Virus record (IMG/VR): IMGVR_UViG_3300028840_008160
Span: 62,001-126,000 of that record
DNA length: 64,000 nucleotides
Strand: one strand, 5' to 3'
In this document: positions 1-64,000 of the stretch, piece by piece
How positions within the stretch are numbered: position 1 is the stretch's first letter
Layout of the letters: every line of letters begins with the position of its first letter
The notes under the pieces: generated by a model
Database searches by the model: none
What the model was told of the DNA's origin: nothing
The model's input: only the letters and a program-made list of their open reading frames with translations
Position numbers and translations under genes: made by a program

Positions 1-1
1 A

Positions 2-985
2 CAGCTAGAAATAACAAACAACAACTACATGGCATATTGGGTTGTAGCTACAAACGATATACAATATCCATTAAAATCAATTCAGGGCTCTGTGCAGTAT
101 GCAAATCAAAATGATGCAATCAGTGGCGCAGGGACAGAATTAATTAATTTTGGTGATTTGCCGGCTAAAGAAATTAAAATATTATATAGGATAGTGTTAC
201 GTAGCAGTAATTCGTATACTGATGCTAGAAAATGCATTATAGTTGCAGTACAAGATTTTAGAAAATCATCATTTTCAACTAGTGCTTCACCATCTATAGT
301 GTCGCACGCTTTATTGCAAAATTTGGATTATGCAACAGCTGGTCATACAGGATTTGGAAGATTAGCATATACTACTACAACTAATCCAACAGTGAATAAT
401 GATGGAGTTGATACAGCTGGAATTGGTAGGCAATTTAGAGTCGGTGATTATTGGATTAACACAACAGCAGGTACATGGTGGGTTTGCGTCAATAATACGA
501 CCGGTGCTGCTGTATGGGTATTTGGAAAAGCTAGTCAAGTAACTACTGATGTGACAAATTTTAATCAAGTTCTTACTAGTGCAGACGACACAACGCAAAA
601 AGCATTAGATAAATTAGATGATTATTCGTATGATGAATATTATGAAGACGAAACATTGTTTTCTACTACTAGTGGCACATATGTAGAAGCAGCCACTTTC
701 ACTACTTCATCATTGCAGGCTGGAAATTATTTAATTACTTGTTTGATGGAGGGTGGGCCTGCACAAAAGGATAAAATTGGATTTTTTAGGTTTCAAGTAG
801 ACAATACAACAAATATTATTGAGACAACAACAGGTAGAACAGCAGATGCACCTTTATATATGGTGTGGACTGCTTTTAGAAGATTGGCGCTAGGCGCAGG
901 CACTCACACAATAGATTTGGATGTGTATACTGACAACACTTTCAACGTCAGAAGCATGAGAGTTCATATTAAACGCGTGAAATAA
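2..985 (+). CDS. Virion fibre/decoration protein, 5'-truncated (frame open from base 2; first ATG at 29)
   Basis: No stop upstream of 29 in frame (CAG CTA GAA ATA ACA AAC AAC AAC TAC ATG). Has the phage-fibre-type motif PTVNND..GDYWINTT..WWVC..TTGAAVW, the linker TNFNQVLTSADDTTQKALDKLD and a C-terminal beta-sandwich. Confidence 0.65.
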   Translation, partial: QLEITNNNYMAYWVVATNDIQYPLKSIQGSVQYANQNDAISGAGTELINFGDLPAKEIKILYRIVLRSSNSYTDARKCIIVAVQDFRKSSFSTSASPSIVSHALLQNLDYATAGHTGFGRLAYTTTTNPTVNNDGVDTAGIGRQFRVGDYWINTTAGTWWVCVNNTTGAAVWVFGKASQVTTDVTNFNQVLTSADDTTQKALDKLDDYSYDEYYEDETLFSTTSGTYVEAATFTTSSLQAGNYLITCLMEGGPAQKDKIGFFRFQVDNTTNIIETTTGRTADAPLYMVWTAFRRLALGAGTHTIDLDVYTDNTFNVRSMRVHIKRVK

Positions 986-1001
986 GAGAAAAGAGTTTAA
1001 G

Positions 1002-1469
1002 ATGGCAGAATATCAGTTTACTAAAAGTGCTGTTAATTTGGAAAAGTTAGAGGCTGAAATAAAAACTAGCCCTAATATAAGCCAGGCTGCCAGTTATAGT
1101 CTTTATAAGGCACCTGACGTGCTGAAAATTACATTTACGATTGATTTAACTGCAGAAGAACAGACAGCACTGCAAGCTTTAGTTTCTGATCATTCTGTTT
1201 CAGATGTTGGAGAAGCAAAATTTTTGGTTAAAGAATATGATGCGTCTGGCAGACGTATTATTCGTGAAACTTGGTATAACACAGATAATGGTGATGGCAC
1301 TTATTCAGGAAAAGTGACTGAAAACGCATATATTTATAATAACGGTAAACTTGAAAAACGAAAAGAAAAGCGATTTTGGTTGGATGGAACAGAAGATATT
1401 GATAAAGAATGGGATTATTTTGTCGATGGTAATGAAAAAGTTATAGAGAAATTAGTTGAAGGAGTATAA
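1002..1469 (+). CDS. Hypothetical protein (probably virion-associated)
   Basis: 155-aa ORF packed in the operon; no family recognised. Confidence 0.6.
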   Translation: MAEYQFTKSAVNLEKLEAEIKTSPNISQAASYSLYKAPDVLKITFTIDLTAEEQTALQALVSDHSVSDVGEAKFLVKEYDASGRRIIRETWYNTDNGDGTYSGKVTENAYIYNNGKLEKRKEKRFWLDGTEDIDKEWDYFVDGNEKVIEKLVEGV

Positions 1470-1471
1470 CA

Positions 1472-2122
1472 ATGGAGCAAAAGGGCTTGATTTTACCACA
1501 AATAAATGCAAATGGACAATACGTTGTTCAGGTTAGAGAAGAAAATGTCGAAACTGGTGGGCATTATCAAGCGCAAAGTTTCGAATTGGCTATTCCTGCA
1601 GAAACAGGTTGGCAATCATTAGAATTTTCCTATCCGATACCAATTGGATTGTTAGCTGCAAGAGCTCATGTAACTGACGAAATGCATGGAGATGTCATTG
1701 AATGTGTTGTAGCACCAGATACAGTTATAGGTGCGATTACAGCAGACGTAAGTGTCGACGACACCGTAATTAGTGTGCAACAGTCAGTAATAGATAATAC
1801 TGAAATTGGATTTTTTGTAACACTAGATGATACTACGAATAAAAATGAATTAAAACGTATTGTTTCAATTGATTCAGAAAATTTGCAAATTACTGTAGAA
1901 GATGCTGCGACGCAAGCATTTGCAGCTGCCACGCCGACATATGTAAAGCAAGGTGTTTATTATGTACCTGTATTGACTTTGGTTAAAGGTCACAATCTAG
2001 ATTTAGGTACAGCAAAAATTGGTTCTAGTTATGTGCCTGCAAATACAACAATGCGTTTACGATATAACAATATTACTGGCACAGCTAAAACTTTTTCATT
2101 CATCTTTGAATACTTGTATTAA
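1472..2122 (+). CDS. Hypothetical beta-rich virion protein
   Basis: 216-aa ORF with an AGGAG RBS just upstream; beta-strand pattern. Confidence 0.6.
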   Translation: MEQKGLILPQINANGQYVVQVREENVETGGHYQAQSFELAIPAETGWQSLEFSYPIPIGLLAARAHVTDEMHGDVIECVVAPDTVIGAITADVSVDDTVISVQQSVIDNTEIGFFVTLDDTTNKNELKRIVSIDSENLQITVEDAATQAFAAATPTYVKQGVYYVPVLTLVKGHNLDLGTAKIGSSYVPANTTMRLRYNNITGTAKTFSFIFEYLY

Positions 2123-2134
2123 TAGGAGAATATT

Positions 2135-2278
2135 ATGCCTGGTCAAGAAGGTGTAGCTGGGGCATTTAATCAAGATTTCAATGATGATTTTGATGTGTAT
2201 AGACCAGAGAAGATAATGAAAGTTGTCGAAATAGATCAGCAGATGGGCCAGCAAAAAGGTAATAATACGACCGACTAA
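2135..2278 (+). CDS. Small 47-aa protein (MPGQEGVAGAFNQDFNDDFDVYRPEK...), not in ORF track
   Basis: AGGAGA just upstream, ATG at 2135, TAA at 2276-2278; fills the gap between two genes; FNxDFNDDF motif. Confidence 0.65.
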   Translation: MPGQEGVAGAFNQDFNDDFDVYRPEKIMKVVEIDQQMGQQKGNNTTD

Positions 2279-2289
2279 GGGAGCAATAA

Positions 2290-5200
2290 ATGGAAGGTAA
2301 GAAGAGTACTGACAAATGGTTTCCCGTAATTTTAGTTGATGAGAATAATTACAAAACGCCTGAAACGGGTAAAGCATTTGGCGACATTACTGTAAAGTAC
2401 TCATATGAAGCGGCGACGTCTGCCACGACTGCGACGATTACTGTTAGCGACTGGACTGAAGTTGGTGAAGGAAACTATTGGGTGCAACTTGGTAATCCAG
2501 AGTTTGCTAATGAAGGAAAATATCAAGTCGAAGTTCAATGTACTGGTTGTTATACATATAGATTTCCTGTTGAAGTGACGGACAAGACATTTGCTGAAGT
2601 TACTGATATTATTGACACATTAAATACTAATATTGGTACTCCTACAGCACTTGATGGTGGATCTGCTACTATCGCTTCTAATTTGGTAAAGCTGGCTGAT
2701 GACAACGACGGTGCCAGTTATGATGCCACGACTGATAGTCAAAGAGCTATTAGATCAGCAATTGATGTCGTTGATGGCAATGTAGATGATATATTAGTAG
2801 ACACTAATGAAATACAAGGCAAATTACCAACAAACTATATCATGGGTTCATCAGTACAGACTGATAAGGATGACGAGATAGATGCTATTCTTGTTGATAC
2901 AAATGAGATACAAGGCAAGTTGCCGACGAATTACATAATGGGATCATCTGTACAGTCTGATAAAGATGACGAAATAGATTCAATTAAATCAACTGTCGAC
3001 ACAAATTTGGATACTACAGTATCAAGCCGAGCTGCTCCCGGTGATGCAATGGATCTTGTAGCTGATGCTATTAAAGCAACAACTTATGATGAATCAACTG
3101 CTTATCCTATAACGGACGCTGATACTGGGGCAACAAGAATTGCTAGAACCGGCGCTGATGGCGACACGTTAGAAACGCTGTCTGATCAGATTGATGGTGT
3201 GCAGACTAGCGTTGACGGCATCCAAAACAACACTAGATTCGTAGCTACTGTCCCAACAAACATGCTAGTGCCGGATACTGGCACGACAATGTACAAGATT
3301 ACGGTACATTTCTATGATTCAGATGGTAACATGGAAGATCCGGATAACAACGAGATTGATGTCTTGTACGAGAGCGTTGATGGTACTGATAAGGATGCAT
3401 TTTTTGATGATGCTGGCGGTATAACTGGAGCTACTGCTGGAACTATCGATGCTAACATGTGGAAGATGGTTAGGATCAGTACTGGCGTTTATGAGACGTA
3501 CTACAAACTTCCTAATACTGAAACTCCTGAACAGTGGACTGCTTCATTCAAGCTCGAAGAAGCTTCGACGTTACTTCAATACGCTCGCAGCACGAATGTA
3601 GTTGATGAGAATCCTGGATCGATTACTCTGGCTGACAATACCACGAACAAAGACATTATCGCAGAAGCTTTGAAGGAACGTGATGTATCAGGCACTGGCG
3701 CTGTCTCTGGGTCGATCTACAAAGACATTAATGACAATATTGATGCCAATGAGACCAAGATTGACAATGTTCAGACAGATGTGACGTCAATACTAGCTGA
3801 TACTAATGAAATTCAAGGCAAATTGCCGACAAATTACATTATGGGGTCATCAGTACAGACTGATAAAGACGACGAGATAGATGCGATTCTTGCTGACACT
3901 AATGAAATGCAAGGTAAATTACCGACTAACAATATTATGGGATCAAGCGATAAAGATAATCATGATACAGATATTGATGCTATTTTAGTTGATACAAACG
4001 AGATGCAAGGCAAATTGCCGACAAATAATATTATGGGTTCAAGTGATAAAGCTGATTATGATGACAATATTACTAATATTGAAACTATCGTGACAAATGT
4101 TTCAAATAATACAAGATTTGCAGCGTCATATCCGACACAAGCTATTATTCCAGCTACAGGTAATGATGTAATAGAATTAGCAGCATATTTTTATAATTTC
4201 ACGGGTGACATGGAAGATCCTGATAGTTTAGAAATTGCAATAGTTTTAGAAGATGTGTCAGGGACTGCAAAGACCGCGTTGTATGATGATTATGCTTTAA
4301 CTACACCTGCTACTGTATCATCGACATTTCCTGGTTTTTACAAAATGATTCGTCAAGGACAGGGTCGATATAGAATTTATTATGCTGTGCCTAGCACTGA
4401 AATGCCTGAACAGTGGTCTATCAAATATATTTTGAATGAAAATTCTACAACATTACGATATCAATATGTAATGGGTATCGTTGACGCTGCTTCTGTTACT
4501 GGTAGCGTGACATTGGCTGACACTGGGACAAATAGAGACATTATTGCAGAATCATTGAAAACTCAAGATGTTTCATCTACGGCAGCAGTTACTGGATCAG
4601 TTTATGACGATATAATGGATAATATAGATGCTAATGAAACAAAGATTGACAATGTTCAAACTGACGTGACAGCAATTTTAGCAGACACGAATGAGATACA
4701 AGTCAAATTGCCAACTAATAATATTATGGGTTCAAGTGATAAGTCAGATCATGATGACGAAATTGCAGCTATTCTTGTTGATACTAACGAAATGCAAGGC
4801 AAATTGCCGACAAACAACATTATGGGTTCTAGTGATAAAGATAATCACGATACTGATATTGATGCTATTCTTATTGACACTAATGAAATGCAAGGTAAGT
4901 TGCCAACGAATAATATTATGGGTTCGAGCGATAAAGCAGATTACAACGATAATATTACAAATATTGAAACAAGAATTGGAACTCCTGTTGCATTAGACGG
5001 TGGTTCGGCTACTGTATCTAGCATGCTGACTAAGATGGCTGATGATAATGGCGGTGCTAGTTTTGATGCTACTACAGATAGTCAAACAGCTATTGCTGAT
5101 AATATAGCTAAAATAATTCCAATTGATAATTTAGCTACTAGTCAAGCATTAAATTCTGGTGTGATTGATGTTGGTAGTTATACTGATACTCATACAATAA

Positions 5201-7164
5201 ATTCAGTTTATTTCAGATTATCACCGACAGGAGCAGCTGTAATCAACGTAGATTTAGGATTTACAGCTGCTGCTGATCAATCGACAATAAAATTAATGAT
5301 TGTTGGAAGATATCAAGTAACATCACCAACTGCAGGAAAGTATGTTAATGTGTTTGTGTATAATCATAATACTGCAGTATTTGATCAATTATCGGGCACA
5401 ACTACTAGATTTAATCATAATACTGTTGATGAAGCAAGAACATTTTTCTTACTTCCTGAACACGTGAATCCTTCATCACCGTATGATGTAACAATAAGAT
5501 TTATTTCAAGTGATACAAATGTAGCATCTGATTTATATCTTGATTATGTTAATGTTATTACGGTATCTGCTGCAGCTACTACTCCTGCAGAGGCAGCTAA
5601 AGCGGTTTGGGATCATCCATTGACTAATTTAGAGGATCAATTATCAGCTGGTGGTATATTGAGATCGTCTGGTGGACTTGTGTTTACTGAAGTTATTGCT
5701 GTTACAGATGCAAAAACATTTCGTATTGGTGCAAATCCTCCCGGAGGATCTGGTGCTGTCTGGATTGATCATGTATTGGTTTTTCATGATATATCTACAG
5801 GCGAATATCAATGCATACCAGTTCAGAGTGCAGATGCGTCTGGCAATATAGTTTTATATAGAAATTTATCAATAACACCTGTGATTGGAGATCAAGTTGC
5901 TATTTTAAATGAAACAATGGTAAAAGGACTGTCGACAAGTGCTGTTGATAGCATTGTTGATACTACATGGAATGAATTAAGAAGTGAACACATTAGTGCA
6001 GGGTCATTTGGTCAAGGAGTTGCTAGTGTACAAGGCAATGTAACTGGTAATGTTCAAGGCAATGTAGTTGGTTCTATAGGGTCATTAGCTACACAAGCAA
6101 AAGCAGATGTTAATGCTGAAGTTGATCAAGCTTTGCTTGATTATGATGCACCAACTAAAGCAGAATTAGATGCTGTTGAAGATAACATTCGTGGTGCAGA
6201 TAATGATAATCTTAAAACGTTATCTGATCAACTTGATTCAGTTCAAACATCGATTGATGGCATTTCAAATGTTACTAGATTGTCAGTGGCATTACCTGTT
6301 TATATGCAGCGGCCGTCATCAGGTGATAAGCCCATACTTGTTGAAGTTGCATTAAAAGATATTGATGGGAATATGGAAGATCCAGACAGCAATCAGTTAG
6401 CATTAACAGTATATAATTCGTCTGGAACTAATAGAAATACTTTCTTGTATCAAGATGTAGCTTTTACAACCCCGTTGGTTGCTGGAACTGGTACGTTTGT
6501 TGGATATAGACAATTGTTGAGAACTGGTACAGGTTTGTATAAGTTTTACTATCGATTGGCAGATTCTCATCCAGAAGAAGAATTGATATTCAAATTTGGT
6601 TGGGAAGAAAGTTCAATAGCGCTTTATGAGTATAGATCATCACAAGTAACTGATGCAGCAAGTGATATTTCTCAAATAGCATCTGATGTTACTGGTATTA
6701 AGGGTCAAACTGATAAGATAAGATTTGATGGTGCTGATAGAGTAATTACTGATGCTGAAGCAATATCTGCATCAACTACAGCAGCTGATCAGTTACAAGC
6801 AAATATTTCTAAATTAGATGTAAATGTTTCAACTAGATCTAGTCATACGGCTGCTCAGGCAGGGACAGATGCTGCAAGCAAGATATTGGTAACTCCAGCT
6901 AATAAACTTGGTACTGATGTTAGTGGTCGTATTGAAATATCTGGAACAAAAAATACGTTAGATGTGTTAGAAGATATTTCAGTTAGCGATATTTTAAGTG
7001 GTAATGTTGATGGAAAAACTGTCGAGGCTGTACTAGAAGTGCTGCTGTCATATTCACAAGGTAAGATAATAAAATCAGGAAGCAATTATACGTACTATAA
7101 GCAAGACAATGCGACATCGTTGTTTACATTGACAGCGTCACCAACTAGTAGGACTAGGTCATAA
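2290..7164 (+). CDS. Large acidic repeat-rich virion protein (fibre/collar-like), 1624 aa
   Basis: AAGGGAG RBS; eight 32-aa repeats; three 'MEDPD' Ig-like domains; duplicated IGTP.ALDGGSAT...DATTDSQ segments. Confidence 0.7.
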   Translation: MEGKKSTDKWFPVILVDENNYKTPETGKAFGDITVKYSYEAATSATTATITVSDWTEVGEGNYWVQLGNPEFANEGKYQVEVQCTGCYTYRFPVEVTDKTFAEVTDIIDTLNTNIGTPTALDGGSATIASNLVKLADDNDGASYDATTDSQRAIRSAIDVVDGNVDDILVDTNEIQGKLPTNYIMGSSVQTDKDDEIDAILVDTNEIQGKLPTNYIMGSSVQSDKDDEIDSIKSTVDTNLDTTVSSRAAPGDAMDLVADAIKATTYDESTAYPITDADTGATRIARTGADGDTLETLSDQIDGVQTSVDGIQNNTRFVATVPTNMLVPDTGTTMYKITVHFYDSDGNMEDPDNNEIDVLYESVDGTDKDAFFDDAGGITGATAGTIDANMWKMVRISTGVYETYYKLPNTETPEQWTASFKLEEASTLLQYARSTNVVDENPGSITLADNTTNKDIIAEALKERDVSGTGAVSGSIYKDINDNIDANETKIDNVQTDVTSILADTNEIQGKLPTNYIMGSSVQTDKDDEIDAILADTNEMQGKLPTNNIMGSSDKDNHDTDIDAILVDTNEMQGKLPTNNIMGSSDKADYDDNITNIETIVTNVSNNTRFAASYPTQAIIPATGNDVIELAAYFYNFTGDMEDPDSLEIAIVLEDVSGTAKTALYDDYALTTPATVSSTFPGFYKMIRQGQGRYRIYYAVPSTEMPEQWSIKYILNENSTTLRYQYVMGIVDAASVTGSVTLADTGTNRDIIAESLKTQDVSSTAAVTGSVYDDIMDNIDANETKIDNVQTDVTAILADTNEIQVKLPTNNIMGSSDKSDHDDEIAAILVDTNEMQGKLPTNNIMGSSDKDNHDTDIDAILIDTNEMQGKLPTNNIMGSSDKADYNDNITNIETRIGTPVALDGGSATVSSMLTKMADDNGGASFDATTDSQTAIADNIAKIIPIDNLATSQALNSGVIDVGSYTDTHTINSVYFRLSPTGAAVINVDLGFTAAADQSTIKLMIVGRYQVTSPTAGKYVNVFVYNHNTAVFDQLSGTTTRFNHNTVDEARTFFLLPEHVNPSSPYDVTIRFISSDTNVASDLYLDYVNVITVSAAATTPAEAAKAVWDHPLTNLEDQLSAGGILRSSGGLVFTEVIAVTDAKTFRIGANPPGGSGAVWIDHVLVFHDISTGEYQCIPVQSADASGNIVLYRNLSITPVIGDQVAILNETMVKGLSTSAVDSIVDTTWNELRSEHISAGSFGQGVASVQGNVTGNVQGNVVGSIGSLATQAKADVNAEVDQALLDYDAPTKAELDAVEDNIRGADNDNLKTLSDQLDSVQTSIDGISNVTRLSVALPVYMQRPSSGDKPILVEVALKDIDGNMEDPDSNQLALTVYNSSGTNRNTFLYQDVAFTTPLVAGTGTFVGYRQLLRTGTGLYKFYYRLADSHPEEELIFKFGWEESSIALYEYRSSQVTDAASDISQIASDVTGIKGQTDKIRFDGADRVITDAEAISASTTAADQLQANISKLDVNVSTRSSHTAAQAGTDAASKILVTPANKLGTDVSGRIEISGTKNTLDVLEDISVSDILSGNVDGKTVEAVLEVLLSYSQGKIIKSGSNYTYYKQDNATSLFTLTASPTSRTRS
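2785..4956 (+). repeat. Eight 96-nt (32-aa) coding repeats, DAILxDTNE(I/M)QGKLPTN(Y/N)IMGSS..., in clusters of 2+3+3
   Basis: Units start at 2785, 2881; 3784, 3880, 3976; 4669, 4765, 4861. Clusters 2 and 3 are offset by 885 nt. Confidence 0.9.
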
Positions 7165-8753
7165 TGGCTGGCTTAGTTAGTGATTATGTATCAACTTTTA
7201 CTGGTGGATGGTTTAATCTTGATGGTGAACTACCCACTGTAGAAGATACATTTACTGGCGGTTGGTGGGAAACTGCAAATGGCCCTGGTGATTTAATTTA
7301 CCAGGGCTCTGAAGTCGATGGGCCTGGAGTTAAAGTCGGTGTTAGTGTTGACAGCGAATTGCTTTATCCAGGGTCTGAAATTGATGGAAATGGTACAGAA
7401 GTTGTTGAAGCAGATGTATTGCTATTGTATCAAGATTCTGAAATTGAAGGATACGGTGCTAGAGTAAGCGATTCTACTTCATCAACATTAGACAAACAAG
7501 ATTCTGAGATTATAAGCACAGGTGTTAGAGTTGGTGAAGCAACAGTTATATTAGAGAAACAAGATTCTGAGATAGTTGGTGTTGGTGTAAAAATCGGTGT
7601 TACGACTGTAATTCTTAATAAGCAAGATTCAGAAATTGATGGTGACGGAATAAAAATTGGTGTTGATTCTGGTGTATTACAATACCAAGGCTCTGAAATT
7701 GATAGTGACGGAATTAAAATTAGTGTAAGTGCTTTAATAATTAATAAAGAAGATTCTGAGATTGAATGCGACGGCATACGTATTGTACCGACGACGGTTT
7801 TATTAGTAAAGCAAGATTCAGAAATAATTAGCACTGGTGCAAGAGTTATTGAAGGTAGTGGTTTATTAGTTTATCAAGATTCTGAAATTGATGGTACTGG
7901 CGCTAGAGTTTCTACTGGTTCTGGTGTGTTGATCTATCAAGGTTCAGAGATTGATGGATTAGGTGAAAAGTTATACACCGGTATAGCATTACTCAATAAA
8001 CAAAATTCTCAAATTTTAGCCAATGGTGTGAAAATTGGCGAAGCTGTTGTTATTTTAGAAAAGCAAGATTCAGAAATAGATAGTACTGGATATAAGATTG
8101 GATTAAGCACATCTAGTTTGCTCATATACCAAGGTTCAGAGATCGAAGGAACTGGCGACAAACTAGCATCTGGTGAAGGAATACTTGATTATCAAGGGTC
8201 TGTAATTGTTGGAACTGGTGGCATTGCTCAATACTTAATATATCAAGGTTCTGAAATTGTTGCGACTGGTATTAAGATTAATTATGGTAGTGGTTTACTT
8301 ATTTATGGTGGATCAGATATTAAAGGTTTTGGTCAAGGCGCAGGTCCTTGTGATGCATTAACGATTTATTTTGAGAAAAATGGTCAACCATTTGATCCAT
8401 TTTCTGTACGTTATACTATTTATGATCCTTGTGGCAACATTGTACGAGGACAAGAAAATCGAGAAGCAGATTGGGCTGATATCGGGTCTTATTATGCGCT
8501 TGCTAATTTTCTTTGTTCACCGACAGCAAATAGTATAATGCCAGGCATATATAAAATTGTTTGGATGATACAGGAAACTTACATTAGTCAGTTAATATCA
8601 AAAGCTAATACATTCTCTGTGTATCATGATAGAAGAGAAGGATGTCAGATTAGAGATGATATTACATCGACAGATGGCGAAGGTCAATTACAATCTGGTA
8701 CTTGTAATACGCCCGAATATGGTGATACAACAACCTGTGGTTGTCAAACATAG
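7164..8753 (+). CDS. Repeat-rich virion protein (about 17 x 21-22-aa Lx(Y/K)Q(G/D)SEIxGxG units) with C-terminal Ig-like domain
   Basis: Repeats read directly from the translation; the C-terminal domain resembles the N-terminus of the next gene. Confidence 0.7.
   Translation: MAGLVSDYVSTFTGGWFNLDGELPTVEDTFTGGWWETANGPGDLIYQGSEVDGPGVKVGVSVDSELLYPGSEIDGNGTEVVEADVLLLYQDSEIEGYGARVSDSTSSTLDKQDSEIISTGVRVGEATVILEKQDSEIVGVGVKIGVTTVILNKQDSEIDGDGIKIGVDSGVLQYQGSEIDSDGIKISVSALIINKEDSEIECDGIRIVPTTVLLVKQDSEIISTGARVIEGSGLLVYQDSEIDGTGARVSTGSGVLIYQGSEIDGLGEKLYTGIALLNKQNSQILANGVKIGEAVVILEKQDSEIDSTGYKIGLSTSSLLIYQGSEIEGTGDKLASGEGILDYQGSVIVGTGGIAQYLIYQGSEIVATGIKINYGSGLLIYGGSDIKGFGQGAGPCDALTIYFEKNGQPFDPFSVRYTIYDPCGNIVRGQENREADWADIGSYYALANFLCSPTANSIMPGIYKIVWMIQETYISQLISKANTFSVYHDRREGCQIRDDITSTDGEGQLQSGTCNTPEYGDTTTCGCQT
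7293..8333 (+). repeat. About 17 degenerate 63-66-nt coding repeats
   Basis: Recurrent caaggttctgaaattg / caagattctgaaattg core. Confidence 0.85.
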
Positions 8754-8761
8754 GAGCATAA

Positions 8762-9658
8762 ATGAATGCATTGAGACGCGGTGATACGACAGGTAAAGAG
8801 AATCTAAACATCTTTACATATGATCAAGCTGGTCGGTTAAAAGATCCTTATAGCATCGTGTTTGATTTATATAGAGTTAATGATGCCGGTCCTGATGAAT
8901 TGATTGGTGCAGCTGATAGACTTCCCATTAAGTTTGCAGTAGGCAGTTATTTTGCACCGTGGAAAATTGATGATGATGAACCACTCGGTCGACATAAAAT
9001 TACATGGAAGATTCGTGATACTGCCACAAGTAATGTTATATCAAATTCTGAAGAATTTGAAATAGTGTCACGATTGACTGTAATAAATGAAGAGTATCCT
9101 GAGTCAATCAAGCGATTGATTAAAAAACTTAGAGTTAAACTTAGAGATATTCATCCTGATCGTGATTATCATTTTGCTCCGCCTAGTAGTGAACAAGAGA
9201 TTGCTGGTTTTACTGAAACTAGAGGTTATCGGTGGCCAGATGAACAATTAGTAAATCATCTTGAGGACGCGTCAAATTATATAAATTTGTGGCCACCAGC
9301 AACAGATTACGTGTTGCAAACATATCCAAAAGCATGGGAACCGTTAATGCTTTTGGAAGCACAAGTTTATGCGCTTTATGATTTGGCGATTTTATGGGCA
9401 GCAGAAGAGTTCAACTATAGTTTGGCTGGTGTTAGTCTTGATATACGCCGGTCTGACAAATATTCTGGGTTGGCAAATCAAATGCAAGGTATGGTTGACA
9501 AGCGTTTAGAAATGGCTAAGAAACGTGTTCTTTGCACTGTTGGTTTGCGTCAGGATAGATACACTTATAGTCGTGGTGCTGCTCTTGGTCCGTGGACATC
9601 TGGTCAAAATATTAAGCGTTGGACTGGTTCACGATTTAATAGAATAATGTTGGGGTAA
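8762..9658 (+). CDS. Putative head-tail adaptor (neck) protein with N-terminal Ig-like domain
   Basis: AGGAG RBS. The helical C-terminal domain (LRVKLRD...DEQL..HL..A..YIN..PP.T; FNYSLAGVSLDI.RS.KY) fits large-phage adaptor proteins, and it lies upstream of the closure and terminator genes. Confidence 0.6.
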   Translation: MNALRRGDTTGKENLNIFTYDQAGRLKDPYSIVFDLYRVNDAGPDELIGAADRLPIKFAVGSYFAPWKIDDDEPLGRHKITWKIRDTATSNVISNSEEFEIVSRLTVINEEYPESIKRLIKKLRVKLRDIHPDRDYHFAPPSSEQEIAGFTETRGYRWPDEQLVNHLEDASNYINLWPPATDYVLQTYPKAWEPLMLLEAQVYALYDLAILWAAEEFNYSLAGVSLDIRRSDKYSGLANQMQGMVDKRLEMAKKRVLCTVGLRQDRYTYSRGAALGPWTSGQNIKRWTGSRFNRIMLG

Positions 9659-9659
9659 T

Positions 9660-10142
9660 ATGAAACATTTAGCATTAATTCAATCTGAATTTCTGAAATT
9701 AGCTCAAGATGATGATATGAGTGGTACAGTACATGAGGAACGAGAAGCTAGATTAACATTGACTGAATTACCAGAAGAAGTAATGAATAAAAAATCAACG
9801 TTAATCAAACAAGGCGTTTTAAGAGAAGTTCGTGATGATAATGATAAAATGATATCATATGCACGAATTCGAATGAAACAAGAGCCTAATGAAGAACCTA
9901 TATATAGTTTGGGTGTGAAGAATTTTCCATTACATCAGGAAGCAGAAACTGAGATATCAAAAGAAATGTTTGATAGTTTTTTCCCAGATAATTTACTTAA
10001 ACCACAGGTTAAACACAGATATAAGACTGATGATGGTTGGGAAATTGATCAAGTAGATACAGATGGTGGCATTTATGCTGAATATGAACATGATAAAGGT
10101 GACAAAGTGAAAGTTCCGTCACATTGGAAGATCAAACGATGA
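9660..10142 (+). CDS. CYTH-like (triphosphate tunnel metalloenzyme) protein with N-terminal leader
   Basis: ExExR motif (EREAR), YARIR, E.ETEIS.EMF, K.RY....WEID, AEYE. Confidence 0.7.
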   Translation: MKHLALIQSEFLKLAQDDDMSGTVHEEREARLTLTELPEEVMNKKSTLIKQGVLREVRDDNDKMISYARIRMKQEPNEEPIYSLGVKNFPLHQEAETEISKEMFDSFFPDNLLKPQVKHRYKTDDGWEIDQVDTDGGIYAEYEHDKGDKVKVPSHWKIKR

Positions 10143-10564
10143 TACATTTAGCTCAAATACAAGTTGAATTTGCAAAGAAAGCTGATTTGCAAAATGACGT
10201 TAAGAAAGCAGAAAAAGATGTGTCTGTTTTTCTTGGTGGCATGACTGAAGACAATGATTGGCGCAAAACAATTAAGAAAGAATTTAAAGATAAAATTCAA
10301 TTTTTAGACCCATATGATGATGATTGGGAGCCAACTGATAATATTTATGACGAGTGTTCTGCGATGCTGGCTGCTAATTATATCATTTTTTATAGAGGCG
10401 GCAAACTTTCAAAGAATGAACAAAATTTTCTGAAAGGATTAGGACGAAAATTCAAAATATTTGATGATTTATCATCATTAAAACGTTATTTGAAAGTTGT
10501 TGCGCAAATTAGCGATGAATATGATAAATTGGAGCAGTTGAACAAAAAGGAGGAAAAGTTATGA
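10139..10564 (+). CDS. Nucleoside 2-deoxyribosyltransferase-like protein with N-terminal leader (likely start ATG 10139, not 10124)
   Basis: SVFLGG....DWR...FLDP...W...E...M..A..IIFY....S..E pattern; ATGA overlap with the previous stop. Confidence 0.65.
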   Translation: MIHLAQIQVEFAKKADLQNDVKKAEKDVSVFLGGMTEDNDWRKTIKKEFKDKIQFLDPYDDDWEPTDNIYDECSAMLAANYIIFYRGGKLSKNEQNFLKGLGRKFKIFDDLSSLKRYLKVVAQISDEYDKLEQLNKKEEKL

Positions 10565-10992
10565 GAAAGACAGTGATGTTGTTTGGAGTGATTGTTTTGG
10601 CTATGGTTGCTTGTGTATTTGCTGAATCAACAGCAGTTGTTGACACGTTGACGACGACTGTTGATACATTGATTAATAAGACTAGCGATATAGTAGAAGC
10701 AATTGGTGGATTAAAAGCTGGTGATGTAACAATTTGGATTGTTATGGCTGCAGTAATTAAATTATTGATATCTTTGATGAAGTTTAAACCTGTAGCTAAA
10801 CTGCTTGATTCACCGAAGGCTAAAGCAATTAAGCCGTATATTGCATTAGTATTAGGCATAGCCGGAGGATTTATTACTAGTATGACTACAGGACAAAATC
10901 TTGTGACTAGTTTAATTGCCGGTGTTACTGCAGGATTAGGTGCAACTGGCTTACATGAAGTTACAAAGTCAATAAGGAAAAAGAATGGATGA
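10561..10992 (+). CDS. Holin-like membrane protein with signal-peptide-like N-terminus
   Basis: AGGAGG RBS; hydrophobic segments; holin-type C-terminal G..AGL.ATGLHE followed by a basic tail (KSIRKKNG). Confidence 0.6.
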   Translation: MRKTVMLFGVIVLAMVACVFAESTAVVDTLTTTVDTLINKTSDIVEAIGGLKAGDVTIWIVMAAVIKLLISLMKFKPVAKLLDSPKAKAIKPYIALVLGIAGGFITSMTTGQNLVTSLIAGVTAGLGATGLHEVTKSIRKKNG

Positions 10993-11395
10993 TAAGCCGA
11001 AGATTATTGCGGTTGATTTTGACGGCACGATTGTAAAGCCTGAAGATGATCCGCATTTATTAACTGATTTTACTCTTCAGCCATATGCTAAAGAAGTGCT
11101 CGCATGGATATACGAGCACTTCTTTTCTATATTATGGACGTGTCGAGAAGATGACGTATTACAAAATGCGCTTAATTTTCTCGATAGAAATGATATTAAG
11201 TTTCATGCAGTAAATGAGAATGCGCCATTTCTTGATTTTGAAACATCTGATAAAATATATGCTGATTTTTATGTTGATGATAGAGCAGGTATTGGCATTG
11301 ACTGGTTAGCCATTCAAAGTTATTTGAGAAAGAAATTTTTAAAGCCCATTAATTGCGAGAAGATTATTCGGCAAGTAATAATTGAGGTAAAATGA
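10985..11395 (+). CDS. HAD-superfamily phosphatase (capless, phage/BT0820-like)
   Basis: Motif I IAVDFDGTI; motif II ILWTCR; K in SDKIYAD; motif IV YVDDR. Confidence 0.85.
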   Translation: MDDKPKIIAVDFDGTIVKPEDDPHLLTDFTLQPYAKEVLAWIYEHFFSILWTCREDDVLQNALNFLDRNDIKFHAVNENAPFLDFETSDKIYADFYVDDRAGIGIDWLAIQSYLRKKFLKPINCEKIIRQVIIEVK

Positions 11396-14157
11396 TACGC
11401 TTTCAAAGTTATTCACCTGAAAAGAATGCAGTAGGTGTATCAAGAACTTCGCCTATATATTTCGAGATACGTAATGACGGGACAGTAGCTGACAAAACTA
11501 CGCTTAACGTGACGGTTGATGGAAATAATGTTATAGTTAATGGTGTGTTTCAAGCAGGTTATGCTGGAATAATTGACGATCATACTCGAGGATATAATGT
11601 TTACATAACACAAAACTTACCATTTGCACAAGGTTCTGATATTGTAGTTACGATAAATATTAACACTGAGTTTAACGATGTCTATTCGTTTACAATAATC
11701 ACATCTGATGTTACTGCTCCGGTGACAATTGCTAATCCCAGAGGCAGTACATATGCTTCTGCACAGGATGTACAATTATTGACTAATGAACCAGCTACGA
11801 CTTACTATACTATTAATGGATCACTACCTAGTACATCATCACTAGTGTATTCTGCGCCCATACCAATAACAGAAAACACTATATTACGATTTTTTAGTGA
11901 AGATTCTGATTCAAACACTGAATATATTCATACTGAAATGTATGTTATTGATATACAGGCGGTTGATACTAACGCGCCAATTACTACTCCAAATATTGCT
12001 GGTGGAACATATCATGTATTAAGTTCAATAATTTTGACAGCAGATGAACCGTCTACTATCTATTGGACGATAAATGGTCAAACTCCAACTGTTAATTCGT
12101 ATGATGGTAAAGACACATCGCCTGTAACAATTCAATTGCAACAAGGAACAACTGTTTTAAAGTTTTTTGCAGTTGATGATCATGGAAATGAAGAAACTGT
12201 AAAATCTGAAACGTATATAATTGATCCCAGAGAAAACAACATAGTTCCAAAAAATGTGTTTGTGAGCCATCCATATATCAAGAATACGGTTGATATTTGC
12301 TGGGATGACATGACGCCGATTGAATCTGATATTGTAGGGTATAATGTATATCGATCGCAAGTTGATGGTCAACAACTTATGGATTTAGTATCACATGATA
12401 CACTTACTTCTGAAGATGTATACACAAAAGAGCCAGGTACGTTTGTCAAAATTAATAACCAACTCATAACTGTGCCGTTTTATCGTGATCAACAATTAGA
12501 TAGAATCGTAACGCAAGAAGATGTGTCTGAACAATTTAAGTTTAAGACATTGGCTGATGCAGCAACTGATTTTAGTGGTCAAATTGTAAATGCTGACTAT
12601 TGGGAAGCTATTGATCCGGATCGATTGTTTAATCAGTCAGATGGTATTCATTTTACTGATGTTTATGGTGGAAGTAAAGAAGCTTATTTTCAATCAAAAT
12701 TCAGAATGCGTAATGATTTTGAGATTGAAACAGCATATGAACAAATTGTATGGCCGGTGACAGATAATATTCGTCAAGAAGAAATGGCCTTTATTATTGC
12801 TGTAAATCAGTATACGTGCATTGAATTATCACGTATTAGACGCGAAGCCTATGATTATTATGTAAGTAGATTAATAGTGAATTCGCAAGAAATAAGTAAA
12901 GTTGAAACACAGACGATGGATTCAAAAGGACAAATAAAAATTGTTCGTTATGATAGCAATGTTTCAACATATTATTATGATGGGATAAGCTGGGTATTGT
13001 TAGAATCATATTTAAGTTTTTCTCGAGATGATTTGCAAGTAAGATTTTATGCTGTAAGTGCAGATAAACCTATTGATGTATTGTTTTCGTATTTTCACAT
13101 TAATTCAGGTAATGCATATTTGCCGTTATTAAAAAATGTTGATGGTCAGTATTGTATTCAAACACAACATAAACCAATTATAGGAACAGATGATAAAGAA
13201 TATACTGATAGTATTAATGAAGTTGAAGTCATTATTGATGGCCAAGTTGCTTTAATTGATAGAGTTGATGGTTTAAAAGGAACAATCATTCTTAAGACAG
13301 AGCGAGAATTTGATTATGTATTGGACAAATGGATTGAACCTGTTATTCCAACGCCTGAGTCGATTGCGACCGTGACTTATAAGTATAGATTGGCAGAGCT
13401 TAAGTTAAATTTACGAAGATTTCCTCATTATAAAGTTACTGCTGTACTTAGTAATGGTAGCGAAACAAGATTGTCATGGTGTACGTCTGTAACATTACAA
13501 TCTGAGAAATTAGACTATATGTATCGAGAAGCTATTAGAAGAAATGCTTGGTTGTTAGATCAAGCTGGTGAACGTGTCTTGTTGTTTATTAAGAAAACAA
13601 CAGGTGAAAGATGTCAGTGTTATAGATTAAATCAACGAACTCATAAACAACCAAAAGTTGGCAGTTGTTTAGAGTGCTGGGGCACTGGATTTATTGGCGG
13701 TTATGTTGGTCCGTTTGAAATAAAGATTTCACCGTTTCAGGCTGAACAAAAAATTACAATGACAGATCGCGGAATGCATCTTGACAATGTTGAAGATACG
13801 TGGACGACAATAACACCAGTAATAACACAGCGTGATTTTATTGTTCGTAGGAACGGTCAAATATATGCAATAGGTCCTGCTGCTAGACCTGAAGTTAAAG
13901 GTGAACCTACTCAACAACATTTTTCTGTAGAACACGTTGATTCAACAGATATACGATATAAATTTGTACAGTCATTAAATTTGTATGGATATCAGGATAG
14001 AGTTGGATTGAGAAAGGGTACAGATCATTATACTGAAAATCCAATAATTACAGATGGTGAAGTGACTGAACATGACAGACAACGCACTGATAAAGGACCG
14101 ACCGTAACTAATGTTAAAAGAGGTCGAACAATAACATTTGAGAACACGCTTTACTAA
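11392..14157 (+). CDS. Head-closure/neck protein fused to surface-type Ig, chitobiase-C/Fn3-associated and FN3 domains
   Basis: C-terminal GERV...RCQC...CLECWGTGFIGGY zinc motif plus a beta-barrel typical of large myovirus neck proteins. N-terminal SP..NAVGVSR (SbsA-Ig-like), two APVT..P.G.TY...YYTINGS.P units and FN3 (GYNVYRS...YKVTAV). Confidence 0.65.
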   Translation: MIRFQSYSPEKNAVGVSRTSPIYFEIRNDGTVADKTTLNVTVDGNNVIVNGVFQAGYAGIIDDHTRGYNVYITQNLPFAQGSDIVVTININTEFNDVYSFTIITSDVTAPVTIANPRGSTYASAQDVQLLTNEPATTYYTINGSLPSTSSLVYSAPIPITENTILRFFSEDSDSNTEYIHTEMYVIDIQAVDTNAPITTPNIAGGTYHVLSSIILTADEPSTIYWTINGQTPTVNSYDGKDTSPVTIQLQQGTTVLKFFAVDDHGNEETVKSETYIIDPRENNIVPKNVFVSHPYIKNTVDICWDDMTPIESDIVGYNVYRSQVDGQQLMDLVSHDTLTSEDVYTKEPGTFVKINNQLITVPFYRDQQLDRIVTQEDVSEQFKFKTLADAATDFSGQIVNADYWEAIDPDRLFNQSDGIHFTDVYGGSKEAYFQSKFRMRNDFEIETAYEQIVWPVTDNIRQEEMAFIIAVNQYTCIELSRIRREAYDYYVSRLIVNSQEISKVETQTMDSKGQIKIVRYDSNVSTYYYDGISWVLLESYLSFSRDDLQVRFYAVSADKPIDVLFSYFHINSGNAYLPLLKNVDGQYCIQTQHKPIIGTDDKEYTDSINEVEVIIDGQVALIDRVDGLKGTIILKTEREFDYVLDKWIEPVIPTPESIATVTYKYRLAELKLNLRRFPHYKVTAVLSNGSETRLSWCTSVTLQSEKLDYMYREAIRRNAWLLDQAGERVLLFIKKTTGERCQCYRLNQRTHKQPKVGSCLECWGTGFIGGYVGPFEIKISPFQAEQKITMTDRGMHLDNVEDTWTTITPVITQRDFIVRRNGQIYAIGPAARPEVKGEPTQQHFSVEHVDSTDIRYKFVQSLNLYGYQDRVGLRKGTDHYTENPIITDGEVTEHDRQRTDKGPTVTNVKRGRTITFENTLY

Positions 14158-14194
14158 ATGTTGATAAGTTCTGTAATAAAAAAAGGAGAATCCT

Positions 14195-14677
14195 ATGTCT
14201 TATGTTCAAACAGCTGAAGCAAAAATGAGACAGCAAGAACATGATGATAGAGAAAGATTATTTGACGATCATGATGGTTTTATGTATACGGCTGCATCAT
14301 TTATTAGCGGGAATTATACTATAGATCAAGATGATGCACGAGACATAATGAAGTATTTGCATTTGGATTTAGTAAAAGTATTAGATATATTTCCTAAGAA
14401 TAAAATAGATGAAAATGGCGATATAATCAACATTGTAATGAATGTCGGTGACACTATACAAGCACAGGCTGTTCTTCTTTATAGAGATAGTGATCATATA
14501 GATAAGGATGTAACGGGATATGCCGATTGCGAATGGATTACAGATCCATCGCCGACGACGTTTTTGACAGTGTCTCAAGGTTTGATTACTGCCACTTTAA
14601 CAAGTACTGCTGATGTTGAAGTATATGCTAAAATTGGAGATTTTGAATCGCAAAGAATTAGGATAGAGGTGGCATAA
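14195..14677 (+). CDS. Virion protein with C-terminal Ig-like (Big_2-type) domain
   Basis: AAAGGAG RBS; VGDTIQ.QA...DVT...W.......TVSQGLITA pattern. Confidence 0.55.
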   Translation: MSYVQTAEAKMRQQEHDDRERLFDDHDGFMYTAASFISGNYTIDQDDARDIMKYLHLDLVKVLDIFPKNKIDENGDIINIVMNVGDTIQAQAVLLYRDSDHIDKDVTGYADCEWITDPSPTTFLTVSQGLITATLTSTADVEVYAKIGDFESQRIRIEVA

Positions 14678-15096
14678 TGTATGATAATGGCGTATCAATT
14701 GCTCCAACTAGACGTTTAGGTCAACCGAGAACAAGCATAAATGATCAAGGTCATTTACCATTAGGATCAAAGATTGCAAATGTCAGTCAGAAGTTTAATG
14801 ATGATACAGAAATAACTACAACTAGAACAGTGCATGTTCAAGATCCAGTAGCAAGAAACGAAAACTATATTGATGATCAGCGATTGACACCTGAGTCTAG
14901 AGATTTAGTTGGTAAAAAAGCACCGAATATGCCGACAACTGAATTTGATCAGTCAATTATGAATACTTTTAATGCTAAAACAAATGAAAATATGACATTA
15001 AATGAAGTTAAAGAACGTAAATTATCGTGTTATAATTTGGTTTCATTTCCGTTTACACAAGCAAAACCATTTGAATTGCCATCATGCCAAAGCTAA
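14677..15096 (+). CDS. Hypothetical protein
   Basis: GAGGTGG RBS and TAATG coupling; 139 aa. Confidence 0.55.
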   Translation: MYDNGVSIAPTRRLGQPRTSINDQGHLPLGSKIANVSQKFNDDTEITTTRTVHVQDPVARNENYIDDQRLTPESRDLVGKKAPNMPTTEFDQSIMNTFNAKTNENMTLNEVKERKLSCYNLVSFPFTQAKPFELPSCQS

Positions 15097-15347
15097 GTGT
15101 TAGACGGTTACCATTACGATTTGAGATTGAACAGTCACATAAAGTGAAAATTCATGAAATGCGACGAAAAGCAAAATATGATGTTGCGTTAACATTAGGA
15201 TTACCAATAGAACATAGATTAGTTAATCTAGTTTATGACGCATCGCAAAAACGCGTAAAGATTCTATTAACTAATGATGATGAACTTTTGAAATATAGAC
15301 AAATGCTTAACAACAAATTTCATATAGAGGTTCGTGAATGCAATTAA
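15084..15347 (+). CDS. Hypothetical basic protein
   Basis: 87-aa ORF overlapping both neighbours slightly. Confidence 0.5.
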   Translation: MPKLSVRRLPLRFEIEQSHKVKIHEMRRKAKYDVALTLGLPIEHRLVNLVYDASQKRVKILLTNDDELLKYRQMLNNKFHIEVRECN

Positions 15348-15790
15348 AAATGCGATATCTACATTTCAACTCGTCTGCATTACGAGAAGCTAGAGGTCGC
15401 ATTATTGATGAAACTGCACGTAAAGGTGTTCAAATTTTTAGACAAGAAATAAGAAGAAGAAGGCTTATTAATACAGGTCATATGTTAGATAGTGTTGGTG
15501 CAACAATTAAACGAAATAGTGTAACATTTGACATAAATGCTGATTATGCTGGTATAATAAACGATGGTGTTCGTCGACATAAAATGAGATATTTAGTTGA
15601 TGCAGGACCAATTCCATTAGTTACTAGACGTGGTCGTAAGATTTTTAGAGTTGCAACGCCTTCAAATATAAGAGAACGAGATCGATGGTTACATCCGGGA
15701 TTCAAACGTGGCAAGGGATTCTTTGATAAAAGTGCAGATAAAATTGAAGCTGTTGCAAAAGAGCTTATAATAGATGAAGGTATAATATGA
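15338..15790 (+). CDS. HK97 gp10-like / virion morphogenesis (tail completion) protein
   Basis: Basic protein with NTGHMLDSV (TGxLxxS), YAGIINDG and HPG...FF motifs; neck-region position. Confidence 0.65.
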   Translation: MQLKMRYLHFNSSALREARGRIIDETARKGVQIFRQEIRRRRLINTGHMLDSVGATIKRNSVTFDINADYAGIINDGVRRHKMRYLVDAGPIPLVTRRGRKIFRVATPSNIRERDRWLHPGFKRGKGFFDKSADKIEAVAKELIIDEGII

Positions 15791-15805
15791 ACAATTTAAC
15801 GATTA

Positions 15806-16525
15806 ATGAAGGTATATATGAATGTGCAACTTAATAATGGTCAACTTGGTGATAGAATATGGCATCAGCATACTAGGGCTTTAATGCCAGAGTATGTACG
15901 AGTTATTGGTCGTGTTATCGGCAAAGTTTTTATTCGTGATATCGCTAAAGAAGTTAGATACAATCAAGTTGTTGATATTTTGATAACTGATGCTAAACGA
16001 TCTGATGACTTGGTTAGAGCAATTTCTCAAAAATGGGTTGACATAGTTTACGGAAAAGAATTTTTAGACAAAAAGAAATATTCATCAGAGATTCTACGTC
16101 AACCGTCACAGACGCAATTTGTAACCAATAACGCTAGACAGACTGTTGATTTAAGTGAAGTTAAAGTTTTAGCATCTCAAATTGCACAAGATGCTGCAAA
16201 TAGATCAGTAATGTCAATTAGAGAGTCATTGGATGAATTACAAGAATCAATTAAGAATTCAAAAAGTTCATCAATTGATGTTGACCAAGTTATAAAAGAG
16301 TTGACGACTAAATTGCCACAACAAGCACAAGTCAATGAAAAATCTAAATTTGATGATGAAATTGCTAATAACGTATTTATTAATCTTGACGAACAGAAAG
16401 AGCTAAAAACAAATATACAACAAGACGGTTTGGGGACTGTTACGAAGCGCAAAGGTAAGAAAGCCAAGATGACAATTAAACGATTAAAACATATTAACAA
16501 AGGAGATGGTAATGGAAATGTCTAG
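15806..16525 (+). CDS. Coiled-coil protein, candidate partner of the downstream actin
   Basis: Small N-terminal alpha/beta domain, central coiled coil, basic C-terminal helix; overlaps the start of the actin gene. Confidence 0.6.
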   Translation: MKVYMNVQLNNGQLGDRIWHQHTRALMPEYVRVIGRVIGKVFIRDIAKEVRYNQVVDILITDAKRSDDLVRAISQKWVDIVYGKEFLDKKKYSSEILRQPSQTQFVTNNARQTVDLSEVKVLASQIAQDAANRSVMSIRESLDELQESIKNSKSSSIDVDQVIKELTTKLPQQAQVNEKSKFDDEIANNVFINLDEQKELKTNIQQDGLGTVTKRKGKKAKMTIKRLKHINKGDGNGNV

Positions 16526-17660
16526 CCCTAAGAAAATTCGACGGCATCGATCACGTGAGGAGAAGCGTCAACTTCGTGAAGATACTAATGAAGAGACCCA
16601 AGATACTCAAAAAGTTCAGACACAAGAGGAAGAAAAAGTAGTGAAGGCAAAAGTTAAACGTAGATTTGGTGTAGGTTTAGATATAGGAACATCATTTATT
16701 AATAGAGCGACTATTGATGATGATGACGATATTGATATCAGAACGCAACGAGATGCATTTTTTGATATCGAAAATGATAAATTTGCAAGGAATATGTTGA
16801 CGACAAATAATGCAAATTATATCGTATCTGACGATTCAAAATTATTATATGTAATTGGTCAGGAAGCAATCAATTTCGCTAATGTATTCAAGCGTGAAGT
16901 TCGTAGGCCTCTGCATAAAGGTGTGATTAGTACAAGGGAACCCGAAGCATTATTGATGATTAAGACAATCATTACTAATATATTAGGTAAACCTGTAACA
17001 GAAAATGAAGTTTGTCAATTTTCAGTGCCGGCTGAGCCTATTGATGCAGATTACAATATCATATATCATAGAAACATTTTACAATCGTTTGTCGAATCTG
17101 CTGGATATAAAGCAGTACCGATCAATGAGGCTAGAGCTGTTTGTTATTCAGAATTAGATGACGACGGATTTACTGGTCTTGCTATTAGTTTTGGTGCTGG
17201 TATGGTGAATGTGTCATTAACATATATGGGTGCAGGATCAATTGAGTTTAGTTTGTCAAGAGCAGGTGATTGGATTGATGAGAATGCAGCAAAAGCTATT
17301 GGTGAGAGAGCAACAAAAATGGTTGCTGTAAAAGAAGCTGGTCTTGATTTATTGAAACCAAAAGATAGATATGAAGAGTCAATCAGCATCTTTTATCGTA
17401 ATTTTATAGCATATGTCGTAAAAAAGTTTGAACAGAAATTGTCGCAAACTGAAGATATTCCAGAATTTCCTGAACCTATTACTATTATTTTGGCAGGTGG
17501 AACGTCACTTGTGAAATCATTTGATGTTGTGTTTAAGCAAGAAATTGATAAGATTAAGTTACCGTTTAGAATCAAAGAAATCAAACTAGCTGAAGATCAA
17601 TTATTTGCTGTTGCAAAAGGTTGTCTATATTCTGCATTGTCTGAATACGAAGATGAATAA
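16512..17660 (+). CDS. Actin-fold ATPase, volactin-like family (start 16506/16512/16518 uncertain)
   Basis: Phosphate-1 GLDIGTS, connect-1 PINEARAV, phosphate-2 ISFGAGMVNV, AGDWID, adenosine ILAGGTS, connect-2 AVAKGC. AGGAG at 16501-16505 favours ATG 16512. Confidence 0.88.
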   Translation: MEMSSPKKIRRHRSREEKRQLREDTNEETQDTQKVQTQEEEKVVKAKVKRRFGVGLDIGTSFINRATIDDDDDIDIRTQRDAFFDIENDKFARNMLTTNNANYIVSDDSKLLYVIGQEAINFANVFKREVRRPLHKGVISTREPEALLMIKTIITNILGKPVTENEVCQFSVPAEPIDADYNIIYHRNILQSFVESAGYKAVPINEARAVCYSELDDDGFTGLAISFGAGMVNVSLTYMGAGSIEFSLSRAGDWIDENAAKAIGERATKMVAVKEAGLDLLKPKDRYEESISIFYRNFIAYVVKKFEQKLSQTEDIPEFPEPITIILAGGTSLVKSFDVVFKQEIDKIKLPFRIKEIKLAEDQLFAVAKGCLYSALSEYEDE

Positions 17661-17671
17661 AGGAGGAAACT

Positions 17672-17950
17672 ATGTCGAATTCAGAGAACAAGATTGTTAG
17701 TAAAATTGTAAAAGAAGCTAACATTGGAATAAAGAAACAAGCGAAATTGTTTAATCGCGATGATATCGTGACACTTGTCGACCAAGTACAAGGATTAAAT
17801 AAAGGAACGAATTACAAAGTTATTGATAATTCAAATCCTGGGTATATTACGATTGCTACATTTGATCCGTCTGATAGTGATGATACTATTGGGGAAAGAA
17901 TTGGTGAATTTAGAACTGATAGATTCGTCCATGTCAACGATGTGTACTAA
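17672..17950 (+). CDS. Small hypothetical protein (SH3-like beta pattern after a helical leader)
   Basis: AAGGAGG RBS; 92 aa. Confidence 0.6.
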   Translation: MSNSENKIVSKIVKEANIGIKKQAKLFNRDDIVTLVDQVQGLNKGTNYKVIDNSNPGYITIATFDPSDSDDTIGERIGEFRTDRFVHVNDVY

Positions 17951-17958
17951 GGTTAATA

Positions 17959-19164
17959 ATGTTTTACAGAATAACAAATGTTGTTAAAAAAATTATCATT
18001 CAAGAGTTACAAGAGCTCTTTAAGGATCATCCTGTTTTTAGTGATGAATTAGTTATCACTAATAAGTATTCATTTGAAGAACGTCCAAAATATGCTATAA
18101 TTGTTAAAACAGCATCTGCTAAATCACAAAAACTGTCATTAGATAATTATAAGGGAATTGTTCAATCATATGTTACTTTAGCTAATTTAAAGAACACTCC
18201 TGGTCGCATGATAGAATGGGTTAGAGAAGATGTAGCAAACATAAGTAATGTAGTTAAGCCCGGATTTTATGTTGTTGAAATGGTAGAAGATGATCAATTT
18301 ACAGTGTCTGCTTATCTTACTGTTGCTGATGAAGTGTTAACGATTGAGACGAATGGTTTTGAACATGCTTTTTTACAACATCAAAACATTAATCCTAACA
18401 GTGAATTAGTTTTGACAGAAACTGGTCGAAGATTACAACCTAACGAGCATTATACGATTGATAATAGCACGGGTGAAATTACTTTTTTGCAACCAACAGA
18501 AGATTATGAAACTATTTCTGTTGATTATCAATACATTGGTAATGTTACTGGACCGTTTACTGTTCAACCAGAAACAGTTGATCAATTGGCAATACCAGGT
18601 GTTGTTTTAGCATTTGGTAATTTTTTAAAGAAGGGTGGTTTACAAGTAGTAGTTGTGTATCCTGACAGACAAGAAGTAGCAAAATCATATTTAGGCAAAT
18701 GGAATATGACATTAAGTTTGGGTGCGGTTGCTCAAGACACTGATACACAAGAACAATTGATAGATTTAGCATCTATGTATATATGGTCTGTATTACAAGA
18801 AAAATTAGTTAATGATGGTATATATGTGTCAGAATTTAATATTGGTGGTGAATCTGAAGATGATGAAGTGAAGAGTGCTAATGAATTATCGTATATGGGT
18901 GATTTATCGTTTAATGTTGATGTTGAATGGGAAGCTTTTCAACCAATTCTCGGTGTAATTAAGAACGTGTTTCTTAATCGTGTCGAAGATTTTGGACAAT
19001 ATGATGATGCAGAACATGAAATTAGAAGTAAACGACCGTTTAATATATCGCAAAGAGGAGTTGACTACATGACAGGTTTACAACCTGTTGAAAATTTAGA
19101 TCCTTTCCTGATAAGACCTCTTCCAAAATATACTCTGGTGCAATCAAGCACGCACGTTGGGTAG
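17959..19164 (+). CDS. Putative tail terminator/completion protein with inserted beta domain
   Basis: Alpha/beta pattern (IIQELQELF...ERP.YAIIVK...W.MTLSL.AVAQD...EQLID); last neck-type gene before the fibre and sheath. Confidence 0.55.
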   Translation: MFYRITNVVKKIIIQELQELFKDHPVFSDELVITNKYSFEERPKYAIIVKTASAKSQKLSLDNYKGIVQSYVTLANLKNTPGRMIEWVREDVANISNVVKPGFYVVEMVEDDQFTVSAYLTVADEVLTIETNGFEHAFLQHQNINPNSELVLTETGRRLQPNEHYTIDNSTGEITFLQPTEDYETISVDYQYIGNVTGPFTVQPETVDQLAIPGVVLAFGNFLKKGGLQVVVVYPDRQEVAKSYLGKWNMTLSLGAVAQDTDTQEQLIDLASMYIWSVLQEKLVNDGIYVSEFNIGGESEDDEVKSANELSYMGDLSFNVDVEWEAFQPILGVIKNVFLNRVEDFGQYDDAEHEIRSKRPFNISQRGVDYMTGLQPVENLDPFLIRPLPKYTLVQSSTHVG

Positions 19165-19171
19165 AAAAATT

Positions 19172-19348
19172 ATGAATGATGAACAAATCATTCATGACAT
19201 AGTTCACGAATTGTCAAGTGAAAAGAAAAAACCCACAGGTCATCCGGCAAGTAGGCGTTTGCCCAAAAGAGTATATATGGATGTCGCTATACCGGCAGTT
19301 GGTGACTGGCCAAAATATAGCGATCCCATCAAAAGTCGCGAACAATAA
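19172..19348 (+). CDS. Small hypothetical protein (58 aa from ATG 19172)
   Basis: Track ORF 19157..19348; first ATG at 19172, just after the upstream stop. Confidence 0.45.
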   Translation: MNDEQIIHDIVHELSSEKKKPTGHPASRRLPKRVYMDVAIPAVGDWPKYSDPIKSREQ

Positions 19349-19361
19349 TCATTTCTTTATT

Positions 19362-19381
19362 TTTATACTATTTTTGATAAT
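19362..19381 (+). promoter_or_regulatory. Candidate late promoter motif TTTATACTATTTTTGATAAT
   Basis: In one of the few intergenic gaps; 15/20 identical to the motif at 23653-23672. Confidence 0.35.
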
Positions 19382-19435
19382 TGTATCATCTAGTTTTAAG
19401 GTGAAAAGTCTTTTCATTATTGGGAGTCAGATTAT

Positions 19436-22400
19436 ATGAGTCAACCCTATGTCGGCAATTATTCATACAGCATTAACGATTTAGAGACTAGTTCTAAAAA
19501 GCGTTATTTGATGGCGGGTCAAAAAGGAAAACCCGTTTTAGATGAAGAACTTTCTGAAGTTAATTTCAGAAATTTTGATCTTAAAAGACGCATTTGGGAG
19601 CGTAATGCTGGTGATGCTGCATTGGGTCGTGATTCATTTGAAATTGTCCAAAGTTCAACAACGACTGTTAGTAACTTCACGATAAAAGGTGGGACAGCTG
19701 AAGATCCAGCTGTGCTATTTATACAAGGCTATCCGCTATTACTCTTTGGCGACATCGAATATAATCAACAAAACAATACTGGCGCGTTAACTGATGATGA
19801 CTATACAGAGACATTAATTCCTGGAATAAGTACGCCTACGTCTGATCGCACAGATACAGTTTATGTTGATTGCTATTTAGCCGAAGTTAGTTCTGAAACT
19901 GGCAGTGAATATCAAGATCCAGCGATTAAAGATGCTGTCTTGGGATTACAGACTGCTAATAGGTTTAGAATTGTTCAAGATATACGAGTTGAAGAAGGAT
20001 CAACGACGATACCTATTGACGGTGTTGATGGCAATGGTATATATCATAGATATTATAAGTTAGCAGAACTTGATAGGCATAATGGTGTGCCTGATATTTA
20101 TACAGCTGATATTACTGACATGCGAACAGTTACGACGTCGCTTAAGGAAATATCAAATGGATATGGTGATATTCATGTAAGAAATGCTATTGTCGATAAT
20201 GATCTTGATGTTCATGGCACACTTACAATCATTAATACATCTGAAACTAATCAAGAAAAATTAGTTATCACTTGCAATGACCCTGGCGTTGTTGCAATGG
20301 TAGTTAACAAGTCAGAAAATGGTGATGCAGTTCAAATCAATAAGACATCAGGCACCGGCTATGCATTGATTGTTAACAGCGGTTATGTCGGCATTAATAC
20401 AAGTGCACCATCTGAGGCACTTTTCATTCATCAACAACGTTTGGGCATATTGGGTTCAAATGGCGCACAAATACGTTTGTCTGGAAATGATCATACTGCT
20501 GGCGCTTTATATACAACAAATAACTATCCATTGTATTTAGGTGTAAATAATATAGCTGAAAGAATTGTAATAGCGGCAACAACTGGTTATGTTGGTATTC
20601 ATACTACAAACCCAAGTAACGAATTAGATGTTAATGGTACAATTAGAATTAGAGGTGGATTGCCAGCTGCTGGCAATTTATTACAGTCAGATGCAACAGG
20701 TGTTGGCACATGGGTTAGTCAGTCATCTATTGATGATAATGACTGGGTAGAAAGTGGAAATGATGTTTACTTTAATAAATCAGGCAATGTTGGAATTAAT
20801 ACATCTTCTCCGTCAAACGCTAAACTTGACGTTAATGGTCAAATAAGAATGCGTACAGATGCCGCATCTGGAAAGATTATAATTTCAGATGCAAATGGTG
20901 TAATGAGTTGGGTTAGTCAAACAGCGATTAGTGACGGTGACTGGGTTGTTAGTGGAAGTAATGTTTATAACAACACTGGCAATATTGGCATAGGCACTAG
21001 CAACCCAACAAAGAAATTTGCTGTTCAAGCAGCTGCATCTGATGGTATGTATTTATGGAATAGTTCGTCTGCAGAACGAGGAAAATTAGCATTTGATGCA
21101 TCATCAAATGCAGTATTAGAATTAAGGAATGCAGCTGGTAATCCGCAAGTTCTTTTAGATTCTAGCACTGGTGCTAATTATATATTTGCCGGAGATACAG
21201 GTATTGGTACTGCTACTCCTGGTGCAAAACTTGATGTTGAAGGCAATTTTAGAGTACTGAACGGTACAACTATTAATGAGTTTTCAACTGATGGAACATT
21301 AGCAGGTGACTCTGATGACGCTGTACCGACTGAGAAAGCTGTCAAAACATATATTGATCAATATAGTCATTGGATTAAAACGTCGACAACAGTGCATTTA
21401 CAAACAGGATCTAATAATGTTGGTATAGGTACTGCATCATCGACATATAAATTAAGAGTAGAAGGCACATCATATTTGAATGGTTCAACTGATATTAAAG
21501 GTGATTTGACAATTACTGATCAGGATTCTACTGATGTTATTGTTAAAATGTATGATAGTGGTGATGATGGTGTTATTGATGTTTATCAAAATAATGCTGT
21601 TACAACTAAAATTCATGGTAATGGAACAAGCTATTTTAAAGGTGGTAGCGTTGGAATAGGAACAGAAACGCCTGCTACAACACTTGATGTTGAAGGTACA
21701 CTTAGAGTATTGAATGGCACGTCAATTAATGAATTTTCAACAGATGGTACAATGGCTGGTGATTCAGACGACGCTGTGCCAACAGAAAAAGCTGTCAGAA
21801 CTTATGTTACTAGTAATGCTGGTCAGTGGAATAGAATATCATCGGTGTTGTCGCCGAAGACAATAACAGATGGTGTTAGTGTCGGTCAAACTGCCGGAGT
21901 CGCAAATACACTTTCAGTTAATGGTAGAGTATCTGTTACTGGTACTAGCACTACACAATCAGCAATTTATAGTATTGCAGGCGGACCTGGTGCAGCTGTG
22001 CAGGCTGTTCAGGATAATGCAAATGGTTATGCTATTGAATCTAATGCTTCTGATACTACAGGATATATTTTGATTGGTAAAAGTGGTGCAAGTACAAGAT
22101 TTACAATGAGGGGTAGTGGTAATACTCGTTGGGCAGCTGGTGGAATAGCTATAAATGAAGCTGAAGTTTCAACTACTGGTTATTTACAAGCTACTGGTCG
22201 TATAGTATGTACTGGTACTAGTACTACACTAGCAGCAATTCAGGGTATTGGAAGCGGTGGTCCTGGTGTATATGCTATACAAGATACTGCAAGTCGTTAT
22301 GCTATTGAATCTGTTGTTTCTGATGATACAGCATATAATTTATTTTGCAAAAGTGGTGCAAGTACAAGATTTACAATGAGGGGTAGTGGTGATACTCGTT

Positions 22401-23338
22401 GGGCAGCTGGTGGAATAGCTATAAATGAAGCTGAAGTTTCAACTACTGGTTATTTACAAGCTACTGGTCGTATAGTATGTACTGGTACTAGTACTACACA
22501 ATCAGCAATTTATAGTATTGCAGGCGGACCTGGTGCAGCTGTGCAGGCTGTTCAGGATAATGCAAATGGTTATGCTATTGAATCTAATGCTTCTGATACT
22601 ACAGGATATAATTTATATTGCAAAAGTGGTGCTTCACTAAAGCATTATTTAAAAGGTAATGGTGAAGCTTATTTTGATTTTTCAGTTGGTGTCGGAACAA
22701 CACCGCCTGGTTATGGTGGCGCATTTATAGCTGGAACAAGTACAACGAACCCAGCAATGTTTATTTATGGTGTTGGCGGTGGACTGCGTGTTATAGCAAC
22801 TACTGGCGCAGGATTTACTTATGAAGGATGGGACTCAACATTGGGTCGTACATTTACTGTTAGTAATGCAGGTCAAATTAAATCAGATTATGGTGCTGCT
22901 GTATATTCACCCGCTGACTTTGCTGAATGGACTAAGGTTGAAGGAGAATTAAAAAATTATGATTTGGGAACAATAGTTTCACAATCAGATATAGATTTAA
23001 CAGTTAAAGTTGCTGATGATGTTGAAAGTGTTTATGGTATTGTAACAGATAGAGCAACATTTCTAGGCGGTTTGACAGGAGTTGTGAAAAAAGAATATGA
23101 TATTTTAGAAGATCATCAGATTGAACGAAAATTTAATGCCAAAAAAATTGCTATGACTGGTCATGTAGTTGTAAAAGTTATTGGCAATATTAAAGTTGGA
23201 CAAAGGTTGACGTTGTCAAGTATACATGGTGTAGCAAAAGCAGCTAAAACAACTGAAGAAAAAATGTTCGCGTTTGCATTTGCTAGACAAAATTATAATG
23301 CAGATGAAATTGGATTAATTGAAGTACGATTGCTTTAA
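19436..23338 (+). CDS. Fibre/appendage protein with C-terminal intramolecular chaperone (peptidase G2-like autocleavage domain)
   Basis: N-terminal QKGKPVLDEELSE attachment domain; repeated GNVGIGT.SP..KLDV.G fibre units; two INEFSTDGT.AGDSDDAVPTEKAV units; C-terminal ADFAEW...GIVT...GG...IAMTGHV.VKV.G.IKVG..L. Confidence 0.8.
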   Translation: MSQPYVGNYSYSINDLETSSKKRYLMAGQKGKPVLDEELSEVNFRNFDLKRRIWERNAGDAALGRDSFEIVQSSTTTVSNFTIKGGTAEDPAVLFIQGYPLLLFGDIEYNQQNNTGALTDDDYTETLIPGISTPTSDRTDTVYVDCYLAEVSSETGSEYQDPAIKDAVLGLQTANRFRIVQDIRVEEGSTTIPIDGVDGNGIYHRYYKLAELDRHNGVPDIYTADITDMRTVTTSLKEISNGYGDIHVRNAIVDNDLDVHGTLTIINTSETNQEKLVITCNDPGVVAMVVNKSENGDAVQINKTSGTGYALIVNSGYVGINTSAPSEALFIHQQRLGILGSNGAQIRLSGNDHTAGALYTTNNYPLYLGVNNIAERIVIAATTGYVGIHTTNPSNELDVNGTIRIRGGLPAAGNLLQSDATGVGTWVSQSSIDDNDWVESGNDVYFNKSGNVGINTSSPSNAKLDVNGQIRMRTDAASGKIIISDANGVMSWVSQTAISDGDWVVSGSNVYNNTGNIGIGTSNPTKKFAVQAAASDGMYLWNSSSAERGKLAFDASSNAVLELRNAAGNPQVLLDSSTGANYIFAGDTGIGTATPGAKLDVEGNFRVLNGTTINEFSTDGTLAGDSDDAVPTEKAVKTYIDQYSHWIKTSTTVHLQTGSNNVGIGTASSTYKLRVEGTSYLNGSTDIKGDLTITDQDSTDVIVKMYDSGDDGVIDVYQNNAVTTKIHGNGTSYFKGGSVGIGTETPATTLDVEGTLRVLNGTSINEFSTDGTMAGDSDDAVPTEKAVRTYVTSNAGQWNRISSVLSPKTITDGVSVGQTAGVANTLSVNGRVSVTGTSTTQSAIYSIAGGPGAAVQAVQDNANGYAIESNASDTTGYILIGKSGASTRFTMRGSGNTRWAAGGIAINEAEVSTTGYLQATGRIVCTGTSTTLAAIQGIGSGGPGVYAIQDTASRYAIESVVSDDTAYNLFCKSGASTRFTMRGSGDTRWAAGGIAINEAEVSTTGYLQATGRIVCTGTSTTQSAIYSIAGGPGAAVQAVQDNANGYAIESNASDTTGYNLYCKSGASLKHYLKGNGEAYFDFSVGVGTTPPGYGGAFIAGTSTTNPAMFIYGVGGGLRVIATTGAGFTYEGWDSTLGRTFTVSNAGQIKSDYGAAVYSPADFAEWTKVEGELKNYDLGTIVSQSDIDLTVKVADDVESVYGIVTDRATFLGGLTGVVKKEYDILEDHQIERKFNAKKIAMTGHVVVKVIGNIKVGQRLTLSSIHGVAKAAKTTEEKMFAFAFARQNYNADEIGLIEVRLL
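21937..22610 (+). repeat. Near-identical interleaved coding duplications (A-B-A'-B-A) in the distal part of the fibre
   Basis: 21937-22067 vs 22480-22610 (131 nt, 1 mismatch); 22079-22229 vs 22349-22499 (151 nt, 1 mismatch). Confidence 0.92.
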
Positions 23339-23619
23339 TGGAGATGCAGATGATAGTAATATTAAGTTTTATTCGAAAAACGACAATATTAAAGAATGTG
23401 TCTATTGCACAGATGACTGATGGCAGTTTGAAAAGAAATTTTTATGACAAAGCTGAATTAGTTTCTGTTATAGATAGTATTCCTCCACCTGCTGGAGCAG
23501 ATACTGTGTTATATATTAAATGTGGTTGTGGTAGAGAGTATCTTTGGACAACTACGGATGATATTCCTACGACTAATTTTGATTGCGTTTGCGGCCAGAA
23601 AGTAATCGAATATGGATAA
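23338..23619 (+). CDS. Small zinc-ribbon-like protein (CGCG...CVCG); start may be 23350
   Basis: Two CxC pairs; GGAG at 23340-23343. Confidence 0.55.
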   Translation: MEMQMIVILSFIRKTTILKNVSIAQMTDGSLKRNFYDKAELVSVIDSIPPPAGADTVLYIKCGCGREYLWTTTDDIPTTNFDCVCGQKVIEYG

Positions 23620-23652
23620 GATGCATAGATTTAGTCAAATGTAGATCATACA

Positions 23653-23672
23653 TTTATAATTCTTTTAATTAT
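23653..23672 (+). promoter_or_regulatory. Candidate late promoter motif TTTATAATTCTTTTAATTAT
   Basis: In the gap upstream of the sheath gene; contains TATAAT; matches 19362-19381. Confidence 0.35.
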
Positions 23673-23715
23673 CAGCTAAAGATGTAAGAGAAAACTAATC
23701 GAAAGGATCTTAATT

Positions 23716-26478
23716 ATGGCAGCATTTGTATCAGGCTATCTTGCGCCGGGTGTATATGATAGAACTCTCTTGGACCCCAATGTCGCTAGTTTAATTGGTG
23801 GACTAAGAATTCCTGTCATAGTTGGAACGGCTAATGAAGAAAAACTTCTTTTGAATCAGGATATGATTCGTGGGTCATCAGCATCTGTTGATAATAAAGC
23901 ATCTAATGAAGATTTATCATCACAAGCTGATGGTTCTAATACTGTATTCCAAGTTTTGTATTACCCAATTGTTACAGGCGAAGGTTCAGGTATAGTTACA
24001 AGTCGTGTGTCAGATGTCATTGTAAGTGTGAATAATCAGCCAGTACCAGTTGTTAGAGTTGACGGATTGAATGGATTAGTGACCACACAGCTTCCGCCAA
24101 AAGACAATGATACAGTCACTATTACATATTATTTTAAGTTGACTGATACTAAGATTGACAATGAAGATGTTTCTGCTCAAGCTGATGGTTCAAATGTGTT
24201 GTTCTATACTGCTCATAAACCGATAGTTGATGGTCGTGGTAGTGGAACGCCTACTACTTCAATAACAGATGTTGTTGTTAAAGTAAATGGTTTGTTAGCA
24301 AATATATCTGAAGTTAGTGGTATTGAAGGAACTGTTACATTGTTAACTGCTCCAGCTGGTGGAGCTACTGTGACAGTGTCATATTGGTTTAATGAGCATT
24401 CAGACACTTTTGACTTGTTGCCTCAAGACAAATTGACAACTGTTATTCAGGTTGGTGATTCGCCTGATTTAGCAAACTATGTTGAAGGTGTTGACTTTAT
24501 CATTCTTGATGGTAATAAAATTCAATGGGGCGCTGGATATAAGATTGACATTATCACTCATACTACAGGTGCTGTGTATTTTGAAGATCAAATTTCAGTG
24601 CTTCTTGTTGACGATCATATTATCAAAGAGGATGTTTCTAGTCAGTTTACTGGTGTCGAGAATTCATGTGTCGTTACTTATCTACCAATTGTTGACGGTA
24701 ACGGCCGTGACATTATTACTTATGATCCACAAAAAGTCAAAGCATACATTAACGACGTTGAGACAACAGTTATTAGGGTTGACGGTGCAACAGGAACCAT
24801 TTATTTGTCAACAACACCGTTAATTACTGATGTTGTTGAAGTCTCATATTACAGAAATGAGATGATTGACGAAACGTATGCTATTGCTGTTGTTACAGCT
24901 GGTATTGCTGGAACTGGCACATATAAAGTTTCAACGCAGATTCAAGGTTCGCTGTATCATGTGAAGATGACTAACTATACGACAACACCTACACCGACGT
25001 TTATGTCATCGGTTGGTGCGTATACTAAGACTAGTAAGAATAAAGCTGTAGATGAAGTAGTAACGTTGACTTTTACAAGTGCAACTGAATTTACAGTGAC
25101 GTCTACAAATGGTTCTGGATCTGGTTCTGGAGCAACAACTTCAGGAAAGACAGGTCATACTTACATCGATGCAGTTACCGGATTGCAGTTTACTATTACA
25201 CCTGATGGGACTTATCAAGTAGGTGAAACTATTGAACTTACTAGTCATAATGATGATGTTCCTGGTACAAGAACTGGTGGCCCTGGAACTGGTGATGCTG
25301 GCCCATTTGAAACAGGTGTGTCGGAAACTGTTTATACTGTGCCAGGTATCAGATTGATTGTTACTGACACAGAGAATACTGCATCAGGTGACACAACAAA
25401 TGTTCAGACATATGATAAAGCTGGTAATGAACCTGTTGTTGGATCGACGTATTACATGAGTTACTATTATGAAAAGACTGATTATACGCCGAAGATTTTC
25501 ACAAGGTTCAAAGATATTACGTCTGAATATGGAAACATGGACATTGGCAACCAAATCACATTAACAGCATTCTTGATGATGATTAACGGTGCTGTAGCTG
25601 TTATGTGCAAGCAAATTCTTAAAGAGCCAGGTGAACAAATAGCTGCTGATCAGACGTACATTCTTGCTCTTAAAGAACTTGAGAAGCCAGTTAGTGGTAT
25701 TAGACCAAGAGTAATTCATCTTTGTACCACTTCTTCGTCAGTTATTTCTGCTCTTAAGACACATTTAGCTCAAATGTCTTCAGAACGTCGTCGGTCTGAA
25801 AGAACAGCATTTATTGGCTTTGCTGTTGGGACTGAACCTCAGGATGCTGCGCAATTTGCTCGATCACTTAGTTATGGCCGTATTGTTGCAGTTTATCCTG
25901 ATGGTGCAGTTGTTGCATTAACTGACGAACGCGGCGTTGAATCTGAGTACATCGTTGATGGTAGTTATATGGCTGCTGCTATGGCTGGATTGAATGTTAG
26001 CACAGCTTATGATGTAGCCGAACCAATGACTCGTAAGACAATCACTGGTTTCAAACGGCTTATTCGTGCTATGGACGATGTTGAAATGGATGAGGCTGCT
26101 GCTGCGGGTATCACTATTATTGAGGATCAATCTGGTATCATGAAGATTCGTCATGCACTGACGACTGATATCAGCAATCCATTTAATAAGGCACCGAACA
26201 TCATCACAATCATGGATGAAGTTCAAATTCAGGCTAGAAATGCACTAGACCAGTACATTGGTAAGAAATTCTTGCCGAATACGCCTGGTGATGTTATTGG
26301 TACTCTTGCAGCTACACTGTCTGCTCTTAAGGAAGGTGAAATTATTTCTGATTATGCTAACGTTACAGCTGAACCTTCCGACTTTGATCCTAACTACCTT
26401 GTATGTGAAGCATACTACAAGCCAGTGTTTGAATTGTCGTATATCAGGGTGACTTTCAATATTAGAGCGAAGCTTTAA
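23716..26478 (+). CDS. Tail sheath protein with inserted surface domains
   Basis: N-terminal YLAPGVY; C-terminal sheath core (ERTAFIG, YMAAAMAG, EPMTRK.I.GF, GITII, IRHALTT, YIGKK, YKPVFELSYIRVTF). Confidence 0.92.
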   Translation: MAAFVSGYLAPGVYDRTLLDPNVASLIGGLRIPVIVGTANEEKLLLNQDMIRGSSASVDNKASNEDLSSQADGSNTVFQVLYYPIVTGEGSGIVTSRVSDVIVSVNNQPVPVVRVDGLNGLVTTQLPPKDNDTVTITYYFKLTDTKIDNEDVSAQADGSNVLFYTAHKPIVDGRGSGTPTTSITDVVVKVNGLLANISEVSGIEGTVTLLTAPAGGATVTVSYWFNEHSDTFDLLPQDKLTTVIQVGDSPDLANYVEGVDFIILDGNKIQWGAGYKIDIITHTTGAVYFEDQISVLLVDDHIIKEDVSSQFTGVENSCVVTYLPIVDGNGRDIITYDPQKVKAYINDVETTVIRVDGATGTIYLSTTPLITDVVEVSYYRNEMIDETYAIAVVTAGIAGTGTYKVSTQIQGSLYHVKMTNYTTTPTPTFMSSVGAYTKTSKNKAVDEVVTLTFTSATEFTVTSTNGSGSGSGATTSGKTGHTYIDAVTGLQFTITPDGTYQVGETIELTSHNDDVPGTRTGGPGTGDAGPFETGVSETVYTVPGIRLIVTDTENTASGDTTNVQTYDKAGNEPVVGSTYYMSYYYEKTDYTPKIFTRFKDITSEYGNMDIGNQITLTAFLMMINGAVAVMCKQILKEPGEQIAADQTYILALKELEKPVSGIRPRVIHLCTTSSSVISALKTHLAQMSSERRRSERTAFIGFAVGTEPQDAAQFARSLSYGRIVAVYPDGAVVALTDERGVESEYIVDGSYMAAAMAGLNVSTAYDVAEPMTRKTITGFKRLIRAMDDVEMDEAAAAGITIIEDQSGIMKIRHALTTDISNPFNKAPNIITIMDEVQIQARNALDQYIGKKFLPNTPGDVIGTLAATLSALKEGEIISDYANVTAEPSDFDPNYLVCEAYYKPVFELSYIRVTFNIRAKL

Positions 26479-26481
26479 TAA

Positions 26482-26853
26482 ATGAAAAGAGCATTCAATA
26501 ATGCTAAATATCAAGACCAGCCTCGTTTTAAAGACGAGGCTGTGTCTTGGTCAGATGTATTGCCTCGGTGGCAGGATCGCATAAAAGTAAGTCCTGTTAG
26601 ATTAGAAGAAGGCGATTATCTATATGAAGATGAAAATGCAGATCGATTTAATGCTGGGCCTGACTTTAATCAAAAACATGGTCAACCCAGAGGATATGAT
26701 CCAATAAGTAAAAAGCCTGTTGATCGATTTGAAAGTGGAATACACGCTGACGATATTAGAGAACAGGTTTTTGTAGATGATTTGATAACTTCGTTTAATA
26801 ATGAAGAACGATTAATCAGAGACATATTAAAAAATGACACTGGAGGTAGCTAA
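26482..26853 (+). CDS. Hypothetical protein between sheath and tube
   Basis: 123-aa ORF filling the gap; TAATG-coupled to the tube gene. Confidence 0.55.
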   Translation: MKRAFNNAKYQDQPRFKDEAVSWSDVLPRWQDRIKVSPVRLEEGDYLYEDENADRFNAGPDFNQKHGQPRGYDPISKKPVDRFESGIHADDIREQVFVDDLITSFNNEERLIRDILKNDTGGS

Positions 26854-27491
26854 TGGCATCAAACAGTTATATTTATCAGCACGGTGCGACACCGAACACT
26901 ACTCTGTTAAACAGCCAGAAAGTCAAAGTATTTACTTCACATCCTGGTGGAGCAGATCCTGCAGCTCATCAAATTGGTTTGCTTCAATCATGGGCACCGT
27001 CGCAATCAAGACCGTCAGAGTTCGTTCGCGGTATTGGTCATGGTGATAGAGTTGCTGAGCAATCAGTTGGTGTGACTGATTTGACCGGATCACTTAGTAT
27101 TGCTGTTATGTATCTAGTCAATATCATGCAAGTTCTTGGTTATAATGCTGGATCATCAGGAATTATTCGGTCATTAAAGCATCACAGATGGCCGTTTGAC
27201 ATTAAAGAACAGATCATTATTCCTGATTTTATTCAGTCAGATCTTACATATCAGCAAGGTACTAATAAGACAGGTGGTGTATCAAGTGGTAACATCATTC
27301 AGACTTATTATGAAGGTTGCTGGATGCAGGATTACAATATTTCGTTTGAGATTGGCTCATCAACAATTATGCAAGATTGCTCGGTCAATATTACAGATGT
27401 ATATGATCCTGCCGCTGGCCGCGGCGCATATGGTGAGGATCTCGAAGATAGAGATGCCTCAACGATAAGCAAGCTTATCACGCTTGCATAA
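26853..27491 (+). CDS. Tail tube protein
   Basis: GGAGG RBS; 212 aa directly after the sheath; IG.LQSW.PSQSR...RGIG, PFDI.E, YEGCW..DY.ISF pattern; followed by a terminator. Confidence 0.85.
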   Translation: MASNSYIYQHGATPNTTLLNSQKVKVFTSHPGGADPAAHQIGLLQSWAPSQSRPSEFVRGIGHGDRVAEQSVGVTDLTGSLSIAVMYLVNIMQVLGYNAGSSGIIRSLKHHRWPFDIKEQIIIPDFIQSDLTYQQGTNKTGGVSSGNIIQTYYEGCWMQDYNISFEIGSSTIMQDCSVNITDVYDPAAGRGAYGEDLEDRDASTISKLITLA

Positions 27492-27514
27492 GCTTGTTTA
27501 GTTACATTCCCCGC

Positions 27515-27557
27515 AAGGCGTTCATTGACCGAGTCTTCGGGAGAACGCCTTTTTTTT
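27515..27557 (+). terminator. Intrinsic (Rho-independent) terminator after the tube gene
   Basis: AAGGCGTTC (27515-27523) pairs with GAACGCCTT (27543-27551); inner CCGA/TCGG stem; followed by a T run. Confidence 0.8.
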
Positions 27558-27644
27558 CTCTCTTCTGTTTCTTCCCGCCAAGGGTTTCTCATTATGTCTC
27601 TGGACTTGTAGATTTTTTTAGATTTAGGCAATGGATATGAATAT

Positions 27645-29009
27645 ATGGATAAGTTTGCAGATATTAGACTGTTAGTTTTCGAAGGTTGCTTAAAAGAGAC
27701 GATAAAGTTCCGTGATTTCAGCGTGGTCATTAGAACTTTAGGTCCTGCAGAGGAGAATTTTGTCATCGAGATGTATCAATGCTTGCCAAAAGAATACAAT
27801 TTATTGTCTGCAGTTGATACATTACAATACGCTGTGTACTCAATTAATGGCTGTTGCATTTCTGATGAGTTTCGAGCATTAATTCGTGATTGGCCGAAAC
27901 AAATTATCATAAAATTGTTTGAAGAATATTTAAAGCTTGTCGAGAGATCTCGGCAGGCATTTTCTTTGATCGAAGAATTTATTACTACTGACGAATCAAA
28001 ATTACGGTGGTCGGTTGTTAGATCAACTAAAACAAATCTTAATAGTGCAGTAATAACTGGCAATCCAAATTTTGAAAAAAGAGGATTGACGCAGATTCAA
28101 CAACTTTGGGTGTACTTGCATCAACAAGAAGATGCTGTCGCAAAAAATAAACTTGATTGGACTAGAGTTGAGTATATGACTGATAGTATATGCTCATTCA
28201 TTAATCCAAAAGCTATGAGGCAAGTACAGAATCAAAAGAAATTACAACAAGAAGAAGAAATGAAGCGACAGCATCGCGAAGAGATGAAACAGATTCAAAA
28301 TAAATCAGAGGAGAAAGTAATGATTGATAATACTGCGGATGATTTGTTTGATGCGATTAAGAAACGACCAAATGAACCAGCACATGTATACGCAGAACGT
28401 GTACAAAAGTCAGTAATGAATACATTAAAAGAAGACGATCATGATAGATTGATTCGTGAATATGAAGAATTTGAATTTTATAGACGTTTACGAATAAAGA
28501 AAGAGAATGTTAGAAGATCAAGGATATTACAAGAAAAGAGAATGAGTAAAGCTATTGTGATTGATTTACCTGAGGCTCCTAAAGGTATTCAAGTTGGTTT
28601 TCAACAAGTAGCCACATTAGGTGATGATGTTAATTTTGAAGAACGAATTGCTGAACAAGAAAAAGGTAATAAGTGGTTTGTAAATGGTGTTGATTATTCA
28701 GAAGTTATGTTAGTTACATCATTTTCAATGTTGAAAAATAGAGATAAGATTTTTGAAGAAGTAACAAATGAAAGTGATGAAGAGACACAACGATGGATTA
28801 ATATTTACATTGAAGCAGATAAAGAAAAATCAGAAGTTGAACAAAGAATTAAAGATGCATGGAATGGTTCTTCGTCAGATTCTTTATTAGATAAGCGTGA
28901 ACGAGTGTTATCTGGTGAAACAGTTAATTCGTTTGAGGATAGACAACAAGCAATGAAACAAAAGATTCAAAAACAAAATGAATTAGATGAAATCAGATTT
29001 GGAGGATGA
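27645..29009 (+). CDS. Tail assembly chaperone-like domain with long charged helical extension
   Basis: N-terminal RTLG..E...L..AVYSING...W...II..LFEEY matches the next two genes; lies between tube and tape measure. Confidence 0.55.
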   Translation: MDKFADIRLLVFEGCLKETIKFRDFSVVIRTLGPAEENFVIEMYQCLPKEYNLLSAVDTLQYAVYSINGCCISDEFRALIRDWPKQIIIKLFEEYLKLVERSRQAFSLIEEFITTDESKLRWSVVRSTKTNLNSAVITGNPNFEKRGLTQIQQLWVYLHQQEDAVAKNKLDWTRVEYMTDSICSFINPKAMRQVQNQKKLQQEEEMKRQHREEMKQIQNKSEEKVMIDNTADDLFDAIKKRPNEPAHVYAERVQKSVMNTLKEDDHDRLIREYEEFEFYRRLRIKKENVRRSRILQEKRMSKAIVIDLPEAPKGIQVGFQQVATLGDDVNFEERIAEQEKGNKWFVNGVDYSEVMLVTSFSMLKNRDKIFEEVTNESDEETQRWINIYIEADKEKSEVEQRIKDAWNGSSSDSLLDKRERVLSGETVNSFEDRQQAMKQKIQKQNELDEIRFGG

Positions 29010-29455
29010 ATATGCTAAAAAAGTTTGATGACCCAATGGCAGCGATGCGAGCTGTTTCAGAGTTACAGCAACGGTCAAAAGAAGTACCAATTAATGATGA
29101 ATTTTCTGTAACAGTGCGAACTCTTGGAGCAAAAGATGAAACAGAATCATTTATTGACTGTATGCATCTTTGGGGTCAAGCATTTTTGTTGAAGCACAAA
29201 ATGGAAACATTATGTCGCGCAATTACATATATAAACGAAACGCCCATAGAATCAGTTAGTTTAGATGATAGACGACAAATTATTGGTCAATGGAATCAAG
29301 AATTAATTGATCAATTATATCTAGAATATGCTAAGATGTTAGGTTCAATTGATGATTTTATGAAAAAGATAGAATTAACTGCACAAACAAATGTTGTTGG
29401 TGTTAGAGAAGAAGAGATGAAAGCAGATTCAAATCAGGAGGAAAACAATGGCTAA
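29006..29455 (+). CDS. Tail assembly chaperone-like protein
   Basis: VTVRTLG..DE...ETLCRAITYIN...W.QELIDQLY.EY; position. Confidence 0.6.
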   Translation: MNMLKKFDDPMAAMRAVSELQQRSKEVPINDEFSVTVRTLGAKDETESFIDCMHLWGQAFLLKHKMETLCRAITYINETPIESVSLDDRRQIIGQWNQELIDQLYLEYAKMLGSIDDFMKKIELTAQTNVVGVREEEMKADSNQEENNG

Positions 29456-29873
29456 TAAAGATCCACTTGCATTGTTAAGATCATTGGAATCATATGGATA
29501 TCAAGAACGAGTTGTACCGATTGGTGATGTTAGTATTACATTAGCGCCACTTGGTGCAGCAGAAACAATTGAAGTGTTTGAATCTACTAATCAATATGAA
29601 GATACTGATGCATCAATTCAAAAATTAAAACTTGAAGCTGTTGCTAGATCAATTATTAAAGTAAATGACATATCATTAGATCCAAAAGGAATGCTTGAAG
29701 AAAAACAAAAAATAGTTGGTTCATTTGGTGATGAATTGATTGATATATTATTTGATGAATATTGCCAATTGGATAAGACAATCAAAGCTTCAGTTGTGCA
29801 AAGAGAATCTGCTGTAGTTGATTTAATTAGAGAACCAAAAGAAAATATTGAGTCTAAAAAGGATGAAATGTAA
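29448..29873 (+). CDS. Tail assembly chaperone-like protein
   Basis: ITLAPLG..E...EAVARSIIKVN...ELIDILFDEY; immediately before the tape measure. Confidence 0.6.
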   Translation: MANKDPLALLRSLESYGYQERVVPIGDVSITLAPLGAAETIEVFESTNQYEDTDASIQKLKLEAVARSIIKVNDISLDPKGMLEEKQKIVGSFGDELIDILFDEYCQLDKTIKASVVQRESAVVDLIREPKENIESKKDEM

Positions 29874-32800
29874 TGGCAAGAGAATCAAAAGTTAGATTAG
29901 ACGTCGAGTTCGGCGATGTCAGTCAAGCTGAGATTGATAAACTTGGTAAACAAGTTAAAGAAGGATTAGAGAGTGTAAAGCTTGATCCTACTTGGGCTCA
30001 GAAATATGCAGACGTACGAAGTGAGATTGTTCGTTTACAAAAAGAAGGTACTGAACTTGAATCATCTCGCAAAAAAACTATTGGTGAAATTACAAAATTA
30101 GAAGCTAGAAGTTTATCTAATAGAGAAAAGATGCAACGCGTTACTGATACTATCACTAATACGCAAATAGATAGTGCAAGATTAGAGCAACGATTTGCTA
30201 GACAACAATTTGATTTACAAAGTAAGATTAATGCTGACACAGCCAAATTAAATGATCTAAAAGAATCAGGAATGGATGATGAAAAGACTATAGCAGAAAT
30301 GCAAAAGTTACGTGATAGAATAACTAGTAATACATTAAAGAAGGAAGACTTAATTACTCAGCAAAAACGATTGGCTCTTAGAACTACTGAAAAAACAGTA
30401 AAATTGAACCAACAATTAGATGAAATAGAATCAGAAGATGTTAGACTGAACAAAGAAATAAACAGCTTATTGAATGATCGTAATACTAGTGTAGATAAAC
30501 TTAGAAGTAATCAAGATGCTATAATTGAACAGCAAAGAACTGCAGCTGGTCTTGAAAATCAACGAATAGCAACGCAGCAAGCTATTGCTGCAGAAATTAG
30601 AAAAGCAGATCCTTCAATATCGCAAGAAGACGCACTCAAACGAGCCAAGGAAATGTTGCCTATTGTTGGTAAACAATCAAAATTTGAACAAAAAAACGAA
30701 CAATTGTTAAAGCGAACAAAGAAAGATAGAAAAGCTATTCTTAAAGATAGATTGACTGAATTAACTATACATGATAAAATGTTAAAACGGCAAGGCATTG
30801 GTTTTATGGAACGCCGAAAAATAATTGGCGCTGAAAAAGTCAATGCTAAAAAATCATTAGGCTTAGTATCTGTTAGAGAACAAGCTACAGAAAAAGCTGC
30901 TAAAGGTATGGGAAAGGCTGTCTCTGGTCAACTTGGGCAAATTGCAGCTGTTGTTGGTAAACTGGCTGGTCCATTAATAGCATTAGGCGGCATTGCTGGG
31001 TTTGTGATGTTAATGCTTCAATATAATAAACAGATTATGGCTGCAAGAAAAAATCTATTTACATTGGCACAAACAGGTGATGCAACATGGAAGAAAATGG
31101 AAAAAGGACAGACAACTACCATTGGTCAAGTAGAAGCTTTTAGAGGATCATTACGTGGTTTATGGGGTCAAGTTGGAATGACATATGAAGACGCATTAAA
31201 AAATGTTGGTGCGTTAACAAAAGCTGGAATTGAACTTGACGTTACAACAGCAAAGGGAAGAGAAAGTTTTACAGGTTTAATGGCTGATGTTGAAAGTATG
31301 GCGTTAATGTCTGGTCAGTCGTTTGAAGAAATGGCCGCCACTGTCGGTGAATGGAAGACAGAATTTAGAAAAGATGTAGATGAAATGTCTGACACGTTTT
31401 TGTCACTTAGAAGTAGTGCGGCAAAAACTGACATTATGACAACTAGATTCTTTTCTAGTGTCATGAATGCTGCGCAAGGTTTGGCTATTTATGGTACGCA
31501 GATTGAGGATGTAGGTACGGCATTTGCCGCGTTGACAAATGGCGTGAAGATGCCTCAGAAAGAAGCTTCAAAATTAGCGAGCGAAATGATTAATGCTACT
31601 GATCAAATGTCTTCAGCACAAAAAGTAATGGTTGCACAAATTGGTGGTGCTAAAGGATTACTTGAAGAGCAACGAAAAAGTAAACAAGAAGAAGTTGATA
31701 GACTTGAACTTTTAGAAAAACAAGGCAAATTAACAGCTGCTAGTAGAAAAAGTCTTGAAAAGAATCGTGGAGAATTACAAGAGATTAATACATTATTGAC
31801 TACAAAATATCCAGACGAACTTGAAGCACAAACTAGATATTTTGAAGCGCTAGATCCTGGACAACAAATTGAACTACGTTTAAGAGCTTTGTCTAAAGCT
31901 GCGCCAGATATGTTTAAAGATGTTGATATTGCTGATCCTAAACAATTAGCTGGTGCGCTGGCTTTGAATAGAGAGAAAATGGCTGAAGTAGGAAAGCAAT
32001 TTGGTTTTGATAAGAAACAATTAATGTTAGTTGAACAATTAGCTAAAGCAGGAACTAGCATTGCAGATTTGCCGACTAAAATGGCTAAAAAAGAAGAAGA
32101 AGCAGAAAAGAAAAGACTTAAAGCTCAAGAACGCCGACAAGCAAGTATAATTCAACAAGGCACAAAATCAATAATGGATTCGTTGGGTCAAAAAATAGGA
32201 TATTGGGTTGAACAGATTTATTTGTGGCTTGAAGAAAAGATGATTCCGTTTTTTGAGATGGTTGCTGATTATTTTGGAAAAGATTATAAATATAAAGATG
32301 CAACTGCTGCTAAGTTAGCTGAAAGGATTAAAGAACTAGAAACTGAAGAAACAAAATTAGCTACTAGACAAAAAGAACTAGAGACTAAAGAAGCAGATGC
32401 AGGATTAACAAAAGACGAAGAAAAAGAATTGGCTGCAGTTAAAGAACGGCGCGGTGCTATACGTGTTGCAAAGAGCGGTATGGAAAGTCGACTTGCCTCT
32501 TCAAAGGAAGAAAAAGGCAGTGGACTAGGAGGCAAAGCTGCATCATTTCTTACAGGAGGTTTGTTAAAAACAAAAGAGAAGCAGTCAGCTGAACGTAATT
32601 TAAGAGCACTTGCTCAAGAGAAACGATTAGCTTTACAAAGTGCAATTGGTAAAGCTGGGTTTGATAAAGCAACAAAAGAATTTGCTGATTATGCTTTTAG
32701 ATTGTTTAGTAGTCATCCGTATATGACTAAAATTGGTGAAGGTGATGATAAAGCACAAAAGTGGTTGCGTAACAACTGGGATGAGTTAGTTATGCGTGTA

Positions 32801-33313
32801 TCTCAAGGGTTTATTCCAGTATCATTAAGCGCAAAAACTGGCGATGTTAGAAAGCTATTTTCATCATATTTAGGATTTCAAAAGGGTGGGTTTACAGGTG
32901 TTGGTGAACCAGGTAAGATTGCTGGATTTGCTCATAAAGGTGAGTTTGTTTTTGACAAACAAGCGACTGATAAAGCTGGCCCAGAAAATCTAGCAAATTT
33001 AATGACAGCAATAAAAAGCCCTAGTGCAGATGTGCCGTCAGCTGCGACATCAATTAATCAAGCACCGATTGATGTTGATACATCAATGCGAGCATTAGTA
33101 TCTATAATGAATTTTGATGGTATAATTAGTGCAGTTAATAGATTGCCTGGTGCAATAGCATCTGCGATGCCGGCTACTCAGGTTGCCGGCGGTGCAGCAG
33201 CACAAAATAATGTGACAAATAATGTTACACTAAATGTTAATCAGCGCGATAAACAAGAAATTGAACAGATTATTTACAAAGTATTATATGATAAAAGTGG
33301 AGCTAATATCTAA
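29873..33313 (+). CDS. Tail tape measure protein
   Basis: 1146 aa, largely coiled coil; hydrophobic segment (LAGPLIALGGIAGFVMLML); C-terminal FQKGGFTG...AHKGEFV motif typical of tape measures. Confidence 0.88.
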   Translation: MARESKVRLDVEFGDVSQAEIDKLGKQVKEGLESVKLDPTWAQKYADVRSEIVRLQKEGTELESSRKKTIGEITKLEARSLSNREKMQRVTDTITNTQIDSARLEQRFARQQFDLQSKINADTAKLNDLKESGMDDEKTIAEMQKLRDRITSNTLKKEDLITQQKRLALRTTEKTVKLNQQLDEIESEDVRLNKEINSLLNDRNTSVDKLRSNQDAIIEQQRTAAGLENQRIATQQAIAAEIRKADPSISQEDALKRAKEMLPIVGKQSKFEQKNEQLLKRTKKDRKAILKDRLTELTIHDKMLKRQGIGFMERRKIIGAEKVNAKKSLGLVSVREQATEKAAKGMGKAVSGQLGQIAAVVGKLAGPLIALGGIAGFVMLMLQYNKQIMAARKNLFTLAQTGDATWKKMEKGQTTTIGQVEAFRGSLRGLWGQVGMTYEDALKNVGALTKAGIELDVTTAKGRESFTGLMADVESMALMSGQSFEEMAATVGEWKTEFRKDVDEMSDTFLSLRSSAAKTDIMTTRFFSSVMNAAQGLAIYGTQIEDVGTAFAALTNGVKMPQKEASKLASEMINATDQMSSAQKVMVAQIGGAKGLLEEQRKSKQEEVDRLELLEKQGKLTAASRKSLEKNRGELQEINTLLTTKYPDELEAQTRYFEALDPGQQIELRLRALSKAAPDMFKDVDIADPKQLAGALALNREKMAEVGKQFGFDKKQLMLVEQLAKAGTSIADLPTKMAKKEEEAEKKRLKAQERRQASIIQQGTKSIMDSLGQKIGYWVEQIYLWLEEKMIPFFEMVADYFGKDYKYKDATAAKLAERIKELETEETKLATRQKELETKEADAGLTKDEEKELAAVKERRGAIRVAKSGMESRLASSKEEKGSGLGGKAASFLTGGLLKTKEKQSAERNLRALAQEKRLALQSAIGKAGFDKATKEFADYAFRLFSSHPYMTKIGEGDDKAQKWLRNNWDELVMRVSQGFIPVSLSAKTGDVRKLFSSYLGFQKGGFTGVGEPGKIAGFAHKGEFVFDKQATDKAGPENLANLMTAIKSPSADVPSAATSINQAPIDVDTSMRALVSIMNFDGIISAVNRLPGAIASAMPATQVAGGAAAQNNVTNNVTLNVNQRDKQEIEQIIYKVLYDKSGANI

Positions 33314-34029
33314 TGCCAATATCTAATGTTATATCTGGATTAAATGATGTTGCTAGTTTTTTGACTGAAACTCAGCAACGCGTGAATAGAGATGTGCAAC
33401 AGTATACAGGTTTACCTATACCGTCACAACAAAGTGGGACTATTGTAAATAGGAAAGCAATAATATGGCAAGTAACTGGATTGCCTAGCACATTACAAAT
33501 ACCTGATTTAATAATGAAAATTAATCCTAAAAATTTGTCATCCAAATATACACAATTAATAAATAGAAAACGAACACTAGCAGGATTTATTGAAGAACAT
33601 TGGGGAGAACAATTAGATTCATTATCTGCTGGGGGTCAAACTGGTCAGTTTTTTGGTCCTATAGGGTTAACAGATGATAGAAGACGAGATACAGATGCTT
33701 ATGATAGATTTCGACAATTAGTGGCTATTTATAGAAATAATGGTTCAGTCTATGATACTAGAACAGGGAAAATTATTGCACAGGGTGCAGTTGTAATGAA
33801 TTATGACAATTGTGTATACGCTGGATATTTTGAAAGTTTTACAATTATCGATTCTGCTGACAGACCATTCAGTCTTAATTATGATTTTGCATTTAAAGTT
33901 GTTAGAGAAATTTATCCTGGTCGAATCAAATCATTTGCTAATGTTACTACTGTTCCAAGAGTTGGAGCTCCTAGAAATGATAGAGTAACGATGGATATTA
34001 CAACTTTTTCTGGGGGTAATGAAGCATGA
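33313..34029 (+). CDS. Baseplate/tube initiator protein (T4 gp48/gp54-like)
   Basis: MKINP.NL...RT..GF.EEHWGEQLD.LS..G.TG...Y.GYFESF......PF..NY.F.F tube-like fold directly after the tape measure. Confidence 0.7.
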   Translation: MPISNVISGLNDVASFLTETQQRVNRDVQQYTGLPIPSQQSGTIVNRKAIIWQVTGLPSTLQIPDLIMKINPKNLSSKYTQLINRKRTLAGFIEEHWGEQLDSLSAGGQTGQFFGPIGLTDDRRRDTDAYDRFRQLVAIYRNNGSVYDTRTGKIIAQGAVVMNYDNCVYAGYFESFTIIDSADRPFSLNYDFAFKVVREIYPGRIKSFANVTTVPRVGAPRNDRVTMDITTFSGGNEA

Positions 34030-34574
34030 ATATTTTGGGTTGCAAATTACCAGTCAAACCAATGTTTTTTGAACTTGAAATAGATGAACCACCGCCAGTA
34101 TTGGCTTTAGCTATTAATCCTAGAGAATTTTCAAAAACGATGGCTAAAAGAGTGACTCAAAGTCGACATAGAGCTGAAATAAGAGATAAAGGTGCATATA
34201 CAAACAATTTTGCATTTGATGAATTGGATGTATTAAGTTGTTCTGGCACATCAGCAATGTTTTATGGTCAAAATGGTTTGACTGTTGATGATAGACGTAA
34301 TTCATTAGGTTTTAGAAATTTGAATAGTCTGGTACAAATATATCGTAATAATGGTCGAAATTATAGAAAACGGCCGACAAATGATGCACCATTAGTAACT
34401 GGTGGTAGTGGATTAATCGAAACTGTTGGTCGTGTTATTATTGCTTTTGATGATTTTATTTATAGAGGATCGTTTGATTCATTTTCATTAGATGAAACTG
34501 ATGACAAACCGTTTAATATAAGTTTTAGTTTTCAATTTACAGTTAGTAATACAATTGATGTGAGAAATCCATGA
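34026..34574 (+). CDS. Second baseplate/tube initiator paralogue
   Basis: Same pattern as the preceding gene (INP.EF, ELD.LS.SG, IYRNNG, Y.G.FDSF, PFNI.FSF.F). Confidence 0.7.
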   Translation: MNILGCKLPVKPMFFELEIDEPPPVLALAINPREFSKTMAKRVTQSRHRAEIRDKGAYTNNFAFDELDVLSCSGTSAMFYGQNGLTVDDRRNSLGFRNLNSLVQIYRNNGRNYRKRPTNDAPLVTGGSGLIETVGRVIIAFDDFIYRGSFDSFSLDETDDKPFNISFSFQFTVSNTIDVRNP

Positions 34575-36745
34575 GTGATCGAAATTTATATCAACAAGCT
34601 GATGTACAAGCCTTAGCACCTGATGCTATAATCTTTATTGATCAGAGTGATGGTCAAGGCCGTAAAAGAACTATTAACTTGAAAACAATTAATAATGGTA
34701 AGATTGAAGAAGCTCCTGTTGATTTTATGAATTTTGTGACAAATATATCAGTATCAAAAGGTATTGACAGTGTACCAGGCAGCGCAACTATTTCAGTTAG
34801 AACACCGAAGCATATGGCAGATAATTTTTATGGAAGTGTGAAAGATGCATTGTCGACTATGGATGAGATTGAAATATATATGAAGGGTCGGTTTCTTTAT
34901 GAGAATAAACCCCAATATTACCCAGTATTTTGGGGCGTAATTAGTAATTTGACTGAAGGTATTACTGCAGGTGATTTAGCTTCAGTGACTATTACATGTC
35001 AAGATATGATGAGATGGTTGGCTGTGACTAAAGTCAATATTAGTCCGTCAGCTTTAAATTCAAGAATAAATCATGATCCAACAGGGCAAGTGCCTATAGA
35101 ACAACAAAATACTGAAGTGAAAATTCATCCATTTTCTTCTTATTTTGTAGGACTTAGTACGCCAGGCATTATTAGAGAATTATTTAACTTATCGACTAGT
35201 GCTGCATTTTTGGCACCTAGAAATATTCAACAACGAGGTTTTCTTGAGCAAGAAAATGCTGAGCCAGAAATTGTTGACGATTTAGCACCGACAGAAAGTC
35301 AGTTAATTAAATTGTGGCAACAAAAATTTAATAGATTGTCTAATGCATTTTATATATTCGGATTTGATGGTTACACGACACAACCATCTGCGCCGTTTGG
35401 CATTCCTGATATTGCATTAAATGTTGAAGCATATGCATCAATATACGGATATGCGACTCAAACAATTAAGACATATGATGATGCTGGTAATCAAATAGGA
35501 ACTGAAAGTGTAAAACGGCCATTAATTGATATGACAAAATTGTTTCCGCAGGATGCTGCTGCTTATGCAGTGCAGACACCGCCGATTTTCTCTTCCAATT
35601 TTCAAAATAGATTGGATATCGCTAATGAAGTAAAAAATCAAATTCATTTTGAATTTTTTCAAGATGTTGATGGCACTATTGTGTTGAAACCTCAATTTTA
35701 CAATATGGACACTCGTGAAAACCAAATATATGTTATTGAAGATATTGATATAACAAATTTTAATGTGATTGAAGATGAAAGTCAAATAATTACTAGAGTT
35801 GATGTGACTGGTTCGTTTGTGACTGGTATGTCGGCAGGTGCAGCAGAAAGCGCAAATCCACAATATGGCTTTGCTGTTGATTATGATAAATTAGCAAAAT
35901 ATGGTCTTAGGGATATGTCGCTTAATACAAATTTCATCACTACTGGTGATGACGCTATTTTATATGCGCAAAGAGAACTTGCAAGAAAGAACAGTTTAGT
36001 GCATAATGGATCAATTACAATTCAAGGTAGACCAGAAATAAAGTTGGGTTATCCTGTGTATATACCAAGTAGAGATTCATTTTATTATGTTACTGGAATA
36101 TCACATTCATTTGCATTTGGCGGTTCATTCGACACAACACTGTCTGTGACTGCATTTAGACAAAAAAGGACTGACAATTTAGGCAATTTATTAAAAAATC
36201 TATATGTTGAAACAGATGGCTCACCTACAACGCAGACTGACGATCAAGGTAAAGATACAACGCATGATGATGATAATGTAATGAATAATCTTACAAAACT
36301 TTGTGCTGCAGATGCTGCAAATCAGTTTACAGCTTCAAGACCAAATTATAGATTGAAGTCTTTAGACAACATATTACAATATCAAGGCACATTCAGATAT
36401 ATTAAAGATGAAACTAGAGATGAATATGATCCTCGAAAATATCAGCAAGTGACTGATAATGAGGGTTATATGTTAATAGGCAATGGATATCCGTTTGGTA
36501 AAGACTTGAAGTTAACTGAAGATTTCAAGATTAAACTTAAGACAGCTACTGGTGAAGAAGCTGCTGAAATTGCATCAAAAATGCAAGTTCAAACTGCCGG
36601 CAGTAATAGTCCACAAAGTACATTGCGTTATCAGCAACCATTAACGCTTGAACAAGTTCAAAGTGTTGAAGTTATGACAGCTAAAAGTGAAATTGCTATT
36701 AATATGAGACCATCACAAGATGCAACAGATGATAATAATGGATAA
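34571..36745 (+). CDS. Baseplate hub protein (T4 gp27 / P2 gpD-like)
   Basis: ISVSK...PGSATI, EIEIYMKG...VFWG.I, ITCQD, FEFFQD.DG.IV.KP, KYG.R, G.ITI.GRPEI.LG.PV...YYVTGISH.F...F.TTL. Confidence 0.8.
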   Translation: MSDRNLYQQADVQALAPDAIIFIDQSDGQGRKRTINLKTINNGKIEEAPVDFMNFVTNISVSKGIDSVPGSATISVRTPKHMADNFYGSVKDALSTMDEIEIYMKGRFLYENKPQYYPVFWGVISNLTEGITAGDLASVTITCQDMMRWLAVTKVNISPSALNSRINHDPTGQVPIEQQNTEVKIHPFSSYFVGLSTPGIIRELFNLSTSAAFLAPRNIQQRGFLEQENAEPEIVDDLAPTESQLIKLWQQKFNRLSNAFYIFGFDGYTTQPSAPFGIPDIALNVEAYASIYGYATQTIKTYDDAGNQIGTESVKRPLIDMTKLFPQDAAAYAVQTPPIFSSNFQNRLDIANEVKNQIHFEFFQDVDGTIVLKPQFYNMDTRENQIYVIEDIDITNFNVIEDESQIITRVDVTGSFVTGMSAGAAESANPQYGFAVDYDKLAKYGLRDMSLNTNFITTGDDAILYAQRELARKNSLVHNGSITIQGRPEIKLGYPVYIPSRDSFYYVTGISHSFAFGGSFDTTLSVTAFRQKRTDNLGNLLKNLYVETDGSPTTQTDDQGKDTTHDDDNVMNNLTKLCAADAANQFTASRPNYRLKSLDNILQYQGTFRYIKDETRDEYDPRKYQQVTDNEGYMLIGNGYPFGKDLKLTEDFKIKLKTATGEEAAEIASKMQVQTAGSNSPQSTLRYQQPLTLEQVQSVEVMTAKSEIAINMRPSQDATDDNNG

Positions 36746-36754
36746 GGAGTAATT

Positions 36755-38854
36755 ATGGCAGAAAAAGCGTTTGTGCAAAAAGGTGAAGATCCTACTTTTA
36801 ATCAATATGTTGATTTTTACAAATTTTTGCAAGTTGGCAGAATTGCAAGAGTCGACAATGAACGGAATATTGTCGATATTCAATTTTCTACTAATCCTGT
36901 TTATTCTAAAAATATTCCAGTAACGAATCCATTTTTTACAGGCAGAGCCTTTGTCGGCGGTATGCCAGAAGTAGGTTCATATGTAATATGTGGATTTATC
37001 AAGTTAACAAATACTGTTGGTACGCCTGTTATAGTTGCATATCTTGATAGCGAATATTATCGGTCTCTTAATTACATTTATTCGATAGGTAAAACTAGCG
37101 ATGAATTAAAAGAATTAACTGGCGTGCATGAGAAGATTGGTTATGGTGTTAGACGATTAAAACGCAGAAAATTATATCCTGGTGATGTAGGTTTAGAATC
37201 GACACAAGGGTCTGAACTTTTATTAGATGATGGTATATTATTATCTGATTCAAAATTAGATGAAATACGCATTTCTAGTGCTGAGCGAACAATTATTCAG
37301 AATGCTGTAAATAATTTTCAATATACTAGTGGCACTAGATTTCTTAATGGTTTGGTCTTGCGACCAAATGCTCCGTCAATTGAGCCCGTGATTTTAGATA
37401 ATGGTCAAAAAATGTTTGTGGTGACGTCTGATGCTAGGTCAATTGATAATAATGGTCAAGCATTTACTGAAATGCGACATGAAATACGTGAAACAGCAAA
37501 CGCTGTACTTGATGTAGTTGAGTCATATGAAGATGCAGATTTTGCTGATGATTCGGCAAAAGGTAGATTACTTATTAGTCAGATACTGGGCACGTTAGTA
37601 GGCAACGATAAGAGTGACATAAGTCGTTATGGGAAAGTTTTGAGGCCACAAGTATTTGCAAGTGAAGGTAATATACCTACACCTGAAGATGTTATTTGCA
37701 AACCTCATGAATTTTTTAATTTAGCATCAGCATATCAATTAAAATTTGACAGTGGTACAAAAATTGATGTTGATAAAGAAGGTCATGTATTTGCATATTT
37801 AACGGCTTCGTCAGCTGCTCATCCGCTTGGCGCTGGTAGATCAATGGAATTTGCATCTGATGGTAGTTTGAAATTTGTTATTGGTAAAACAAATGTTGGT
37901 GAACGATCGTTAGAATTGTCTACTGAGGGAAAAGTGACGATGCATTTTGGGTTCGATTCTGATACGCTAACTAGTTGCGAGTGGGTATTAGATCGAGCAA
38001 TGTATATGACGATTAATGGTACTGATAAGAATGGTTTTGCTCGTCGTGATGAATTATTTGGACATTATTATGAGAAAATTCATGGTGACAAGACTATTGA
38101 TGTTGATGGTAGTTTAAATGTCATTGTGAAAGGTAAGATTCAGGAAGATATTTTAGGTGCTAAAGCTGAAAATTATGTTAATGACAAAATGACAAATTAT
38201 GGTGGTGATTTTCAGGAAATTGTTACATATCAACGACAGAGTAAATATGGTGAAGGTCATGTAACTGATATAGCTAAAACGGGTGATGAATTAAACATTT
38301 TAGAAGGTGATAAAACTGAAACGTTAACGCTTGGCAATAAAGAAGTAACACTTATTGCTGGCGATAGTAAAGAAACATTGACACTTGGTAGCCATGAAGT
38401 CGATTTGACTGCTGGTGATATGAAAGAAAGTTTACTTAAAGGAAATAGAGAAACAAGTATAACATTAGGCGATCATAAGATTGAAGTTAAGACTGGTGAC
38501 ATTTCTCAAGACGTGACGTTAGGCGATAGTACAGAATCTGTTGGCACAGGTAATAAAACAATTACAGTTAAATTAGGTGATTTTGAAGTTAAAGTGACGA
38601 CTGGAAATGTTACTATAGAATCAACAACTGGAACAGTTGATGTCAAAGCATCAACTCAGAAAGTTACAGTTAATGGCATGTTGAGTGTCGATGTTGTAAG
38701 TGCAACGAAAGTTAATGTGAAAGCACCGATGGTTGACATTGGTCAAACGCCTGTTAAAGGTGGGGTAGTGACTGGATTGCCAGCGCCAAGTCACCTAGAT
38801 TTTATTTGCGGGACTCCGCTGCTTACGTCACAGACTATAAAGGCTGCATTATGA
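36755..38854 (+). CDS. Baseplate central spike (gp5/gpV/VgrG-like)
   Basis: N-terminal OB fold (GRIARVD...GMPEVGS.VI.GF); C-terminal Gly-periodic beta-helix repeats. Confidence 0.82.
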   Translation: MAEKAFVQKGEDPTFNQYVDFYKFLQVGRIARVDNERNIVDIQFSTNPVYSKNIPVTNPFFTGRAFVGGMPEVGSYVICGFIKLTNTVGTPVIVAYLDSEYYRSLNYIYSIGKTSDELKELTGVHEKIGYGVRRLKRRKLYPGDVGLESTQGSELLLDDGILLSDSKLDEIRISSAERTIIQNAVNNFQYTSGTRFLNGLVLRPNAPSIEPVILDNGQKMFVVTSDARSIDNNGQAFTEMRHEIRETANAVLDVVESYEDADFADDSAKGRLLISQILGTLVGNDKSDISRYGKVLRPQVFASEGNIPTPEDVICKPHEFFNLASAYQLKFDSGTKIDVDKEGHVFAYLTASSAAHPLGAGRSMEFASDGSLKFVIGKTNVGERSLELSTEGKVTMHFGFDSDTLTSCEWVLDRAMYMTINGTDKNGFARRDELFGHYYEKIHGDKTIDVDGSLNVIVKGKIQEDILGAKAENYVNDKMTNYGGDFQEIVTYQRQSKYGEGHVTDIAKTGDELNILEGDKTETLTLGNKEVTLIAGDSKETLTLGSHEVDLTAGDMKESLLKGNRETSITLGDHKIEVKTGDISQDVTLGDSTESVGTGNKTITVKLGDFEVKVTTGNVTIESTTGTVDVKASTQKVTVNGMLSVDVVSATKVNVKAPMVDIGQTPVKGGVVTGLPAPSHLDFICGTPLLTSQTIKAAL

Positions 38855-38889
38855 TCAATTTGTAGTAAGTTGATAACAGGTGCAATAAT

Positions 38890-40194
38890 ATGAATCAATT
38901 AAATGAATTGGAAGTTGTAAAAGAATATTTGCAGTTAGGTGCAGGTGTAAAAACTGTTGCTCGAAAGTTTAAAGTTCGTAGACATTTTATAGAATCTATT
39001 TTGATTAAGAATGATGTTAAGATCAAAACAAATAGCGAACTTAAATCAGAGCTTACTGGTAAAAATAGTCTAAGATATGGATTACCACCGCCGATAGGTG
39101 CCGGTCATTGTCGATGGTATTGTTATCATAATAAGAAGTATCAGGGTACTTGGGAATTTATGTATGGATTGTTGTTGGAGCAACAGCAAATTAAGTTTAA
39201 TGTGCATGAAGACGTTAGACAGTTTCGTTGTAAGTATGATGATGGTAAAGAATTTACATATTGTCCGGACTTTTATTTAATAGATGACAATAGATATGTT
39301 GAAGTTAAGGGATATTTTTCTGAAGAAAGTAAGAATCGAATGAGACTGTTTAAAGAACAGTATCCTGATATTGATGTAGCAGTGATTGATAAATATAAGA
39401 TAGTTGAGATTGGTGCATTTGATATTCAAAAGAAATTAAATATAGATTTAGAGTTATATCAGTTAGATTATGAGAATGAAAAGTCAGTTAAAAAGTTTAT
39501 TAATTCTATTGATCAAATTGAATTTGTTAAGTTGTTTATTGTTGATGGTTTGAATTTATCAGAGCTAGCACAAAAGTATGATGTGCCATATCGAGTAATA
39601 AGTCATGTATATAATTTGTGGGTTCCTGATCGTAATTCTAAAGAATATTATGAATTTATTTTACGACAGTGTAAATCAGATATTGTTAAAGATTGTGAAT
39701 TAGGGTTAAAGTTTGGACAAATAGTTCGTAAGTATAAGTTTAGATCTAATTCTAAGATGTTACTTAATGCAATAATTAGTTGGGGTGCTAAGATAAATAG
39801 ATTACAAGAACCGGGTAGAAAAGTTATTGCGCATGATGTTAAGCAATTTATATTGAAAGACTATGAAATAGGGTTGTCAAAACGTCAAATTTGTAAAAAG
39901 TATTGTTTAAGAAAGAAGCATGTGGATAGAATTCTAGTCACTGAAAATGTGCAACAAAGATCTATTGGTTATTATACCGTGATACGTCATGAGAAAAATA
40001 GACAACAAATGATTGATAGGTCACAGCAAAATATTATTGGCGATTATAAGAGTGGGTTGAGTATAAGAATAATTAATAAGAAATATGGTGTCTCACGCAA
40101 TGTTATAAAGAGACTTCTTTTAGAAAATAACATTGAAGTTAGACCATCAGCAACATATTCATTTGAAAATGCTAAAAAGAAAGTTTTGGTGTAG
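38890..40194 (+). CDS. Free-standing homing-type endonuclease (PD-(D/E)xK core with tandem HTH-like repeats)
   Basis: GTWE...Y.PDFY...YVEVKGY catalytic motif; repeated 'DY..GLS.R.I.KKY...I.R.L' units; basic, non-structural composition interrupting the baseplate operon. Confidence 0.75.
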   Translation: MNQLNELEVVKEYLQLGAGVKTVARKFKVRRHFIESILIKNDVKIKTNSELKSELTGKNSLRYGLPPPIGAGHCRWYCYHNKKYQGTWEFMYGLLLEQQQIKFNVHEDVRQFRCKYDDGKEFTYCPDFYLIDDNRYVEVKGYFSEESKNRMRLFKEQYPDIDVAVIDKYKIVEIGAFDIQKKLNIDLELYQLDYENEKSVKKFINSIDQIEFVKLFIVDGLNLSELAQKYDVPYRVISHVYNLWVPDRNSKEYYEFILRQCKSDIVKDCELGLKFGQIVRKYKFRSNSKMLLNAIISWGAKINRLQEPGRKVIAHDVKQFILKDYEIGLSKRQICKKYCLRKKHVDRILVTENVQQRSIGYYTVIRHEKNRQQMIDRSQQNIIGDYKSGLSIRIINKKYGVSRNVIKRLLLENNIEVRPSATYSFENAKKKVLV

Positions 40195-40195
40195 T

Positions 40196-40813
40196 ATGCC
40201 GATTGCAGGACCAGCATTAGCGGGATTAATTCAAGCACAAATGGCTGCTAACGGCATGGTCGGTCAAAATGCTCTGCAGTTGTCGCAAGCTATTGGTAAT
40301 GGCATAATAAATACTATTTTGGCATCGGCAATTTATACAGGGACATCAACTGGTTTGGGCATCGGTGCTGGTTCGTCGACTGGAAAACTTATTGGCACAA
40401 TAACTGTAGGCCCAGCTATTGGTGGAAACATATTTACACAAATGGGGGCTTTTGCTATTGCTGGTGAAAAATCACAACCATTAGCGATGGCTATAGGCAA
40501 TGCTATTGCAACTCATATGGCTACAGCAATTGTAGCAGGGGCATCAACAGTTGTAGGCATTGGTACTGGGACAGGTATAATTACTGGTGTTGTTGGACCA
40601 TCATTAGGATCAATGATTGCTTTGCAAATGACAGCAATGGGTTTATTAGGACAAAATTCAATATCTTTAGCTAATGCTATAGGAATGGGTGTTGCATTAT
40701 CAATACAACAATCGACAGTGACAACAACAATAACTGGAGTAGCTGTCGGTACTGTTCCGCCCGCTTTGCCGCCTATTCCAAGTGTTGGTACTGATACAGG
40801 AAAAATAGTATAG
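40196..40813 (+). CDS. Gly/Ala-rich hydrophobic triple-repeat protein (likely start ATG 40196)
   Basis: ATG 2 nt after the endonuclease stop; three GP...I..QM.A....G.....LA.AIG.G units; almost no charged residues. Confidence 0.65.
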   Translation: MPIAGPALAGLIQAQMAANGMVGQNALQLSQAIGNGIINTILASAIYTGTSTGLGIGAGSSTGKLIGTITVGPAIGGNIFTQMGAFAIAGEKSQPLAMAIGNAIATHMATAIVAGASTVVGIGTGTGIITGVVGPSLGSMIALQMTAMGLLGQNSISLANAIGMGVALSIQQSTVTTTITGVAVGTVPPALPPIPSVGTDTGKIV

Positions 40814-40821
40814 GGGATGAA

Positions 40822-43800
40822 ATGCCAGAATTAACAGAACGAGATCGTGGATTATTACAAAACAAAATTGATGAGTTGAATAGTGCAAATACTCAATTGT
40901 TGGATGGTATAGAGACTGATTTACGTGAAGTCAATAATCTTTTATTGTTTGACATACCATATAAAAAGTATGTTGATGAGAAACATTACAATATATATGC
41001 ATTTGAAGAAGAACTTAGATTATTAACTGGGCGCACAATCATTGGACCGGTTGAAGAAGATGCTTTTTGGGTAACTGCACCCGAAGCAGACATTTTTATT
41101 CAAATTAAAGACGGTCGATTTATAGCTAAAAAAGATGACGTTGTCATCGTAGACGTTCCAATAATTCCGTATAGAGCATTTGTAGTTGGTAGTGAATGTG
41201 GCCCTAATTTTGATATATGGACTAGAGATCGTTATGGTTCGACTACATCTGAAACTGGTGTACCTCAGTTATATACGATTAATGAAGGTAATAATAAGAT
41301 CAAAGTCAAAATTAATGGTGTACAATACGAAGTAAAGATTGTTGAAGACGGAATCCTTGAGGCAAAAAACGGAGAACTAGTTGTTGACCCGTTTGTTTTG
41401 TCGTCGTCAATAGGTTTATCGTTAAATGAGGTTCAGGTTGAAGGCGTTGCTGTATTAGAGAACGTACAATGCATGTATAATCAAGCAAGACAAACATTTA
41501 CGCTTTGTTCAAACACTGTTGGCCCAATGTCTACAGCTGAAGTTGTTGTTGAAGAAACGAATGACATAGCATATGAAATGAAATTTAGTAATCAAACGCA
41601 AGTACCTGGTAGATATGCTAACAACAAATTAAAAGTATCAATTGATGGTGAAATTCAAACATTAGAAATGATATTTGACATTCGTATAGCAACGTATAGC
41701 CCATTACTGGGATATGCTATAGACGATTTTAGTGCAGACTGGCGTTGGGATTTTAGTAAAGGGCCACTGTTTCCGGCTACGCCAAATAATGGTGCTAAAA
41801 TTGCGACGATGATTCAAAATAAATTACGTGAAAATTCTGCAGGATTTGAAAAGGCTCAATGTACATATTATACAGATAGTAATAAATTCATCATATACTC
41901 TGGCACATTTGGAATTGAATCATCAATTCAAATTCTTCCAGCAGATGATGTCAATAGAGATATGGCGCCGTTTGTCGGATTAGATGTCATTACAGACACT
42001 AAAAGTCATGAATATGCTTTTACGACTATTCAATCATTGTATGATTATCTTAACAAATGGACTAGTTTGAGTTGTTCTAGATTGTCAAATCCGACAAAAT
42101 CTTGTTATTCATTATTGTCTTTACTTGATGACATTACTGTATCAGATCAACAATTTATTTTGCAAACAACAAGTGAATATGATTATGCTCATTTAGGTCA
42201 ACCACGATTATATAGCAATAAATTACGAGTTGATGATACAAACAATAAAATTGATATTATAGACGGTGGTGTAAAAGAAATTGTTTTACCGCACGGCAAT
42301 TATTCTGAGTCAGAACTTGCAGAATTAATACAAGACTATCTCAATTATTTTGGCACTACTTTGTATACGATCACATATAAAAGCAGGCCTCAAGTATTTG
42401 TTATATCAGTAGCAGATAGTGTGACATTTTTATGGAATACTGGTGTAAATAAAGCAACATCAATTGGCACGTATATTGGATTTCCAAATTTTGCAAATGT
42501 TTCAGGCACGTCGTTCGTGAGCGATATTGTGTCGTTTGCTGGCGAAGATTTTTTTAGTATGGCTTCAATACCACAATTAATTCCCGTTGAATGGTTTGAT
42601 TGGTATCCACCATACTATTATGATTTTGAATTTGGCGAAAGTAATTGGTTGACAATATTACAAATATTATTGGGTGCTGAAGATAACGCTGGCACGGATG
42701 CCCTGGACTTGTTAAAAAATCAAGCTGATTTTTATAATGAAGTACTACTGAATCATTGGGAGCATATAGCAGCAAGAGAATTAGAAATAGAAACAGATCA
42801 ATATGAAGCATTAAGACAAGAAATTGCATTTTATAGTAGGATTAGTACAACTGATGCTACATATTTGAATAAAGTTGCTGCGCTTAATGCATCAATTGCT
42901 AATAGAAATAATTTATTATCATTTGCTGTTCATGCTAGTATTATGAACATTAGATCATCTAGTCAATCGTTTGTTGAAGGGTCTGATTATAATGAAGGAG
43001 CAGTTGAACCATTAACAATTGACATTACGCCTGTATCAAATGACGATAGAATTTACAATCGTCCCGCACCCGAATTTAGATATGCTGATAATAAATATCT
43101 GCCTATGAGAAATTCGACAGCTCTTTACAGTAGCATTGTTGATTTTAGACCATTTGATGACATTGCTTTTACAATATTAAGTAACAAAAATGCTATTCCT
43201 GGGTTTGCTGTTTCTGGTACGGACGTTGATGGGCTGTTTACAATTGACAGAGCAGCAGACACAAATGCAACAATGTTATCATTAAATTCAGAACCTTATG
43301 ATTTAACTGGGGCATTAGCTAATACAATAGAAGTATCTGTTGATGGAACAACACCGCAAACAGCTGTAATTCAGGCCAATGCAGCATATGTTGAAAGTAC
43401 AAACGTTTTAACAGACAGTGTGTTTGTAGTTAGAAATACTAATAATAAGATCGATTACAATGACGGGTCTGCACATACAGTTACAATTGCTAATGGCATA
43501 TATTCTGGCAGTAGTTTACGAATAGAAATTGAAAATAAACTTCAAGCCGAGTCACCAGGATCTAATTTTACTGTATCATGGTCATCAAATCAGTTTACAA
43601 TTAATTCAACACCTAGTGTAAATTATTTGTTCGCATCAGGGCCTAATGGCATAATATCTATTGGAAAAATGATTGGGTTTCCAATAGATGTTTCTGGAAC
43701 ATCTGTTGTATCTGCAACAAGAAATATTTACATTCAAACAAACATAAATGATGAATTTAGTGCAATGGTTAATGGTATATCATCAGGAAGCATTACAATA

Positions 43801-46344
43801 GCAGAGACTAATTATACAATAGCATCAATGATAACGACTCTTGAATCTGCAATTAATGCTAAATATATAGGTGATCCAGTTGACGTTACTAATAATGCTG
43901 ATAAGATCAGAATATCAACTATAAGACGCGGAATCGGAGCAACAATTTCTGTTACTATCGGCGTGAATGATTTGTTAGCTGCAATTTATATGAATACAGC
44001 AACACCTGTAGTTGGTTCTGGTGATGTTTTTGATTTATCTGCAGCCACAGCAGTTGAAGTGGGTGATAAAATTTCCGTGTCAATTAATGATTTAGTAGCA
44101 GGTGGAGAAAGTGGAAAAGTTAGAGCAACGACGACAACTGCTAGAGGTACATTAAATAAGATTGATTTTTTACCAAATCCGTTTACAACTGTAATTGGTT
44201 TATTTGTCAAACCTGTCGGATTAGATCAAAATAATAAATTGAGTGTTGCAATTGATGGTATTGACGCTGTTATTTCGTTAAATACTAATACATCACCGAT
44301 TACTGGTGATGATGTTGCTACTGACATGCAAATCAAACTTAGAGCAATTGGTTCTGGTGGATTTGTTAATTCATTTGCATATTATGACAGATATGACTAT
44401 CCAGATAAATTTAAGATTGTATCTGGTTCTTTAGGTCCAGCTTCGTCAGTTTTGGTCAGCGAAAAAACGATAGTAATTGATGCAACTAATAATAAGATTG
44501 ATTTTGAAGAATTATCTGGCACGCAACTAACTGCAACTATAGCAAGTGGATTATACGATGGATCATTATTAGCAACAGCTGTTAAAGTTGCAATGGATGC
44601 AGCCGGAGCGTCTACATATACTGTTACATATAATCCATCAACAAAGAAAATTACGATTGCATCAAATGGCGCAGGTGGAGGCGGTATATTTACGTTGTTG
44701 TTTGGTTCTGGCACTAGTGGATCAACAGCAGCCACAATACTTGGCTATTATCGAACTAATAAATTTGGTCCGTTATCATATGTAAGCGATGCGCCGATTA
44801 AGTTACAACAATGCTTTTTTGAAGTTAATTATGATACTCAGACTAATGAACCTGGACATAACATTGTTGATTCTAGATTATCATTAACTGACACGTACAT
44901 TTCTTGTATAGTGTATTGGTCAACTGGGAATGTTGAAGATTTTAGATATTATTTCGTTGATTATCCAGATATCAATTCATTACTTGATATTTTAGCATTA
45001 GAACAGCCAGATTATGAGATACAAATTAAGTCTTCATTATGGTCTAGGTATCCAGAAAAATATGTTCTTAATGATGATGACGAGTTTAAAATTAGAATAG
45101 GCACAGGTTCTGAACAATCAGAAACGTTTTCAATGACAACTGGATCATCTATATCAGATTTAGAACCTGCTGAAGTGACTACAGCTAGTGACACTTTAAC
45201 TCTTAGAATCAATGGTGAATCTGCTCAAACTATTACAATGCCGACAAATACTATGAATGCTAGTCATACAGCCGAAATGATACAAACATTAGTACGAGTT
45301 TTGCAAGCTTCGTCAGTTGAAAATCAGCCGGGTTACTCTAATTTTATATGCACATATTCAGGAGATAGATATTATTTGTATTCTGGAACACAAGGCACAA
45401 ACTCATCAGTTAATGTGACAGGTGGCACATTGAGTTCATCACTTAAATTGGGGTCAAACGAAACTGTAGGTACTGGTGATGTAGCTAACAATTGGTTTGT
45501 AACAATTGCCGAATTAATTGCTAAATTCAGTTTTACAGATGTAGACATTATCAATGACAACAATTTCTTAAAATTCTATTCAGAAGATGGTGAAAAGATT
45601 GAAGTTATTTCAACTGACATGGCTACTAAGCTTGGATTTTTCGCTGATAATTTGATTGTCAATCCAGTTGTTGATTTGTCAAACGTGTTGAGTGCATCAT
45701 TAAGACGGTTTAGTAATCAAACAATTCACCAACATTATCCAATGAGTTATGTTGCTATTCCTGCATCTGATCTTCTTATTGTGTCTACTCCGTATGCAAT
45801 ACAGACTGGTGACGTATTACAAGTAACAAGTACAGGTTTACCGCCTGATCCATTAAACACGGGTGTTGATTATTATGCAATTTATGTTTCACCGACACAA
45901 ATAAGATTGGCTTATACATTACAAAATGCGCAATTAGGCATATATATTACTTTAAACGATACTGGATCGGGAATAAATCAAGTTGTTCCAAATACGGAGC
46001 CATTTGATATGTTTAGAGGGTATGAAAATAGAGGTGATATTACAGTTTCGTTTTATATAACTGATGACAGCCTCATTGATTCTAGACGTCCATTTGTTGT
46101 TGCTAGAAAGTCGACAGTAAGTAATAGAATATCTCAAATAAATGCTAGAGTGCTTGCTATTTTAAGTGAGTTGACACCGACATTATATGATGAACGGTGG
46201 CAAGAAATTATTAAGAGATTGAATAAGAAAAATGGGTCGTATTTCAAAGTTGGTGAGAAAGAACTTGGTATAATTAGATCGCAAGAGACAATTACTGAAA
46301 ATTTAACAATGATAAGTGAAATAGAAGCTATTTTGGAGGCTTAA
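40822..46344 (+). CDS. Giant baseplate-associated protein (helical termini, many inserted beta domains), 1840 aa
   Basis: Recurrent (I/V)D.TNNKID and SIDG...A..IQ..LR...C.Y...F.I.SG..G..SS modules; baseplate operon context. Confidence 0.6.
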   Translation: MPELTERDRGLLQNKIDELNSANTQLLDGIETDLREVNNLLLFDIPYKKYVDEKHYNIYAFEEELRLLTGRTIIGPVEEDAFWVTAPEADIFIQIKDGRFIAKKDDVVIVDVPIIPYRAFVVGSECGPNFDIWTRDRYGSTTSETGVPQLYTINEGNNKIKVKINGVQYEVKIVEDGILEAKNGELVVDPFVLSSSIGLSLNEVQVEGVAVLENVQCMYNQARQTFTLCSNTVGPMSTAEVVVEETNDIAYEMKFSNQTQVPGRYANNKLKVSIDGEIQTLEMIFDIRIATYSPLLGYAIDDFSADWRWDFSKGPLFPATPNNGAKIATMIQNKLRENSAGFEKAQCTYYTDSNKFIIYSGTFGIESSIQILPADDVNRDMAPFVGLDVITDTKSHEYAFTTIQSLYDYLNKWTSLSCSRLSNPTKSCYSLLSLLDDITVSDQQFILQTTSEYDYAHLGQPRLYSNKLRVDDTNNKIDIIDGGVKEIVLPHGNYSESELAELIQDYLNYFGTTLYTITYKSRPQVFVISVADSVTFLWNTGVNKATSIGTYIGFPNFANVSGTSFVSDIVSFAGEDFFSMASIPQLIPVEWFDWYPPYYYDFEFGESNWLTILQILLGAEDNAGTDALDLLKNQADFYNEVLLNHWEHIAARELEIETDQYEALRQEIAFYSRISTTDATYLNKVAALNASIANRNNLLSFAVHASIMNIRSSSQSFVEGSDYNEGAVEPLTIDITPVSNDDRIYNRPAPEFRYADNKYLPMRNSTALYSSIVDFRPFDDIAFTILSNKNAIPGFAVSGTDVDGLFTIDRAADTNATMLSLNSEPYDLTGALANTIEVSVDGTTPQTAVIQANAAYVESTNVLTDSVFVVRNTNNKIDYNDGSAHTVTIANGIYSGSSLRIEIENKLQAESPGSNFTVSWSSNQFTINSTPSVNYLFASGPNGIISIGKMIGFPIDVSGTSVVSATRNIYIQTNINDEFSAMVNGISSGSITIAETNYTIASMITTLESAINAKYIGDPVDVTNNADKIRISTIRRGIGATISVTIGVNDLLAAIYMNTATPVVGSGDVFDLSAATAVEVGDKISVSINDLVAGGESGKVRATTTTARGTLNKIDFLPNPFTTVIGLFVKPVGLDQNNKLSVAIDGIDAVISLNTNTSPITGDDVATDMQIKLRAIGSGGFVNSFAYYDRYDYPDKFKIVSGSLGPASSVLVSEKTIVIDATNNKIDFEELSGTQLTATIASGLYDGSLLATAVKVAMDAAGASTYTVTYNPSTKKITIASNGAGGGGIFTLLFGSGTSGSTAATILGYYRTNKFGPLSYVSDAPIKLQQCFFEVNYDTQTNEPGHNIVDSRLSLTDTYISCIVYWSTGNVEDFRYYFVDYPDINSLLDILALEQPDYEIQIKSSLWSRYPEKYVLNDDDEFKIRIGTGSEQSETFSMTTGSSISDLEPAEVTTASDTLTLRINGESAQTITMPTNTMNASHTAEMIQTLVRVLQASSVENQPGYSNFICTYSGDRYYLYSGTQGTNSSVNVTGGTLSSSLKLGSNETVGTGDVANNWFVTIAELIAKFSFTDVDIINDNNFLKFYSEDGEKIEVISTDMATKLGFFADNLIVNPVVDLSNVLSASLRRFSNQTIHQHYPMSYVAIPASDLLIVSTPYAIQTGDVLQVTSTGLPPDPLNTGVDYYAIYVSPTQIRLAYTLQNAQLGIYITLNDTGSGINQVVPNTEPFDMFRGYENRGDITVSFYITDDSLIDSRRPFVVARKSTVSNRISQINARVLAILSELTPTLYDERWQEIIKRLNKKNGSYFKVGEKELGIIRSQETITENLTMISEIEAILEA

Positions 46345-46345
46345 G

Positions 46346-46555
46346 ATGCAATCAGATTACCAATGGCAAAAGCGGCAGAAGTTAGGGCTTCAAAAAAACA
46401 TAGTTGAACCATTACTTGAAGCACTAAAGAAAGCAGCTGAAGTTGAACGAGACGAGTTAATTCACAAATTGGAAAATTTGAAACGATTAGGTGTGATTTC
46501 AATGAGTAAAGCAGAGTTAAATAAAAAACTTGAGGAGATGAAATTTAAAACATGA
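46346..46555 (+). CDS. Small coiled-coil protein
   Basis: GGAGG RBS; fills the gap; overlaps the next start. Confidence 0.55.
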   Translation: MQSDYQWQKRQKLGLQKNIVEPLLEALKKAAEVERDELIHKLENLKRLGVISMSKAELNKKLEEMKFKT

Positions 46556-49500
46556 TTGCTTTATCATCAGACAGCATTGATTATGGATCACTGTCAAGAG
46601 GTGATTCAGACACTAAAAGAGTTACTATTTATAACTTAGATGCTACTAGTGTCGATATTACTAGCATTGTCAGTTCCAGCCCTGACTTTGATCCAGCGCC
46701 GACATTATTTTCTATTGATGGATATGGTTCGTTAGACATATCTATTAAATACACTGCTAGTATACTAGCTACTGCAACAGGCGTTATCACAATATCTAAT
46801 TCGGCTGGTCCGGATGAAATAATTGATGTTGTCGGTGTGCCGTTAGAGCCGACTGTGAACTTAAGCACAGCAATATTATCATTTGATGATGTTGCTGTCA
46901 ATGACATAAAAACGTTGACTAGAGAAATATCTAATGATGCAACTAATGGTTCTGTTTTAAAAATTGTAGTTACATCAACTGATTCTAATTTTGTTGTAAG
47001 TGATTCTACATTAGAAATTGAAAGCGGTGAATCAGCTGACATAACTATTTCATTTAAGCCGACTAGCACAGGGTCAAAAGGCGGGACGATTAATATTGTA
47101 GCAAATGATGTCACAGGCGCATATGATTTTGATGTTGAAGGAGATGCTTTAATACCAACGTATACAATTGCTCCAGCTTTATTAGATTTTACATCTATTC
47201 CTATAAATGACACGAAATCGTTAACATTTGAATTGACAAATACGCACGCGACTGTTAATTTAATTGTTAGTTCAATCAATATAACTGATAGTCAATTTCA
47301 AGTTGATACGTCTAGTATTACAATTTTACCAACAGAATCACACGAATTTACTGTATCGTTTACGCCTGATTCTCCAGCAGCTATTGCTAATCAATTGGAA
47401 ATTGTAACAAACGCTGGAAGCATATTTCTTGATTATGAAGGAACTGGATTAGTTGTTCCATTAATGAGAATATCACCGATTGATATAGATTTTGATAAGT
47501 ATTCGTTAAGCGTTGATCAAACAATTGAGTTAACAATAACTAGTGCCGGTGTAGTTGATATTGAAATTGCTAATCTTGTTTTTCCGACTGTTGCTGACAC
47601 GACATTTTCAACAACTGCGTCATTTCCGTTAGTTATACCTCATGGTACTAACGAAAAAATAGATATTATTGTAAATTCTATTGACGAAGTAAATTATAGT
47701 GACGTTATAACAATAAATAGTGACGCATTTGATAATCCTCATGATGTATCTGTTTCAGGCGATGCTCAGTCTCCACAGATTAGTGTAAACGTTAATGAAC
47801 TTGATTTTGGAACAATTCCAGTTGATCAAGAACGACGGTTATCATTTAATATAACAAACAGTAAAGATGTTGACTTGAATGTCGTCATCACTGAAGCACC
47901 ACATTTTACAGTACAACAAACGAATGTAATAGTTCATGGCAATAGTCAACACACGATCGTTGTAACATTTTTATTAGAAGCTCCAGGCGAAGTAGAAGAA
48001 ATTTTAATTATTTCATCAAATGATATTGCTACTCCCGTAATTGATCTTACAATGAAGGGAACAGCAAATTTAGATCACTTTTTTAGAGTGATTCCTGATG
48101 AAGTTGTACAGAATTATATCGATAAAGACATACCACAAGAATATGAATTGACTGTTATAAATAGAAGTCTATATCCTGCTGCTATTGATGACATGATTGT
48201 TACGGTACTTCCTGGTGTTACTGTTCCGCATGAAATTATTGCTACTGGATTACCAACAGTTTTAGAACCAGGTGATGTGTTGTTATTGATGTTGTCAACT
48301 TTGGCTACTGATATTGGAGAAATAGCAGGAGTAATAAAACTTAATACTAGAGTCGGTGATACGTTACAATTTAATACGTCAATTACAGTTGATTATAGTG
48401 GCGAAGTTTTTTCGCCGACAATGGAAATTTCAAAGTCTAGTATAAGTTATGGAGATGTCGCTGTTGGATTGACTGATTATGATAGTATTACAATTTACAA
48501 TACTAGTACAGGTGCAGATTTGTCTGTCACTTTAACATCAGATAATAGTAATGTTTTTCATTTTAAGGGAACAGCTCAAATAAATTTGGTCGTAGCACAA
48601 TCAGATGGTAGATATACTGTCAATACTGGGCGAAACAATTTAGTTAGACAATCAGTGTCAGTAGTGGATGACTTAACAGGCGATGCATTAATTCTTGGTG
48701 ATCCTTCAAATCTTGGTGAATTTTCAGTAAATTCTGATACTGGCGTAATTAGATTTAATGCGGTTTCAAACGGCAAATCGTATAAGATTAATTATGAATA
48801 TAAACTATCAACAATAACATTATTAGTTGGTAAGAAACTTAATACAACAGTTCAAATTGGCTTTTCTCCTGAAGTTGTCGGTCCAATATCTGGTTTAATA
48901 ACATTAACGACAAATGATAAACTTAATCCGTCAGTGTCAATTAACGTTGATGGTAATGGGCTTGATGCAATTGCATCATTAAGCATTGTAAATGATATTA
49001 TAAAGTATGAAGAGAAAGTTGGAAAACTTATAGGTCAAACGTTTGTATTAAAGAACACAGGAACTGTACGTTTGTATGTAAACAGCATAGATATTGTAGA
49101 ACCATTTACTGTTGAAATTGATACTTTTTGGATTGATCCTAATGAAGAATACGAATTACCAGTATATTTTACAGGTGAAGACGATGTTGAAGTCAATCAG
49201 AATATTGTATTTCATAGTAATGCGCCTGATTTGATTGTTCCCGTTGTTGGTCAAGGGCAATATCCTGAAATGTCTTTACCAGCAGATGTAGATTTTGGTG
49301 ATGTTGGTTTGAATATTGAAAGTGAACAAATATTAACTATTACTAACAATGGTGATGCTGATTTAGATGTAACATTGTCATTAGAAGCTAATACACCGAC
49401 ATCATCGCCATCAATGTTTACTGTATCACCGACTATAACTACTGTGTTAGCTCATAGCACTTATGACATCACGATTAAATTTACGCCGACAGAAGAAATT

Positions 49501-52227
49501 TCATATCTAGAAACATTAGAAATATTGAGTGATGATCCAGTAAATCCTGAAGTTGATTTACCATTGCTTGGTAATGGCGTAAAGAAGCCAATTATTGAAG
49601 TGGCCGATAAGTTATTATTTGATAAGACTAATGTGCGCGAAACAAGTCAAAAACAACTTACCATATTAAATGTCGGAACTGATCCTTTACAGTTAACAAA
49701 TGTAGCTGTTATAGATAATTTGCGAGAATATGAAGTTACGTTTACGCCAACTACAATTGCTGCCGGGTCTCAGAAACAATACACTGTTAATTTTAATCCA
49801 AAGAATCAAAGTAAAGCTGCAAAAGGTACAATTGTAGTTGAAAGTAATGACATTACTAGTCCGTCAGTTGAAGTTTTACTTAAAGGCGAAGCTATTCAGC
49901 CTGAAGGTGAATGGCAATCGTTTCAATTGCAAGACATGGTTCCTGATGCAATAATTACATTAGCTAATGGTGTAAGCGACGTAATTGGTCCGCTTAAAAT
50001 AATTCTTGGATTGATTAAGACAATATTAGATTTAGTGAAAATATTATTGATCGATACTAGTAGTGCGTTAAAACCATTATTGCAAGCATTACAAAGAGCA
50101 ATAGAAGATTATATTGCGAATCTCGGTGCTACAGGATTATATTTGTTGCCGATTTATCCGAGTTCAAAGTATCACGATCCGAATATTGAAGCTAAAACAA
50201 AATTTGGTAAGTATCTTGCCAGTATAGGTGGAGGATCTGAGCAATTTAAGAAAAGAATTATTGATTCGTTTGACGATATTTACGATAGTAAACGGCCACA
50301 ATTTACAGACAGTGCATCTGTTGGTGCTGTAGTTTTAGCTATTGATTCTGGCAACGTGACTGATGTGATTAAAGGTATAATGTCTTTAAGAAATATTTTC
50401 ACATCAATTCCATTTGATCCAGAAATAGAAGCACCAAAAGATGTCAGTGCTGCGTCTTCTAATAGGACAGTTACATTACGATGGTCTTTACCTGAAGTTG
50501 TGTCGTTTAATATTTCGAATAGACGAACTGATACTAAGATACTAAATTTTGTTAGCGGATTTGATGTATATAGATCAGAAACACAAGGCCAAATGGTTGT
50601 TGCTGTACAAGATTATTATGATGAGAACAAACAAAAAATTTCATCAAAAGGCGAAGTAATTAATAACATTACAAAAACTCCAGTTAGTAAAATAGGCGAA
50701 GTTAATGCTAGTTCTTTTGATTGGCAGGCTGAAAATTTTGCTGTTGGATGGAAAAGCTCTGGAAGCAAAACTATTAATGATATGGGTTATTATTATGAAG
50801 ATACTGGATTGACTAATGGTAAAAATTATTATTACGCTGTTCGTACAAAGATGGGTACAAGTGCAAATGATCCTGCTAGTCAATTGTCGACTGAAGTAAT
50901 TGGATCGCCAATAGCAACTGTTGAATTACCAAAAAATGAACAATTTTTGTTAAAGTGTAGCAATTTTACTTGTATTAAAAAACGGTCAATTACAAGAGAT
51001 GTTATTGTTTTATCAAAACCAATTGTAAAGATAATAGATTCAATTGGAGTAGTTCAACAAAGTGGAAATAGGACTGAACCAGATAAAATTGACACAAATG
51101 CTAATGCTAAACAGGTAAATAATTTTTCAATTGTCATCAAAACACCAAAAGTTGATTTTTCAAATGTTATAATTAGAAATGTATCAGAAACTGAACGACG
51201 ACTTAAAGCAGATGACGCTACTAAAGGAATTAATACAAAACAGTTTCTTGATGGAACGACATTTGGTATTTGGGACACAAATACAAGCAATGAATTGTCA
51301 AATCCTGAAAGTGCGTCATCAGTATATTTTAATATGCTTGATCAAACTAAACTGGTATTAGGTTGGGATTTATTAATGGGTCGTGATGAATCAAAAACTG
51401 ACATCACGATATCAGATATTTCCAATATTGGTTATAAACAAGGTGACACAGTTGTTATTGAATATTATGAACAAACATATGAAGCAAAATGTAAAATAGA
51501 ATCTAGAAATAAACGAACATTTGACATAGTCAAGTGTTCGACAACTAGACGAACTGATTGTGATGATTATACGAATAAACGTTGTCAGTTTTATGGTGGA
51601 TCAGCCTGTTTGAGTTTAGGATACACTCAAATATCTAATGGTAGATGTGTTCCTAATACTACATTATTCAATCCAGATACATGCCAAGACGGATCTCAAG
51701 GGGGCGATGTTAGAGGCGTCGACAAACCATTTAGAAATACGCCGTCATATTGTATTGAAACAACTGGATCTTGTGCAGGATATACAGCGCAAGATGAAGA
51801 TTCTATTGGCATGTTTCCTAATTGGTATAGTTTGTCATTACAGGGACTAATTAAACCGATTGAGACTTTTTTGACTAGTTTACAAGGTTGGGTGAATCGT
51901 GAATTAGAAGCAATACAAAAGGGTGCGGAAACAACTCAACAATTTATCGAGTTATTGAGTAAGAAAATTGAAGCATTGGAAGAATTTATAGATACGTTAC
52001 AACAAATAATCGATATTTTTACATCTATCTTTAGCTCAAATGTTGGTTTTTACATTCTTATGATTGAACCTGAAGATGGTGGTATTCAAAGAATTAAAAG
52101 TATTGTTCAAAGTGCCGAACATGGTCCAGATTCTGGACAAAGTGGATACACTGCAGGTGTAGTATTGCTAGCCGGTGGCAATGAACTCGACATATTATGG
52201 GACTTTCTAAAGGTGCTATTTGATTAG
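46552..52227 (+). CDS. Giant virion protein with about 10 ASH/choice-of-anchor-D Ig repeats, FN3 and Cys-rich region, 1891 aa
   Basis: Repeated P.I......DFG.V.......I.N.G...L......F.P......I.SND.....V.L.G.G units; FN3 (APKDVSA...W...GFDVYRS...YYYAVR); 11 Cys between 50956 and 51774. Confidence 0.72.
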   Translation: MIALSSDSIDYGSLSRGDSDTKRVTIYNLDATSVDITSIVSSSPDFDPAPTLFSIDGYGSLDISIKYTASILATATGVITISNSAGPDEIIDVVGVPLEPTVNLSTAILSFDDVAVNDIKTLTREISNDATNGSVLKIVVTSTDSNFVVSDSTLEIESGESADITISFKPTSTGSKGGTINIVANDVTGAYDFDVEGDALIPTYTIAPALLDFTSIPINDTKSLTFELTNTHATVNLIVSSINITDSQFQVDTSSITILPTESHEFTVSFTPDSPAAIANQLEIVTNAGSIFLDYEGTGLVVPLMRISPIDIDFDKYSLSVDQTIELTITSAGVVDIEIANLVFPTVADTTFSTTASFPLVIPHGTNEKIDIIVNSIDEVNYSDVITINSDAFDNPHDVSVSGDAQSPQISVNVNELDFGTIPVDQERRLSFNITNSKDVDLNVVITEAPHFTVQQTNVIVHGNSQHTIVVTFLLEAPGEVEEILIISSNDIATPVIDLTMKGTANLDHFFRVIPDEVVQNYIDKDIPQEYELTVINRSLYPAAIDDMIVTVLPGVTVPHEIIATGLPTVLEPGDVLLLMLSTLATDIGEIAGVIKLNTRVGDTLQFNTSITVDYSGEVFSPTMEISKSSISYGDVAVGLTDYDSITIYNTSTGADLSVTLTSDNSNVFHFKGTAQINLVVAQSDGRYTVNTGRNNLVRQSVSVVDDLTGDALILGDPSNLGEFSVNSDTGVIRFNAVSNGKSYKINYEYKLSTITLLVGKKLNTTVQIGFSPEVVGPISGLITLTTNDKLNPSVSINVDGNGLDAIASLSIVNDIIKYEEKVGKLIGQTFVLKNTGTVRLYVNSIDIVEPFTVEIDTFWIDPNEEYELPVYFTGEDDVEVNQNIVFHSNAPDLIVPVVGQGQYPEMSLPADVDFGDVGLNIESEQILTITNNGDADLDVTLSLEANTPTSSPSMFTVSPTITTVLAHSTYDITIKFTPTEEISYLETLEILSDDPVNPEVDLPLLGNGVKKPIIEVADKLLFDKTNVRETSQKQLTILNVGTDPLQLTNVAVIDNLREYEVTFTPTTIAAGSQKQYTVNFNPKNQSKAAKGTIVVESNDITSPSVEVLLKGEAIQPEGEWQSFQLQDMVPDAIITLANGVSDVIGPLKIILGLIKTILDLVKILLIDTSSALKPLLQALQRAIEDYIANLGATGLYLLPIYPSSKYHDPNIEAKTKFGKYLASIGGGSEQFKKRIIDSFDDIYDSKRPQFTDSASVGAVVLAIDSGNVTDVIKGIMSLRNIFTSIPFDPEIEAPKDVSAASSNRTVTLRWSLPEVVSFNISNRRTDTKILNFVSGFDVYRSETQGQMVVAVQDYYDENKQKISSKGEVINNITKTPVSKIGEVNASSFDWQAENFAVGWKSSGSKTINDMGYYYEDTGLTNGKNYYYAVRTKMGTSANDPASQLSTEVIGSPIATVELPKNEQFLLKCSNFTCIKKRSITRDVIVLSKPIVKIIDSIGVVQQSGNRTEPDKIDTNANAKQVNNFSIVIKTPKVDFSNVIIRNVSETERRLKADDATKGINTKQFLDGTTFGIWDTNTSNELSNPESASSVYFNMLDQTKLVLGWDLLMGRDESKTDITISDISNIGYKQGDTVVIEYYEQTYEAKCKIESRNKRTFDIVKCSTTRRTDCDDYTNKRCQFYGGSACLSLGYTQISNGRCVPNTTLFNPDTCQDGSQGGDVRGVDKPFRNTPSYCIETTGSCAGYTAQDEDSIGMFPNWYSLSLQGLIKPIETFLTSLQGWVNRELEAIQKGAETTQQFIELLSKKIEALEEFIDTLQQIIDIFTSIFSSNVGFYILMIEPEDGGIQRIKSIVQSAEHGPDSGQSGYTAGVVLLAGGNELDILWDFLKVLFD

Positions 52228-52290
52228 CAGTGCAGAAAAAGTGTAGTAATAAAATCTTTATTCGAGCGCAATATCAGTGGAGGATAGATA

Positions 52291-52755
52291 ATGTCATTTG
52301 ATTTTTTGGGCATTTTTACAAAACAAGACTTAGAGAGCTTGCGATCATGTTTACAAGGCGAAGTTGATAAGATTGATGCTCAAGTGAATCATATGATCAT
52401 GGAAGCTAATAAGCTTCAAAAAACGCTAAACGCACTTATACAGTATTCTAATACTAAAGGTATTAAATTTAAGACGTTTGAAAAAACTTTTTATAGACAA
52501 ACTAGGTCGCAATATGATGACACAAATTCAGCGATATTAGTTCAAAGAATAAAAGAACCATTTTATGCTAATTTGAAAGATAGAGAAAAATATGAATATA
52601 GAATGAGGAAATTGATCGATAAAATAGAACAAATGCATGAGAGGATTCATATTTTGAGAATTATGAAGTCAGAATTTAGATTGAACATTGAGAGTACAAA
52701 TGCACTGTTTAATTCTTTGAACCCTCAATTGACAGTTGAGTCAGAGGTTATATAA
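52291..52755 (+). CDS. Coiled-coil hypothetical protein
   Basis: GGAGG RBS; 154 aa, helical. Confidence 0.6.
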   Translation: MSFDFLGIFTKQDLESLRSCLQGEVDKIDAQVNHMIMEANKLQKTLNALIQYSNTKGIKFKTFEKTFYRQTRSQYDDTNSAILVQRIKEPFYANLKDREKYEYRMRKLIDKIEQMHERIHILRIMKSEFRLNIESTNALFNSLNPQLTVESEVI

Positions 52756-54257
52756 TGTCATTTGAAACTAAACTGCTCAAATATTGTGATCACCGAATGA
52801 TAGAGGAAGATCATGTTGTCGACGTTGATGGTAGAACAGTCTATTTAGATCTTGCTGTTGCTAGCTTTGATAATATCAATACTAGAATTAATGGTATTTC
52901 AGTAGATAGAAATAATAAAATTGAAATATTGTATGAAGAAGATGTAACATCGCAAATAACAGGATTAAATTCTATATTTGTTGTATCAAAAATACCAATA
53001 TATGACGGTTCAAATCGGCGCAGGCCGGCTTCTAGATTGGTAGACGTTATAGTTCAAATTTCTGTTTTTGACGAAGATGCTTCTGCTCAGTTTACTGGAA
53101 CAGATGTTTTATTAGTGACGCAACATAGACCATTAATGTCAGCGTTTAACATTAATGCAATACAATTGACAGATAAAGATGTTGAAGTAAAAGTAGATGA
53201 TGGTTCAGGTCCTGTTGTAGTTGAGATTGAATCAATTGAACCTGTGTTTGGTAAAATTGTTTTAAAAAATCCTCCAGGACCAACTGACACTGTAACTGTG
53301 TCATATCATTATCGAGCTCATGTTGATGCTTTAAATGCTGATTCAGGTTCTATCACTATTCGTGAGGTGCCAGAAATTGGTCAAGAAATATTTATTTCTT
53401 ATTATTATTTAGAAAAAGATGGTTGGCATGTTGAATACAATAATGAAACGTTAAGCAGTATGATTATTTTTGATAGAATTAAGCAGACAAACATAACGTT
53501 AGTGCAAGATGAAGATGTGTCGGATCAATTTATGGGTATAGAAGATTCGTTTTATACTGAACATAAACCAATGATACCACCACGAGCTAAATTAAAAGCT
53601 GAACCAATTGAAACATTGGTAACGCAAATTGCCGTGTTAGTCAATGGTAATAGAGTGACACCGTTGAATTTTAATGCTGAGAAAGGATATGTGTGGTTAG
53701 GTTTTAAACCGGCTGCAACTGATGTTGTAACTATATCGTATCATTATAGAAGTGATAGACCGTCTGATATTATTTCAGTAGATTATCAAGTAAACATTAC
53801 TAAATGTAGAAAGTGTAAACGCACGGGTCAATTGAATGATTTTAGTTATGAAACCGGTGAATTAGTTACGGTTGTTAGAGAAGAAAAAATGTTGCAAGAT
53901 TTGTTAAAACTTGTGACAGCTATTAGAGGATCTAATACAGCTCATGCATGGTATGGCACATCATTAATTTCATTTATTGGTACAGCTAGATTGCCTGAAT
54001 ATTATCAGATTAAGTTTAGAGGCGAAATAATTGATGCTGGTGAACGAATGAAAGATTTGCAGCAGCAACAAACGCAGTATCAGACCGTAGATGATGAAGA
54101 ATTTTTTAGTTTTCTTGATAATATTTTAGTTGAACAAAGCGATTTGGATCCTAATTTTTATGAGATAGAAGCTGTAGTTGTTTCACAAGCAGCAACAGCT
54201 ATTACTTTAAACACATCATTGAAGTTTAATCAGCCGCTATTGGGCTCTTCATTATAA
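52755..54257 (+). CDS. Baseplate wedge/sheath initiator (gp25/GpW-like) with inserted surface domains
   Basis: C-terminal G.L.TV..EEK..QD..K......GSN..H.WYGT.L..FIG gp25-type domain directly before gpJ. Confidence 0.75.
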   Translation: MSFETKLLKYCDHRMIEEDHVVDVDGRTVYLDLAVASFDNINTRINGISVDRNNKIEILYEEDVTSQITGLNSIFVVSKIPIYDGSNRRRPASRLVDVIVQISVFDEDASAQFTGTDVLLVTQHRPLMSAFNINAIQLTDKDVEVKVDDGSGPVVVEIESIEPVFGKIVLKNPPGPTDTVTVSYHYRAHVDALNADSGSITIREVPEIGQEIFISYYYLEKDGWHVEYNNETLSSMIIFDRIKQTNITLVQDEDVSDQFMGIEDSFYTEHKPMIPPRAKLKAEPIETLVTQIAVLVNGNRVTPLNFNAEKGYVWLGFKPAATDVVTISYHYRSDRPSDIISVDYQVNITKCRKCKRTGQLNDFSYETGELVTVVREEKMLQDLLKLVTAIRGSNTAHAWYGTSLISFIGTARLPEYYQIKFRGEIIDAGERMKDLQQQQTQYQTVDDEEFFSFLDNILVEQSDLDPNFYEIEAVVVSQAATAITLNTSLKFNQPLLGSSL

Positions 54258-54270
54258 TGGAGTACAAAAT

Positions 54271-57200
54271 ATGGCGATACCGTCACAACCAACTGGACTA
54301 ACGACAGAAGCTGCTGGAAATAAAATTACGATTCGTTGGATTAAGAATCCTGAACCCGATATTCAAGGGTATAATGTTTATAATTCAACGACATCAGGTG
54401 GCGGGCTGAGTGGTTATGTAAAGTTGAATAACGAGCTTGTTACTGATTATCGATCAATTGAAGAAATTTTGACAAATAGAGTTGAGACAGTAGAAATTAT
54501 TGGCGGTGAGAAGATTACAACAATTCGTGAAGATATTGAAGAAGTATACATGTTTGCATATGATCATGAAGAATTATTAGATAATCAAATACAATATTAT
54601 GTTATCACAGCTGTCAATAATGCTGATGAAGAAAGTTTATATTCAATAGAAATACATGATACGCCGTTAATTTTGTCGACAAAGTTAATTGAATTTCCGA
54701 TAAGGACCACTAGTGATGTTACTAGAACAATGATCAATAGAATTCTGGATAGACATCCAGACATTGATGTTAAGCCAGGGACAATGACTCGAGATCTTCA
54801 TATAGATCCACATGCAGCAGAGTTTTCTCATCTTTACATATATATCGATTTTTTATCAAGATCTCAGTCTTTTATCACATTACTAGATATTGATGATCCA
54901 AACAATACTGGGACATCAATTGATGTTGAAGATTCAGATTATAAGCAGGCATTAAAGGCAGCACTGCAATTTACAGATGATCAAGATTTACAAGATGTGA
55001 TTGATATTGCATTTGATAAGCTTGCTAATAACTTTAATACTTTTAGAATAGATGCAACATCATCAATTGGTCAGGCTGTGTTTTATACTACAATTGAGCC
55101 TTTAAACACTATTGTTATTCCTAAAGGAACAATAGTATCAACAACACCGACATCGACAAAAAATGCCATAAATTTTGAAACTACTGCAGAAGCAAAAATG
55201 CTAATTGCTTCAATTGATGATTATTTTAATGAATCAACACATCGTTATGAGGTAACTGTTGATATTAAGTCGATCGAAACTGGCGAAGTAACAAATGTTA
55301 ATGTTGGTACGATTGTTAATTCTACATTTTCTCAGTTACGCGTTACAAATATTAAGCCGACTGAAAATGGATTTGATCGTGAAAGCAATACTAATTTGGC
55401 CCATAGAGCAATGTTGGCTTTTACTAGTTTAGACGTAGGAACTAGAGATGGATATTTAAGAACTGCGATTGAAACACAATATGTGCAAGATGTTTTGGTA
55501 GTTGATGCAGGTCATGAATTAATGCAACGAGACTTTGATGATTTAAGAGAAGAACATCTTTATGGAAAAGTCGACATATATTTCAAAGGAGATGTGACAG
55601 TATCATATTCAGAAACTTTTGGATTTTTGTATAATGGTGGCATCAATGAAGATGTTCAAATTGATAGTATTACTGATATGAGGATCACTGTATTAAATCC
55701 AGAAGTATCTATTGATTTTCCAGTATATTTAGTACAGCAAGTGACAAATGTAACTCGCGCAGAGGCTTATGATTTAACTGGCAATTATACATTGTATAAA
55801 AATGCAGTTGAATTACAAAAGACGGCATATACTTTGGATCTGACGACGGGTGAAATTGAATTACAAGATCCTCTGTTTCTTGGTGATAGTTTGACGGCAG
55901 ATTATCAATACAAAGTGCCTATCACAGGTGAAGTCGTATTGGCTTCTGCTGCTGGTGGTGAAATACAAGTAACATTAGATGCACCATTAACATTAGGAAA
56001 ACCAGTTGCTATTTTCTCTGACAAAATTTATTTAATTCGAATTAGTGCTTTTTCAATCGATCCTGGCACAGATACATTAACGATTTTGCCAGAACATGTG
56101 TATAAAACTGGTGATGTTGTACGCATTTCTAGTACAGATTCAATGCCATCACCATTATTAGTAGATACTGACTATTATGTAATTAGATTATCTAATACAC
56201 AAATTAAATTAGCAACAACACTGGCAAAGGCTGAAGCCGGAACTGCTATTGATATATTAACATCTGGTGTTGGGTCTTTGACGATTATACCTGAGCCGCA
56301 TATTGAATTAGCAAGAAATGTTGATTATACAATAGATTTAACAACAGGGCAAGTGAATTTCTCATTTTCGTCATTTCCCACAGGTTTGCGTTCAGGTGAT
56401 TCTATTGTAGCTGATTATGATTATGTCGAGACGATTACTGGCGAAATTGTAATTAATAGTGCTTCTGGTGGTGAAACATCTGCTTTATTAGCAAATGGAA
56501 ATATAGTAGAAGCATTTGTTATTGAACCAAATGGTGTGACAATCAATCTTAATGAAGCAAATGCAATTAATTCAGCAATTGGTATGTTAATAACCGATAC
56601 AATACGAGCTACTTATAAATATAGAAAAGCTAGTAATGTGATATTGACAAATCAACCTATTGAATCAATTGTATCTGTGACTACATCAGATGGCACTGCA
56701 TTGGTTGAAGGTACGCATTATCAATTTAACAAAGTCGATGATTTATTACTAAATGGCAATTCAGTGAGAGCGCAACGAAGTATTAAGATGTTGTATGATA
56801 GTGATACTGGTTTACCAGAAGGTAATATTTTAGAAAATGAAGATTCAATTAGTTTAGTCGCATTAGAATATGAACCGTTAACAAAAAAGGGTATTGACGC
56901 AGATACTATTGTTGTAACTAATTTAACTGGAACTATAACTTATGCACTAAATGCTGATTATGTGTTAGAAGTGCCAACTAGTCCGCTTGAAGTTGTGCAA
57001 ATTGCAAGATCAATTGGTTCAACAATAGCTAACGGCGAGACTGTGTTAGTATCATATTGGTATGGAGAGCCTTTAACTGTTGTATACAATGTAAATTCAC
57101 TGATTGCAATTATTCAATCGAAAGTTAATGAAAAGAGACATTTGACGGCTGATGTGTTAGTAAAAGAAGCTAATAGAATAAATGTTGATTTAGAATTTAC

Positions 57201-57780
57201 AGTTAAATTAAGATCGGGAGCAAATGGTCCAGAAGTAAAAGATCAAGTATCGACAGTCTTATATGCTTTGTTTAATTCAAAGAAGTTAGGAAGTCGCGTA
57301 AGTCAAAGTGATGTTATTAGAGAAATAGATGATAATAGTGGTGTTGATTTTGTTATTTTACCATTAACAAAGATGGCAATAGCTGATGGCACTCATATTG
57401 CTTATGAAGCAATTGATTCCAGTACGCCATGGTATGTTCATCAAACTGATGTTGTAACATCATATAGAACTGACTCAAATACATTACGATATAAAACAGC
57501 CGGCAGTACAAGTGATGATTCAGTATTTTGGCGGGTTAGTGAAGATGATATGGAATTGGAATTAGTTGATACTATTGCTGATGTGGCTGGCGGAGCTGGT
57601 AGAGCACTTATTGATAGTGATGGTTCATTGTATGTATCTACTAGACATAACGATGATCCATCAGGGCATTCAATAACTGTAGCATACAATGTTTCTGGGG
57701 AAACTGGAGCAAATGATATTGTTGTAACAGATTTAGATTATTTTAATCTAGAGTCATTAATCATTCATACAATTTTATAA
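54271..57780 (+). CDS. Baseplate wedge protein (P2 gpJ / T4 gp6-like) with N-terminal FN3 and inserted domains
   Basis: D.KPGT..RD, LANNF..FR..AT.S.G...F, IPKGTIVST, FET, G...N, N......G.D.ES...L..R, GT.DGY, GKVDIY. Confidence 0.88.
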   Translation: MAIPSQPTGLTTEAAGNKITIRWIKNPEPDIQGYNVYNSTTSGGGLSGYVKLNNELVTDYRSIEEILTNRVETVEIIGGEKITTIREDIEEVYMFAYDHEELLDNQIQYYVITAVNNADEESLYSIEIHDTPLILSTKLIEFPIRTTSDVTRTMINRILDRHPDIDVKPGTMTRDLHIDPHAAEFSHLYIYIDFLSRSQSFITLLDIDDPNNTGTSIDVEDSDYKQALKAALQFTDDQDLQDVIDIAFDKLANNFNTFRIDATSSIGQAVFYTTIEPLNTIVIPKGTIVSTTPTSTKNAINFETTAEAKMLIASIDDYFNESTHRYEVTVDIKSIETGEVTNVNVGTIVNSTFSQLRVTNIKPTENGFDRESNTNLAHRAMLAFTSLDVGTRDGYLRTAIETQYVQDVLVVDAGHELMQRDFDDLREEHLYGKVDIYFKGDVTVSYSETFGFLYNGGINEDVQIDSITDMRITVLNPEVSIDFPVYLVQQVTNVTRAEAYDLTGNYTLYKNAVELQKTAYTLDLTTGEIELQDPLFLGDSLTADYQYKVPITGEVVLASAAGGEIQVTLDAPLTLGKPVAIFSDKIYLIRISAFSIDPGTDTLTILPEHVYKTGDVVRISSTDSMPSPLLVDTDYYVIRLSNTQIKLATTLAKAEAGTAIDILTSGVGSLTIIPEPHIELARNVDYTIDLTTGQVNFSFSSFPTGLRSGDSIVADYDYVETITGEIVINSASGGETSALLANGNIVEAFVIEPNGVTINLNEANAINSAIGMLITDTIRATYKYRKASNVILTNQPIESIVSVTTSDGTALVEGTHYQFNKVDDLLLNGNSVRAQRSIKMLYDSDTGLPEGNILENEDSISLVALEYEPLTKKGIDADTIVVTNLTGTITYALNADYVLEVPTSPLEVVQIARSIGSTIANGETVLVSYWYGEPLTVVYNVNSLIAIIQSKVNEKRHLTADVLVKEANRINVDLEFTVKLRSGANGPEVKDQVSTVLYALFNSKKLGSRVSQSDVIREIDDNSGVDFVILPLTKMAIADGTHIAYEAIDSSTPWYVHQTDVVTSYRTDSNTLRYKTAGSTSDDSVFWRVSEDDMELELVDTIADVAGGAGRALIDSDGSLYVSTRHNDDPSGHSITVAYNVSGETGANDIVVTDLDYFNLESLIIHTIL

Positions 57781-57795
57781 TGGGGATAATGAATC

Positions 57796-60700
57796 GTGTC
57801 ATTGCCACCGATTACTCAAAGTAACATATCGACACAGTGGTCGACAAATTTCTTCACTGTCATTCTTACGACTAATGAACCGTGTGATACATATTATACT
57901 GTCGATGGTTCTAATCCAATCAGTTCGCCTACAAGAGTATTATATAATGAACCGTTTACAATTGATGAAGAAGGCATTCACACTGTACAATTTTATTCAA
58001 TAAGTCATGCTACAAGTCTTCAGAATTTAGTGCAAACGCATTATGTTCGAATTGATAATTCTCCACCAGTAACAACAATAACTGCTAGCATTAGTCCTGA
58101 TGGTACTAATGGTTGGTATGTAACATTACCAACAATAACATTGTCAGCTGCAGACAATGTATCTGGCATTGACAAAACTATGTATTCTTGGGATGGCGCG
58201 ACGTTTCAGGAGTATACCGGTGGTAATTTAATCATTCCCGATGAAGGAATTCATTATTTACAAGTATATTCTTTGGATTTAGCTAGCAATAAAGAAGAGG
58301 TTCAAACACGCGTTTTTAAATATGATATTTCGGCGCCAACGACGTCTATTAGAATCCCTTTAGAAGTTTCTTACAATCCAGTAACAATTGAATTTGTGCC
58401 GACTGATGGTGCATCTGGTTATGAAACTACTTATTATACTATTGATGGAACGACGCCGACTTTAGAATCAGATTCAGGACCGACATTTGACATTAGTGAA
58501 TCTGGATTGTACATTGTAAAATATTTTTCTGTTGACAATGCCGGAAATGTCGAGTCTATAAAAGAATCGGGTCAAGTAAGGGTTGAAATTGATCCTGAAA
58601 CGATACAAGTATTATTGACTGAAAGTTTTCCTATAAACGGGAAAAATGGATGGTATAGAGCATCGCCTCAGATTGGCATTTTAACAACTAAGCCTCATCT
58701 TGTTACATCACTAGAATATAAAGTTGCGCCAAAAGAAAAGCCAACGACTGCAACGTATACAAGCACAGTAGAGATTACTGGTGAAATTGATTTGTCTGAC
58801 GGCACGTTTATTGCATTAGAGCTTGATCAGTCTGGTCAACCATTAGTAATTAATATCCGAGGAACTGATAAAACAAAGACAACTATTGATGATATCATTG
58901 GTAAGATTAATGACACTATTGGTGGTGACACACCCATAGCTAAAGAGACTGGACCTGACGGTTTAGAAGGCACAGGTTATGTGACTGTGACTTCACCGAC
59001 AGCTGGAACTGGGTCGCAGACATCTGAAATCAAATTTGTTAGTCCGGGCACTTATGATGCTACTGGCGTGGTGTTTGGATTAGATGTTGATAATTATCCG
59101 CATACATTTACTGAAACTTATTTGTTTGAAGACTATTCAGCACCGTTTTTGTTGCCTGGTAATGGTTATTGGAATGTAGTAGCTAGAGCAACAACTGCTA
59201 CTGAAACTGCTGAAGTAACAAAAGATTATAGGGTCGATTCGACAGCTCCCGTGACAACTGTGAATGTTGTTCCTGACCCAAATCCTGAAGGATTTTATAC
59301 TACATCACCAGACATTACTTTTTCAACTGAAGATGAAGATTCAGGTATTGATAGAATCGTTTATCAATTTGATAATGGACCGGTATTCGAATATCACCCT
59401 GAAGACGGGCCGCTGCAATTACCACCAGAATCAAAAGAAATTCTTCTTAGATATTTCTCTGTTGATATTGCTGGCAATTCTGAGGCCCCTAAGATCACGA
59501 CATTTAATTATGATTTTATTGCACCAACAACTAAGTTTGATATTAACGCTGTCAATTTGGATTCTCAAAATATACTGGACATAATGTTCTGTCCAGCTCA
59601 AATCGTTAAATATAATCCGTATACAGATGAATATCAGTTTACGTTAACACCGCAACAACGTGAAAGTTTGTCATATTTTGCAGGGTGGACAAATGATCTA
59701 GATTCTAGATTATATGATGAGACTACGCCTGTAGCATTTAATGTTGATGTAAGTACTGATATTTTAACATTTATTCCGGCGTATACATTATTGACAGAAG
59801 ATGTTGTTCGTGTTGCAAGTACGGGTGTATTGCCGACACCATTACAGCCTGCAACAGACTACTATATTATTAGTGTAACTGATACTGAGTGTAAACTTGC
59901 AGCAACATTGTCAGATGCGCAAAACAGTATAGCTATCGATATCACTGATGAAGGTACAGGCATACATACATTAATACCAGATAAACCGACAATTGTAGTT
60001 TTTGATCCATTGAAAGTTTATTTATGGCCAATTGATGATCGAGAATATGTAATTGAAGATGAAACAGTTGCAACAAAAGATGAAGATATTCGTGAATTAA
60101 CTATTGAAAATGGATTTTTGAAACATGTCATTAGTATTTATAATCAAGCGACATTATCATTCATGTCGTATAGATACTTTTCAGATGACAAAATCTATAC
60201 TGTCGAGTCGTTTTCTAACACTGACACTATTATAGTGAGTTATGCATATACAAAAATTAAAGAAACGCATTATACAATTAATGGTTCAACACCAACTACT
60301 TTGTCGCCTGAAGGTCACATAATTCATTTGTTTGAGAGTGGTGAATATGATCTTAAGTGGTTTTCAATTGATGAAGCCGGAAACCAAGAATCAATTGTAA
60401 CATTTCCTGCAACAATAGTTATTATTAATCGCGCGCCAACAGTTGATGTATCAATTGTTAAGCATAATGATGTTGGCACACTATATAGTCCTAATGGCAC
60501 AAATAATTGGTATAAGCGTGACGAGATTGAACCGCTTTTACGACCCGTAATCAAAATAGAATATTCTAGTCCTAATGTATCAATATTTAATGAAAATTCT
60601 GATGTTGAAAATGTCACTGGCGCAGGGCCATATAATGTTGAATTGCGTGTTTTGAAAGTTGATGCAACTGTTGAAGAAGTGTCTGATGTAACTAGAGTTA

Positions 60701-63700
60701 GAAACATAACAAAAGCAGAAACATATAGTATTGTATCTTATGGTGGTGTTGGTACTGAAGACAGAATATTTACAACAGCAATTGTGTCACCAGATCCGGG
60801 CGATGTTTTTGAGGTCGATTACAAATTTAATACTGTGTTAGATGGTAACCCTGATGGCAAAATATTAAAAATTGGTGATCCAAATAATCCTGATGTTGAA
60901 ATTGATTTTTCAGCAGAAACAAGCCTGTATTATTATCAATTGCCAAGTGGCTACAATATACAAGGGGCAAAAGAAATAACTATTGTTGTTAAAGATCTTA
61001 GAGAAGCAGTTACTACTGTTAATGAAATACCTCAATTACCTGACAATTTGTTAAAACTTGATGTAGACGATCCAATAACAGTAGATAATGTTGTGCCAGG
61101 ATGGGTAGCGACTGATGTTACAGTGACTTTGACGGCAACAGATCCTATACCTCCATTGCCGTATGAATTTCCTTCAGGCATGTATAGGATTTATTACAGT
61201 ACTGATGGGTCATTTCCAAATGTGCTGTATGGCGCTGGGTCAGTCGTTCATATTACGTTGACTACGACAGGTCAATATGTAATAAAATATAGGGGTATTG
61301 ATAATGCAGGAAATGACGAAAGCGTTAAGACATCAACTGTTGTACAGATTGATAAGATTGCACCAACAACGACGATATCTGTTGTTCCGCCTGACGGGTA
61401 TAATGGTTGGTATAAAACGCCGCCGTCAATTGTTTTGAATGCAGTTGATTTAGATTCTGGTGTTGATAAAACTTATTACAAATGGGACGATGATCCGACA
61501 TTTACTGAGTACATAGCATCTATTTTAATTCCATCTGAAGGCGTACATACATTATATTACTATAGCGTTGACAATGTTGGTAATGTTGAAGTACTGAAAC
61601 AGCAAGAGTTTAAACTAGATACTATTGCCCCAGTAACAACTGATGATATTACAGGTTCATGGACCAATGATTCTGTTATTCATTTAACAGTACTTGATGA
61701 TTCATCAGGGCCATATAGGACATATTATACATATGCATTAGTTGGTGATCCTCATCCTGATCCTACACTGTTTTCACCATATACAGAAACATTTGAAATT
61801 GCTATTCCGGCTAGTGGGATTTACAATGTTAAGTATTTTTCTATCGATAATGCAGGAAATCAAGAAGCAGTTCAAACGGCGTTAAATCAATTTTATTTGG
61901 ATTTGACAAAACCTGTCATTGTATCTATTGATCCGCCAGATTTAGTATTTACAACGCAGACATATTTGACAGTCAATTTTACTGACACATTTTCAGGTCT
62001 TGATATTGATACTGTTCGTATTGTTGTTGATGATATTGAATATTCAACAAGCAAAAACTCATCATTCTTTTCTTATTCAGGCACGCCGTTTGCTACACAA
62101 GTTCAAGTAGGGCCTGTTGCTAGTATACCAAATTTTGATAAATTAGAGAGTGCAGTCATTTATGCTAATGATTTTGCTGGTAATGCTTTAGATCCTGAAG
62201 TCATTCAAGTCATACCAGTTGATAATGAACCGCCTTACATTAGACGTTTTTGGCCAAGAGATAAAGCTAATGATGTGTCAAGAGATACAAATATCGTATT
62301 TGAGATCAACGATGACATTTCTACTGTTGATATTAGAACAGTTAAAGTTAAAGTCGCTGAAACAGAGTATCAATTAGTTACTAAAGATGTAATTGATATT
62401 GAATATTCTGGGTTGGGCAATCAAATTTTTATTGATGTTCGCAATCATAGTTTGTTTATAACAGTTGATGGCATCGTAATTATTAATATTAATTTAACTC
62501 ATGAAGATTATATCACATGTAAGAAAGTTGCGACATTTATTGATGGTTTGCCAGGTTTTAGTACAACGATAGATCGTGAAAATGACCAAATATTAAGTAC
62601 TGACCTTATTGGTTTGTATCATGTAAGAATTGATCCGACGATTACATTGTCTGTTGCTACTTTTGAAGACAATGTGAACATAAACTATATGCCGAGAGAT
62701 CGAGGTTATTTAATCGCAATTACACCGACAGAAACATTTGATGATAATTACACTGTAATTACTAGAATTGAAGCATCTGATTTTACTGGTAATGAAATGC
62801 CAGTTGAACAATATTCGTTTGTTTGTAAAGACATAACTACTCCATCTAGAGATATAAGATATAGATGGTATGATTATCATGTTGACATCATTAACAGAAT
62901 TAAAAGCAATTTAGAAAGCACGTATAATAAATATACTGATTCAACAGTGTTTCACGGTTATTTTAGGTCGTTAGCACTCGAAATTGCTAGAGCAATGCAA
63001 ATAGCTGAAGATTATCGTGATGATGTTTATTATGATGGCGGAACAACAAGATCAGAATTGTTGTATCAAAATATTGGATATTTACTTAAAACGCCACCAC
63101 AAGAAGAGTATACACATAATGAATATAGACAGATTTTAATGGCAGTTATGTATATGTTATTTCATGGATCAACTAAACAAAGTCTACTTACTGGTTTAGG
63201 TGTGTTTTTAGGTATTCATGATTTGTCAATTACTGAAAATAGCTTGACAGAAAGCAGTGATATTTCACAACAATTTAGTTTTACGTTTGACGTGTCAATA
63301 GGTGATAATCATATAAGAAATTGGGAAGATTTTAATGAAAACATTGATGCCGTATTGCGTATTGTTAAACCGGCTCATACTTATTTCTTGATAAGATATT
63401 TATTTTCTGAAATTGTTAGAACAAAAGATATTGTTGATGAGATTATTAAATGGCATTTTGAATATTATGGTACTGAAGACGTAAGAACTGACTGTGCTGA
63501 AAAGTACAAAGTAGCTGAAACAATCACAGAAGACGTTTCAAATCAATTTAGTGGTTCAAACAATTGTTGTACGGCTTTTTATACGCCGATTTTAAGTTGG
63601 GACGAAACAACAATAACTACTACACCATCTGATATACAAGTTACTGCGTCTGGTGGACCAATAAATGTGATTTCTGTCGACGGCTTTACTGGCGAAATTT

Positions 63701-64000
63701 GTTTCGATCGTAATCCGGGACCTGCAGAAATAGTTGAAATTATCTATAAGTTTAATAAATACGTTATTTACAGGAAGATCGGTTTTTATCTGAACACATA
63801 TACACTTACAGGTGGAGGGTTTGATCCAGCTCAACCATATCTGCTAAATCAAACTGGTAATCCTGTAATTGTTATGATTGCGTATGATAATCCAGAAGAA
63901 ATGCATGCTCATATTTGCGAAGCTGGATTATTTATTGATGTTCATTATCCTATTAGTGAGAAACTATGGACGTCACCTGTTGAGAGAATAATATTTGACG
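57796..64000 (+). CDS. Giant baseplate wedge gpI/gp7-like protein with N-terminal Ig/chitobiase-C arrays (>2060 aa, 3'-truncated; absent from ORF track)
   Basis: GTG at 57796 (MSLPPITQSNISTQW...). No stop was seen in the stretches of frame 1 that I read, and its absence from the track fits a frame that stays open to the edge. Many APVT...D..SG...YY..DG...Y.SVD.AGN.E units; near 62900-63400 LYQNIGYLL...YRQIL...HGST...IVKPAHT (gpI-type). Confidence 0.85.
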   Translation, partial: MSLPPITQSNISTQWSTNFFTVILTTNEPCDTYYTVDGSNPISSPTRVLYNEPFTIDEEGIHTVQFYSISHATSLQNLVQTHYVRIDNSPPVTTITASISPDGTNGWYVTLPTITLSAADNVSGIDKTMYSWDGATFQEYTGGNLIIPDEGIHYLQVYSLDLASNKEEVQTRVFKYDISAPTTSIRIPLEVSYNPVTIEFVPTDGASGYETTYYTIDGTTPTLESDSGPTFDISESGLYIVKYFSVDNAGNVESIKESGQVRVEIDPETIQVLLTESFPINGKNGWYRASPQIGILTTKPHLVTSLEYKVAPKEKPTTATYTSTVEITGEIDLSDGTFIALELDQSGQPLVINIRGTDKTKTTIDDIIGKINDTIGGDTPIAKETGPDGLEGTGYVTVTSPTAGTGSQTSEIKFVSPGTYDATGVVFGLDVDNYPHTFTETYLFEDYSAPFLLPGNGYWNVVARATTATETAEVTKDYRVDSTAPVTTVNVVPDPNPEGFYTTSPDITFSTEDEDSGIDRIVYQFDNGPVFEYHPEDGPLQLPPESKEILLRYFSVDIAGNSEAPKITTFNYDFIAPTTKFDINAVNLDSQNILDIMFCPAQIVKYNPYTDEYQFTLTPQQRESLSYFAGWTNDLDSRLYDETTPVAFNVDVSTDILTFIPAYTLLTEDVVRVASTGVLPTPLQPATDYYIISVTDTECKLAATLSDAQNSIAIDITDEGTGIHTLIPDKPTIVVFDPLKVYLWPIDDREYVIEDETVATKDEDIRELTIENGFLKHVISIYNQATLSFMSYRYFSDDKIYTVESFSNTDTIIVSYAYTKIKETHYTINGSTPTTLSPEGHIIHLFESGEYDLKWFSIDEAGNQESIVTFPATIVIINRAPTVDVSIVKHNDVGTLYSPNGTNNWYKRDEIEPLLRPVIKIEYSSPNVSIFNENSDVENVTGAGPYNVELRVLKVDATVEEVSDVTRVRNITKAETYSIVSYGGVGTEDRIFTTAIVSPDPGDVFEVDYKFNTVLDGNPDGKILKIGDPNNPDVEIDFSAETSLYYYQLPSGYNIQGAKEITIVVKDLREAVTTVNEIPQLPDNLLKLDVDDPITVDNVVPGWVATDVTVTLTATDPIPPLPYEFPSGMYRIYYSTDGSFPNVLYGAGSVVHITLTTTGQYVIKYRGIDNAGNDESVKTSTVVQIDKIAPTTTISVVPPDGYNGWYKTPPSIVLNAVDLDSGVDKTYYKWDDDPTFTEYIASILIPSEGVHTLYYYSVDNVGNVEVLKQQEFKLDTIAPVTTDDITGSWTNDSVIHLTVLDDSSGPYRTYYTYALVGDPHPDPTLFSPYTETFEIAIPASGIYNVKYFSIDNAGNQEAVQTALNQFYLDLTKPVIVSIDPPDLVFTTQTYLTVNFTDTFSGLDIDTVRIVVDDIEYSTSKNSSFFSYSGTPFATQVQVGPVASIPNFDKLESAVIYANDFAGNALDPEVIQVIPVDNEPPYIRRFWPRDKANDVSRDTNIVFEINDDISTVDIRTVKVKVAETEYQLVTKDVIDIEYSGLGNQIFIDVRNHSLFITVDGIVIININLTHEDYITCKKVATFIDGLPGFSTTIDRENDQILSTDLIGLYHVRIDPTITLSVATFEDNVNINYMPRDRGYLIAITPTETFDDNYTVITRIEASDFTGNEMPVEQYSFVCKDITTPSRDIRYRWYDYHVDIINRIKSNLESTYNKYTDSTVFHGYFRSLALEIARAMQIAEDYRDDVYYDGGTTRSELLYQNIGYLLKTPPQEEYTHNEYRQILMAVMYMLFHGSTKQSLLTGLGVFLGIHDLSITENSLTESSDISQQFSFTFDVSIGDNHIRNWEDFNENIDAVLRIVKPAHTYFLIRYLFSEIVRTKDIVDEIIKWHFEYYGTEDVRTDCAEKYKVAETITEDVSNQFSGSNNCCTAFYTPILSWDETTITTTPSDIQVTASGGPINVISVDGFTGEICFDRNPGPAEIVEIIYKFNKYVIYRKIGFYLNTYTLTGGGFDPAQPYLLNQTGNPVIVMIAYDNPEEMHAHICEAGLFIDVHYPISEKLWTSPVERIIFD

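What the first reader, a model, noticed from the sequence alone, without database searches (positions are those of the whole stretch)
12517..63756. One 'EDVSxQFxG' domain grafted onto neck, sheath and two baseplate proteins
Seen: a ~75-aa unit, EDVS.Q(F/A).G......T...PI.DG......V.V.V.G....V..VDG..G.I.L...P.....VTVSY. It occurs in the neck protein (from 12517), three times in the sheath (from 23908, 24163, 24628), three times in the gp25-like protein (52935-53750) and in the gpI-like protein (from 63529). Inference: the entire tail surface is coated with one domain family (many copies via the sheath), perhaps an outer lattice, an adhesin or a shield.
Basis: partly seen in the sequence, partly recalled or inferred. 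Interest (0 to 1): 0.6.

Follow-up and report, generated by a model that had tools for sequence, protein, structure and literature searches.

The report
Shared beta-barrel module on huge-phage tail proteins
A roughly 84-residue beta-barrel domain really is repeated in the tail sheath, the sheath-initiator, a baseplate wedge protein and a connector-region protein of a huge uncultured phage; it is an ancient, well-conserved module of that phage clade and a distant relative of a known tail-tip domain, but what it does is still inferred.

Summary
The motif E-[DN]-[VLI]-[ST]-x-Q occurs eight times in the six-frame translation, only at the reported places and only in four + strand ORFs. Profiles detect every copy (E 1e-21 to 1e-34 for the full ones). 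Two details were missed. The copy in the 921-aa 'neck' protein is split after its first strand by a ~200-aa ConA-like lectin fold. The first copy in the gp25-like protein is split by the second copy nested inside it.

The window lies in a 330-kb phage record from sediment and seawater metagenomes. Ten of 11 related records show the same four-protein distribution, and the copies cluster by position, not by genome, so the grafts are ancient. A profile search of 1.84 billion proteins gave 485 hits. Of the 150 listed, most are sheaths of 900-2480 aa.

The AF2 model (pLDDT 94.8) is a small beta-barrel. Its nearest solved relative is the outward-facing insertion barrel of the R4C/GTA-type distal tail protein (DUF2460; Z 7.2, 25% identity). 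It is not a described sheath domain.

Sheath copies 1 and 2 are as conserved as the contractile core. I therefore favour a structural, insertion-tolerant pedestal layer over a host-specific adhesin. The function is inferred, and the 'neck' and 'gpI' labels are unverified.

The parts
23716..26478 (+). Tail sheath gene (P0002, 920 aa): N-arm 1-62, three domain copies, variable region 386-545, conserved core 546-920
   Evidence: Phage_sheath_1C 33.3 bits, above the 26.9 cut-off. phrog_2839 tail sheath E 1.5e-29. tblastn hits to annotated sheaths of Tunturi_5, phage G and cluster C mycobacteriophages.
23902..24147 (+). Sheath copy 1 (aa 63-144)
   Evidence: Profile E 6.9e-33 and 3.8e-31. Sub-threshold DUF2460 match at profile positions 95-175.
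24154..24405 (+). Sheath copy 2 (aa 147-230), directly abutting copy 1
   Evidence: E 4.8e-34. AF2 model of this copy has pLDDT 94.8.
24619..24867 (+). Sheath copy 3 (aa 302-385)
   Evidence: E 8.8e-34.
52755..54257 (+). gp25-like (sheath-initiator-like) gene (P0003, 500 aa): N-terminal extension with three copies, then a CxxC motif and a C-terminal core of about 160 aa
   Evidence: Lies immediately upstream of the Baseplate_J gene. The C-terminal profile weakly hits the phi812 baseplate wedge subunit ORF61 (E 0.02) and the diffocin sheath initiator (E 0.08). No Pfam GPW_gp25 hit.
52932..53060 (+). gp25-like copy 1, N-terminal half (profile positions 2-44)
   Evidence: E 2.9e-8 with a profile that does not contain it.
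53064..53327 (+). gp25-like copy 2, nested inside copy 1
   Evidence: E 3.6e-32.
53316..53420 (+). gp25-like copy 1, C-terminal half (profile positions 49-83)
   Evidence: E 2.9e-5. The same split recurs in relatives and in alignment A3.
53502..53756 (+). gp25-like copy 3
   Evidence: E 1.6e-32.
57796..64000 (+). Large wedge-position protein (P0004; 2159 aa in the full record, cut by the window end), with CHB_HEX_C/Fn3_assoc repeats
   Evidence: Gene directly after Baseplate_J. Pfam CHB_HEX_C_1 E 1e-21. Full length from the genome. No sequence relative in the PDB for its conserved C-region.
63523..63765 (+). Copy in the wedge-position protein (aa 1910-1991)
   Evidence: E 4.4e-34.
11392..14157 (+). 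921-aa 'neck-like' protein (P0001): 2x CHB_HEX_C, an FN3-like stretch (by eye only, not run against any family model), the split domain with a lectin-fold insert, and a C-terminal Cys4 domain
   Evidence: Pfam. Lies upstream of small connector-like genes, one of which hits tail completion/Neck1 phrog_5. 44 homologs, all unnamed.
12517..12549 (+). First strand of the neck-like copy (EDVSEQF..., aa 376-386)
   Evidence: E[DN]VSxQ is present at this position in 41 of the 43 homologs; the two without it are intein-bearing and align only partly. The local strand-helix pattern resembles the domain model.
12550..13128 (+). ConA-like lectin/glucanase jelly roll inserted into the neck-like copy (about aa 387-579)
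   Evidence: AF2 block pLDDT is about 83-95 over this stretch. Foldseek finds GH43 C-domains, GH16 and ERGIC-53/legume lectins at E 1e-7 to 1e-6. Weak DUF1583_C hit.
13129..13398 (+). Body of the neck-like copy (aa ~580-669, with a 15-aa loop insertion)
   Evidence: E 2.6e-25 with A1, which contains it. E 1.5e-8 with A2, which does not.
55774..55923 (+). Weak half-copy (C-terminal hairpin part) in the Baseplate_J protein (P0005, 54271-57780)
   Evidence: DUF2460 profile positions 128-177, E 2.4e-5. A2 profile E 0.03. Baseplate_J 64.9 bits. Relatives' Baseplate_J proteins carry 3-5 clear copies (P0063, P0095, P0152).
18379..18534 (+). Very weak half-copy-like hairpin in ORF 17959-19164 (P0199)
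   Evidence: DUF2460 positions 122-173, E 0.009. Not significant on its own.

Best explanation
The repeated unit is a real, autonomous beta-barrel domain of about 84 aa. Its consensus is E-[DN]-[VLI]-[ST]-x-Q-x-x-G ... F ... P-[IV]-[VL] ... V-x-V-x-V-[ND]-G ... [VL]-[DN]-G-x-x-G-x-[IV]-x-L ... P ... V-x-V-[TS]-Y-[YFW]-[YF]. It is a distant homologue of the outward-protruding insertion barrel of GTA/R4C-type distal tail proteins (Pfam DUF2460). In an old clade of huge myophages (roughly 300-490 kb; sediment, seawater, soil) it was duplicated and inserted into the proteins that build the outside of the contractile tail. These are the sheath (3 copies per subunit, so hundreds per virion by inference), the gp25-like sheath initiator (3 copies), Baseplate_J in relatives, the large wedge protein after it, and a 921-aa protein of the connector region. 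Most likely (inferred, not shown) it is a structural module. It would form a conserved, rigid middle layer or 'pedestal' outside the contractile core, tolerate domain insertions, and carry the variable distal domains: sheath region 386-545 and its huge expansions in 1200-2480-aa sheaths, the ConA-like lectin fold in the neck-like protein, and a second copy in gp25-like. On this view it is not itself the host-specific binder.
For: The domain is real and shared. Confident fold: pLDDT 94.8, pTM 0.82. Homology to the DUF2460 barrel has four lines of support. Sub-threshold Pfam hits always fall on profile positions ~95-180. Two family members reach the Pfam cut-off (P0055 33.2 bits, P0146 30.7 bits). 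The best structural match is 8gtc_G residues 93-179 (Z 7.2, rmsd 2.4 over 72 aa, 25% identity). An Atlas cluster that is 61% DUF2460 matches at TM 0.73. The R4C paper describes a Dit insertion domain as a barrel protruding outward from the tube (PMC10276861); I take it to be the matched chain, but did not check this. The grafts are clade-wide and ancient: the same four-protein pattern occurs in 10 of 11 related records, and copies cluster by position rather than by genome. Structural constraint: sheath copies 1 and 2 are as conserved among 16 orthologs as the core (32-71% against 28-69%), while region 386-545 is the most variable (26-44%). The detached first strand is kept in 41 of 43 neck-like homologs. 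Insertion tolerance: two independent nested insertions. In giant sheaths the copies stay near the N-terminus while the protein grows behind them. Outward position: additional sheath domains lie away from the tube in solved and modelled sheaths (PMC9230969). Related folds serve as docking modules (T7 fibre N-terminal domain).
Against: There is no assembly-level evidence: no coordinates of a ring, no cryo-EM, and the homodimer prediction gave no answer (which is not evidence either way). Z 7.2 is in the range the tool calls common for small beta folds; the homology call leans on the agreement of sequence and structure hits. The R4C authors themselves speculate that the Dit insertion domain binds carbohydrate. 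Some family members sit in an ABC sugar-transporter permease and beside a BNR propeller, and the carrier proteins here are rich in carbohydrate-binding-like modules. All of this fits an adhesin role as well. Equal conservation with the core could also reflect a conserved glycan ligand.
Confidence: 0.5

Rival explanations
1. Low-affinity glycan adhesin: the copies themselves bind surface polysaccharide, so the whole tail (sheath, baseplate, neck) acts as a multivalent sticky surface for reversible adsorption, like Ig-like domains on other phages.
For: The R4C authors propose carbohydrate capture for the homologous Dit insertion domain (PMC10276861). Family members are fused to an ABC permease in a sugar-uptake operon with SBP_bac_8 and to a BNR/YCF48-like propeller. 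The domain co-occurs with CHB_HEX_C, Fn3_assoc and a ConA-like fold in the same proteins. Evseev et al. suggest adhesion as one role of additional sheath domains.
Against: No carbohydrate-binding Pfam family matches the domain. Copies 1 and 2 evolve as slowly as the contractile core, while a neighbouring region is the variable one. The most conserved residues form the N-terminal strand motif and Gly/Pro/Tyr positions typical of fold determinants. No binding site was identified.
Confidence: 0.25
2. Continuous homotypic outer lattice: copies on neighbouring sheath subunits contact each other. The copies on the gp25-like and wedge proteins seed this second layer, and the neck-like protein terminates it, so the layer runs from baseplate to neck.
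For: In this genome the domain is restricted to proteins expected to abut the sheath ends or to form the sheath. The initiator carries three copies like the sheath. The pattern is conserved in 10 of 11 relatives. Conservation is high.
Against: The isolated relative Tunturi 5 has the domain only in its sheath, so baseplate and neck copies are not needed for a sheath that carries it. The tail contracts normally there (PMC11924767). The 'neck' location of P0001 is unverified. There is no interface evidence.
Confidence: 0.15
3. Protective shield: the dense layer of copies masks the sheath and baseplate from proteases or host or environmental factors.
For: High copy number and an inferred outer position only.
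Against: Nothing specific supports it. It does not explain the conserved polar motif or the positional orthology.
Confidence: 0.05

Closest known systems
Insertion (barrel) domain of GTA/R4C-type distal tail proteins, Pfam DUF2460 (PF09343); structure 8GTC chain G residues 93-179
   Same: Same small beta-barrel (Z 7.2, rmsd 2.4 A over 72 aa, 25% identity; Atlas TM 0.73). Detectable sequence similarity confined to DUF2460 profile positions ~95-180. Both are outward-facing additions to a tail ring protein.
   Different: DUF2460 is one copy inserted in a siphophage/GTA Dit core. Here the barrel lacks the Dit core and carries its own E-D-V-S-x-Q first-strand motif. It is multiplied and nested, and it sits in contractile-tail proteins. 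Most copies score below the Pfam cut-off.
Additional (non-core) domains of phage tail sheath proteins, e.g. T4 gp18 domains I/II and phi812 domain II; survey by Evseev et al. 2022 (PMC9230969)
   Same: Inserted between the N- and C-terminal parts of the conserved core, and more numerous in large genomes. They are proposed to stabilise the tail or aid adhesion.
   Different: Those domains are mostly described as Ig-like sandwiches and are specific to the sheath. This one is a DUF2460-type barrel shared with baseplate and connector-region proteins. No solved sheath gave a close match (best sheath-related row Z 3.9).
Promiscuous Ig-like decoration domains of phage structural proteins (Hoc, tail tube, fibres)
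   Same: A small beta domain spread over several virion proteins of one phage. It is probably accessory to the core machinery.
   Different: Different fold family, with no Ig/Big Pfam hit on the copies. The phage uses classical ASH/HYDIN Ig-like repeats elsewhere (ORF 46552-52227). The copies are positionally orthologous and slowly evolving rather than frequently exchanged.
N-terminal docking domain of the T7 tail fibre gp17 (Phage_T7_tail)
   Same: Weak fold resemblance (VIA Z 3.9; Atlas TM 0.61; many BFVD fibre N-termini). The R4C authors noted the same resemblance for the Dit insertion domain.
   Different: No sequence similarity was detected. That domain anchors a fibre to the tail; no such role is shown here.

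Membership tests
DUF2460 (PF09343, GTA/R4C-type distal tail protein) | Whole-protein score at or above the curated cut-off of 30.4 bits | tested here: not met
   P0002 27.1 bits and P0005 23.6 bits; own-genome scan 0 of 1 over the cut-off. Two relatives elsewhere just reach it (P0055 33.2, P0146 30.7).
DUF2460 (PF09343, GTA/R4C-type distal tail protein) | Presence of the Dit core (profile positions ~1-95 and 180-205) around the barrel | tested here: not met
   All matches cover only profile positions ~93-180. The carrier proteins are a sheath, Baseplate_J and others.
DUF2460 insertion-barrel fold (superfamily level) | Same fold as the solved Dit insertion domain | tested here: met
   8gtc_G 93-179: Z 7.2, rmsd 2.4 over 72 aa, 25% identity, top of 48,161 chains. 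Atlas DUF2460 cluster TM 0.73, rmsd 1.9. Z is modest for a small beta fold. That chain G is the Dit was inferred from its length and residue range against the paper's description, not checked.
Contractile tail sheath (Phage_sheath_1C PF17482 / phrog_2839) | C-terminal sheath domain above the curated cut-off | tested here: met
   P0002: 33.3 bits against 26.9; phrog_2839 E 1.5e-29; tblastn to annotated sheaths.
gp25/GPW sheath initiator (PF04965) | Sequence match to the GPW_gp25 family or to solved sheath initiators | tested here: inconclusive
   No Pfam hit at E<=0.1. A profile of the C-terminal 165 aa hits the phi812 wedge subunit ORF61 (E 0.02) and the diffocin sheath initiator CD1370 (E 0.08) over the conserved G-S...Y-G motif region.
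gp25/GPW sheath initiator (PF04965) | Gene directly upstream of the Baseplate_J gene (W-J-I order) | tested here: met
   P0003 ends at 54257; the Baseplate_J protein P0005 starts at 54271.
P2 gpI / T4 gp7-like wedge protein | Sequence or profile similarity to known members | tested here: not met
   No Pfam or PHROG family of that kind. A profile of the conserved region found no PDB relative. Only the gene position after Baseplate_J supports the label.
Neck / head-tail connector protein | Similarity to a known neck, adaptor, stopper or terminator family | tested here: not met
   P0001: no Pfam, PHROG or NCBIfam connector family. The C-terminal profile found nothing in the PDB. Atlas neighbours are unnamed viral proteins. 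The fold of the C-terminal domain could not be searched alone because the model list was filled by the lectin insert.
Ig-like / Big decoration domains | Match to an Ig-like or Big Pfam family, or an Ig sandwich as best fold match | tested here: not met
   No such Pfam hit on the copies. The top fold matches are barrels of tail and neck proteins and single jelly rolls.

The most novel reading that the evidence does not exclude
The copies form a second, self-templating outer layer of the contractile tail. The three copies on the gp25-like initiator (plus those on the wedge proteins) would nucleate a homotypic lattice that propagates through the three copies on every sheath subunit and is capped by the copy on the connector-region protein. 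This would be an 'outer sheath' with its own initiation and termination, and it would have to rearrange on contraction.
Probability: 0.12. Interest if true: 0.7.

Novelty: new variant of a known kind. Interest (0 to 1): 0.45.

Why it matters
Extra sheath domains are known but poorly understood, and they are usually treated as sheath-specific Ig-like add-ons. Here one barrel family links the sheath, its initiator, the wedge proteins and a connector-region protein across a whole clade of huge phages. The family is distantly related to the Dit insertion domain of GTA-like siphophages. It shows clean examples of domain-in-domain insertion and sits in sheaths that grow to about 2500 aa. It gives a named, searchable module for annotating tail genes in very divergent huge-phage genomes. 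It also offers a concrete structural question: is it a pedestal, a lattice or an adhesin? That question can be tested in an isolated phage (Tunturi 5). Finally, it is a candidate insertion-tolerant scaffold for display on phage tails.

Tried and rejected
- blastn of the sheath gene against GenBank phages found no match.
- Profile searches of PDB sequences with A1 and A2 gave only non-significant hits to SH1 ORF 25 and HCIV-1 VP4 single jelly rolls (E 0.13-0.15).
- Foldseek against the PDB and BFVD with the domain model gave nothing at E<=1e-3.
- Profiles of the P0004 conserved region and of the P0001 C-terminal domain found no meaningful PDB relatives.
- Foldseek with the 557-aa P0001 model was swamped by the ConA-like insert, so the C-terminal fold stays unidentified.
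- The Atlas feature search of the P0001 C-terminus gave only unnamed viral clusters.
- Complex prediction on two copies of sheath residues 60-390 gave 'no answer'. It counts neither for nor against binding.
- Bacillus phage G, whose sheath core is related, has no copy of the domain.
- Rejected as chance or low complexity: E-values down to 1e-34 and conservation in hundreds of proteins.
- Rejected as recent intragenomic shuffling: the copies are positionally orthologous.
- Rejected as an Ig-like domain: no Pfam or fold support.

Full report
**Context.** The window is bases 62001-126000 of a 329.8-kb IMG/VR virus record (CheckV 67% complete, uniform 33-37% GC, 56 tRNA genes outside the window). 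Every ORF of 155 aa or more is on the + strand. Identifiable genes show a myophage tail module:
- tail completion/Neck1 (15338-15790);
- sheath (23716-26478; Phage_sheath_1C above cut-off, phrog_2839 E 1.5e-29);
- tape measure (29873-33313);
- Baseplate_J (54271-57780, 64.9 bits).

The DNA is held by a sediment and a seawater metagenome run, either of which may be the source sample. No GenBank phage matches at the DNA level.

**Observation.** All are inside P0001 (11392-14157), P0002 (sheath), P0003 (52755-54257) and P0004 (57796 to beyond the window end; 2159 aa in the record). A profile of seven copies (A1) finds only these places in the whole record. A 94-row profile, 88 rows of which come from other phages (A2), re-finds the six full copies at E 6e-21 to 4e-31. 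It also picks up pieces that were not in the alignment:
- the neck-like body (E 1.5e-8);
- the N-half of gp25-like copy 1 (profile positions 2-44, E 2.9e-8);
- the C-half of the same copy (profile positions 49-83, E 2.9e-5).

So copy 2 of the gp25-like protein is nested inside copy 1. The same split is seen in the family alignment and in relatives.

In P0001 the motif at nt 12517 (aa 376) is only the first strand. Profile positions 16-67 match at aa 587-637, about 200 aa downstream. The detached E[DN]VSxQ is kept in 41 of the 43 homologs collected, down to 38% identity over the searched region (residues 560-921); the two without it are intein-bearing and align only in part. An AF2 model of aa 365-921 (mean pLDDT 77; block values about 81-95 over model residues 11-300) puts a jelly roll between the two parts. 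Foldseek assigns that insert to ConA-like lectins/glucanases (E about 1e-7). I could not read the coordinates, so the packing of the first strand onto the barrel is inferred from the profile matches and the secondary-structure pattern. It was not seen directly.

**What the domain is.** The consensus from 94 copies is E4 (90%), D/N5, S/T7, Q9 (95%), G12, F17, P23, G59 (96%), P67 and Y77 (100%), with alternating V/I strands. AF2 on the domain alignment gives pLDDT 94.8 and pTM 0.82, a small all-beta barrel.

No Pfam, PHROG or NCBIfam model covers it at threshold. The one recurrent weak hit is DUF2460, always at profile positions ~95-180: sheath copy 1 (27.1 bits), Baseplate_J aa 503-551 (23.6 bits) and ORF 17959-19164. 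Two relatives elsewhere reach the cut-off.

Structure agrees with this. The top row of an all-against-all search of 48,161 chains is 8gtc_G residues 93-179 (Z 7.2, rmsd 2.4 A, 72 aa, 25% identity). This chain belongs to the baseplate-tail complex of the RcGTA-like siphophage R4C. [quoted passage not shown] I take chain G to be that Dit from its length and residue range, but did not check it directly. The ESM Atlas search returns a cluster that is 61% DUF2460 (TM 0.73) and a T7-fibre N-terminal cluster (TM 0.61).

Foldseek alone found nothing significant, and Z about 7 is not exceptional for small beta folds. The homology claim therefore rests on sequence and structure agreeing. The claim is at superfamily level only: the Dit core is absent, so the copies are not DUF2460 members.

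**Distribution.** The A1 profile against 1.84 billion representatives gave 485 proteins at E<=1e-3 and 200 at E<=1e-10. The best 150 break down as follows:
- Most are sheath homologs of 900-2480 aa, with 2-5 copies near the N-terminus.
- Ten are gp25-like homologs.
- Five are homologs of P0004.
- Three are Baseplate_J proteins with 3-5 clear copies.
- A few are other architectures.

One odd member (P0146) is an ABC permease with four copies. It lies in a cellular sugar-transporter operon on a 143-kb contig, so the fold is not confined to phages.

Among isolated phages, Tunturiibacter phage Tunturi 5 (309 kb, contractile tail seen extended and contracted) has three copies, in the sheath only. 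The 485-kb uncultured phage LR745208 has copies in the sheath, a 1764-aa ORF and a 469-aa ORF. Phage G has none.

Ten of 11 IMG/VR records fetched through the gp25-like gene repeat the window's pattern: sheath x3, gp25-like with split copy, a 1.5-3.4-kaa protein, and a ~920-aa protein. In a maximum-likelihood tree the copies group by position (sheath 1, 2, 3; gp25-like inner and last; P0004-type) and not by genome. Shuffled labels never did as well. The grafts therefore predate the clade and have been kept in place.

**How it probably works.** Shown: the copies lie between the sheath's N-terminal arm (aa 1-62) and its conserved core (546-920). They also form N-terminal or internal additions to the gp25-like, Baseplate_J (in relatives) and following wedge-position proteins. 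From established sheath structures, such inserted domains point away from the tube (PMC9230969).

Among 16 sheath orthologs, copies 1 and 2 are as conserved as the core (32-71% against 28-69% identity). Copy 3 is somewhat less conserved, and region 386-545 is the most variable (26-44%). In the giant sheaths the copies stay at ~80-160 and ~270-350 while the protein grows behind them. The domain twice hosts another domain inside itself.

I therefore favour a conserved, insertion-tolerant structural layer (a pedestal) that carries variable distal modules (confidence about 0.5). A glycan-adhesin role is the main rival (0.25). It is supported by the R4C authors' suggestion, by the transporter and BNR fusions, and by the carbohydrate-type modules in the same proteins. 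A two-copy complex prediction of sheath residues 60-390 returned no answer and is not used.

**Labels of the carrier proteins.**
- 'Sheath' is secure.
- 'gp25-like' is reasonable. The gene lies directly upstream of Baseplate_J, and a profile of its C-terminal 165 aa weakly hits the phi812 wedge subunit and the diffocin sheath initiator over the conserved core motif (E 0.02 and 0.08). It fails Pfam.
- 'gpI-like' and 'neck' rest on gene order only.

**Novelty.** Extra sheath domains and promiscuous decoration domains are known. New here are four things. The family itself has no model of its own in Pfam, PHROGs or NCBIfam and was not met in the papers searched. It links to the Dit insertion barrel. 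It is shared in a positionally conserved way between the sheath, its initiator, wedge proteins and a connector-region protein. It shows nested insertions. I rate it a new variant of a known kind, of moderate interest.

Noticed in passing
window 16506-17660 (+): A 384-aa ORF between the tail-completion gene and the sheath gives weak actin-like hits (MamK E 3.4e-6, MreB E 5e-6, far below cut-offs). It may be a phage-encoded actin-fold protein inside the tail module.
   Followed up: no
G000 144.9-175 kb (outside the window): 56 tRNA genes in one block, including anticodon CTA (amber suppressor, 151440-151511) and TTA (ochre suppressor, 158885-158959). The window's genes read open under code 11, so any stop-codon reassignment would be partial or stage-specific.
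   Followed up: no
window 38890-40194 (+): A 434-aa ORF with HNH/endonuclease, Holliday-resolvase-like and DNA-binding PHROG hits sits in the middle of the tail genes. It is probably a homing endonuclease.
   Followed up: no
proteins P0196-P0198 (homologs of P0001 from other metagenomes): Some homologs of the 921-aa neck-like protein carry intein domains (Hint_2, Intein_splicing, LAGLIDADG_3).
   Followed up: no
window 46552-52227 (+): A 1891-aa protein with many ASH / HYDIN / Cep192-type Ig-like (PapD-like) repeats (ASH E 3e-53). This is a different decoration-domain family used in the same tail module.
   Followed up: no
window 19436-23338 (+): A 1300-aa protein just upstream of the sheath with many repeats of the type G-N-V-G-I-G-T-x-x-P, which look fibre-like by eye, and no Pfam hit. 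It may be a neck or side fibre.
   Followed up: partly
window 13620-13720 (P0001 aa ~745-775) and window 53805-53816 (P0003 aa 351-354): Conserved Cys motifs follow the domain in two carrier proteins. In P0001, CxC...CxxC is kept in at least 90% of homologs. In P0003, CxxC is invariant in 11 homologs. These are possible zinc ribbons at the junction to the C-terminal anchoring domains.
   Followed up: partly
window 10561-11395 (+): A holin-like ORF (phrog_1299, E 2.9e-8) and a phosphoheptose-isomerase-like ORF (phrog_1238, E 1.7e-27) lie directly upstream of P0001, among the structural genes.
   Followed up: no
protein P0146 (ENA contig of 143 kb): A cellular ABC-transporter permease (BPD_transp_1) with four N-terminal copies of the same barrel, in an operon with an ATPase, SBP_bac_8 and a second permease. 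The domain is therefore not phage-only.
   Followed up: partly

What the first reader, a model, noticed from the sequence alone, without database searches (positions are those of the whole stretch)
15806..16525. Coiled-coil gene overlapping the actin: candidate adaptor or nucleator
Seen: a small N-terminal domain, a coiled coil, and a C-terminal basic amphipathic helix (KAKMTIKRLKHINKG); its end overlaps the actin start. Established: ParM/AlfA-type actins work with an adjacent adaptor, and ParR binds ParM through a C-terminal helix. Inference: it links the filament to cargo (capsid, tail or DNA).
Basis: inference. Interest (0 to 1): 0.6.

Follow-up and report, generated by a model that had tools for sequence, protein, structure and literature searches.

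The report
Phage adaptor that docks onto actin
A 235-residue protein of a huge phage, encoded just before the phage's actin-like gene, ends in a short motif that is predicted to dock onto that actin; the same motif ends the gene in front of related actins in many bacteria, which suggests a general, so far undescribed way of hooking cargo to this actin family.

Summary
The ORF is real: 15806-16525, more likely starting at 15818 (235 aa). It ends 14 nt inside the next gene, a full-length Volactin-family actin. It has no Pfam or PHROG match.

- **Architecture:** a confidently folded small beta-rich N-domain, a variable helical middle, and a conserved C-terminal module. A coiled coil is not demonstrated.
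- **Linkage:** in 13 of 13 related phage loci a homologue lies upstream of the actin. Both search directions agree (actin to partner 8/8, partner to actin 4/4).
- **Shared motif:** in bacterial genomes (Planctomycetota and gas-vesicle gene clusters of several phyla) the otherwise unrelated gene upstream of the actin ends in the same motif, LESN[IML]..V.VK...L.KLK.LKGG. It occurs in 54 of 80 loci against 5 of 8060 other ORFs.
- **Predicted complex:** the C-terminal 66 residues against the actin core score 0.78, best control 0.03. The contacts fall on the three conserved motif elements.

Best reading: a modular adaptor with a conserved actin-docking tail and a phage-specific cargo head. The cargo is unknown. 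The gene lies between neck and tail-terminator genes, so I infer a virion part; this was not tested. Nothing here is experimental. I rate it a new variant of the ParM/ParR, AlpC/AlpA and MamK kind.

The parts
15818..16525 (+). Adaptor gene, 235 aa (a longer 239-aa reading starts at 15806); member of an unnamed family of about 180-240-aa phage proteins
   Evidence: ORF list and sequence; gene call P0001 of 235 aa; 92 cluster representatives at E<=1e-3 in the profile search, nearly all full length; no Pfam or PHROG family
15884..16057 (+). N-terminal small beta-rich domain (residues 23-80; four strands, two short helices, a fifth strand), preceded by helix 9-21. Specific to the phage members; proposed cargo-binding head
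   Evidence: AF2 pLDDT about 90; conserved core IGRV.G.V.I.D....V.Y......S.DL..AI...W; no known fold, best Z 4.5; look-alikes are only small viral hypothetical proteins and DUF7444
16058..16372 (+). Variable Q-rich linker and helical middle (helices 112-147 and 155-164); spacer, possibly an oligomerisation helix
   Evidence: Poorly conserved and variable in length in alignments A2 and A3; low-confidence helix; heptad test not significant
16373..16504 (+). C-terminal volactin-docking module (residues 186-229: VFINLDEQKELKTNIQQDGLGTVTKRKGKKAKMTIKRLKHINKG); predicted interface is residues 194-227
   Evidence: Conserved in all family members; shared with the upstream genes of bacterial volactins; predicted complex score 0.78 against best control 0.03
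16499..16505 (+). Shine-Dalgarno-like AAAGGAG for the actin gene, inside the last codons of the adaptor gene (translational coupling is plausible)
   Evidence: Sequence; actin gene call of 382 aa starts at 16512
16512..17660 (+). Volactin-family actin homologue, 382 aa, with a charged N-terminal extension of about 50 aa
   Evidence: PF25216, E 3.5e-80, full length; closest solved relative MamK 5jyg, E 6e-11, then MreB
15338..15790 (+). HK97 gp10-like tail-completion / Neck1 protein; conserved upstream neighbour
   Evidence: PF04883, E 7e-5; phrog_5, E 4.8e-8; synteny
17672..17950 (+). Small conserved gene after the actin in the closest relatives (92-136 aa); function unknown
   Evidence: Homologues in L002-L005; not universal in more distant loci
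17959..19164 (+). 401-aa protein, probably the tail terminator; conserved downstream neighbour
   Evidence: Atlas feature match 0.91 (173 shared features) to clusters carrying PF23932 SP10_terminator, a lead only; synteny in L002-L009 and L097

Best explanation
The gene encodes a modular adaptor for the phage's volactin-type actin.

Its last 40 or so residues form a docking module. Two short strands (LKTNI, LGTVT) are predicted to add onto the edge strands of actin subdomains IA and IB. The basic helix (KKAKMTIKRLKHI) is predicted to lie against the IA helices and part of IIA.

This docking module is ancient and shared. The gene in front of volactin genes in Planctomycetota chromosomes and in gas-vesicle gene clusters ends in the same motif, while its N-terminal part is entirely different.

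The phage version carries a small beta-rich N-domain found only in phages, joined by a flexible, partly helical linker. I infer that this head binds a phage cargo. The pair sits between the neck (gp10-like) and tail-terminator genes in a tightly packed same-strand run of structural genes, so the cargo is most likely a virion part or assembly intermediate. The actin filament would then position or move that cargo late in infection.

Shown in silico: linkage, motif conservation and the predicted interface. Inferred: that binding occurs in the cell, that the N-domain binds cargo, and what the cargo is.
For: 1. Linkage, tested in both directions.
- Starting from the actin, 8 of 8 related viral loci (L002-L006, L008, L009, L097) carry a homologue upstream on the same strand.
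- Starting from very distant family members (E 1e-4 to 1e-10), 4 of 4 loci carry a Volactin gene downstream: L011, L012 and L015 directly, L013 after 3.9 kb of inserted genes.

2. Motif shared across contexts.
- An HMM built from the phage family alone hits the C-terminal end of the ORF just upstream of the actin in bacterial loci (best E 2.4e-9).
- A motif pattern is found in 54 of 80 loci at that position, against 5 of 8060 other ORFs. Those 5 also lie near an actin.
- A reciprocal HMM from 49 Planctomycetota tails finds only family members in the viral loci (L006 5e-5, L009 3e-4).

3. Predicted complex of the actin core with residues 170-235: score 0.78 (runs 0.81, 0.77, 0.78), best of 3 controls 0.03. 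The mark was reached by 58 of 80 solved complexes and 2 of 110 mismatched pairs. At least 69% of contacts are shared between runs and partner pLDDT is at least 60. The contacts (194-200, 202-224, 226-227) coincide with the three conserved motif elements.

4. N-termini are swapped between contexts. The phage form has the beta domain. The gas-vesicle form has a wHTH-like domain (sub-threshold). The Planctomycetota form has another small domain plus a long coiled coil.

5. Gene packing: the genes overlap or abut, and a Shine-Dalgarno-like site for the actin lies inside the adaptor gene.
Against: - There are no experimental data of any kind. No RNA run holds the sequence.
- All phage loci share one conserved structural block, so phage synteny alone could be inheritance rather than function.
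- The reciprocal Planctomycetota HMM does not detect the window's own protein or its closest relatives. The link to the bacterial motif is therefore transitive, through L006, L008 and L009.
- The motif pattern was written after seeing the data.
- Predicted interface residues on the actin are more variable than the rest of the core (entropy 1.76 against 1.33 bits). This is uninformative, because surface positions are more variable than buried ones.
- The complex used my own alignments, so the tool's calibration holds only roughly.
- The N-domain has no known fold or function, so 'cargo binding' is pure inference.
- One distant phage actin (L098, 31% identity) has no detectable partner within 9 kb.
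Confidence: 0.6

Rival explanations
1. It regulates the filament rather than carrying cargo. It could act as a nucleator, an end-capper or a monomer-sequestering factor, with a C-terminal module that occupies a surface needed for polymerisation. The N-domain would only oligomerise or regulate.
For: The predicted interface touches the IA helices, the C-terminal helix and IIA residues (144-159, 362-381, 212-220, 239-240). From general knowledge of ParM and actin, that region takes part in longitudinal contacts and is where end-binding factors dock. AlpA changes AlpC polymerisation dynamics (PMC5539076 abstract).
Against: N-terminal domains differ entirely between contexts. That is what one expects of cargo-specific heads, not of a common regulator. 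Filament geometry could not be checked with these tools.
Confidence: 0.2
2. It is a ParR- or AlpA-like DNA-binding adaptor that ties phage DNA (a centromere-like site) to the filament, for genome positioning or for plasmid-prophage segregation.
For: Known actin adaptors of plasmids and of prophage CGP3 bind DNA (abstracts of PMC4446434 and PMC5539076). The record is labelled a provirus. Partners in the gas-vesicle clade look wHTH-like.
Against: The phage N-domain is a beta-rich mini-domain with no RHH or HTH and no Pfam DNA-binding hit. There are no tandem or iterated repeats within or beside the cassette. The cassette lies in the neck-tail structural block, not a replication or partition block.
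Confidence: 0.1
3. It is a membrane tether. The basic C-terminal helix would be a membrane-targeting sequence (MinD or FtsA type) and another part would bind the actin.
For: The helix carries a net charge of mostly +4 to +8 with a hydrophobic stripe A216-I220-L223-I226.
Against: The hydrophobic moment is not above shuffles. The helix is confidently placed on the actin in the predicted complex. There is no hydrophobic segment elsewhere.
Confidence: 0.05
4. It is an ordinary virion or morphogenetic protein (neck fibre, scaffold or chaperone), and its adjacency to the actin is only inherited gene order.
For: It always lies between gp10-like and terminator-like genes. It has an N-domain, helix and C-terminal-peptide layout like scaffolds. 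There are weak fold echoes of YqbF and of the gpFI C-domain (Z 3.9 and 3.2).
Against: The C-terminal motif recurs with volactins outside any phage context. The related jumbo phage Tunturi_5 (sheath 32.5% identical) gave no actin hit at E<=1e-5; I did not check whether it has the adaptor gene. The predicted complex passes.
Confidence: 0.05

Closest known systems
ParM/ParR/parC plasmid segregation (R1 type II partition)
   Same: An actin-like filament has a small adaptor encoded next to it, and the adaptor's C-terminal peptide docks on the actin (established knowledge). Here the docking is predicted.
   Different: ParR has an RHH DNA-binding domain, binds adjacent parC repeats, and is encoded after parM. 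Here the head is a beta-rich domain of unknown fold, there are no repeats, the gene lies before the actin, and the docking element includes two strands as well as a helix. The actin is of the volactin/MamK lineage, not ParM.
AlpC/AlpA/alpS of Corynebacterium prophage CGP3
   Same: A phage-encoded actin-like protein has a dedicated adaptor that influences its polymerisation (PMC4446434 and PMC5539076).
   Different: AlpA binds DNA sites and the system serves viral DNA transport and replication. Here the pair sits in the virion neck-tail block of a huge phage with no DNA-binding signature. No sequence relation was tested.
MamK with MamJ and McaA/McaB (magnetosome positioning)
   Same: MamK is the closest solved relative of this actin (5jyg, E 6e-11), and it positions an organelle through adaptor proteins. 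The gas-vesicle-cluster volactin pairs found here suggest the same logic.
   Different: The adaptor families are unrelated, and no MamJ-like protein is present. The volactin family carries S-x-G-x-G where MamK has D-x-G-x-G.
PhuZ tubulin spindle of nucleus-forming jumbo phages
   Same: A cytoskeletal polymer encoded by a very large phage organises late steps of infection (reviews PMC7950403 and PMC8314001, listed; capsid trafficking is from my own knowledge).
   Different: PhuZ is a tubulin, not an actin, and no dedicated adaptor gene is known beside phuZ. This phage is of another lineage, with a sheath related to phage G, Tunturi_5 and LR745208.
Volactin (VolA, HVO_2015) of Haloferax volcanii; BeeR of Verrucomicrobiota
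   Same: The phage actin is a full-length member of the volactin Pfam family. Like BeeR it has a charged N-terminal extension of 30-50 aa (PMC11929497).
   Different: In the passages of the volactin paper that I searched for gene-neighbourhood terms no partner is described. The likely BeeR entry 8r2n (my assignment) matches the volactin profile only at E 0.035, so BeeR is a different family.

Membership tests
Volactin (PF25216), for the neighbouring actin | Full-length match above Pfam's gathering score | tested here: met
   270.3 bits against a cut-off of 35, E 3.5e-80, profile positions 3-321 of 321; the same result in the genome search
ParR-type centromere-binding adaptor | N-terminal ribbon-helix-helix DNA-binding domain | tested here: not met
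   The AF2 model has a helix, four strands, two short helices and a strand. No RHH or HTH Pfam hit. Fold searches give best Z 4.5 with no DNA-binding fold.
ParR-type centromere-binding adaptor | Adjacent centromere of iterated repeats (parC) | tested here: not met
   No tandem repeat at 10000-21936 and only chance-level short repeats at 14000-19500. The gaps between the genes of the cassette are 8-27 nt.
ParR-type centromere-binding adaptor | C-terminal peptide that docks on the cognate actin-like ATPase | tested here: met
   In silico only: score 0.78, best of 3 controls 0.03; mark reached by 58 of 80 solved complexes and 2 of 110 mismatched pairs; at least 69% contact agreement; partner pLDDT at least 60
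Volactin-partner family (defined here; unnamed in Pfam and PHROGs) | Encoded upstream of a volactin gene on the same strand | tested here: met
   Window plus 12 further phage loci; 54 of 80 bacterial loci by motif
Volactin-partner family (defined here; unnamed in Pfam and PHROGs) | C-terminal motif: strand (L-E/K-S/T-N-I), strand (G/V-x-V), then basic helix (L-x-K-L/M-K-x-L/F) | tested here: met
   Alignments A2 and A3; phage-family HMM against bacterial ORFs. The reciprocal HMM reaches L006, L008, L009, L011 and L015 but not the window's own clade, so membership of the wider group is by transitive homology.
Membrane-targeting amphipathic helix (MinD/FtsA type) | Terminal helix with a significant hydrophobic moment that is free to bind lipid | tested here: inconclusive
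   Hydrophobic moment 0.31-0.49, with 7-28% of shuffles reaching it. The helix is placed on the actin in the predicted complex.
Coiled-coil protein | Heptad a/d hydrophobic periodicity over several heptads | tested here: inconclusive
   a/d excess reaches about the 5% level in only 2 of 17 members (the window's own at 0.052). The helix has pLDDT 50-57. The Planctomycetota partners do carry long coiled coils.
AlpA (CGP3 adaptor) | Sequence or fold relation to AlpA and binding to alpS DNA | not tested

The most novel reading that the evidence does not exclude
Volactin-type actins have a universal cargo-coupling handle: a tail of about 40 residues on the protein encoded just upstream. Evolution would have re-used it with different heads to position different cargoes: gas vesicles in several phyla, an unknown structure in Planctomycetota, and virion parts in a lineage of huge phages. 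In the phage, the actin and this adaptor would form a late-expressed transport or positioning system for heads, tails or their junction, an actin counterpart of PhuZ-based capsid trafficking.
Probability: 0.3. Interest if true: 0.85.

Novelty: new variant of a known kind. Interest (0 to 1): 0.7.

Why it matters
Actin-like filaments of prokaryotes work through adaptors (ParR, AlpA, MamJ, RodZ). In the passages I read of the paper that named volactin no partner is described, and BeeR's function is stated to be unknown (PMC11929497).

This locus offers three things:
- a candidate partner family for the volactin family;
- a defined docking motif of 35-40 residues with a residue-level predicted interface, which can be tested by simple pull-downs and point mutants;
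- three natural contexts with different heads (huge-phage virion module, gas-vesicle clusters, Planctomycetota chromosomes).

For phage biology it points to an actin-based system in the virion-assembly programme of a widespread lineage of huge phages. My literature searches found no description of this.

Tried and rejected
- **Pfam and PHROG scans of the protein:** nothing above noise.
- **tblastn against isolated phages:** no match.
- **Single-sequence pattern scan of IMG/VR:** no relative. The word-based protein search found only 14. The profile search then found 92 representatives; that costly search was used because the scans left the protein open.
- **Fold searches:** the whole model and the N-domain were searched against PDB, BFVD and the Atlas. 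No convincing fold: best Z 4.7 and 4.5, Foldseek E 0.16 or worse in PDB.
- **Top BFVD hit, phage G gp158:** rejected. It lies in a non-syntenic, non-structural region.
- **Archaeal host:** one 75%-identical actin is filed under a Nitrosarchaeum MAG. I do not adopt this. The sheath relates to bacterial jumbo phages (Tunturi_5, phage G, LR745208) and the binning is probably driven by low GC.
- **Recent capture of the actin from Planctomycetota:** not supported. The quick tree separates a 68-row Planctomycetota clade (99*) from the viral rows plus the mixed-phylum clade. The careful search was unfinished and several viral branches are long.
- **Extra copies of the motif or the actin** in the 329.8-kb record: none.
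- **Conservation of predicted interface residues on the actin:** no support; the test is confounded by surface exposure.
- **Promoter and terminator scan:** chance level.
- **Coiled-coil and amphipathicity tests:** not significant.
- **Expression:** no RNA run holds the stretch.

Full report
**What is at the coordinates**

The window is bases 62001-126000 of a 329.8-kb IMG/VR virus record. It is labelled a provirus and CheckV estimates 67% completeness. GC is 35%, and every long ORF in the window lies on the + strand.

The ORF 15806-16525 exists. The collection's own gene call and all homologues begin at the second ATG, 15818, giving 235 aa starting MNV.... All residue numbers below refer to this 235-aa form.

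The gene ends at TAG 16523-16525. The next gene is called from ATG 16512 (382 aa), 6 nt after an AAAGGAG at 16499-16505. The two genes therefore overlap by 14 nt.

That next gene is a full-length member of the Volactin family (PF25216, E 3.5e-80, 270 bits against a cut-off of 35). Its closest solved relative is MamK (5jyg, E 6e-11), followed by MreB.

**The surrounding genes**
- Upstream lies an HK97 gp10-like tail-completion / Neck1 gene.
- Downstream lie a 92-aa gene and a 401-aa gene that resembles tail terminators. This rests on an Atlas feature match of 0.91 to SP10_terminator clusters and is a lead only.
- Further downstream are a 1300-aa repeat protein and the tail sheath (phrog_2839, E 1.5e-29).
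- The sheath is related to those of Tunturiibacter phage Tunturi_5 (32.5% identity over 91% of its length), Bacillus phage G and the 485-kb uncultured phage LR745208.

This is a huge tailed phage. The actin pair sits between its neck and tail genes.

**Anatomy of the protein**

The protein has no Pfam or PHROG family. Alignments of 18 and 17 homologues show three parts:
- a conserved N-terminal region, residues 1-85;
- a middle that varies in length and is Q-rich and helical;
- a conserved C-terminal block, V186-F-I-N-L-D-x-x-K-E-L-K-T-N-I ... L-G-x-V-T ... K-K-A-K-x-I-x-K-L-K-x-I.

AlphaFold2 folds residues 23-80 with pLDDT about 90. The fold is four strands, two short helices and a fifth strand, preceded by helix 9-21.

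The middle is predicted as helices 112-147 and 155-164, but only at pLDDT 50-57. A heptad test is not better than shuffles in most members.

The C-terminal helix (214-228) is strongly basic, with a net charge across the family of mostly +4 to +8. Its hydrophobic moment is not significantly above shuffles.

The N-domain matches no solved fold convincingly. The best Z is 4.5, with weak echoes of small beta barrels, YqbF and the gpFI C-domain. Its look-alikes are small viral hypothetical proteins and DUF7444.

**Linkage in phages**

I tested linkage from both sides.

*From the actin.* Four IMG/VR contigs with 70-77% identical actins keep the order gp10-like, homologue, actin, small gene, 401-aa gene. 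In L004 a 380-aa gene that looks like a homing endonuclease (not scanned) sits between the two.
- Contigs with 46-52% identical actins (L006, L008, L009) also carry a homologue upstream, with 0-2 small genes between.
- The high-GC huge phage LR745208 (37% identical actin) also carries one.
- One very distant phage actin (LR756511, 31%) has no detectable partner within 9 kb.

*From the protein.* A profile search of 1.84 billion representatives found 92 clusters at E<=1e-3, nearly all 180-240 aa and matched end to end. I looked up four of the most distant ones.
- Three are followed directly by a Volactin gene: L011, L012 and L015.
- The fourth (L013) has the actin 3.9 kb downstream. A poly(A)-polymerase-like gene, two small genes and a Vsr-like endonuclease lie between.

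In total, 13 of 13 related phage loci have the pair on the same strand with the adaptor first. Only one copy of each gene exists in the 329.8-kb record.

**The same tail in bacteria**

This is the result that lifts the argument above inherited gene order.

A scan of species-representative genomes with the actin alignment found at least 564 relatives. The best 80 are mostly from Planctomycetota, on contigs of up to 8 Mb.

- An HMM built from the phage family alone hits the ORF immediately upstream of the actin in those loci. It aligns the ORF's very end to the HMM's C-terminal half (best E 2.4e-9, 3.9e-8 and 3.4e-7 in a set of about 8000 ORFs).
- Those ORFs end in ...LF...(L/V)ESN(I/M/L)..(V/I).VK....G(I/V)...L.KLK.LKGG.
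- A pattern for this motif, written after seeing the data, is present in an ORF ending within 400 nt upstream of the actin in 54 of 80 loci. It is present in only 5 of 8060 other ORFs, and those 5 are also next to an actin.
- A reciprocal HMM built from 49 Planctomycetota tails picks only family members in the viral loci: L006 5e-5, L009 3e-4, L008 0.013, L011 0.018, L015 0.034. It does not detect the window's own clade. The window's protein therefore joins the bacterial motif transitively, through clear full-length homology to L006, L008 and L009 (E 1e-49 to 1e-61).

Outside the tail the upstream proteins are unrelated to the phage protein.
- Planctomycetota versions have another small N-domain and a long coiled coil, with lengths of 130-630 aa.
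- A second group has a wHTH-like N-domain (HTH_IclR E 0.003 and AbiEi_4 E 0.0022, both below threshold).

That second group belongs to a mixed-phylum actin clade (Omnitrophota, Elusimicrobiota, Bacteroidota, Saganbacteria, Parcubacteria and others). In 7 of 7 loci examined, its pair lies inside a gas-vesicle gene cluster with GvpL/GvpF, GvpK, GvpA-like and CDC48-type AAA genes.

**Predicted docking**

My single complex job paired the actin core (residues 48-382, with a 41-row alignment) with residues 170-235 of the adaptor (17-row alignment).
- The score was 0.78 (runs 0.81, 0.77 and 0.78), against a best of 3 controls of 0.03.
- The mark was reached by 58 of 80 solved complexes and 2 of 110 mismatched pairs.
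- The runs agree in at least 69% of their contacts, and the partner's pLDDT is at least 60.
- Because my own alignments were used, those counts hold only roughly.

The model supports binding but does not show it.

The confident contacts on the adaptor are residues 194-200, 202-224 and 226-227. By the smallest-error pairs:
- K197/T198/N199/I200 pair with actin N102-V105, a strand of the subdomain IB hairpin;
- T207/V208/T209/K210/R211 pair with actin I74-Q79, the edge strand of subdomain IA;
- the helix (T219, I220) touches actin F365, Y373 and L376.

Further contacts fall at actin 144-159, 212-220 and 239-240. The subdomain names are my assignment from the sequence motifs and the MamK alignment. 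I had no coordinates to inspect.

The three contact elements are exactly the three conserved elements of the motif shared with bacteria. The two lines of evidence are separate in kind, although the alignment that shows the motif was also the input to the fold.

**Mechanism**

The best-supported reading is a modular adaptor: a conserved actin-docking tail, a spacer, and a context-specific head. That the tail binds the actin is supported in silico; I put it at about 0.8.

That the head binds cargo is inferred from the swapping of heads between contexts.

The cargo in the phage is unknown.
- I favour a virion part or assembly intermediate. The pair is fixed between the neck and tail-terminator genes and is packed into the structural gene run: gaps of 8-27 nt, and no excess of promoter-like or terminator-like sites.
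- DNA is less likely. There is no DNA-binding fold and there are no iterons nearby.

I cannot exclude that the protein mainly regulates polymerisation, as a nucleator or an end-binder. Part of the predicted interface lies where end-binding factors dock on other actins; this point rests on general knowledge and was not tested here.

**Comparison with known systems**

The system works like ParM/ParR and the prophage AlpC/AlpA system (PMC4446434 and PMC5539076). The gas-vesicle context suggests it also works like MamK with its adaptors. It is not a member of the ParR family: the RHH domain, the adjacent centromere and the gene order all fail.

BeeR is a MamK-like actin of Verrucomicrobiota of unknown function with a similar disordered N-extension (PMC11929497). 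It is a different family. An entry I take to be BeeR's (8r2n, 386 aa, 12 chains) matches the volactin profile only at E 0.035.

'Saltatorellin' of Saltatorellota is described as MamK-like and filament-forming (bioRxiv 10.1101/817700). It may or may not belong to this family; I could not test it.

My literature searches found no description of:
- a volactin partner;
- a volactin in phages;
- an actin in gas-vesicle clusters.

The library is incomplete, so this does not prove novelty.

**Limits**
- Everything here is computational.
- The DNA is held by sediment and seawater metagenome runs, and by no RNA run.
- The actin tree is the quick version and has long viral branches.
- Table 11 reads all genes, so no other genetic code was needed.

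Noticed in passing
L073:3538-9880, L046:3327-8072; also L068, L058, L037, L047, L075: In a mixed-phylum clade of volactins (Omnitrophota, Elusimicrobiota, Bacteroidota, Saganbacteria, Parcubacteria and others) the actin and its motif-bearing partner lie inside gas-vesicle gene clusters. These carry several GvpL/GvpF genes, GvpK, a GvpA-like gene and a CDC48-type AAA ATPase. This held in 7 of 7 loci examined. It suggests an actin that positions gas vesicles. No paper was found.
   Followed up: partly
L016-L095 (for example L095:4310-5950, L021:4911-5900): Volactin-family actins are very common in Planctomycetota genomes: at least 564 relatives in the species set, and most of the best 80. They are preceded by a protein with a conserved small N-domain, a long coiled coil and the same C-terminal motif.
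   Followed up: partly
window 17187-17210 (actin residues 226-233, SFGAGMVN): The family has an invariant S-x-G-x-G where MamK (by alignment) has D-x-G-x-G, the phosphate-2 motif of actin-like ATPases (naming and MreB from my own knowledge). S226 is invariant in 41 sequences. Whether ATP hydrolysis is affected is unknown.
   Followed up: no
window 16512-16670 (actin residues 1-53): The phage actin has a highly charged N-terminal extension of about 50 aa, rich in K, R and E. It is variable in relatives. It recalls the disordered N-extension described for BeeR filaments (PMC11929497).
   Followed up: no
L004:4851-5993; L013:5647-9537: Selfish or accessory genes are inserted between the adaptor and the actin in some phages. 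L004 has a 380-aa gene that looks like a homing endonuclease (not scanned). L013 has a 637-aa poly(A)-polymerase-like gene, two small genes and a Vsr-like endonuclease.
   Followed up: partly
L072:2604-5469: Two volactin paralogues lie in tandem in one Planctomycetota MAG. The motif-bearing partner lies upstream of the first.
   Followed up: no
L035:1483-2160, L036:7364-7741, L063:7993-8589, L071:5947-6564: In a few loci the motif-bearing gene lies downstream of the actin instead of upstream, on the same strand.
   Followed up: no
window 21937-22632: There are 2.6 tandem copies of a 270-nt unit (84% matches) inside the 1300-aa gene 19436-23338, which looks like a repeat-built fibre. It matches phrog_9563, a family of unknown function.
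   Followed up: no
window 17672-17950: The 92-aa gene after the actin is conserved in the closest relatives (motif ...LVDQVQGLNKG..YKV...). It is replaced or absent in distant ones. It could be a second accessory factor of the actin.
   Followed up: no
window 11392-14157 and L006, L008, L011: A conserved protein of about 900-920 aa with two chitobiase/hexosaminidase C-terminal (CHB_HEX_C_1 / Fn3_assoc) domains lies upstream in the same block across distant relatives.
   Followed up: no
P0018 (58.7-kb contig): A 75%-identical actin is filed in NCBI under a Nitrosarchaeum MAG. Given the phage synteny of this clade and its low GC, this is probably a phage contig binned with a low-GC archaeon.
   Followed up: no
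window 10561-11395: A holin-like gene (phrog_1299, E 2.9e-8) and a phosphoheptose-isomerase-like gene (phrog_1238, E 1.7e-27) sit just upstream of the structural block.
   Followed up: no

Follow-up and report, generated by a model that had tools for sequence, protein, structure and literature searches.

A volactin-family actin and its candidate adaptor encoded among the head-tail joining genes of a jumbo phage

Phage-encoded cytoskeletons are so far known from two cases, the PhuZ tubulin of the nucleus-forming jumbo phages (Chimalliviridae), which positions the phage nucleus and delivers capsids (PMC8314001, PMC9067925), and a few actins of the ParM/Alp type that move DNA, of which AlpC of prophage CGP3 is the precedent for a phage-encoded actin (PMC4446434, PMC5539076). 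Virus-encoded actin-fold proteins of other kinds are the viractins of giant eukaryotic viruses, which are eukaryotic-type actin-related proteins of Nucleocytoviricota (PMC8850707), and the closterovirus Hsp70h, a chaperone with a substrate-binding domain; neither belongs to the volactin family. Volactin (VolA, HVO_2015; Pfam PF25216) is an actin of Haloferax volcanii that forms dynamically unstable filaments in vivo, touches the membrane by the filament tips and is a cell-shape factor (PMC10869688), and a CdpA-like protein with four transmembrane segments, HVO_2016, is encoded next to volA (PMC12126565). We analysed a 64,000-nucleotide stretch of DNA (the window), positions 62,001 to 126,000 of the IMG/VR record IMGVR_UViG_3300028840_008160, which is part of a 329.8-kb contig of a contractile-tailed phage. 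The window encodes a volactin-family protein and a small adaptor-like partner in the middle of the head-tail joining genes, an arrangement that is shared by hundreds of uncultured large phages and for which we found no published description. The features discussed below are as follows.

11392..14157 (+), 921-aa decorated neck/connector-like protein, w921, the upstream edge of the conserved block
15338..15790 (+), HK97-gp10-like/Neck1 (tail completion) protein
15806..16525 (+), 239-aa volactin partner (candidate adaptor), whose 3' end overlaps the volactin start
16367..16522 (+), C-terminal tail motif of the partner (residues 188-239)
16500..16505 (+), Shine-Dalgarno sequence AAGGAG serving the volactin start at 16512
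16512..17660 (+), volactin-family protein with a predicted actin fold and inferred ATPase activity, 382 aa (alternative in-frame ATG at 16506)
16512..16667 (+), charged N-terminal extension, predicted to be disordered (residues 1-52)
16680..16691 (+), phosphate-1 motif D57-I-G59-T60
17127..17129 (+), E206, the invariant Glu of P-I-N-E
17187..17210 (+), phosphate-2 motif in its volactin-specific form, S226-F-G-A-G-M-V-N233
17265..17279 (+), G252-D253-W-I-D256 motif
17496..17507 (+), adenosine motif G329-G330-T331-S332
17672..17950 (+), 92-aa small protein
17959..19164 (+), 401-aa neck/tail-terminator-like protein, w401
23716..26478 (+), tail sheath

The volactin open reading frame spans 16506-17660 (384 aa), and its likely start is the ATG at 16512, which lies 6 nt after the AAGGAG Shine-Dalgarno sequence and is the start used in the public gene call (P0001, 382 aa). 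A preliminary description made from the sequence alone had judged this protein to be more like volactin than MreB, FtsA or ParM, and our analysis supports that judgement. All of the family-type strings on which that description relied are present in the translation (TQRDAFFDIE; AINFANVFKREVRRPLHKGVIS; FSVPAEPIDADYNIIYH; PINEARAVCYSELDDDGFTGLAISFGAGMVNV; FSLSRAGDWIDENAA). The match to the Pfam Volactin profile PF25216 is far beyond chance (E 3.5e-80, 270.3 bits against a cut-off of 35) and extends over residues 56-377 and profile positions 3-321 of 321, while Pfam MreB_Mbl reaches only 27.7 bits (cut-off 27). The scores against the NCBIfam models of MreB (PRK13927, 25.7 bits against 293; TIGR00904, 20.1 against 365.75) and MamK (NF040964, 26.4 against 400) are far below their cut-offs, as is the score for FtsA, and there are no mreCD or magnetosome genes nearby. 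In a phylogenetic tree the volactin family separates from E. coli MreB and FtsA with 99% SH-aLRT support, and the window protein sits inside it, in a viral clade nested among bacterial and haloarchaeal volactins, although this was a quick LG+G4 tree with a long outgroup branch. The protein is 38-40% identical to the haloarchaeal members compared, which are megaplasmid paralogues that served as proxies for VolA itself.

The actin-fold motifs are those of the family. G59 and T60 are invariant and D57 nearly invariant in the comparisons designated A1 and A2, and they align with D-L-G-T of E. coli MreB; E206 is invariant in A1 and A2 and aligns with the conserved Glu of MamK (S-E-P); G252 and D253 are invariant (MreB has G-D-R-F-D here), and so are G329, G330 and T331, which align with G-G-G-A of MreB. 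The phosphate-2 motif is different, in that S226, G228, G230 and N233 are invariant, and M231 nearly so, across viral, bacterial and haloarchaeal members, where MreB has D-I-G-G-G-T-T-E. The family thus has Ser in place of the phosphate-2 Asp of MreB, actin and ParM, and nucleotide hydrolysis may therefore work differently. Considered together, the signature motifs (D-x-G-T; N/V-E; S-x-G-x-G-M-x-N; G-D-W/F-[IV]-D; G-G-T-S) are all present in the window protein and are invariant or nearly so in A1, A2 and a further comparison, A4, including three haloarchaeal members.

The AlphaFold2 model of the protein is confident (pLDDT 89.2, pTM 0.84), and its top Foldseek matches among solved structures are MreB (1jcf, 7zpt, 4czk), the MamK filament (5ljv, TM 0.74 on the target, rmsd 3.7), BeeR, FtsA, actin and crenactin. 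The family has no close relative among solved structures, the nearest PDB matches by sequence and by fold being MamK and MreB at under 21% identity (16-20%); the PDB sequence match to MamK has an E of about 3e-4 and covers residues 114-271 only. The predicted fold is not the tubulin/FtsZ fold of PhuZ, so any likeness to that system is functional only. The charged N-terminal extension of about 50 residues noted in the preliminary description does exist, but it is predicted to be disordered (pLDDT below 50 for residues 1-20 and 26-44), varies in length and sequence among relatives and is absent from many, and so is unlikely to be central.

These comparisons also bear on the possibility that the protein is a non-filamentous assembly factor for the neck or tail, or is packaged and ejected with the DNA, by analogy with closterovirus Hsp70h, which is an actin-fold ATPase built into the virion tail. 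The position among neck genes and the high conservation of the gene (below) are compatible with this, jumbo phages are likely to package many non-structural proteins, and the nearest viral folds in the BFVD library are Hsp70 homologues, including closterovirus Hsp70h. However, those Hsp70 matches have only 13-16% identity and target TM values of 0.32-0.38, and the BFVD result (identity 9-16%) reflects the absence of bacterial-type actins from that library. Against solved structures the best 50 matches are filament-forming actins and actin-related proteins, with no Hsp70 among them, the 382-aa protein has no substrate-binding domain, and the same cassette exists in cells that have no virions (below). 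We consider this alternative improbable.

The gene is carried by a virus, as the window also encodes a tail sheath (PHROG 2839, E 1.5e-29; Pfam Phage_sheath_1C), a tape measure protein, Baseplate_J and Neck1. The flanking genes are as the preliminary description proposed, a gp10-like gene on one side and a tail-terminator-like gene on the other. The upstream 15338-15790 gene product matches Pfam HK97-gp10_like (PF04883, 24.1 bits against a cut-off of 21.4) and PHROG 5, "tail completion or Neck1" (E 4.8e-8). A profile of w401 found nothing among PDB sequences, and only the fold comparison was informative; its AlphaFold2 model (pLDDT 79) matches the neck of phage 812 (8qkh_G, E 2.2e-10), the necks of E217, Pa193, Sf14, XM1 and Pam3, the A-1(L) gp7 terminator and λ gpU. 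Farther upstream, w921 has Pfam CHB_HEX_C_1 and Fn3_assoc domains in its N-terminal part, and iterated profiles found its conserved C-terminal core in 78 of 88 viral loci and 0 of 81 cellular loci; the structures returned for it by the ESM Atlas resemble head-tail attachment, minor capsid and T4 neck proteins, but this is a lead only.

At least 575 IMG/VR contigs encode relatives. In the viral loci that could be compared, a gp10 homologue lies within 3 kb upstream of volactin in 42 of 64, a homologue of the partner within 2.6 kb upstream in 61 of 68 (abutting in 52 of 80), a w401 homologue within 3 kb downstream in 63 of 79 and the sheath within 10 kb downstream in 55 of 70; the whole order (partner, volactin, terminator-like gene, sheath) is present in 36 of 48. 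None of 81 cellular loci has gp10, w401 or sheath homologues. In two large phage clades the cassette is fixed inside the neck block in the order connector-like protein, gp10/Neck1, partner, volactin, terminator-like neck protein, sheath. Conservation of the position among neck genes, on which the preliminary description had made its reading depend, was therefore upheld. Volactin has diverged in step with its neighbours (Spearman 0.83 with w401, 0.70 with the partner, 0.68 with gp10 and 0.58 with the sheath) and is the more conserved gene in 95-100% of locus pairs, with a median identity of 49% against 33, 19, 23 and 39%, respectively. The neck position is not obligatory, since a small viral clade (loci L017, L032, L064, L083 and L086) keeps the cassette outside structural genes, and conserved gene order can be simple operon inheritance that need not mean a functional link to the neck. 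The cassette could thus be a passenger that was inserted once at a permissive site in the structural operon, but passengers are usually patchy and fast-evolving, whereas this gene is retained across clades whose neck proteins share only about 30% identity and is more conserved than the sheath in 95% of locus pairs, so we regard a passenger role as very unlikely.

The upstream 239-aa protein has no Pfam, PHROG, NCBIfam or PADLOC match, a search of the ESM Atlas returned only unnamed viral clusters at chance-level scores, and no fold or target is recognisable in its N-terminal part. It nevertheless belongs to a family-wide class of partners found next to volactin genes in phages, Planctomycetota and haloarchaea, a finding that goes beyond the preliminary description, which had only proposed that the actin acts with its upstream partner. 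Alignment of viral and cellular partners shows that only a C-terminal tail of roughly 50 residues is shared, the rest differing between groups; in the window protein this tail has the form F-I-x-L ... L-K-T-N-I ... followed by a basic amphipathic K-M-T-I-K-R-L-K-H-I-N-K-G. A profile built from viral tails alone retrieved 45 of 5,919 ORFs in cellular and haloarchaeal loci, 37 of them adjacent to volactin on the same strand. In haloarchaea the partner is the "CdpA-like" membrane protein DUF7139, which carries V-D-x-x-V-x-G-L-[KR]-x-L-[KRQ]-G-G. These haloarchaeal partners have the same architecture as the CdpA/CdpA-like membrane anchors (HVO_0739, and HVO_2016 next to volA; PMC12126565), with an N-terminal multi-pass membrane domain, an acidic disordered linker and a short conserved C-terminal part. 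The phage partner shares only the C-terminal tail motif and has no membrane segments, so it cannot be a membrane anchor of that kind. Binding of the tail to volactin is inferred from adjacency alone, and no partner-volactin fusion was found among the 56 long family members examined, which are tandem volactins, insertions or unrelated N-terminal domains.

An actin-like ATPase encoded beside a small adaptor with a conserved C-terminal tail appears to follow the logic of ParM/ParR, and, since AlpC and its adaptor AlpA move viral DNA in prophage CGP3 (PMC4446434, PMC5539076), the partner might be a DNA-binding adaptor that couples phage genomes, or replication and packaging sites, to growing filaments; the basic N-terminal extension of the window's volactin could also bind nucleic acid. 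Several results make this unlikely. Volactin is a different actin family, no iterated non-coding repeats are present in 14000-24000 and no tandem array in 10000-28000 apart from coding repeats in the fibre gene, and no DNA-binding domain is detectable in the partner by Pfam, PHROGs, NCBIfam or the ESM Atlas, although the absence of a match does not exclude one. In addition, the cassette sits in the late structural block and not with replication genes, the haloarchaeal partner is an integral membrane protein and not a DNA binder, and only 5 of 72,556 plasmid records carry a relative, all of them haloarchaeal megaplasmids, unlike true plasmid partition actins.

We favour, with a probability of about one half, the interpretation that the partner and the actin form a late-expressed adaptor-plus-filament system that organises virion assembly, an inference for which there is as yet no experimental or transcript support. 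In this view the cassette is transcribed with the late structural operon; the volactin start overlaps the end of the partner gene and has a strong Shine-Dalgarno sequence, so its translation is probably coupled to that of the partner (a scan for sigma-70-type promoters and intrinsic terminators showed no excess over shuffled sequences, so operon boundaries could not be set). The actin would bind ATP and polymerise into dynamic filaments, as published for Haloferax VolA, and the tail peptide of the partner would dock on the filament in the way ParR does on ParM, while its other end would anchor the filament, to the membrane in haloarchaea and to a phage structure in the phage. The tail motif gives a concrete candidate for what volactin filaments attach to, including in the case of HVO_2016. 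The system would then position or move virion parts (filled heads, tails or whole particles) in the infected cell, as an actin-based functional counterpart of the PhuZ spindle, though PhuZ is not encoded in the neck module and has no known tail-peptide adaptor. A more speculative extension, which we think doubtful but which is compatible with the data, is that a volactin filament held by an adaptor through a short C-terminal tail peptide is an ancient two-part module of archaea, bacteria and viruses, which a major lineage of huge myophages has made a core late gene pair of the neck operon and uses to bring heads and tails together or to arrange finished virions; this would be the first cytoskeletal system tied to tailed-phage virion assembly.

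It is also possible, but in our view rather unlikely, that the phage protein forms or invades a host volactin-type cytoskeleton late in infection and changes cell shape, size or envelope organisation, for example by enlarging or stiffening the cell or blocking its division to make room for very large virions, without handling virions directly. VolA is a cell-shape factor, cellular volactins are widespread in Planctomycetota and other bacteria, and the phage clades branch beside the Planctomycetota clade, which is compatible with capture from a host and with co-assembly; because the tail motif is shared, a phage partner could in principle dock on host filaments, or the reverse. On the other hand, the phage keeps its own dedicated partner, and the phage volactins form deep, exclusively viral clades that co-diverge with neck genes. 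The window protein sits in an all-viral clade of 8 (support 99), there is a second all-viral clade of 51 (support 98), and a single clade holding all neck-module phage volactins is not rejected (p-AU 0.73). Repeated host capture is not seen, the fixed place between Neck1 and the terminator is not explained by this reading, and the window's G+C content of 33-40% is probably low for most Planctomycetota, so a volactin-bearing host is not established. A close relative filed in a Nitrosarchaeum MAG looks like mis-binning.

A megablast search with 14 kb around the gene found nothing among 50,697 phage records, and a tblastn search of these records found only two, both unannotated huge phages and neither of them cultured. 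The stretch with volactin and its flanking genes stands in one contig, without differences, in two public DNA runs, although these may be one data set filed twice. Searches of PHROGs, PADLOC and NCBIfam gave no family for volactin, the partner, the 92-aa protein or w401, so defence and anti-defence readings have no support. The 92-aa protein, encoded between volactin and w401, also has no Pfam match, and its homologues are present in only 11 viral loci, all of which belong to the window's own phage clade.

The window carries an ORF at 16506-17660 on the + strand in which three in-frame ATGs follow an AAGGAG sequence at 16500-16505; the ATG at 16512 is the best spaced of the three, and it is the start used in the public gene call P0001 (382 aa). 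All of the amino acid strings on which the preliminary description based its assignment of this protein to the volactins are present in the translation. The Pfam Volactin model (PF25216) matches it over the model's whole length with an E-value of 3.5e-80 and 270 bits, while MreB_Mbl reaches only 27.7 bits. By sequence, the nearest solved structures are MamK entries (E about 3e-4), and the NCBIfam models for MamK, MreB and FtsA are missed by an order of magnitude in score. An AlphaFold2 model built on 63 relatives has a mean pLDDT of 89.2 and a pTM of 0.84, and only residues 1 to about 50 are disordered in it. The 50 best matches of this model among solved structures are MreB, the MamK filament (TM 0.74 on the target), BeeR, FtsA, actin, Arp and crenactin; there is no Hsp70 or sugar kinase among them, so the protein does not group with the non-polymerising actin folds.

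In alignments of 20 and 63 family members, and of eight sequences that include three haloarchaeal proteins and E. coli MreB, the following are invariant or nearly so: D57-x-G59-T60 (phosphate 1), E206, G252-D253-W-I-D256, G329-G330-T331-S332 (adenosine) and G370. The phosphate-2 motif has a family-specific form, S226-x-G-x-G-M-x-N233, where MreB has D-I-G-G-G-T-T-E. The haloarchaeal members share this form, so it is a trait of volactins as a family and not a defect of the phage copy. The Asp at this position probably takes part in metal and water coordination in actin, MreB and ParM, and the manner in which volactins hydrolyse nucleotide is therefore an open point. The family also includes tandem double-volactin proteins (about 730-750 aa), forms with an insertion of about 350 aa near profile position 220, and forms with unrelated N-terminal domains.

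The window equals part of IMGVR_UViG_3300028840_008160 (329.8 kb), and all of its large ORFs are on the + strand. Its annotated genes include a tail sheath (PHROG 2839, E 1.5e-29), a tape-measure protein, tail/lysin proteins, Baseplate_J and a gp10/Neck1-like protein. The genes in the neighbourhood of the volactin gene that are considered here are as follows:

11392-14157, a 921-aa connector-like protein with Ig-like decoration domains
15338-15790, the gp10/Neck1-like protein
16506-17660 (+ strand), the volactin-family ORF
17959-19164, a 401-aa protein (w401), predicted to be a terminator-like neck protein
19436-23338, a 1300-aa fibre-like protein
23716-26478, the tail sheath

The 401-aa protein just downstream of the actin gene has no sequence-level family, but its model (pLDDT 79) matches chains of solved myophage and siphophage necks, namely those of phage 812 (E 2e-10), E217, Pa193, Sf14, XM1 and Pam3, as well as the A-1(L) gp7 terminator and lambda gpU. 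The TM-scores are low because the protein has several domains, and we read these matches as indicating a neck protein of the terminator type and not as proof of a precise role. The conserved core of the 921-aa protein upstream resembles head-tail attachment domains in the ESM Atlas, which is a lead only. This protein and the sheath share a domain of about 100 aa (BLASTP E 1e-6), which caused their iterated profiles to cross-hit. The fibre-like protein between the terminator-like gene and the sheath has a 270-nt tandem coding repeat (21937-22632, 2.6 copies) and shorter repeated G-I-G-T...L-D-V-x-G units, and it matches only PHROGs of unknown function. The volactin gene thus lies inside the head-tail joining block, as the preliminary description stated.

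A word-indexed protein search gave 560 relatives; close ones (64-85% identity) lie on contigs of up to 151 kb, and more distant ones (40-55%) come from very large contigs and from MAGs of Planctomycetota, Acidobacteriota, Patescibacteria and DPANN archaea. An exhaustive HMMER scan of 1.84 billion cluster representatives found 1,074, 722 and 343 clusters at E-values up to 1e-3, 1e-10 and 1e-30, respectively. Of the 80 best, 15 are longer than 200 kb and the largest is 497 kb. GTDB species genomes hold at least 586, and the best 80 are almost all Planctomycetota; volactin is very common in the MAGs of that group, usually with a coiled-coil partner directly upstream. Among 50,697 deposited phage records only two uncultured huge phages (485 and 595 kb) have it, and BFVD has nothing like it. 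A 58.7-kb contig filed under a Nitrosarchaeum MAG (JAUSEY010000114.1, GCA_030650065.1) is syntenic with the window, including volactin (75% identity) and the sheath, but this is probably a phage contig binned by its low G+C rather than evidence for an archaeal host.

We called ORFs in 88 viral and 81 cellular loci and searched them with iterated profiles of the window's neighbouring proteins, including the 239-aa product of the gene immediately upstream of volactin (the "partner").

Neighbours of volactin in informative viral loci, excluding the window's own contig.
Neighbour; position relative to volactin; loci
Terminator-like protein (w401); starts within 3 kb downstream; 63 of 79
Terminator-like protein (w401); starts within 600 nt downstream; 51 of 79
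Sheath; within 10 kb downstream; 55 of 70
Partner; within 2.6 kb upstream; 61 of 68
gp10-like gene; within 3 kb upstream; 42 of 64
Whole order partner, volactin, w401, sheath; 10 kb available on both sides; 36 of 48

The position of the gene among the neck genes is thus conserved. Some of these loci are near-duplicates, so the counts are not fully independent (66 viral sequences remain after collapsing at 85% identity). No cellular locus has a gp10, terminator-like or sheath homologue.

Across viral locus pairs, volactin identity correlates with that of the terminator-like protein (Spearman 0.83), the partner (0.70), gp10 (0.68) and the sheath (0.58). Volactin is the more conserved protein in 95-100% of pairs, with a median identity of 49% against 33, 19, 23 and 39%, respectively, which indicates strong constraint; this level of conservation weakens the possibility that it is merely a passenger gene. 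In a tree of 123 sequences rooted on E. coli MreB and FtsA the family is one group (99*), and its main groups are the window's all-viral clade of 8 (99*), a second all-viral clade of 51 (98*), a Planctomycetota clade of 41 (99*) and a small viral clade, most of whose members lack structural neighbours. These four meet in an unresolved node, and the haloarchaeal and assorted other bacterial sequences branch outside it. This was a quick LG+G4 tree with a long outgroup branch, and two viral rows, LR756511.1 (595 kb) and our locus L080, are very divergent volactins on long branches with neither recognisable neck neighbours nor a partner hit; their placement is unreliable. Holding all neck-module phage volactins together as one clade is not rejected (p-AU 0.73), and a single old capture is therefore possible but not shown.

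The partner gene overlaps the start of the actin gene, and we infer that the translation of the two is coupled. Its profile hit 75 viral loci and also 20 cellular loci; in the latter the hits were nearly always the ORF abutting the volactin gene, and they matched the C-terminal half of the profile. The alignment shows one shared element, a tail of about 50 residues whose consensus is roughly F-I-x ... L-E-[SN]-N-[LI] ... G-[VI]-x-x-x-L-x-[KR]-[LM]-K-x-L-[KRQ]-G-G, and the rest of the protein varies. As a cleaner test, a profile built from the last 70 residues of 67 viral partners only was run against 5,919 ORFs of the cellular and haloarchaeal loci. Of 45 hits at E-values up to 1, 37 are directly adjacent to volactin on the same strand, whereas with roughly 70 ORFs per locus chance adjacency would be a few per cent. 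The viral loci whose volactin is not among structural genes also keep an adjacent ORF ending in this motif, and we conclude that the partner is family-wide.

In three haloarchaeal megaplasmids the upstream neighbour is a membrane protein with three hydrophobic segments, an acidic linker and V-D-x-x-V-x-G-L-[KR]-x-L-[KRQ]-G-G; its membrane domain is Pfam DUF7139. Haloarchaeal volactin genes are preceded by this DUF7139 membrane protein (haloarchaeal loci L170 3791-4690, L171 3917-4825 and L172 3971-4894), and its acidic tail carries the same motif as the phage and bacterial partners, which gives a concrete candidate for the membrane anchor of VolA filament tips. Two published points fit with this: VolA filaments span the cytoplasm and touch the membrane only by their tips (PMC10869688), and a CdpA-like four-TM protein, HVO_2016, lies next to volA, which the authors noted only as a hint (PMC12126565). 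We infer that the tail is the actin-binding element and that the variable remainder sets where the filament is anchored, much as the tail of ParR appears to act on ParM, although no fusion proteins support this, none of the long family members examined being a fusion with the partner.

We also infer, without direct evidence for any of these steps, that the pair is expressed late together with the structural genes, that the actin polymerises in a nucleotide-dependent manner, and that the partner's tail couples it to a phage structure, with a role in positioning or joining virion parts. Remodelling of host shape is an alternative, but the deep viral clades and the dedicated partner weaken simple host mimicry. 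A DNA-positioning system of the AlpACS or ParMRC kind is another; no centromere-like repeats were found in 14000-24000, no DNA-binding domain was detected in the partner (although the absence of a match does not exclude one), and plasmids almost never carry the family, which weakens the partition reading. A packaged protein or a non-filament chaperone is a further possibility.

Volactin was named in 2023-24 and has been discussed only for Haloferax. The phage actins known so far are AlpC and the Bacillus phage or plasmid-prophage Alps, and the viractins of giant viruses are eukaryote-type (PMC8850707). The 2020 huge-phage survey, whose data set includes the two GenBank hits, mentions PhuZ but no actin, and in a literature search that did not cover most subscription journals we found no paper on volactin in phages, on its abundance in Planctomycetota, or on the partner motif. 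The system described here differs from these phage-encoded cytoskeletal polymers in that the putative polymer belongs to a different family, lies in a new genomic setting, and is accompanied by a newly recognised class of candidate adaptor.

Just upstream of the neck block, a 146-aa ORF (10124-10564) has a sub-threshold match to nucleoside 2-deoxyribosyltransferase-like proteins (28.5 bits against a cut-off of 30). A 434-aa protein with Phage_endo_I-like and helix-turn-helix domains (38890-40194) sits inside the tail module and may be a nuclease or a mobile insertion. An 1891-aa protein (46552-52227) is packed with ASH / HYDIN / Cep192-type (PapD-like) Ig domains (E 3e-53), which is unusual decoration for a phage tail or baseplate region. 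Finally, one reading frame is open from 57793 to the end of the window at 64000 (more than 2,069 aa); this is a giant gene that runs off the end, and its text resembles the Ig-decorated proteins upstream.
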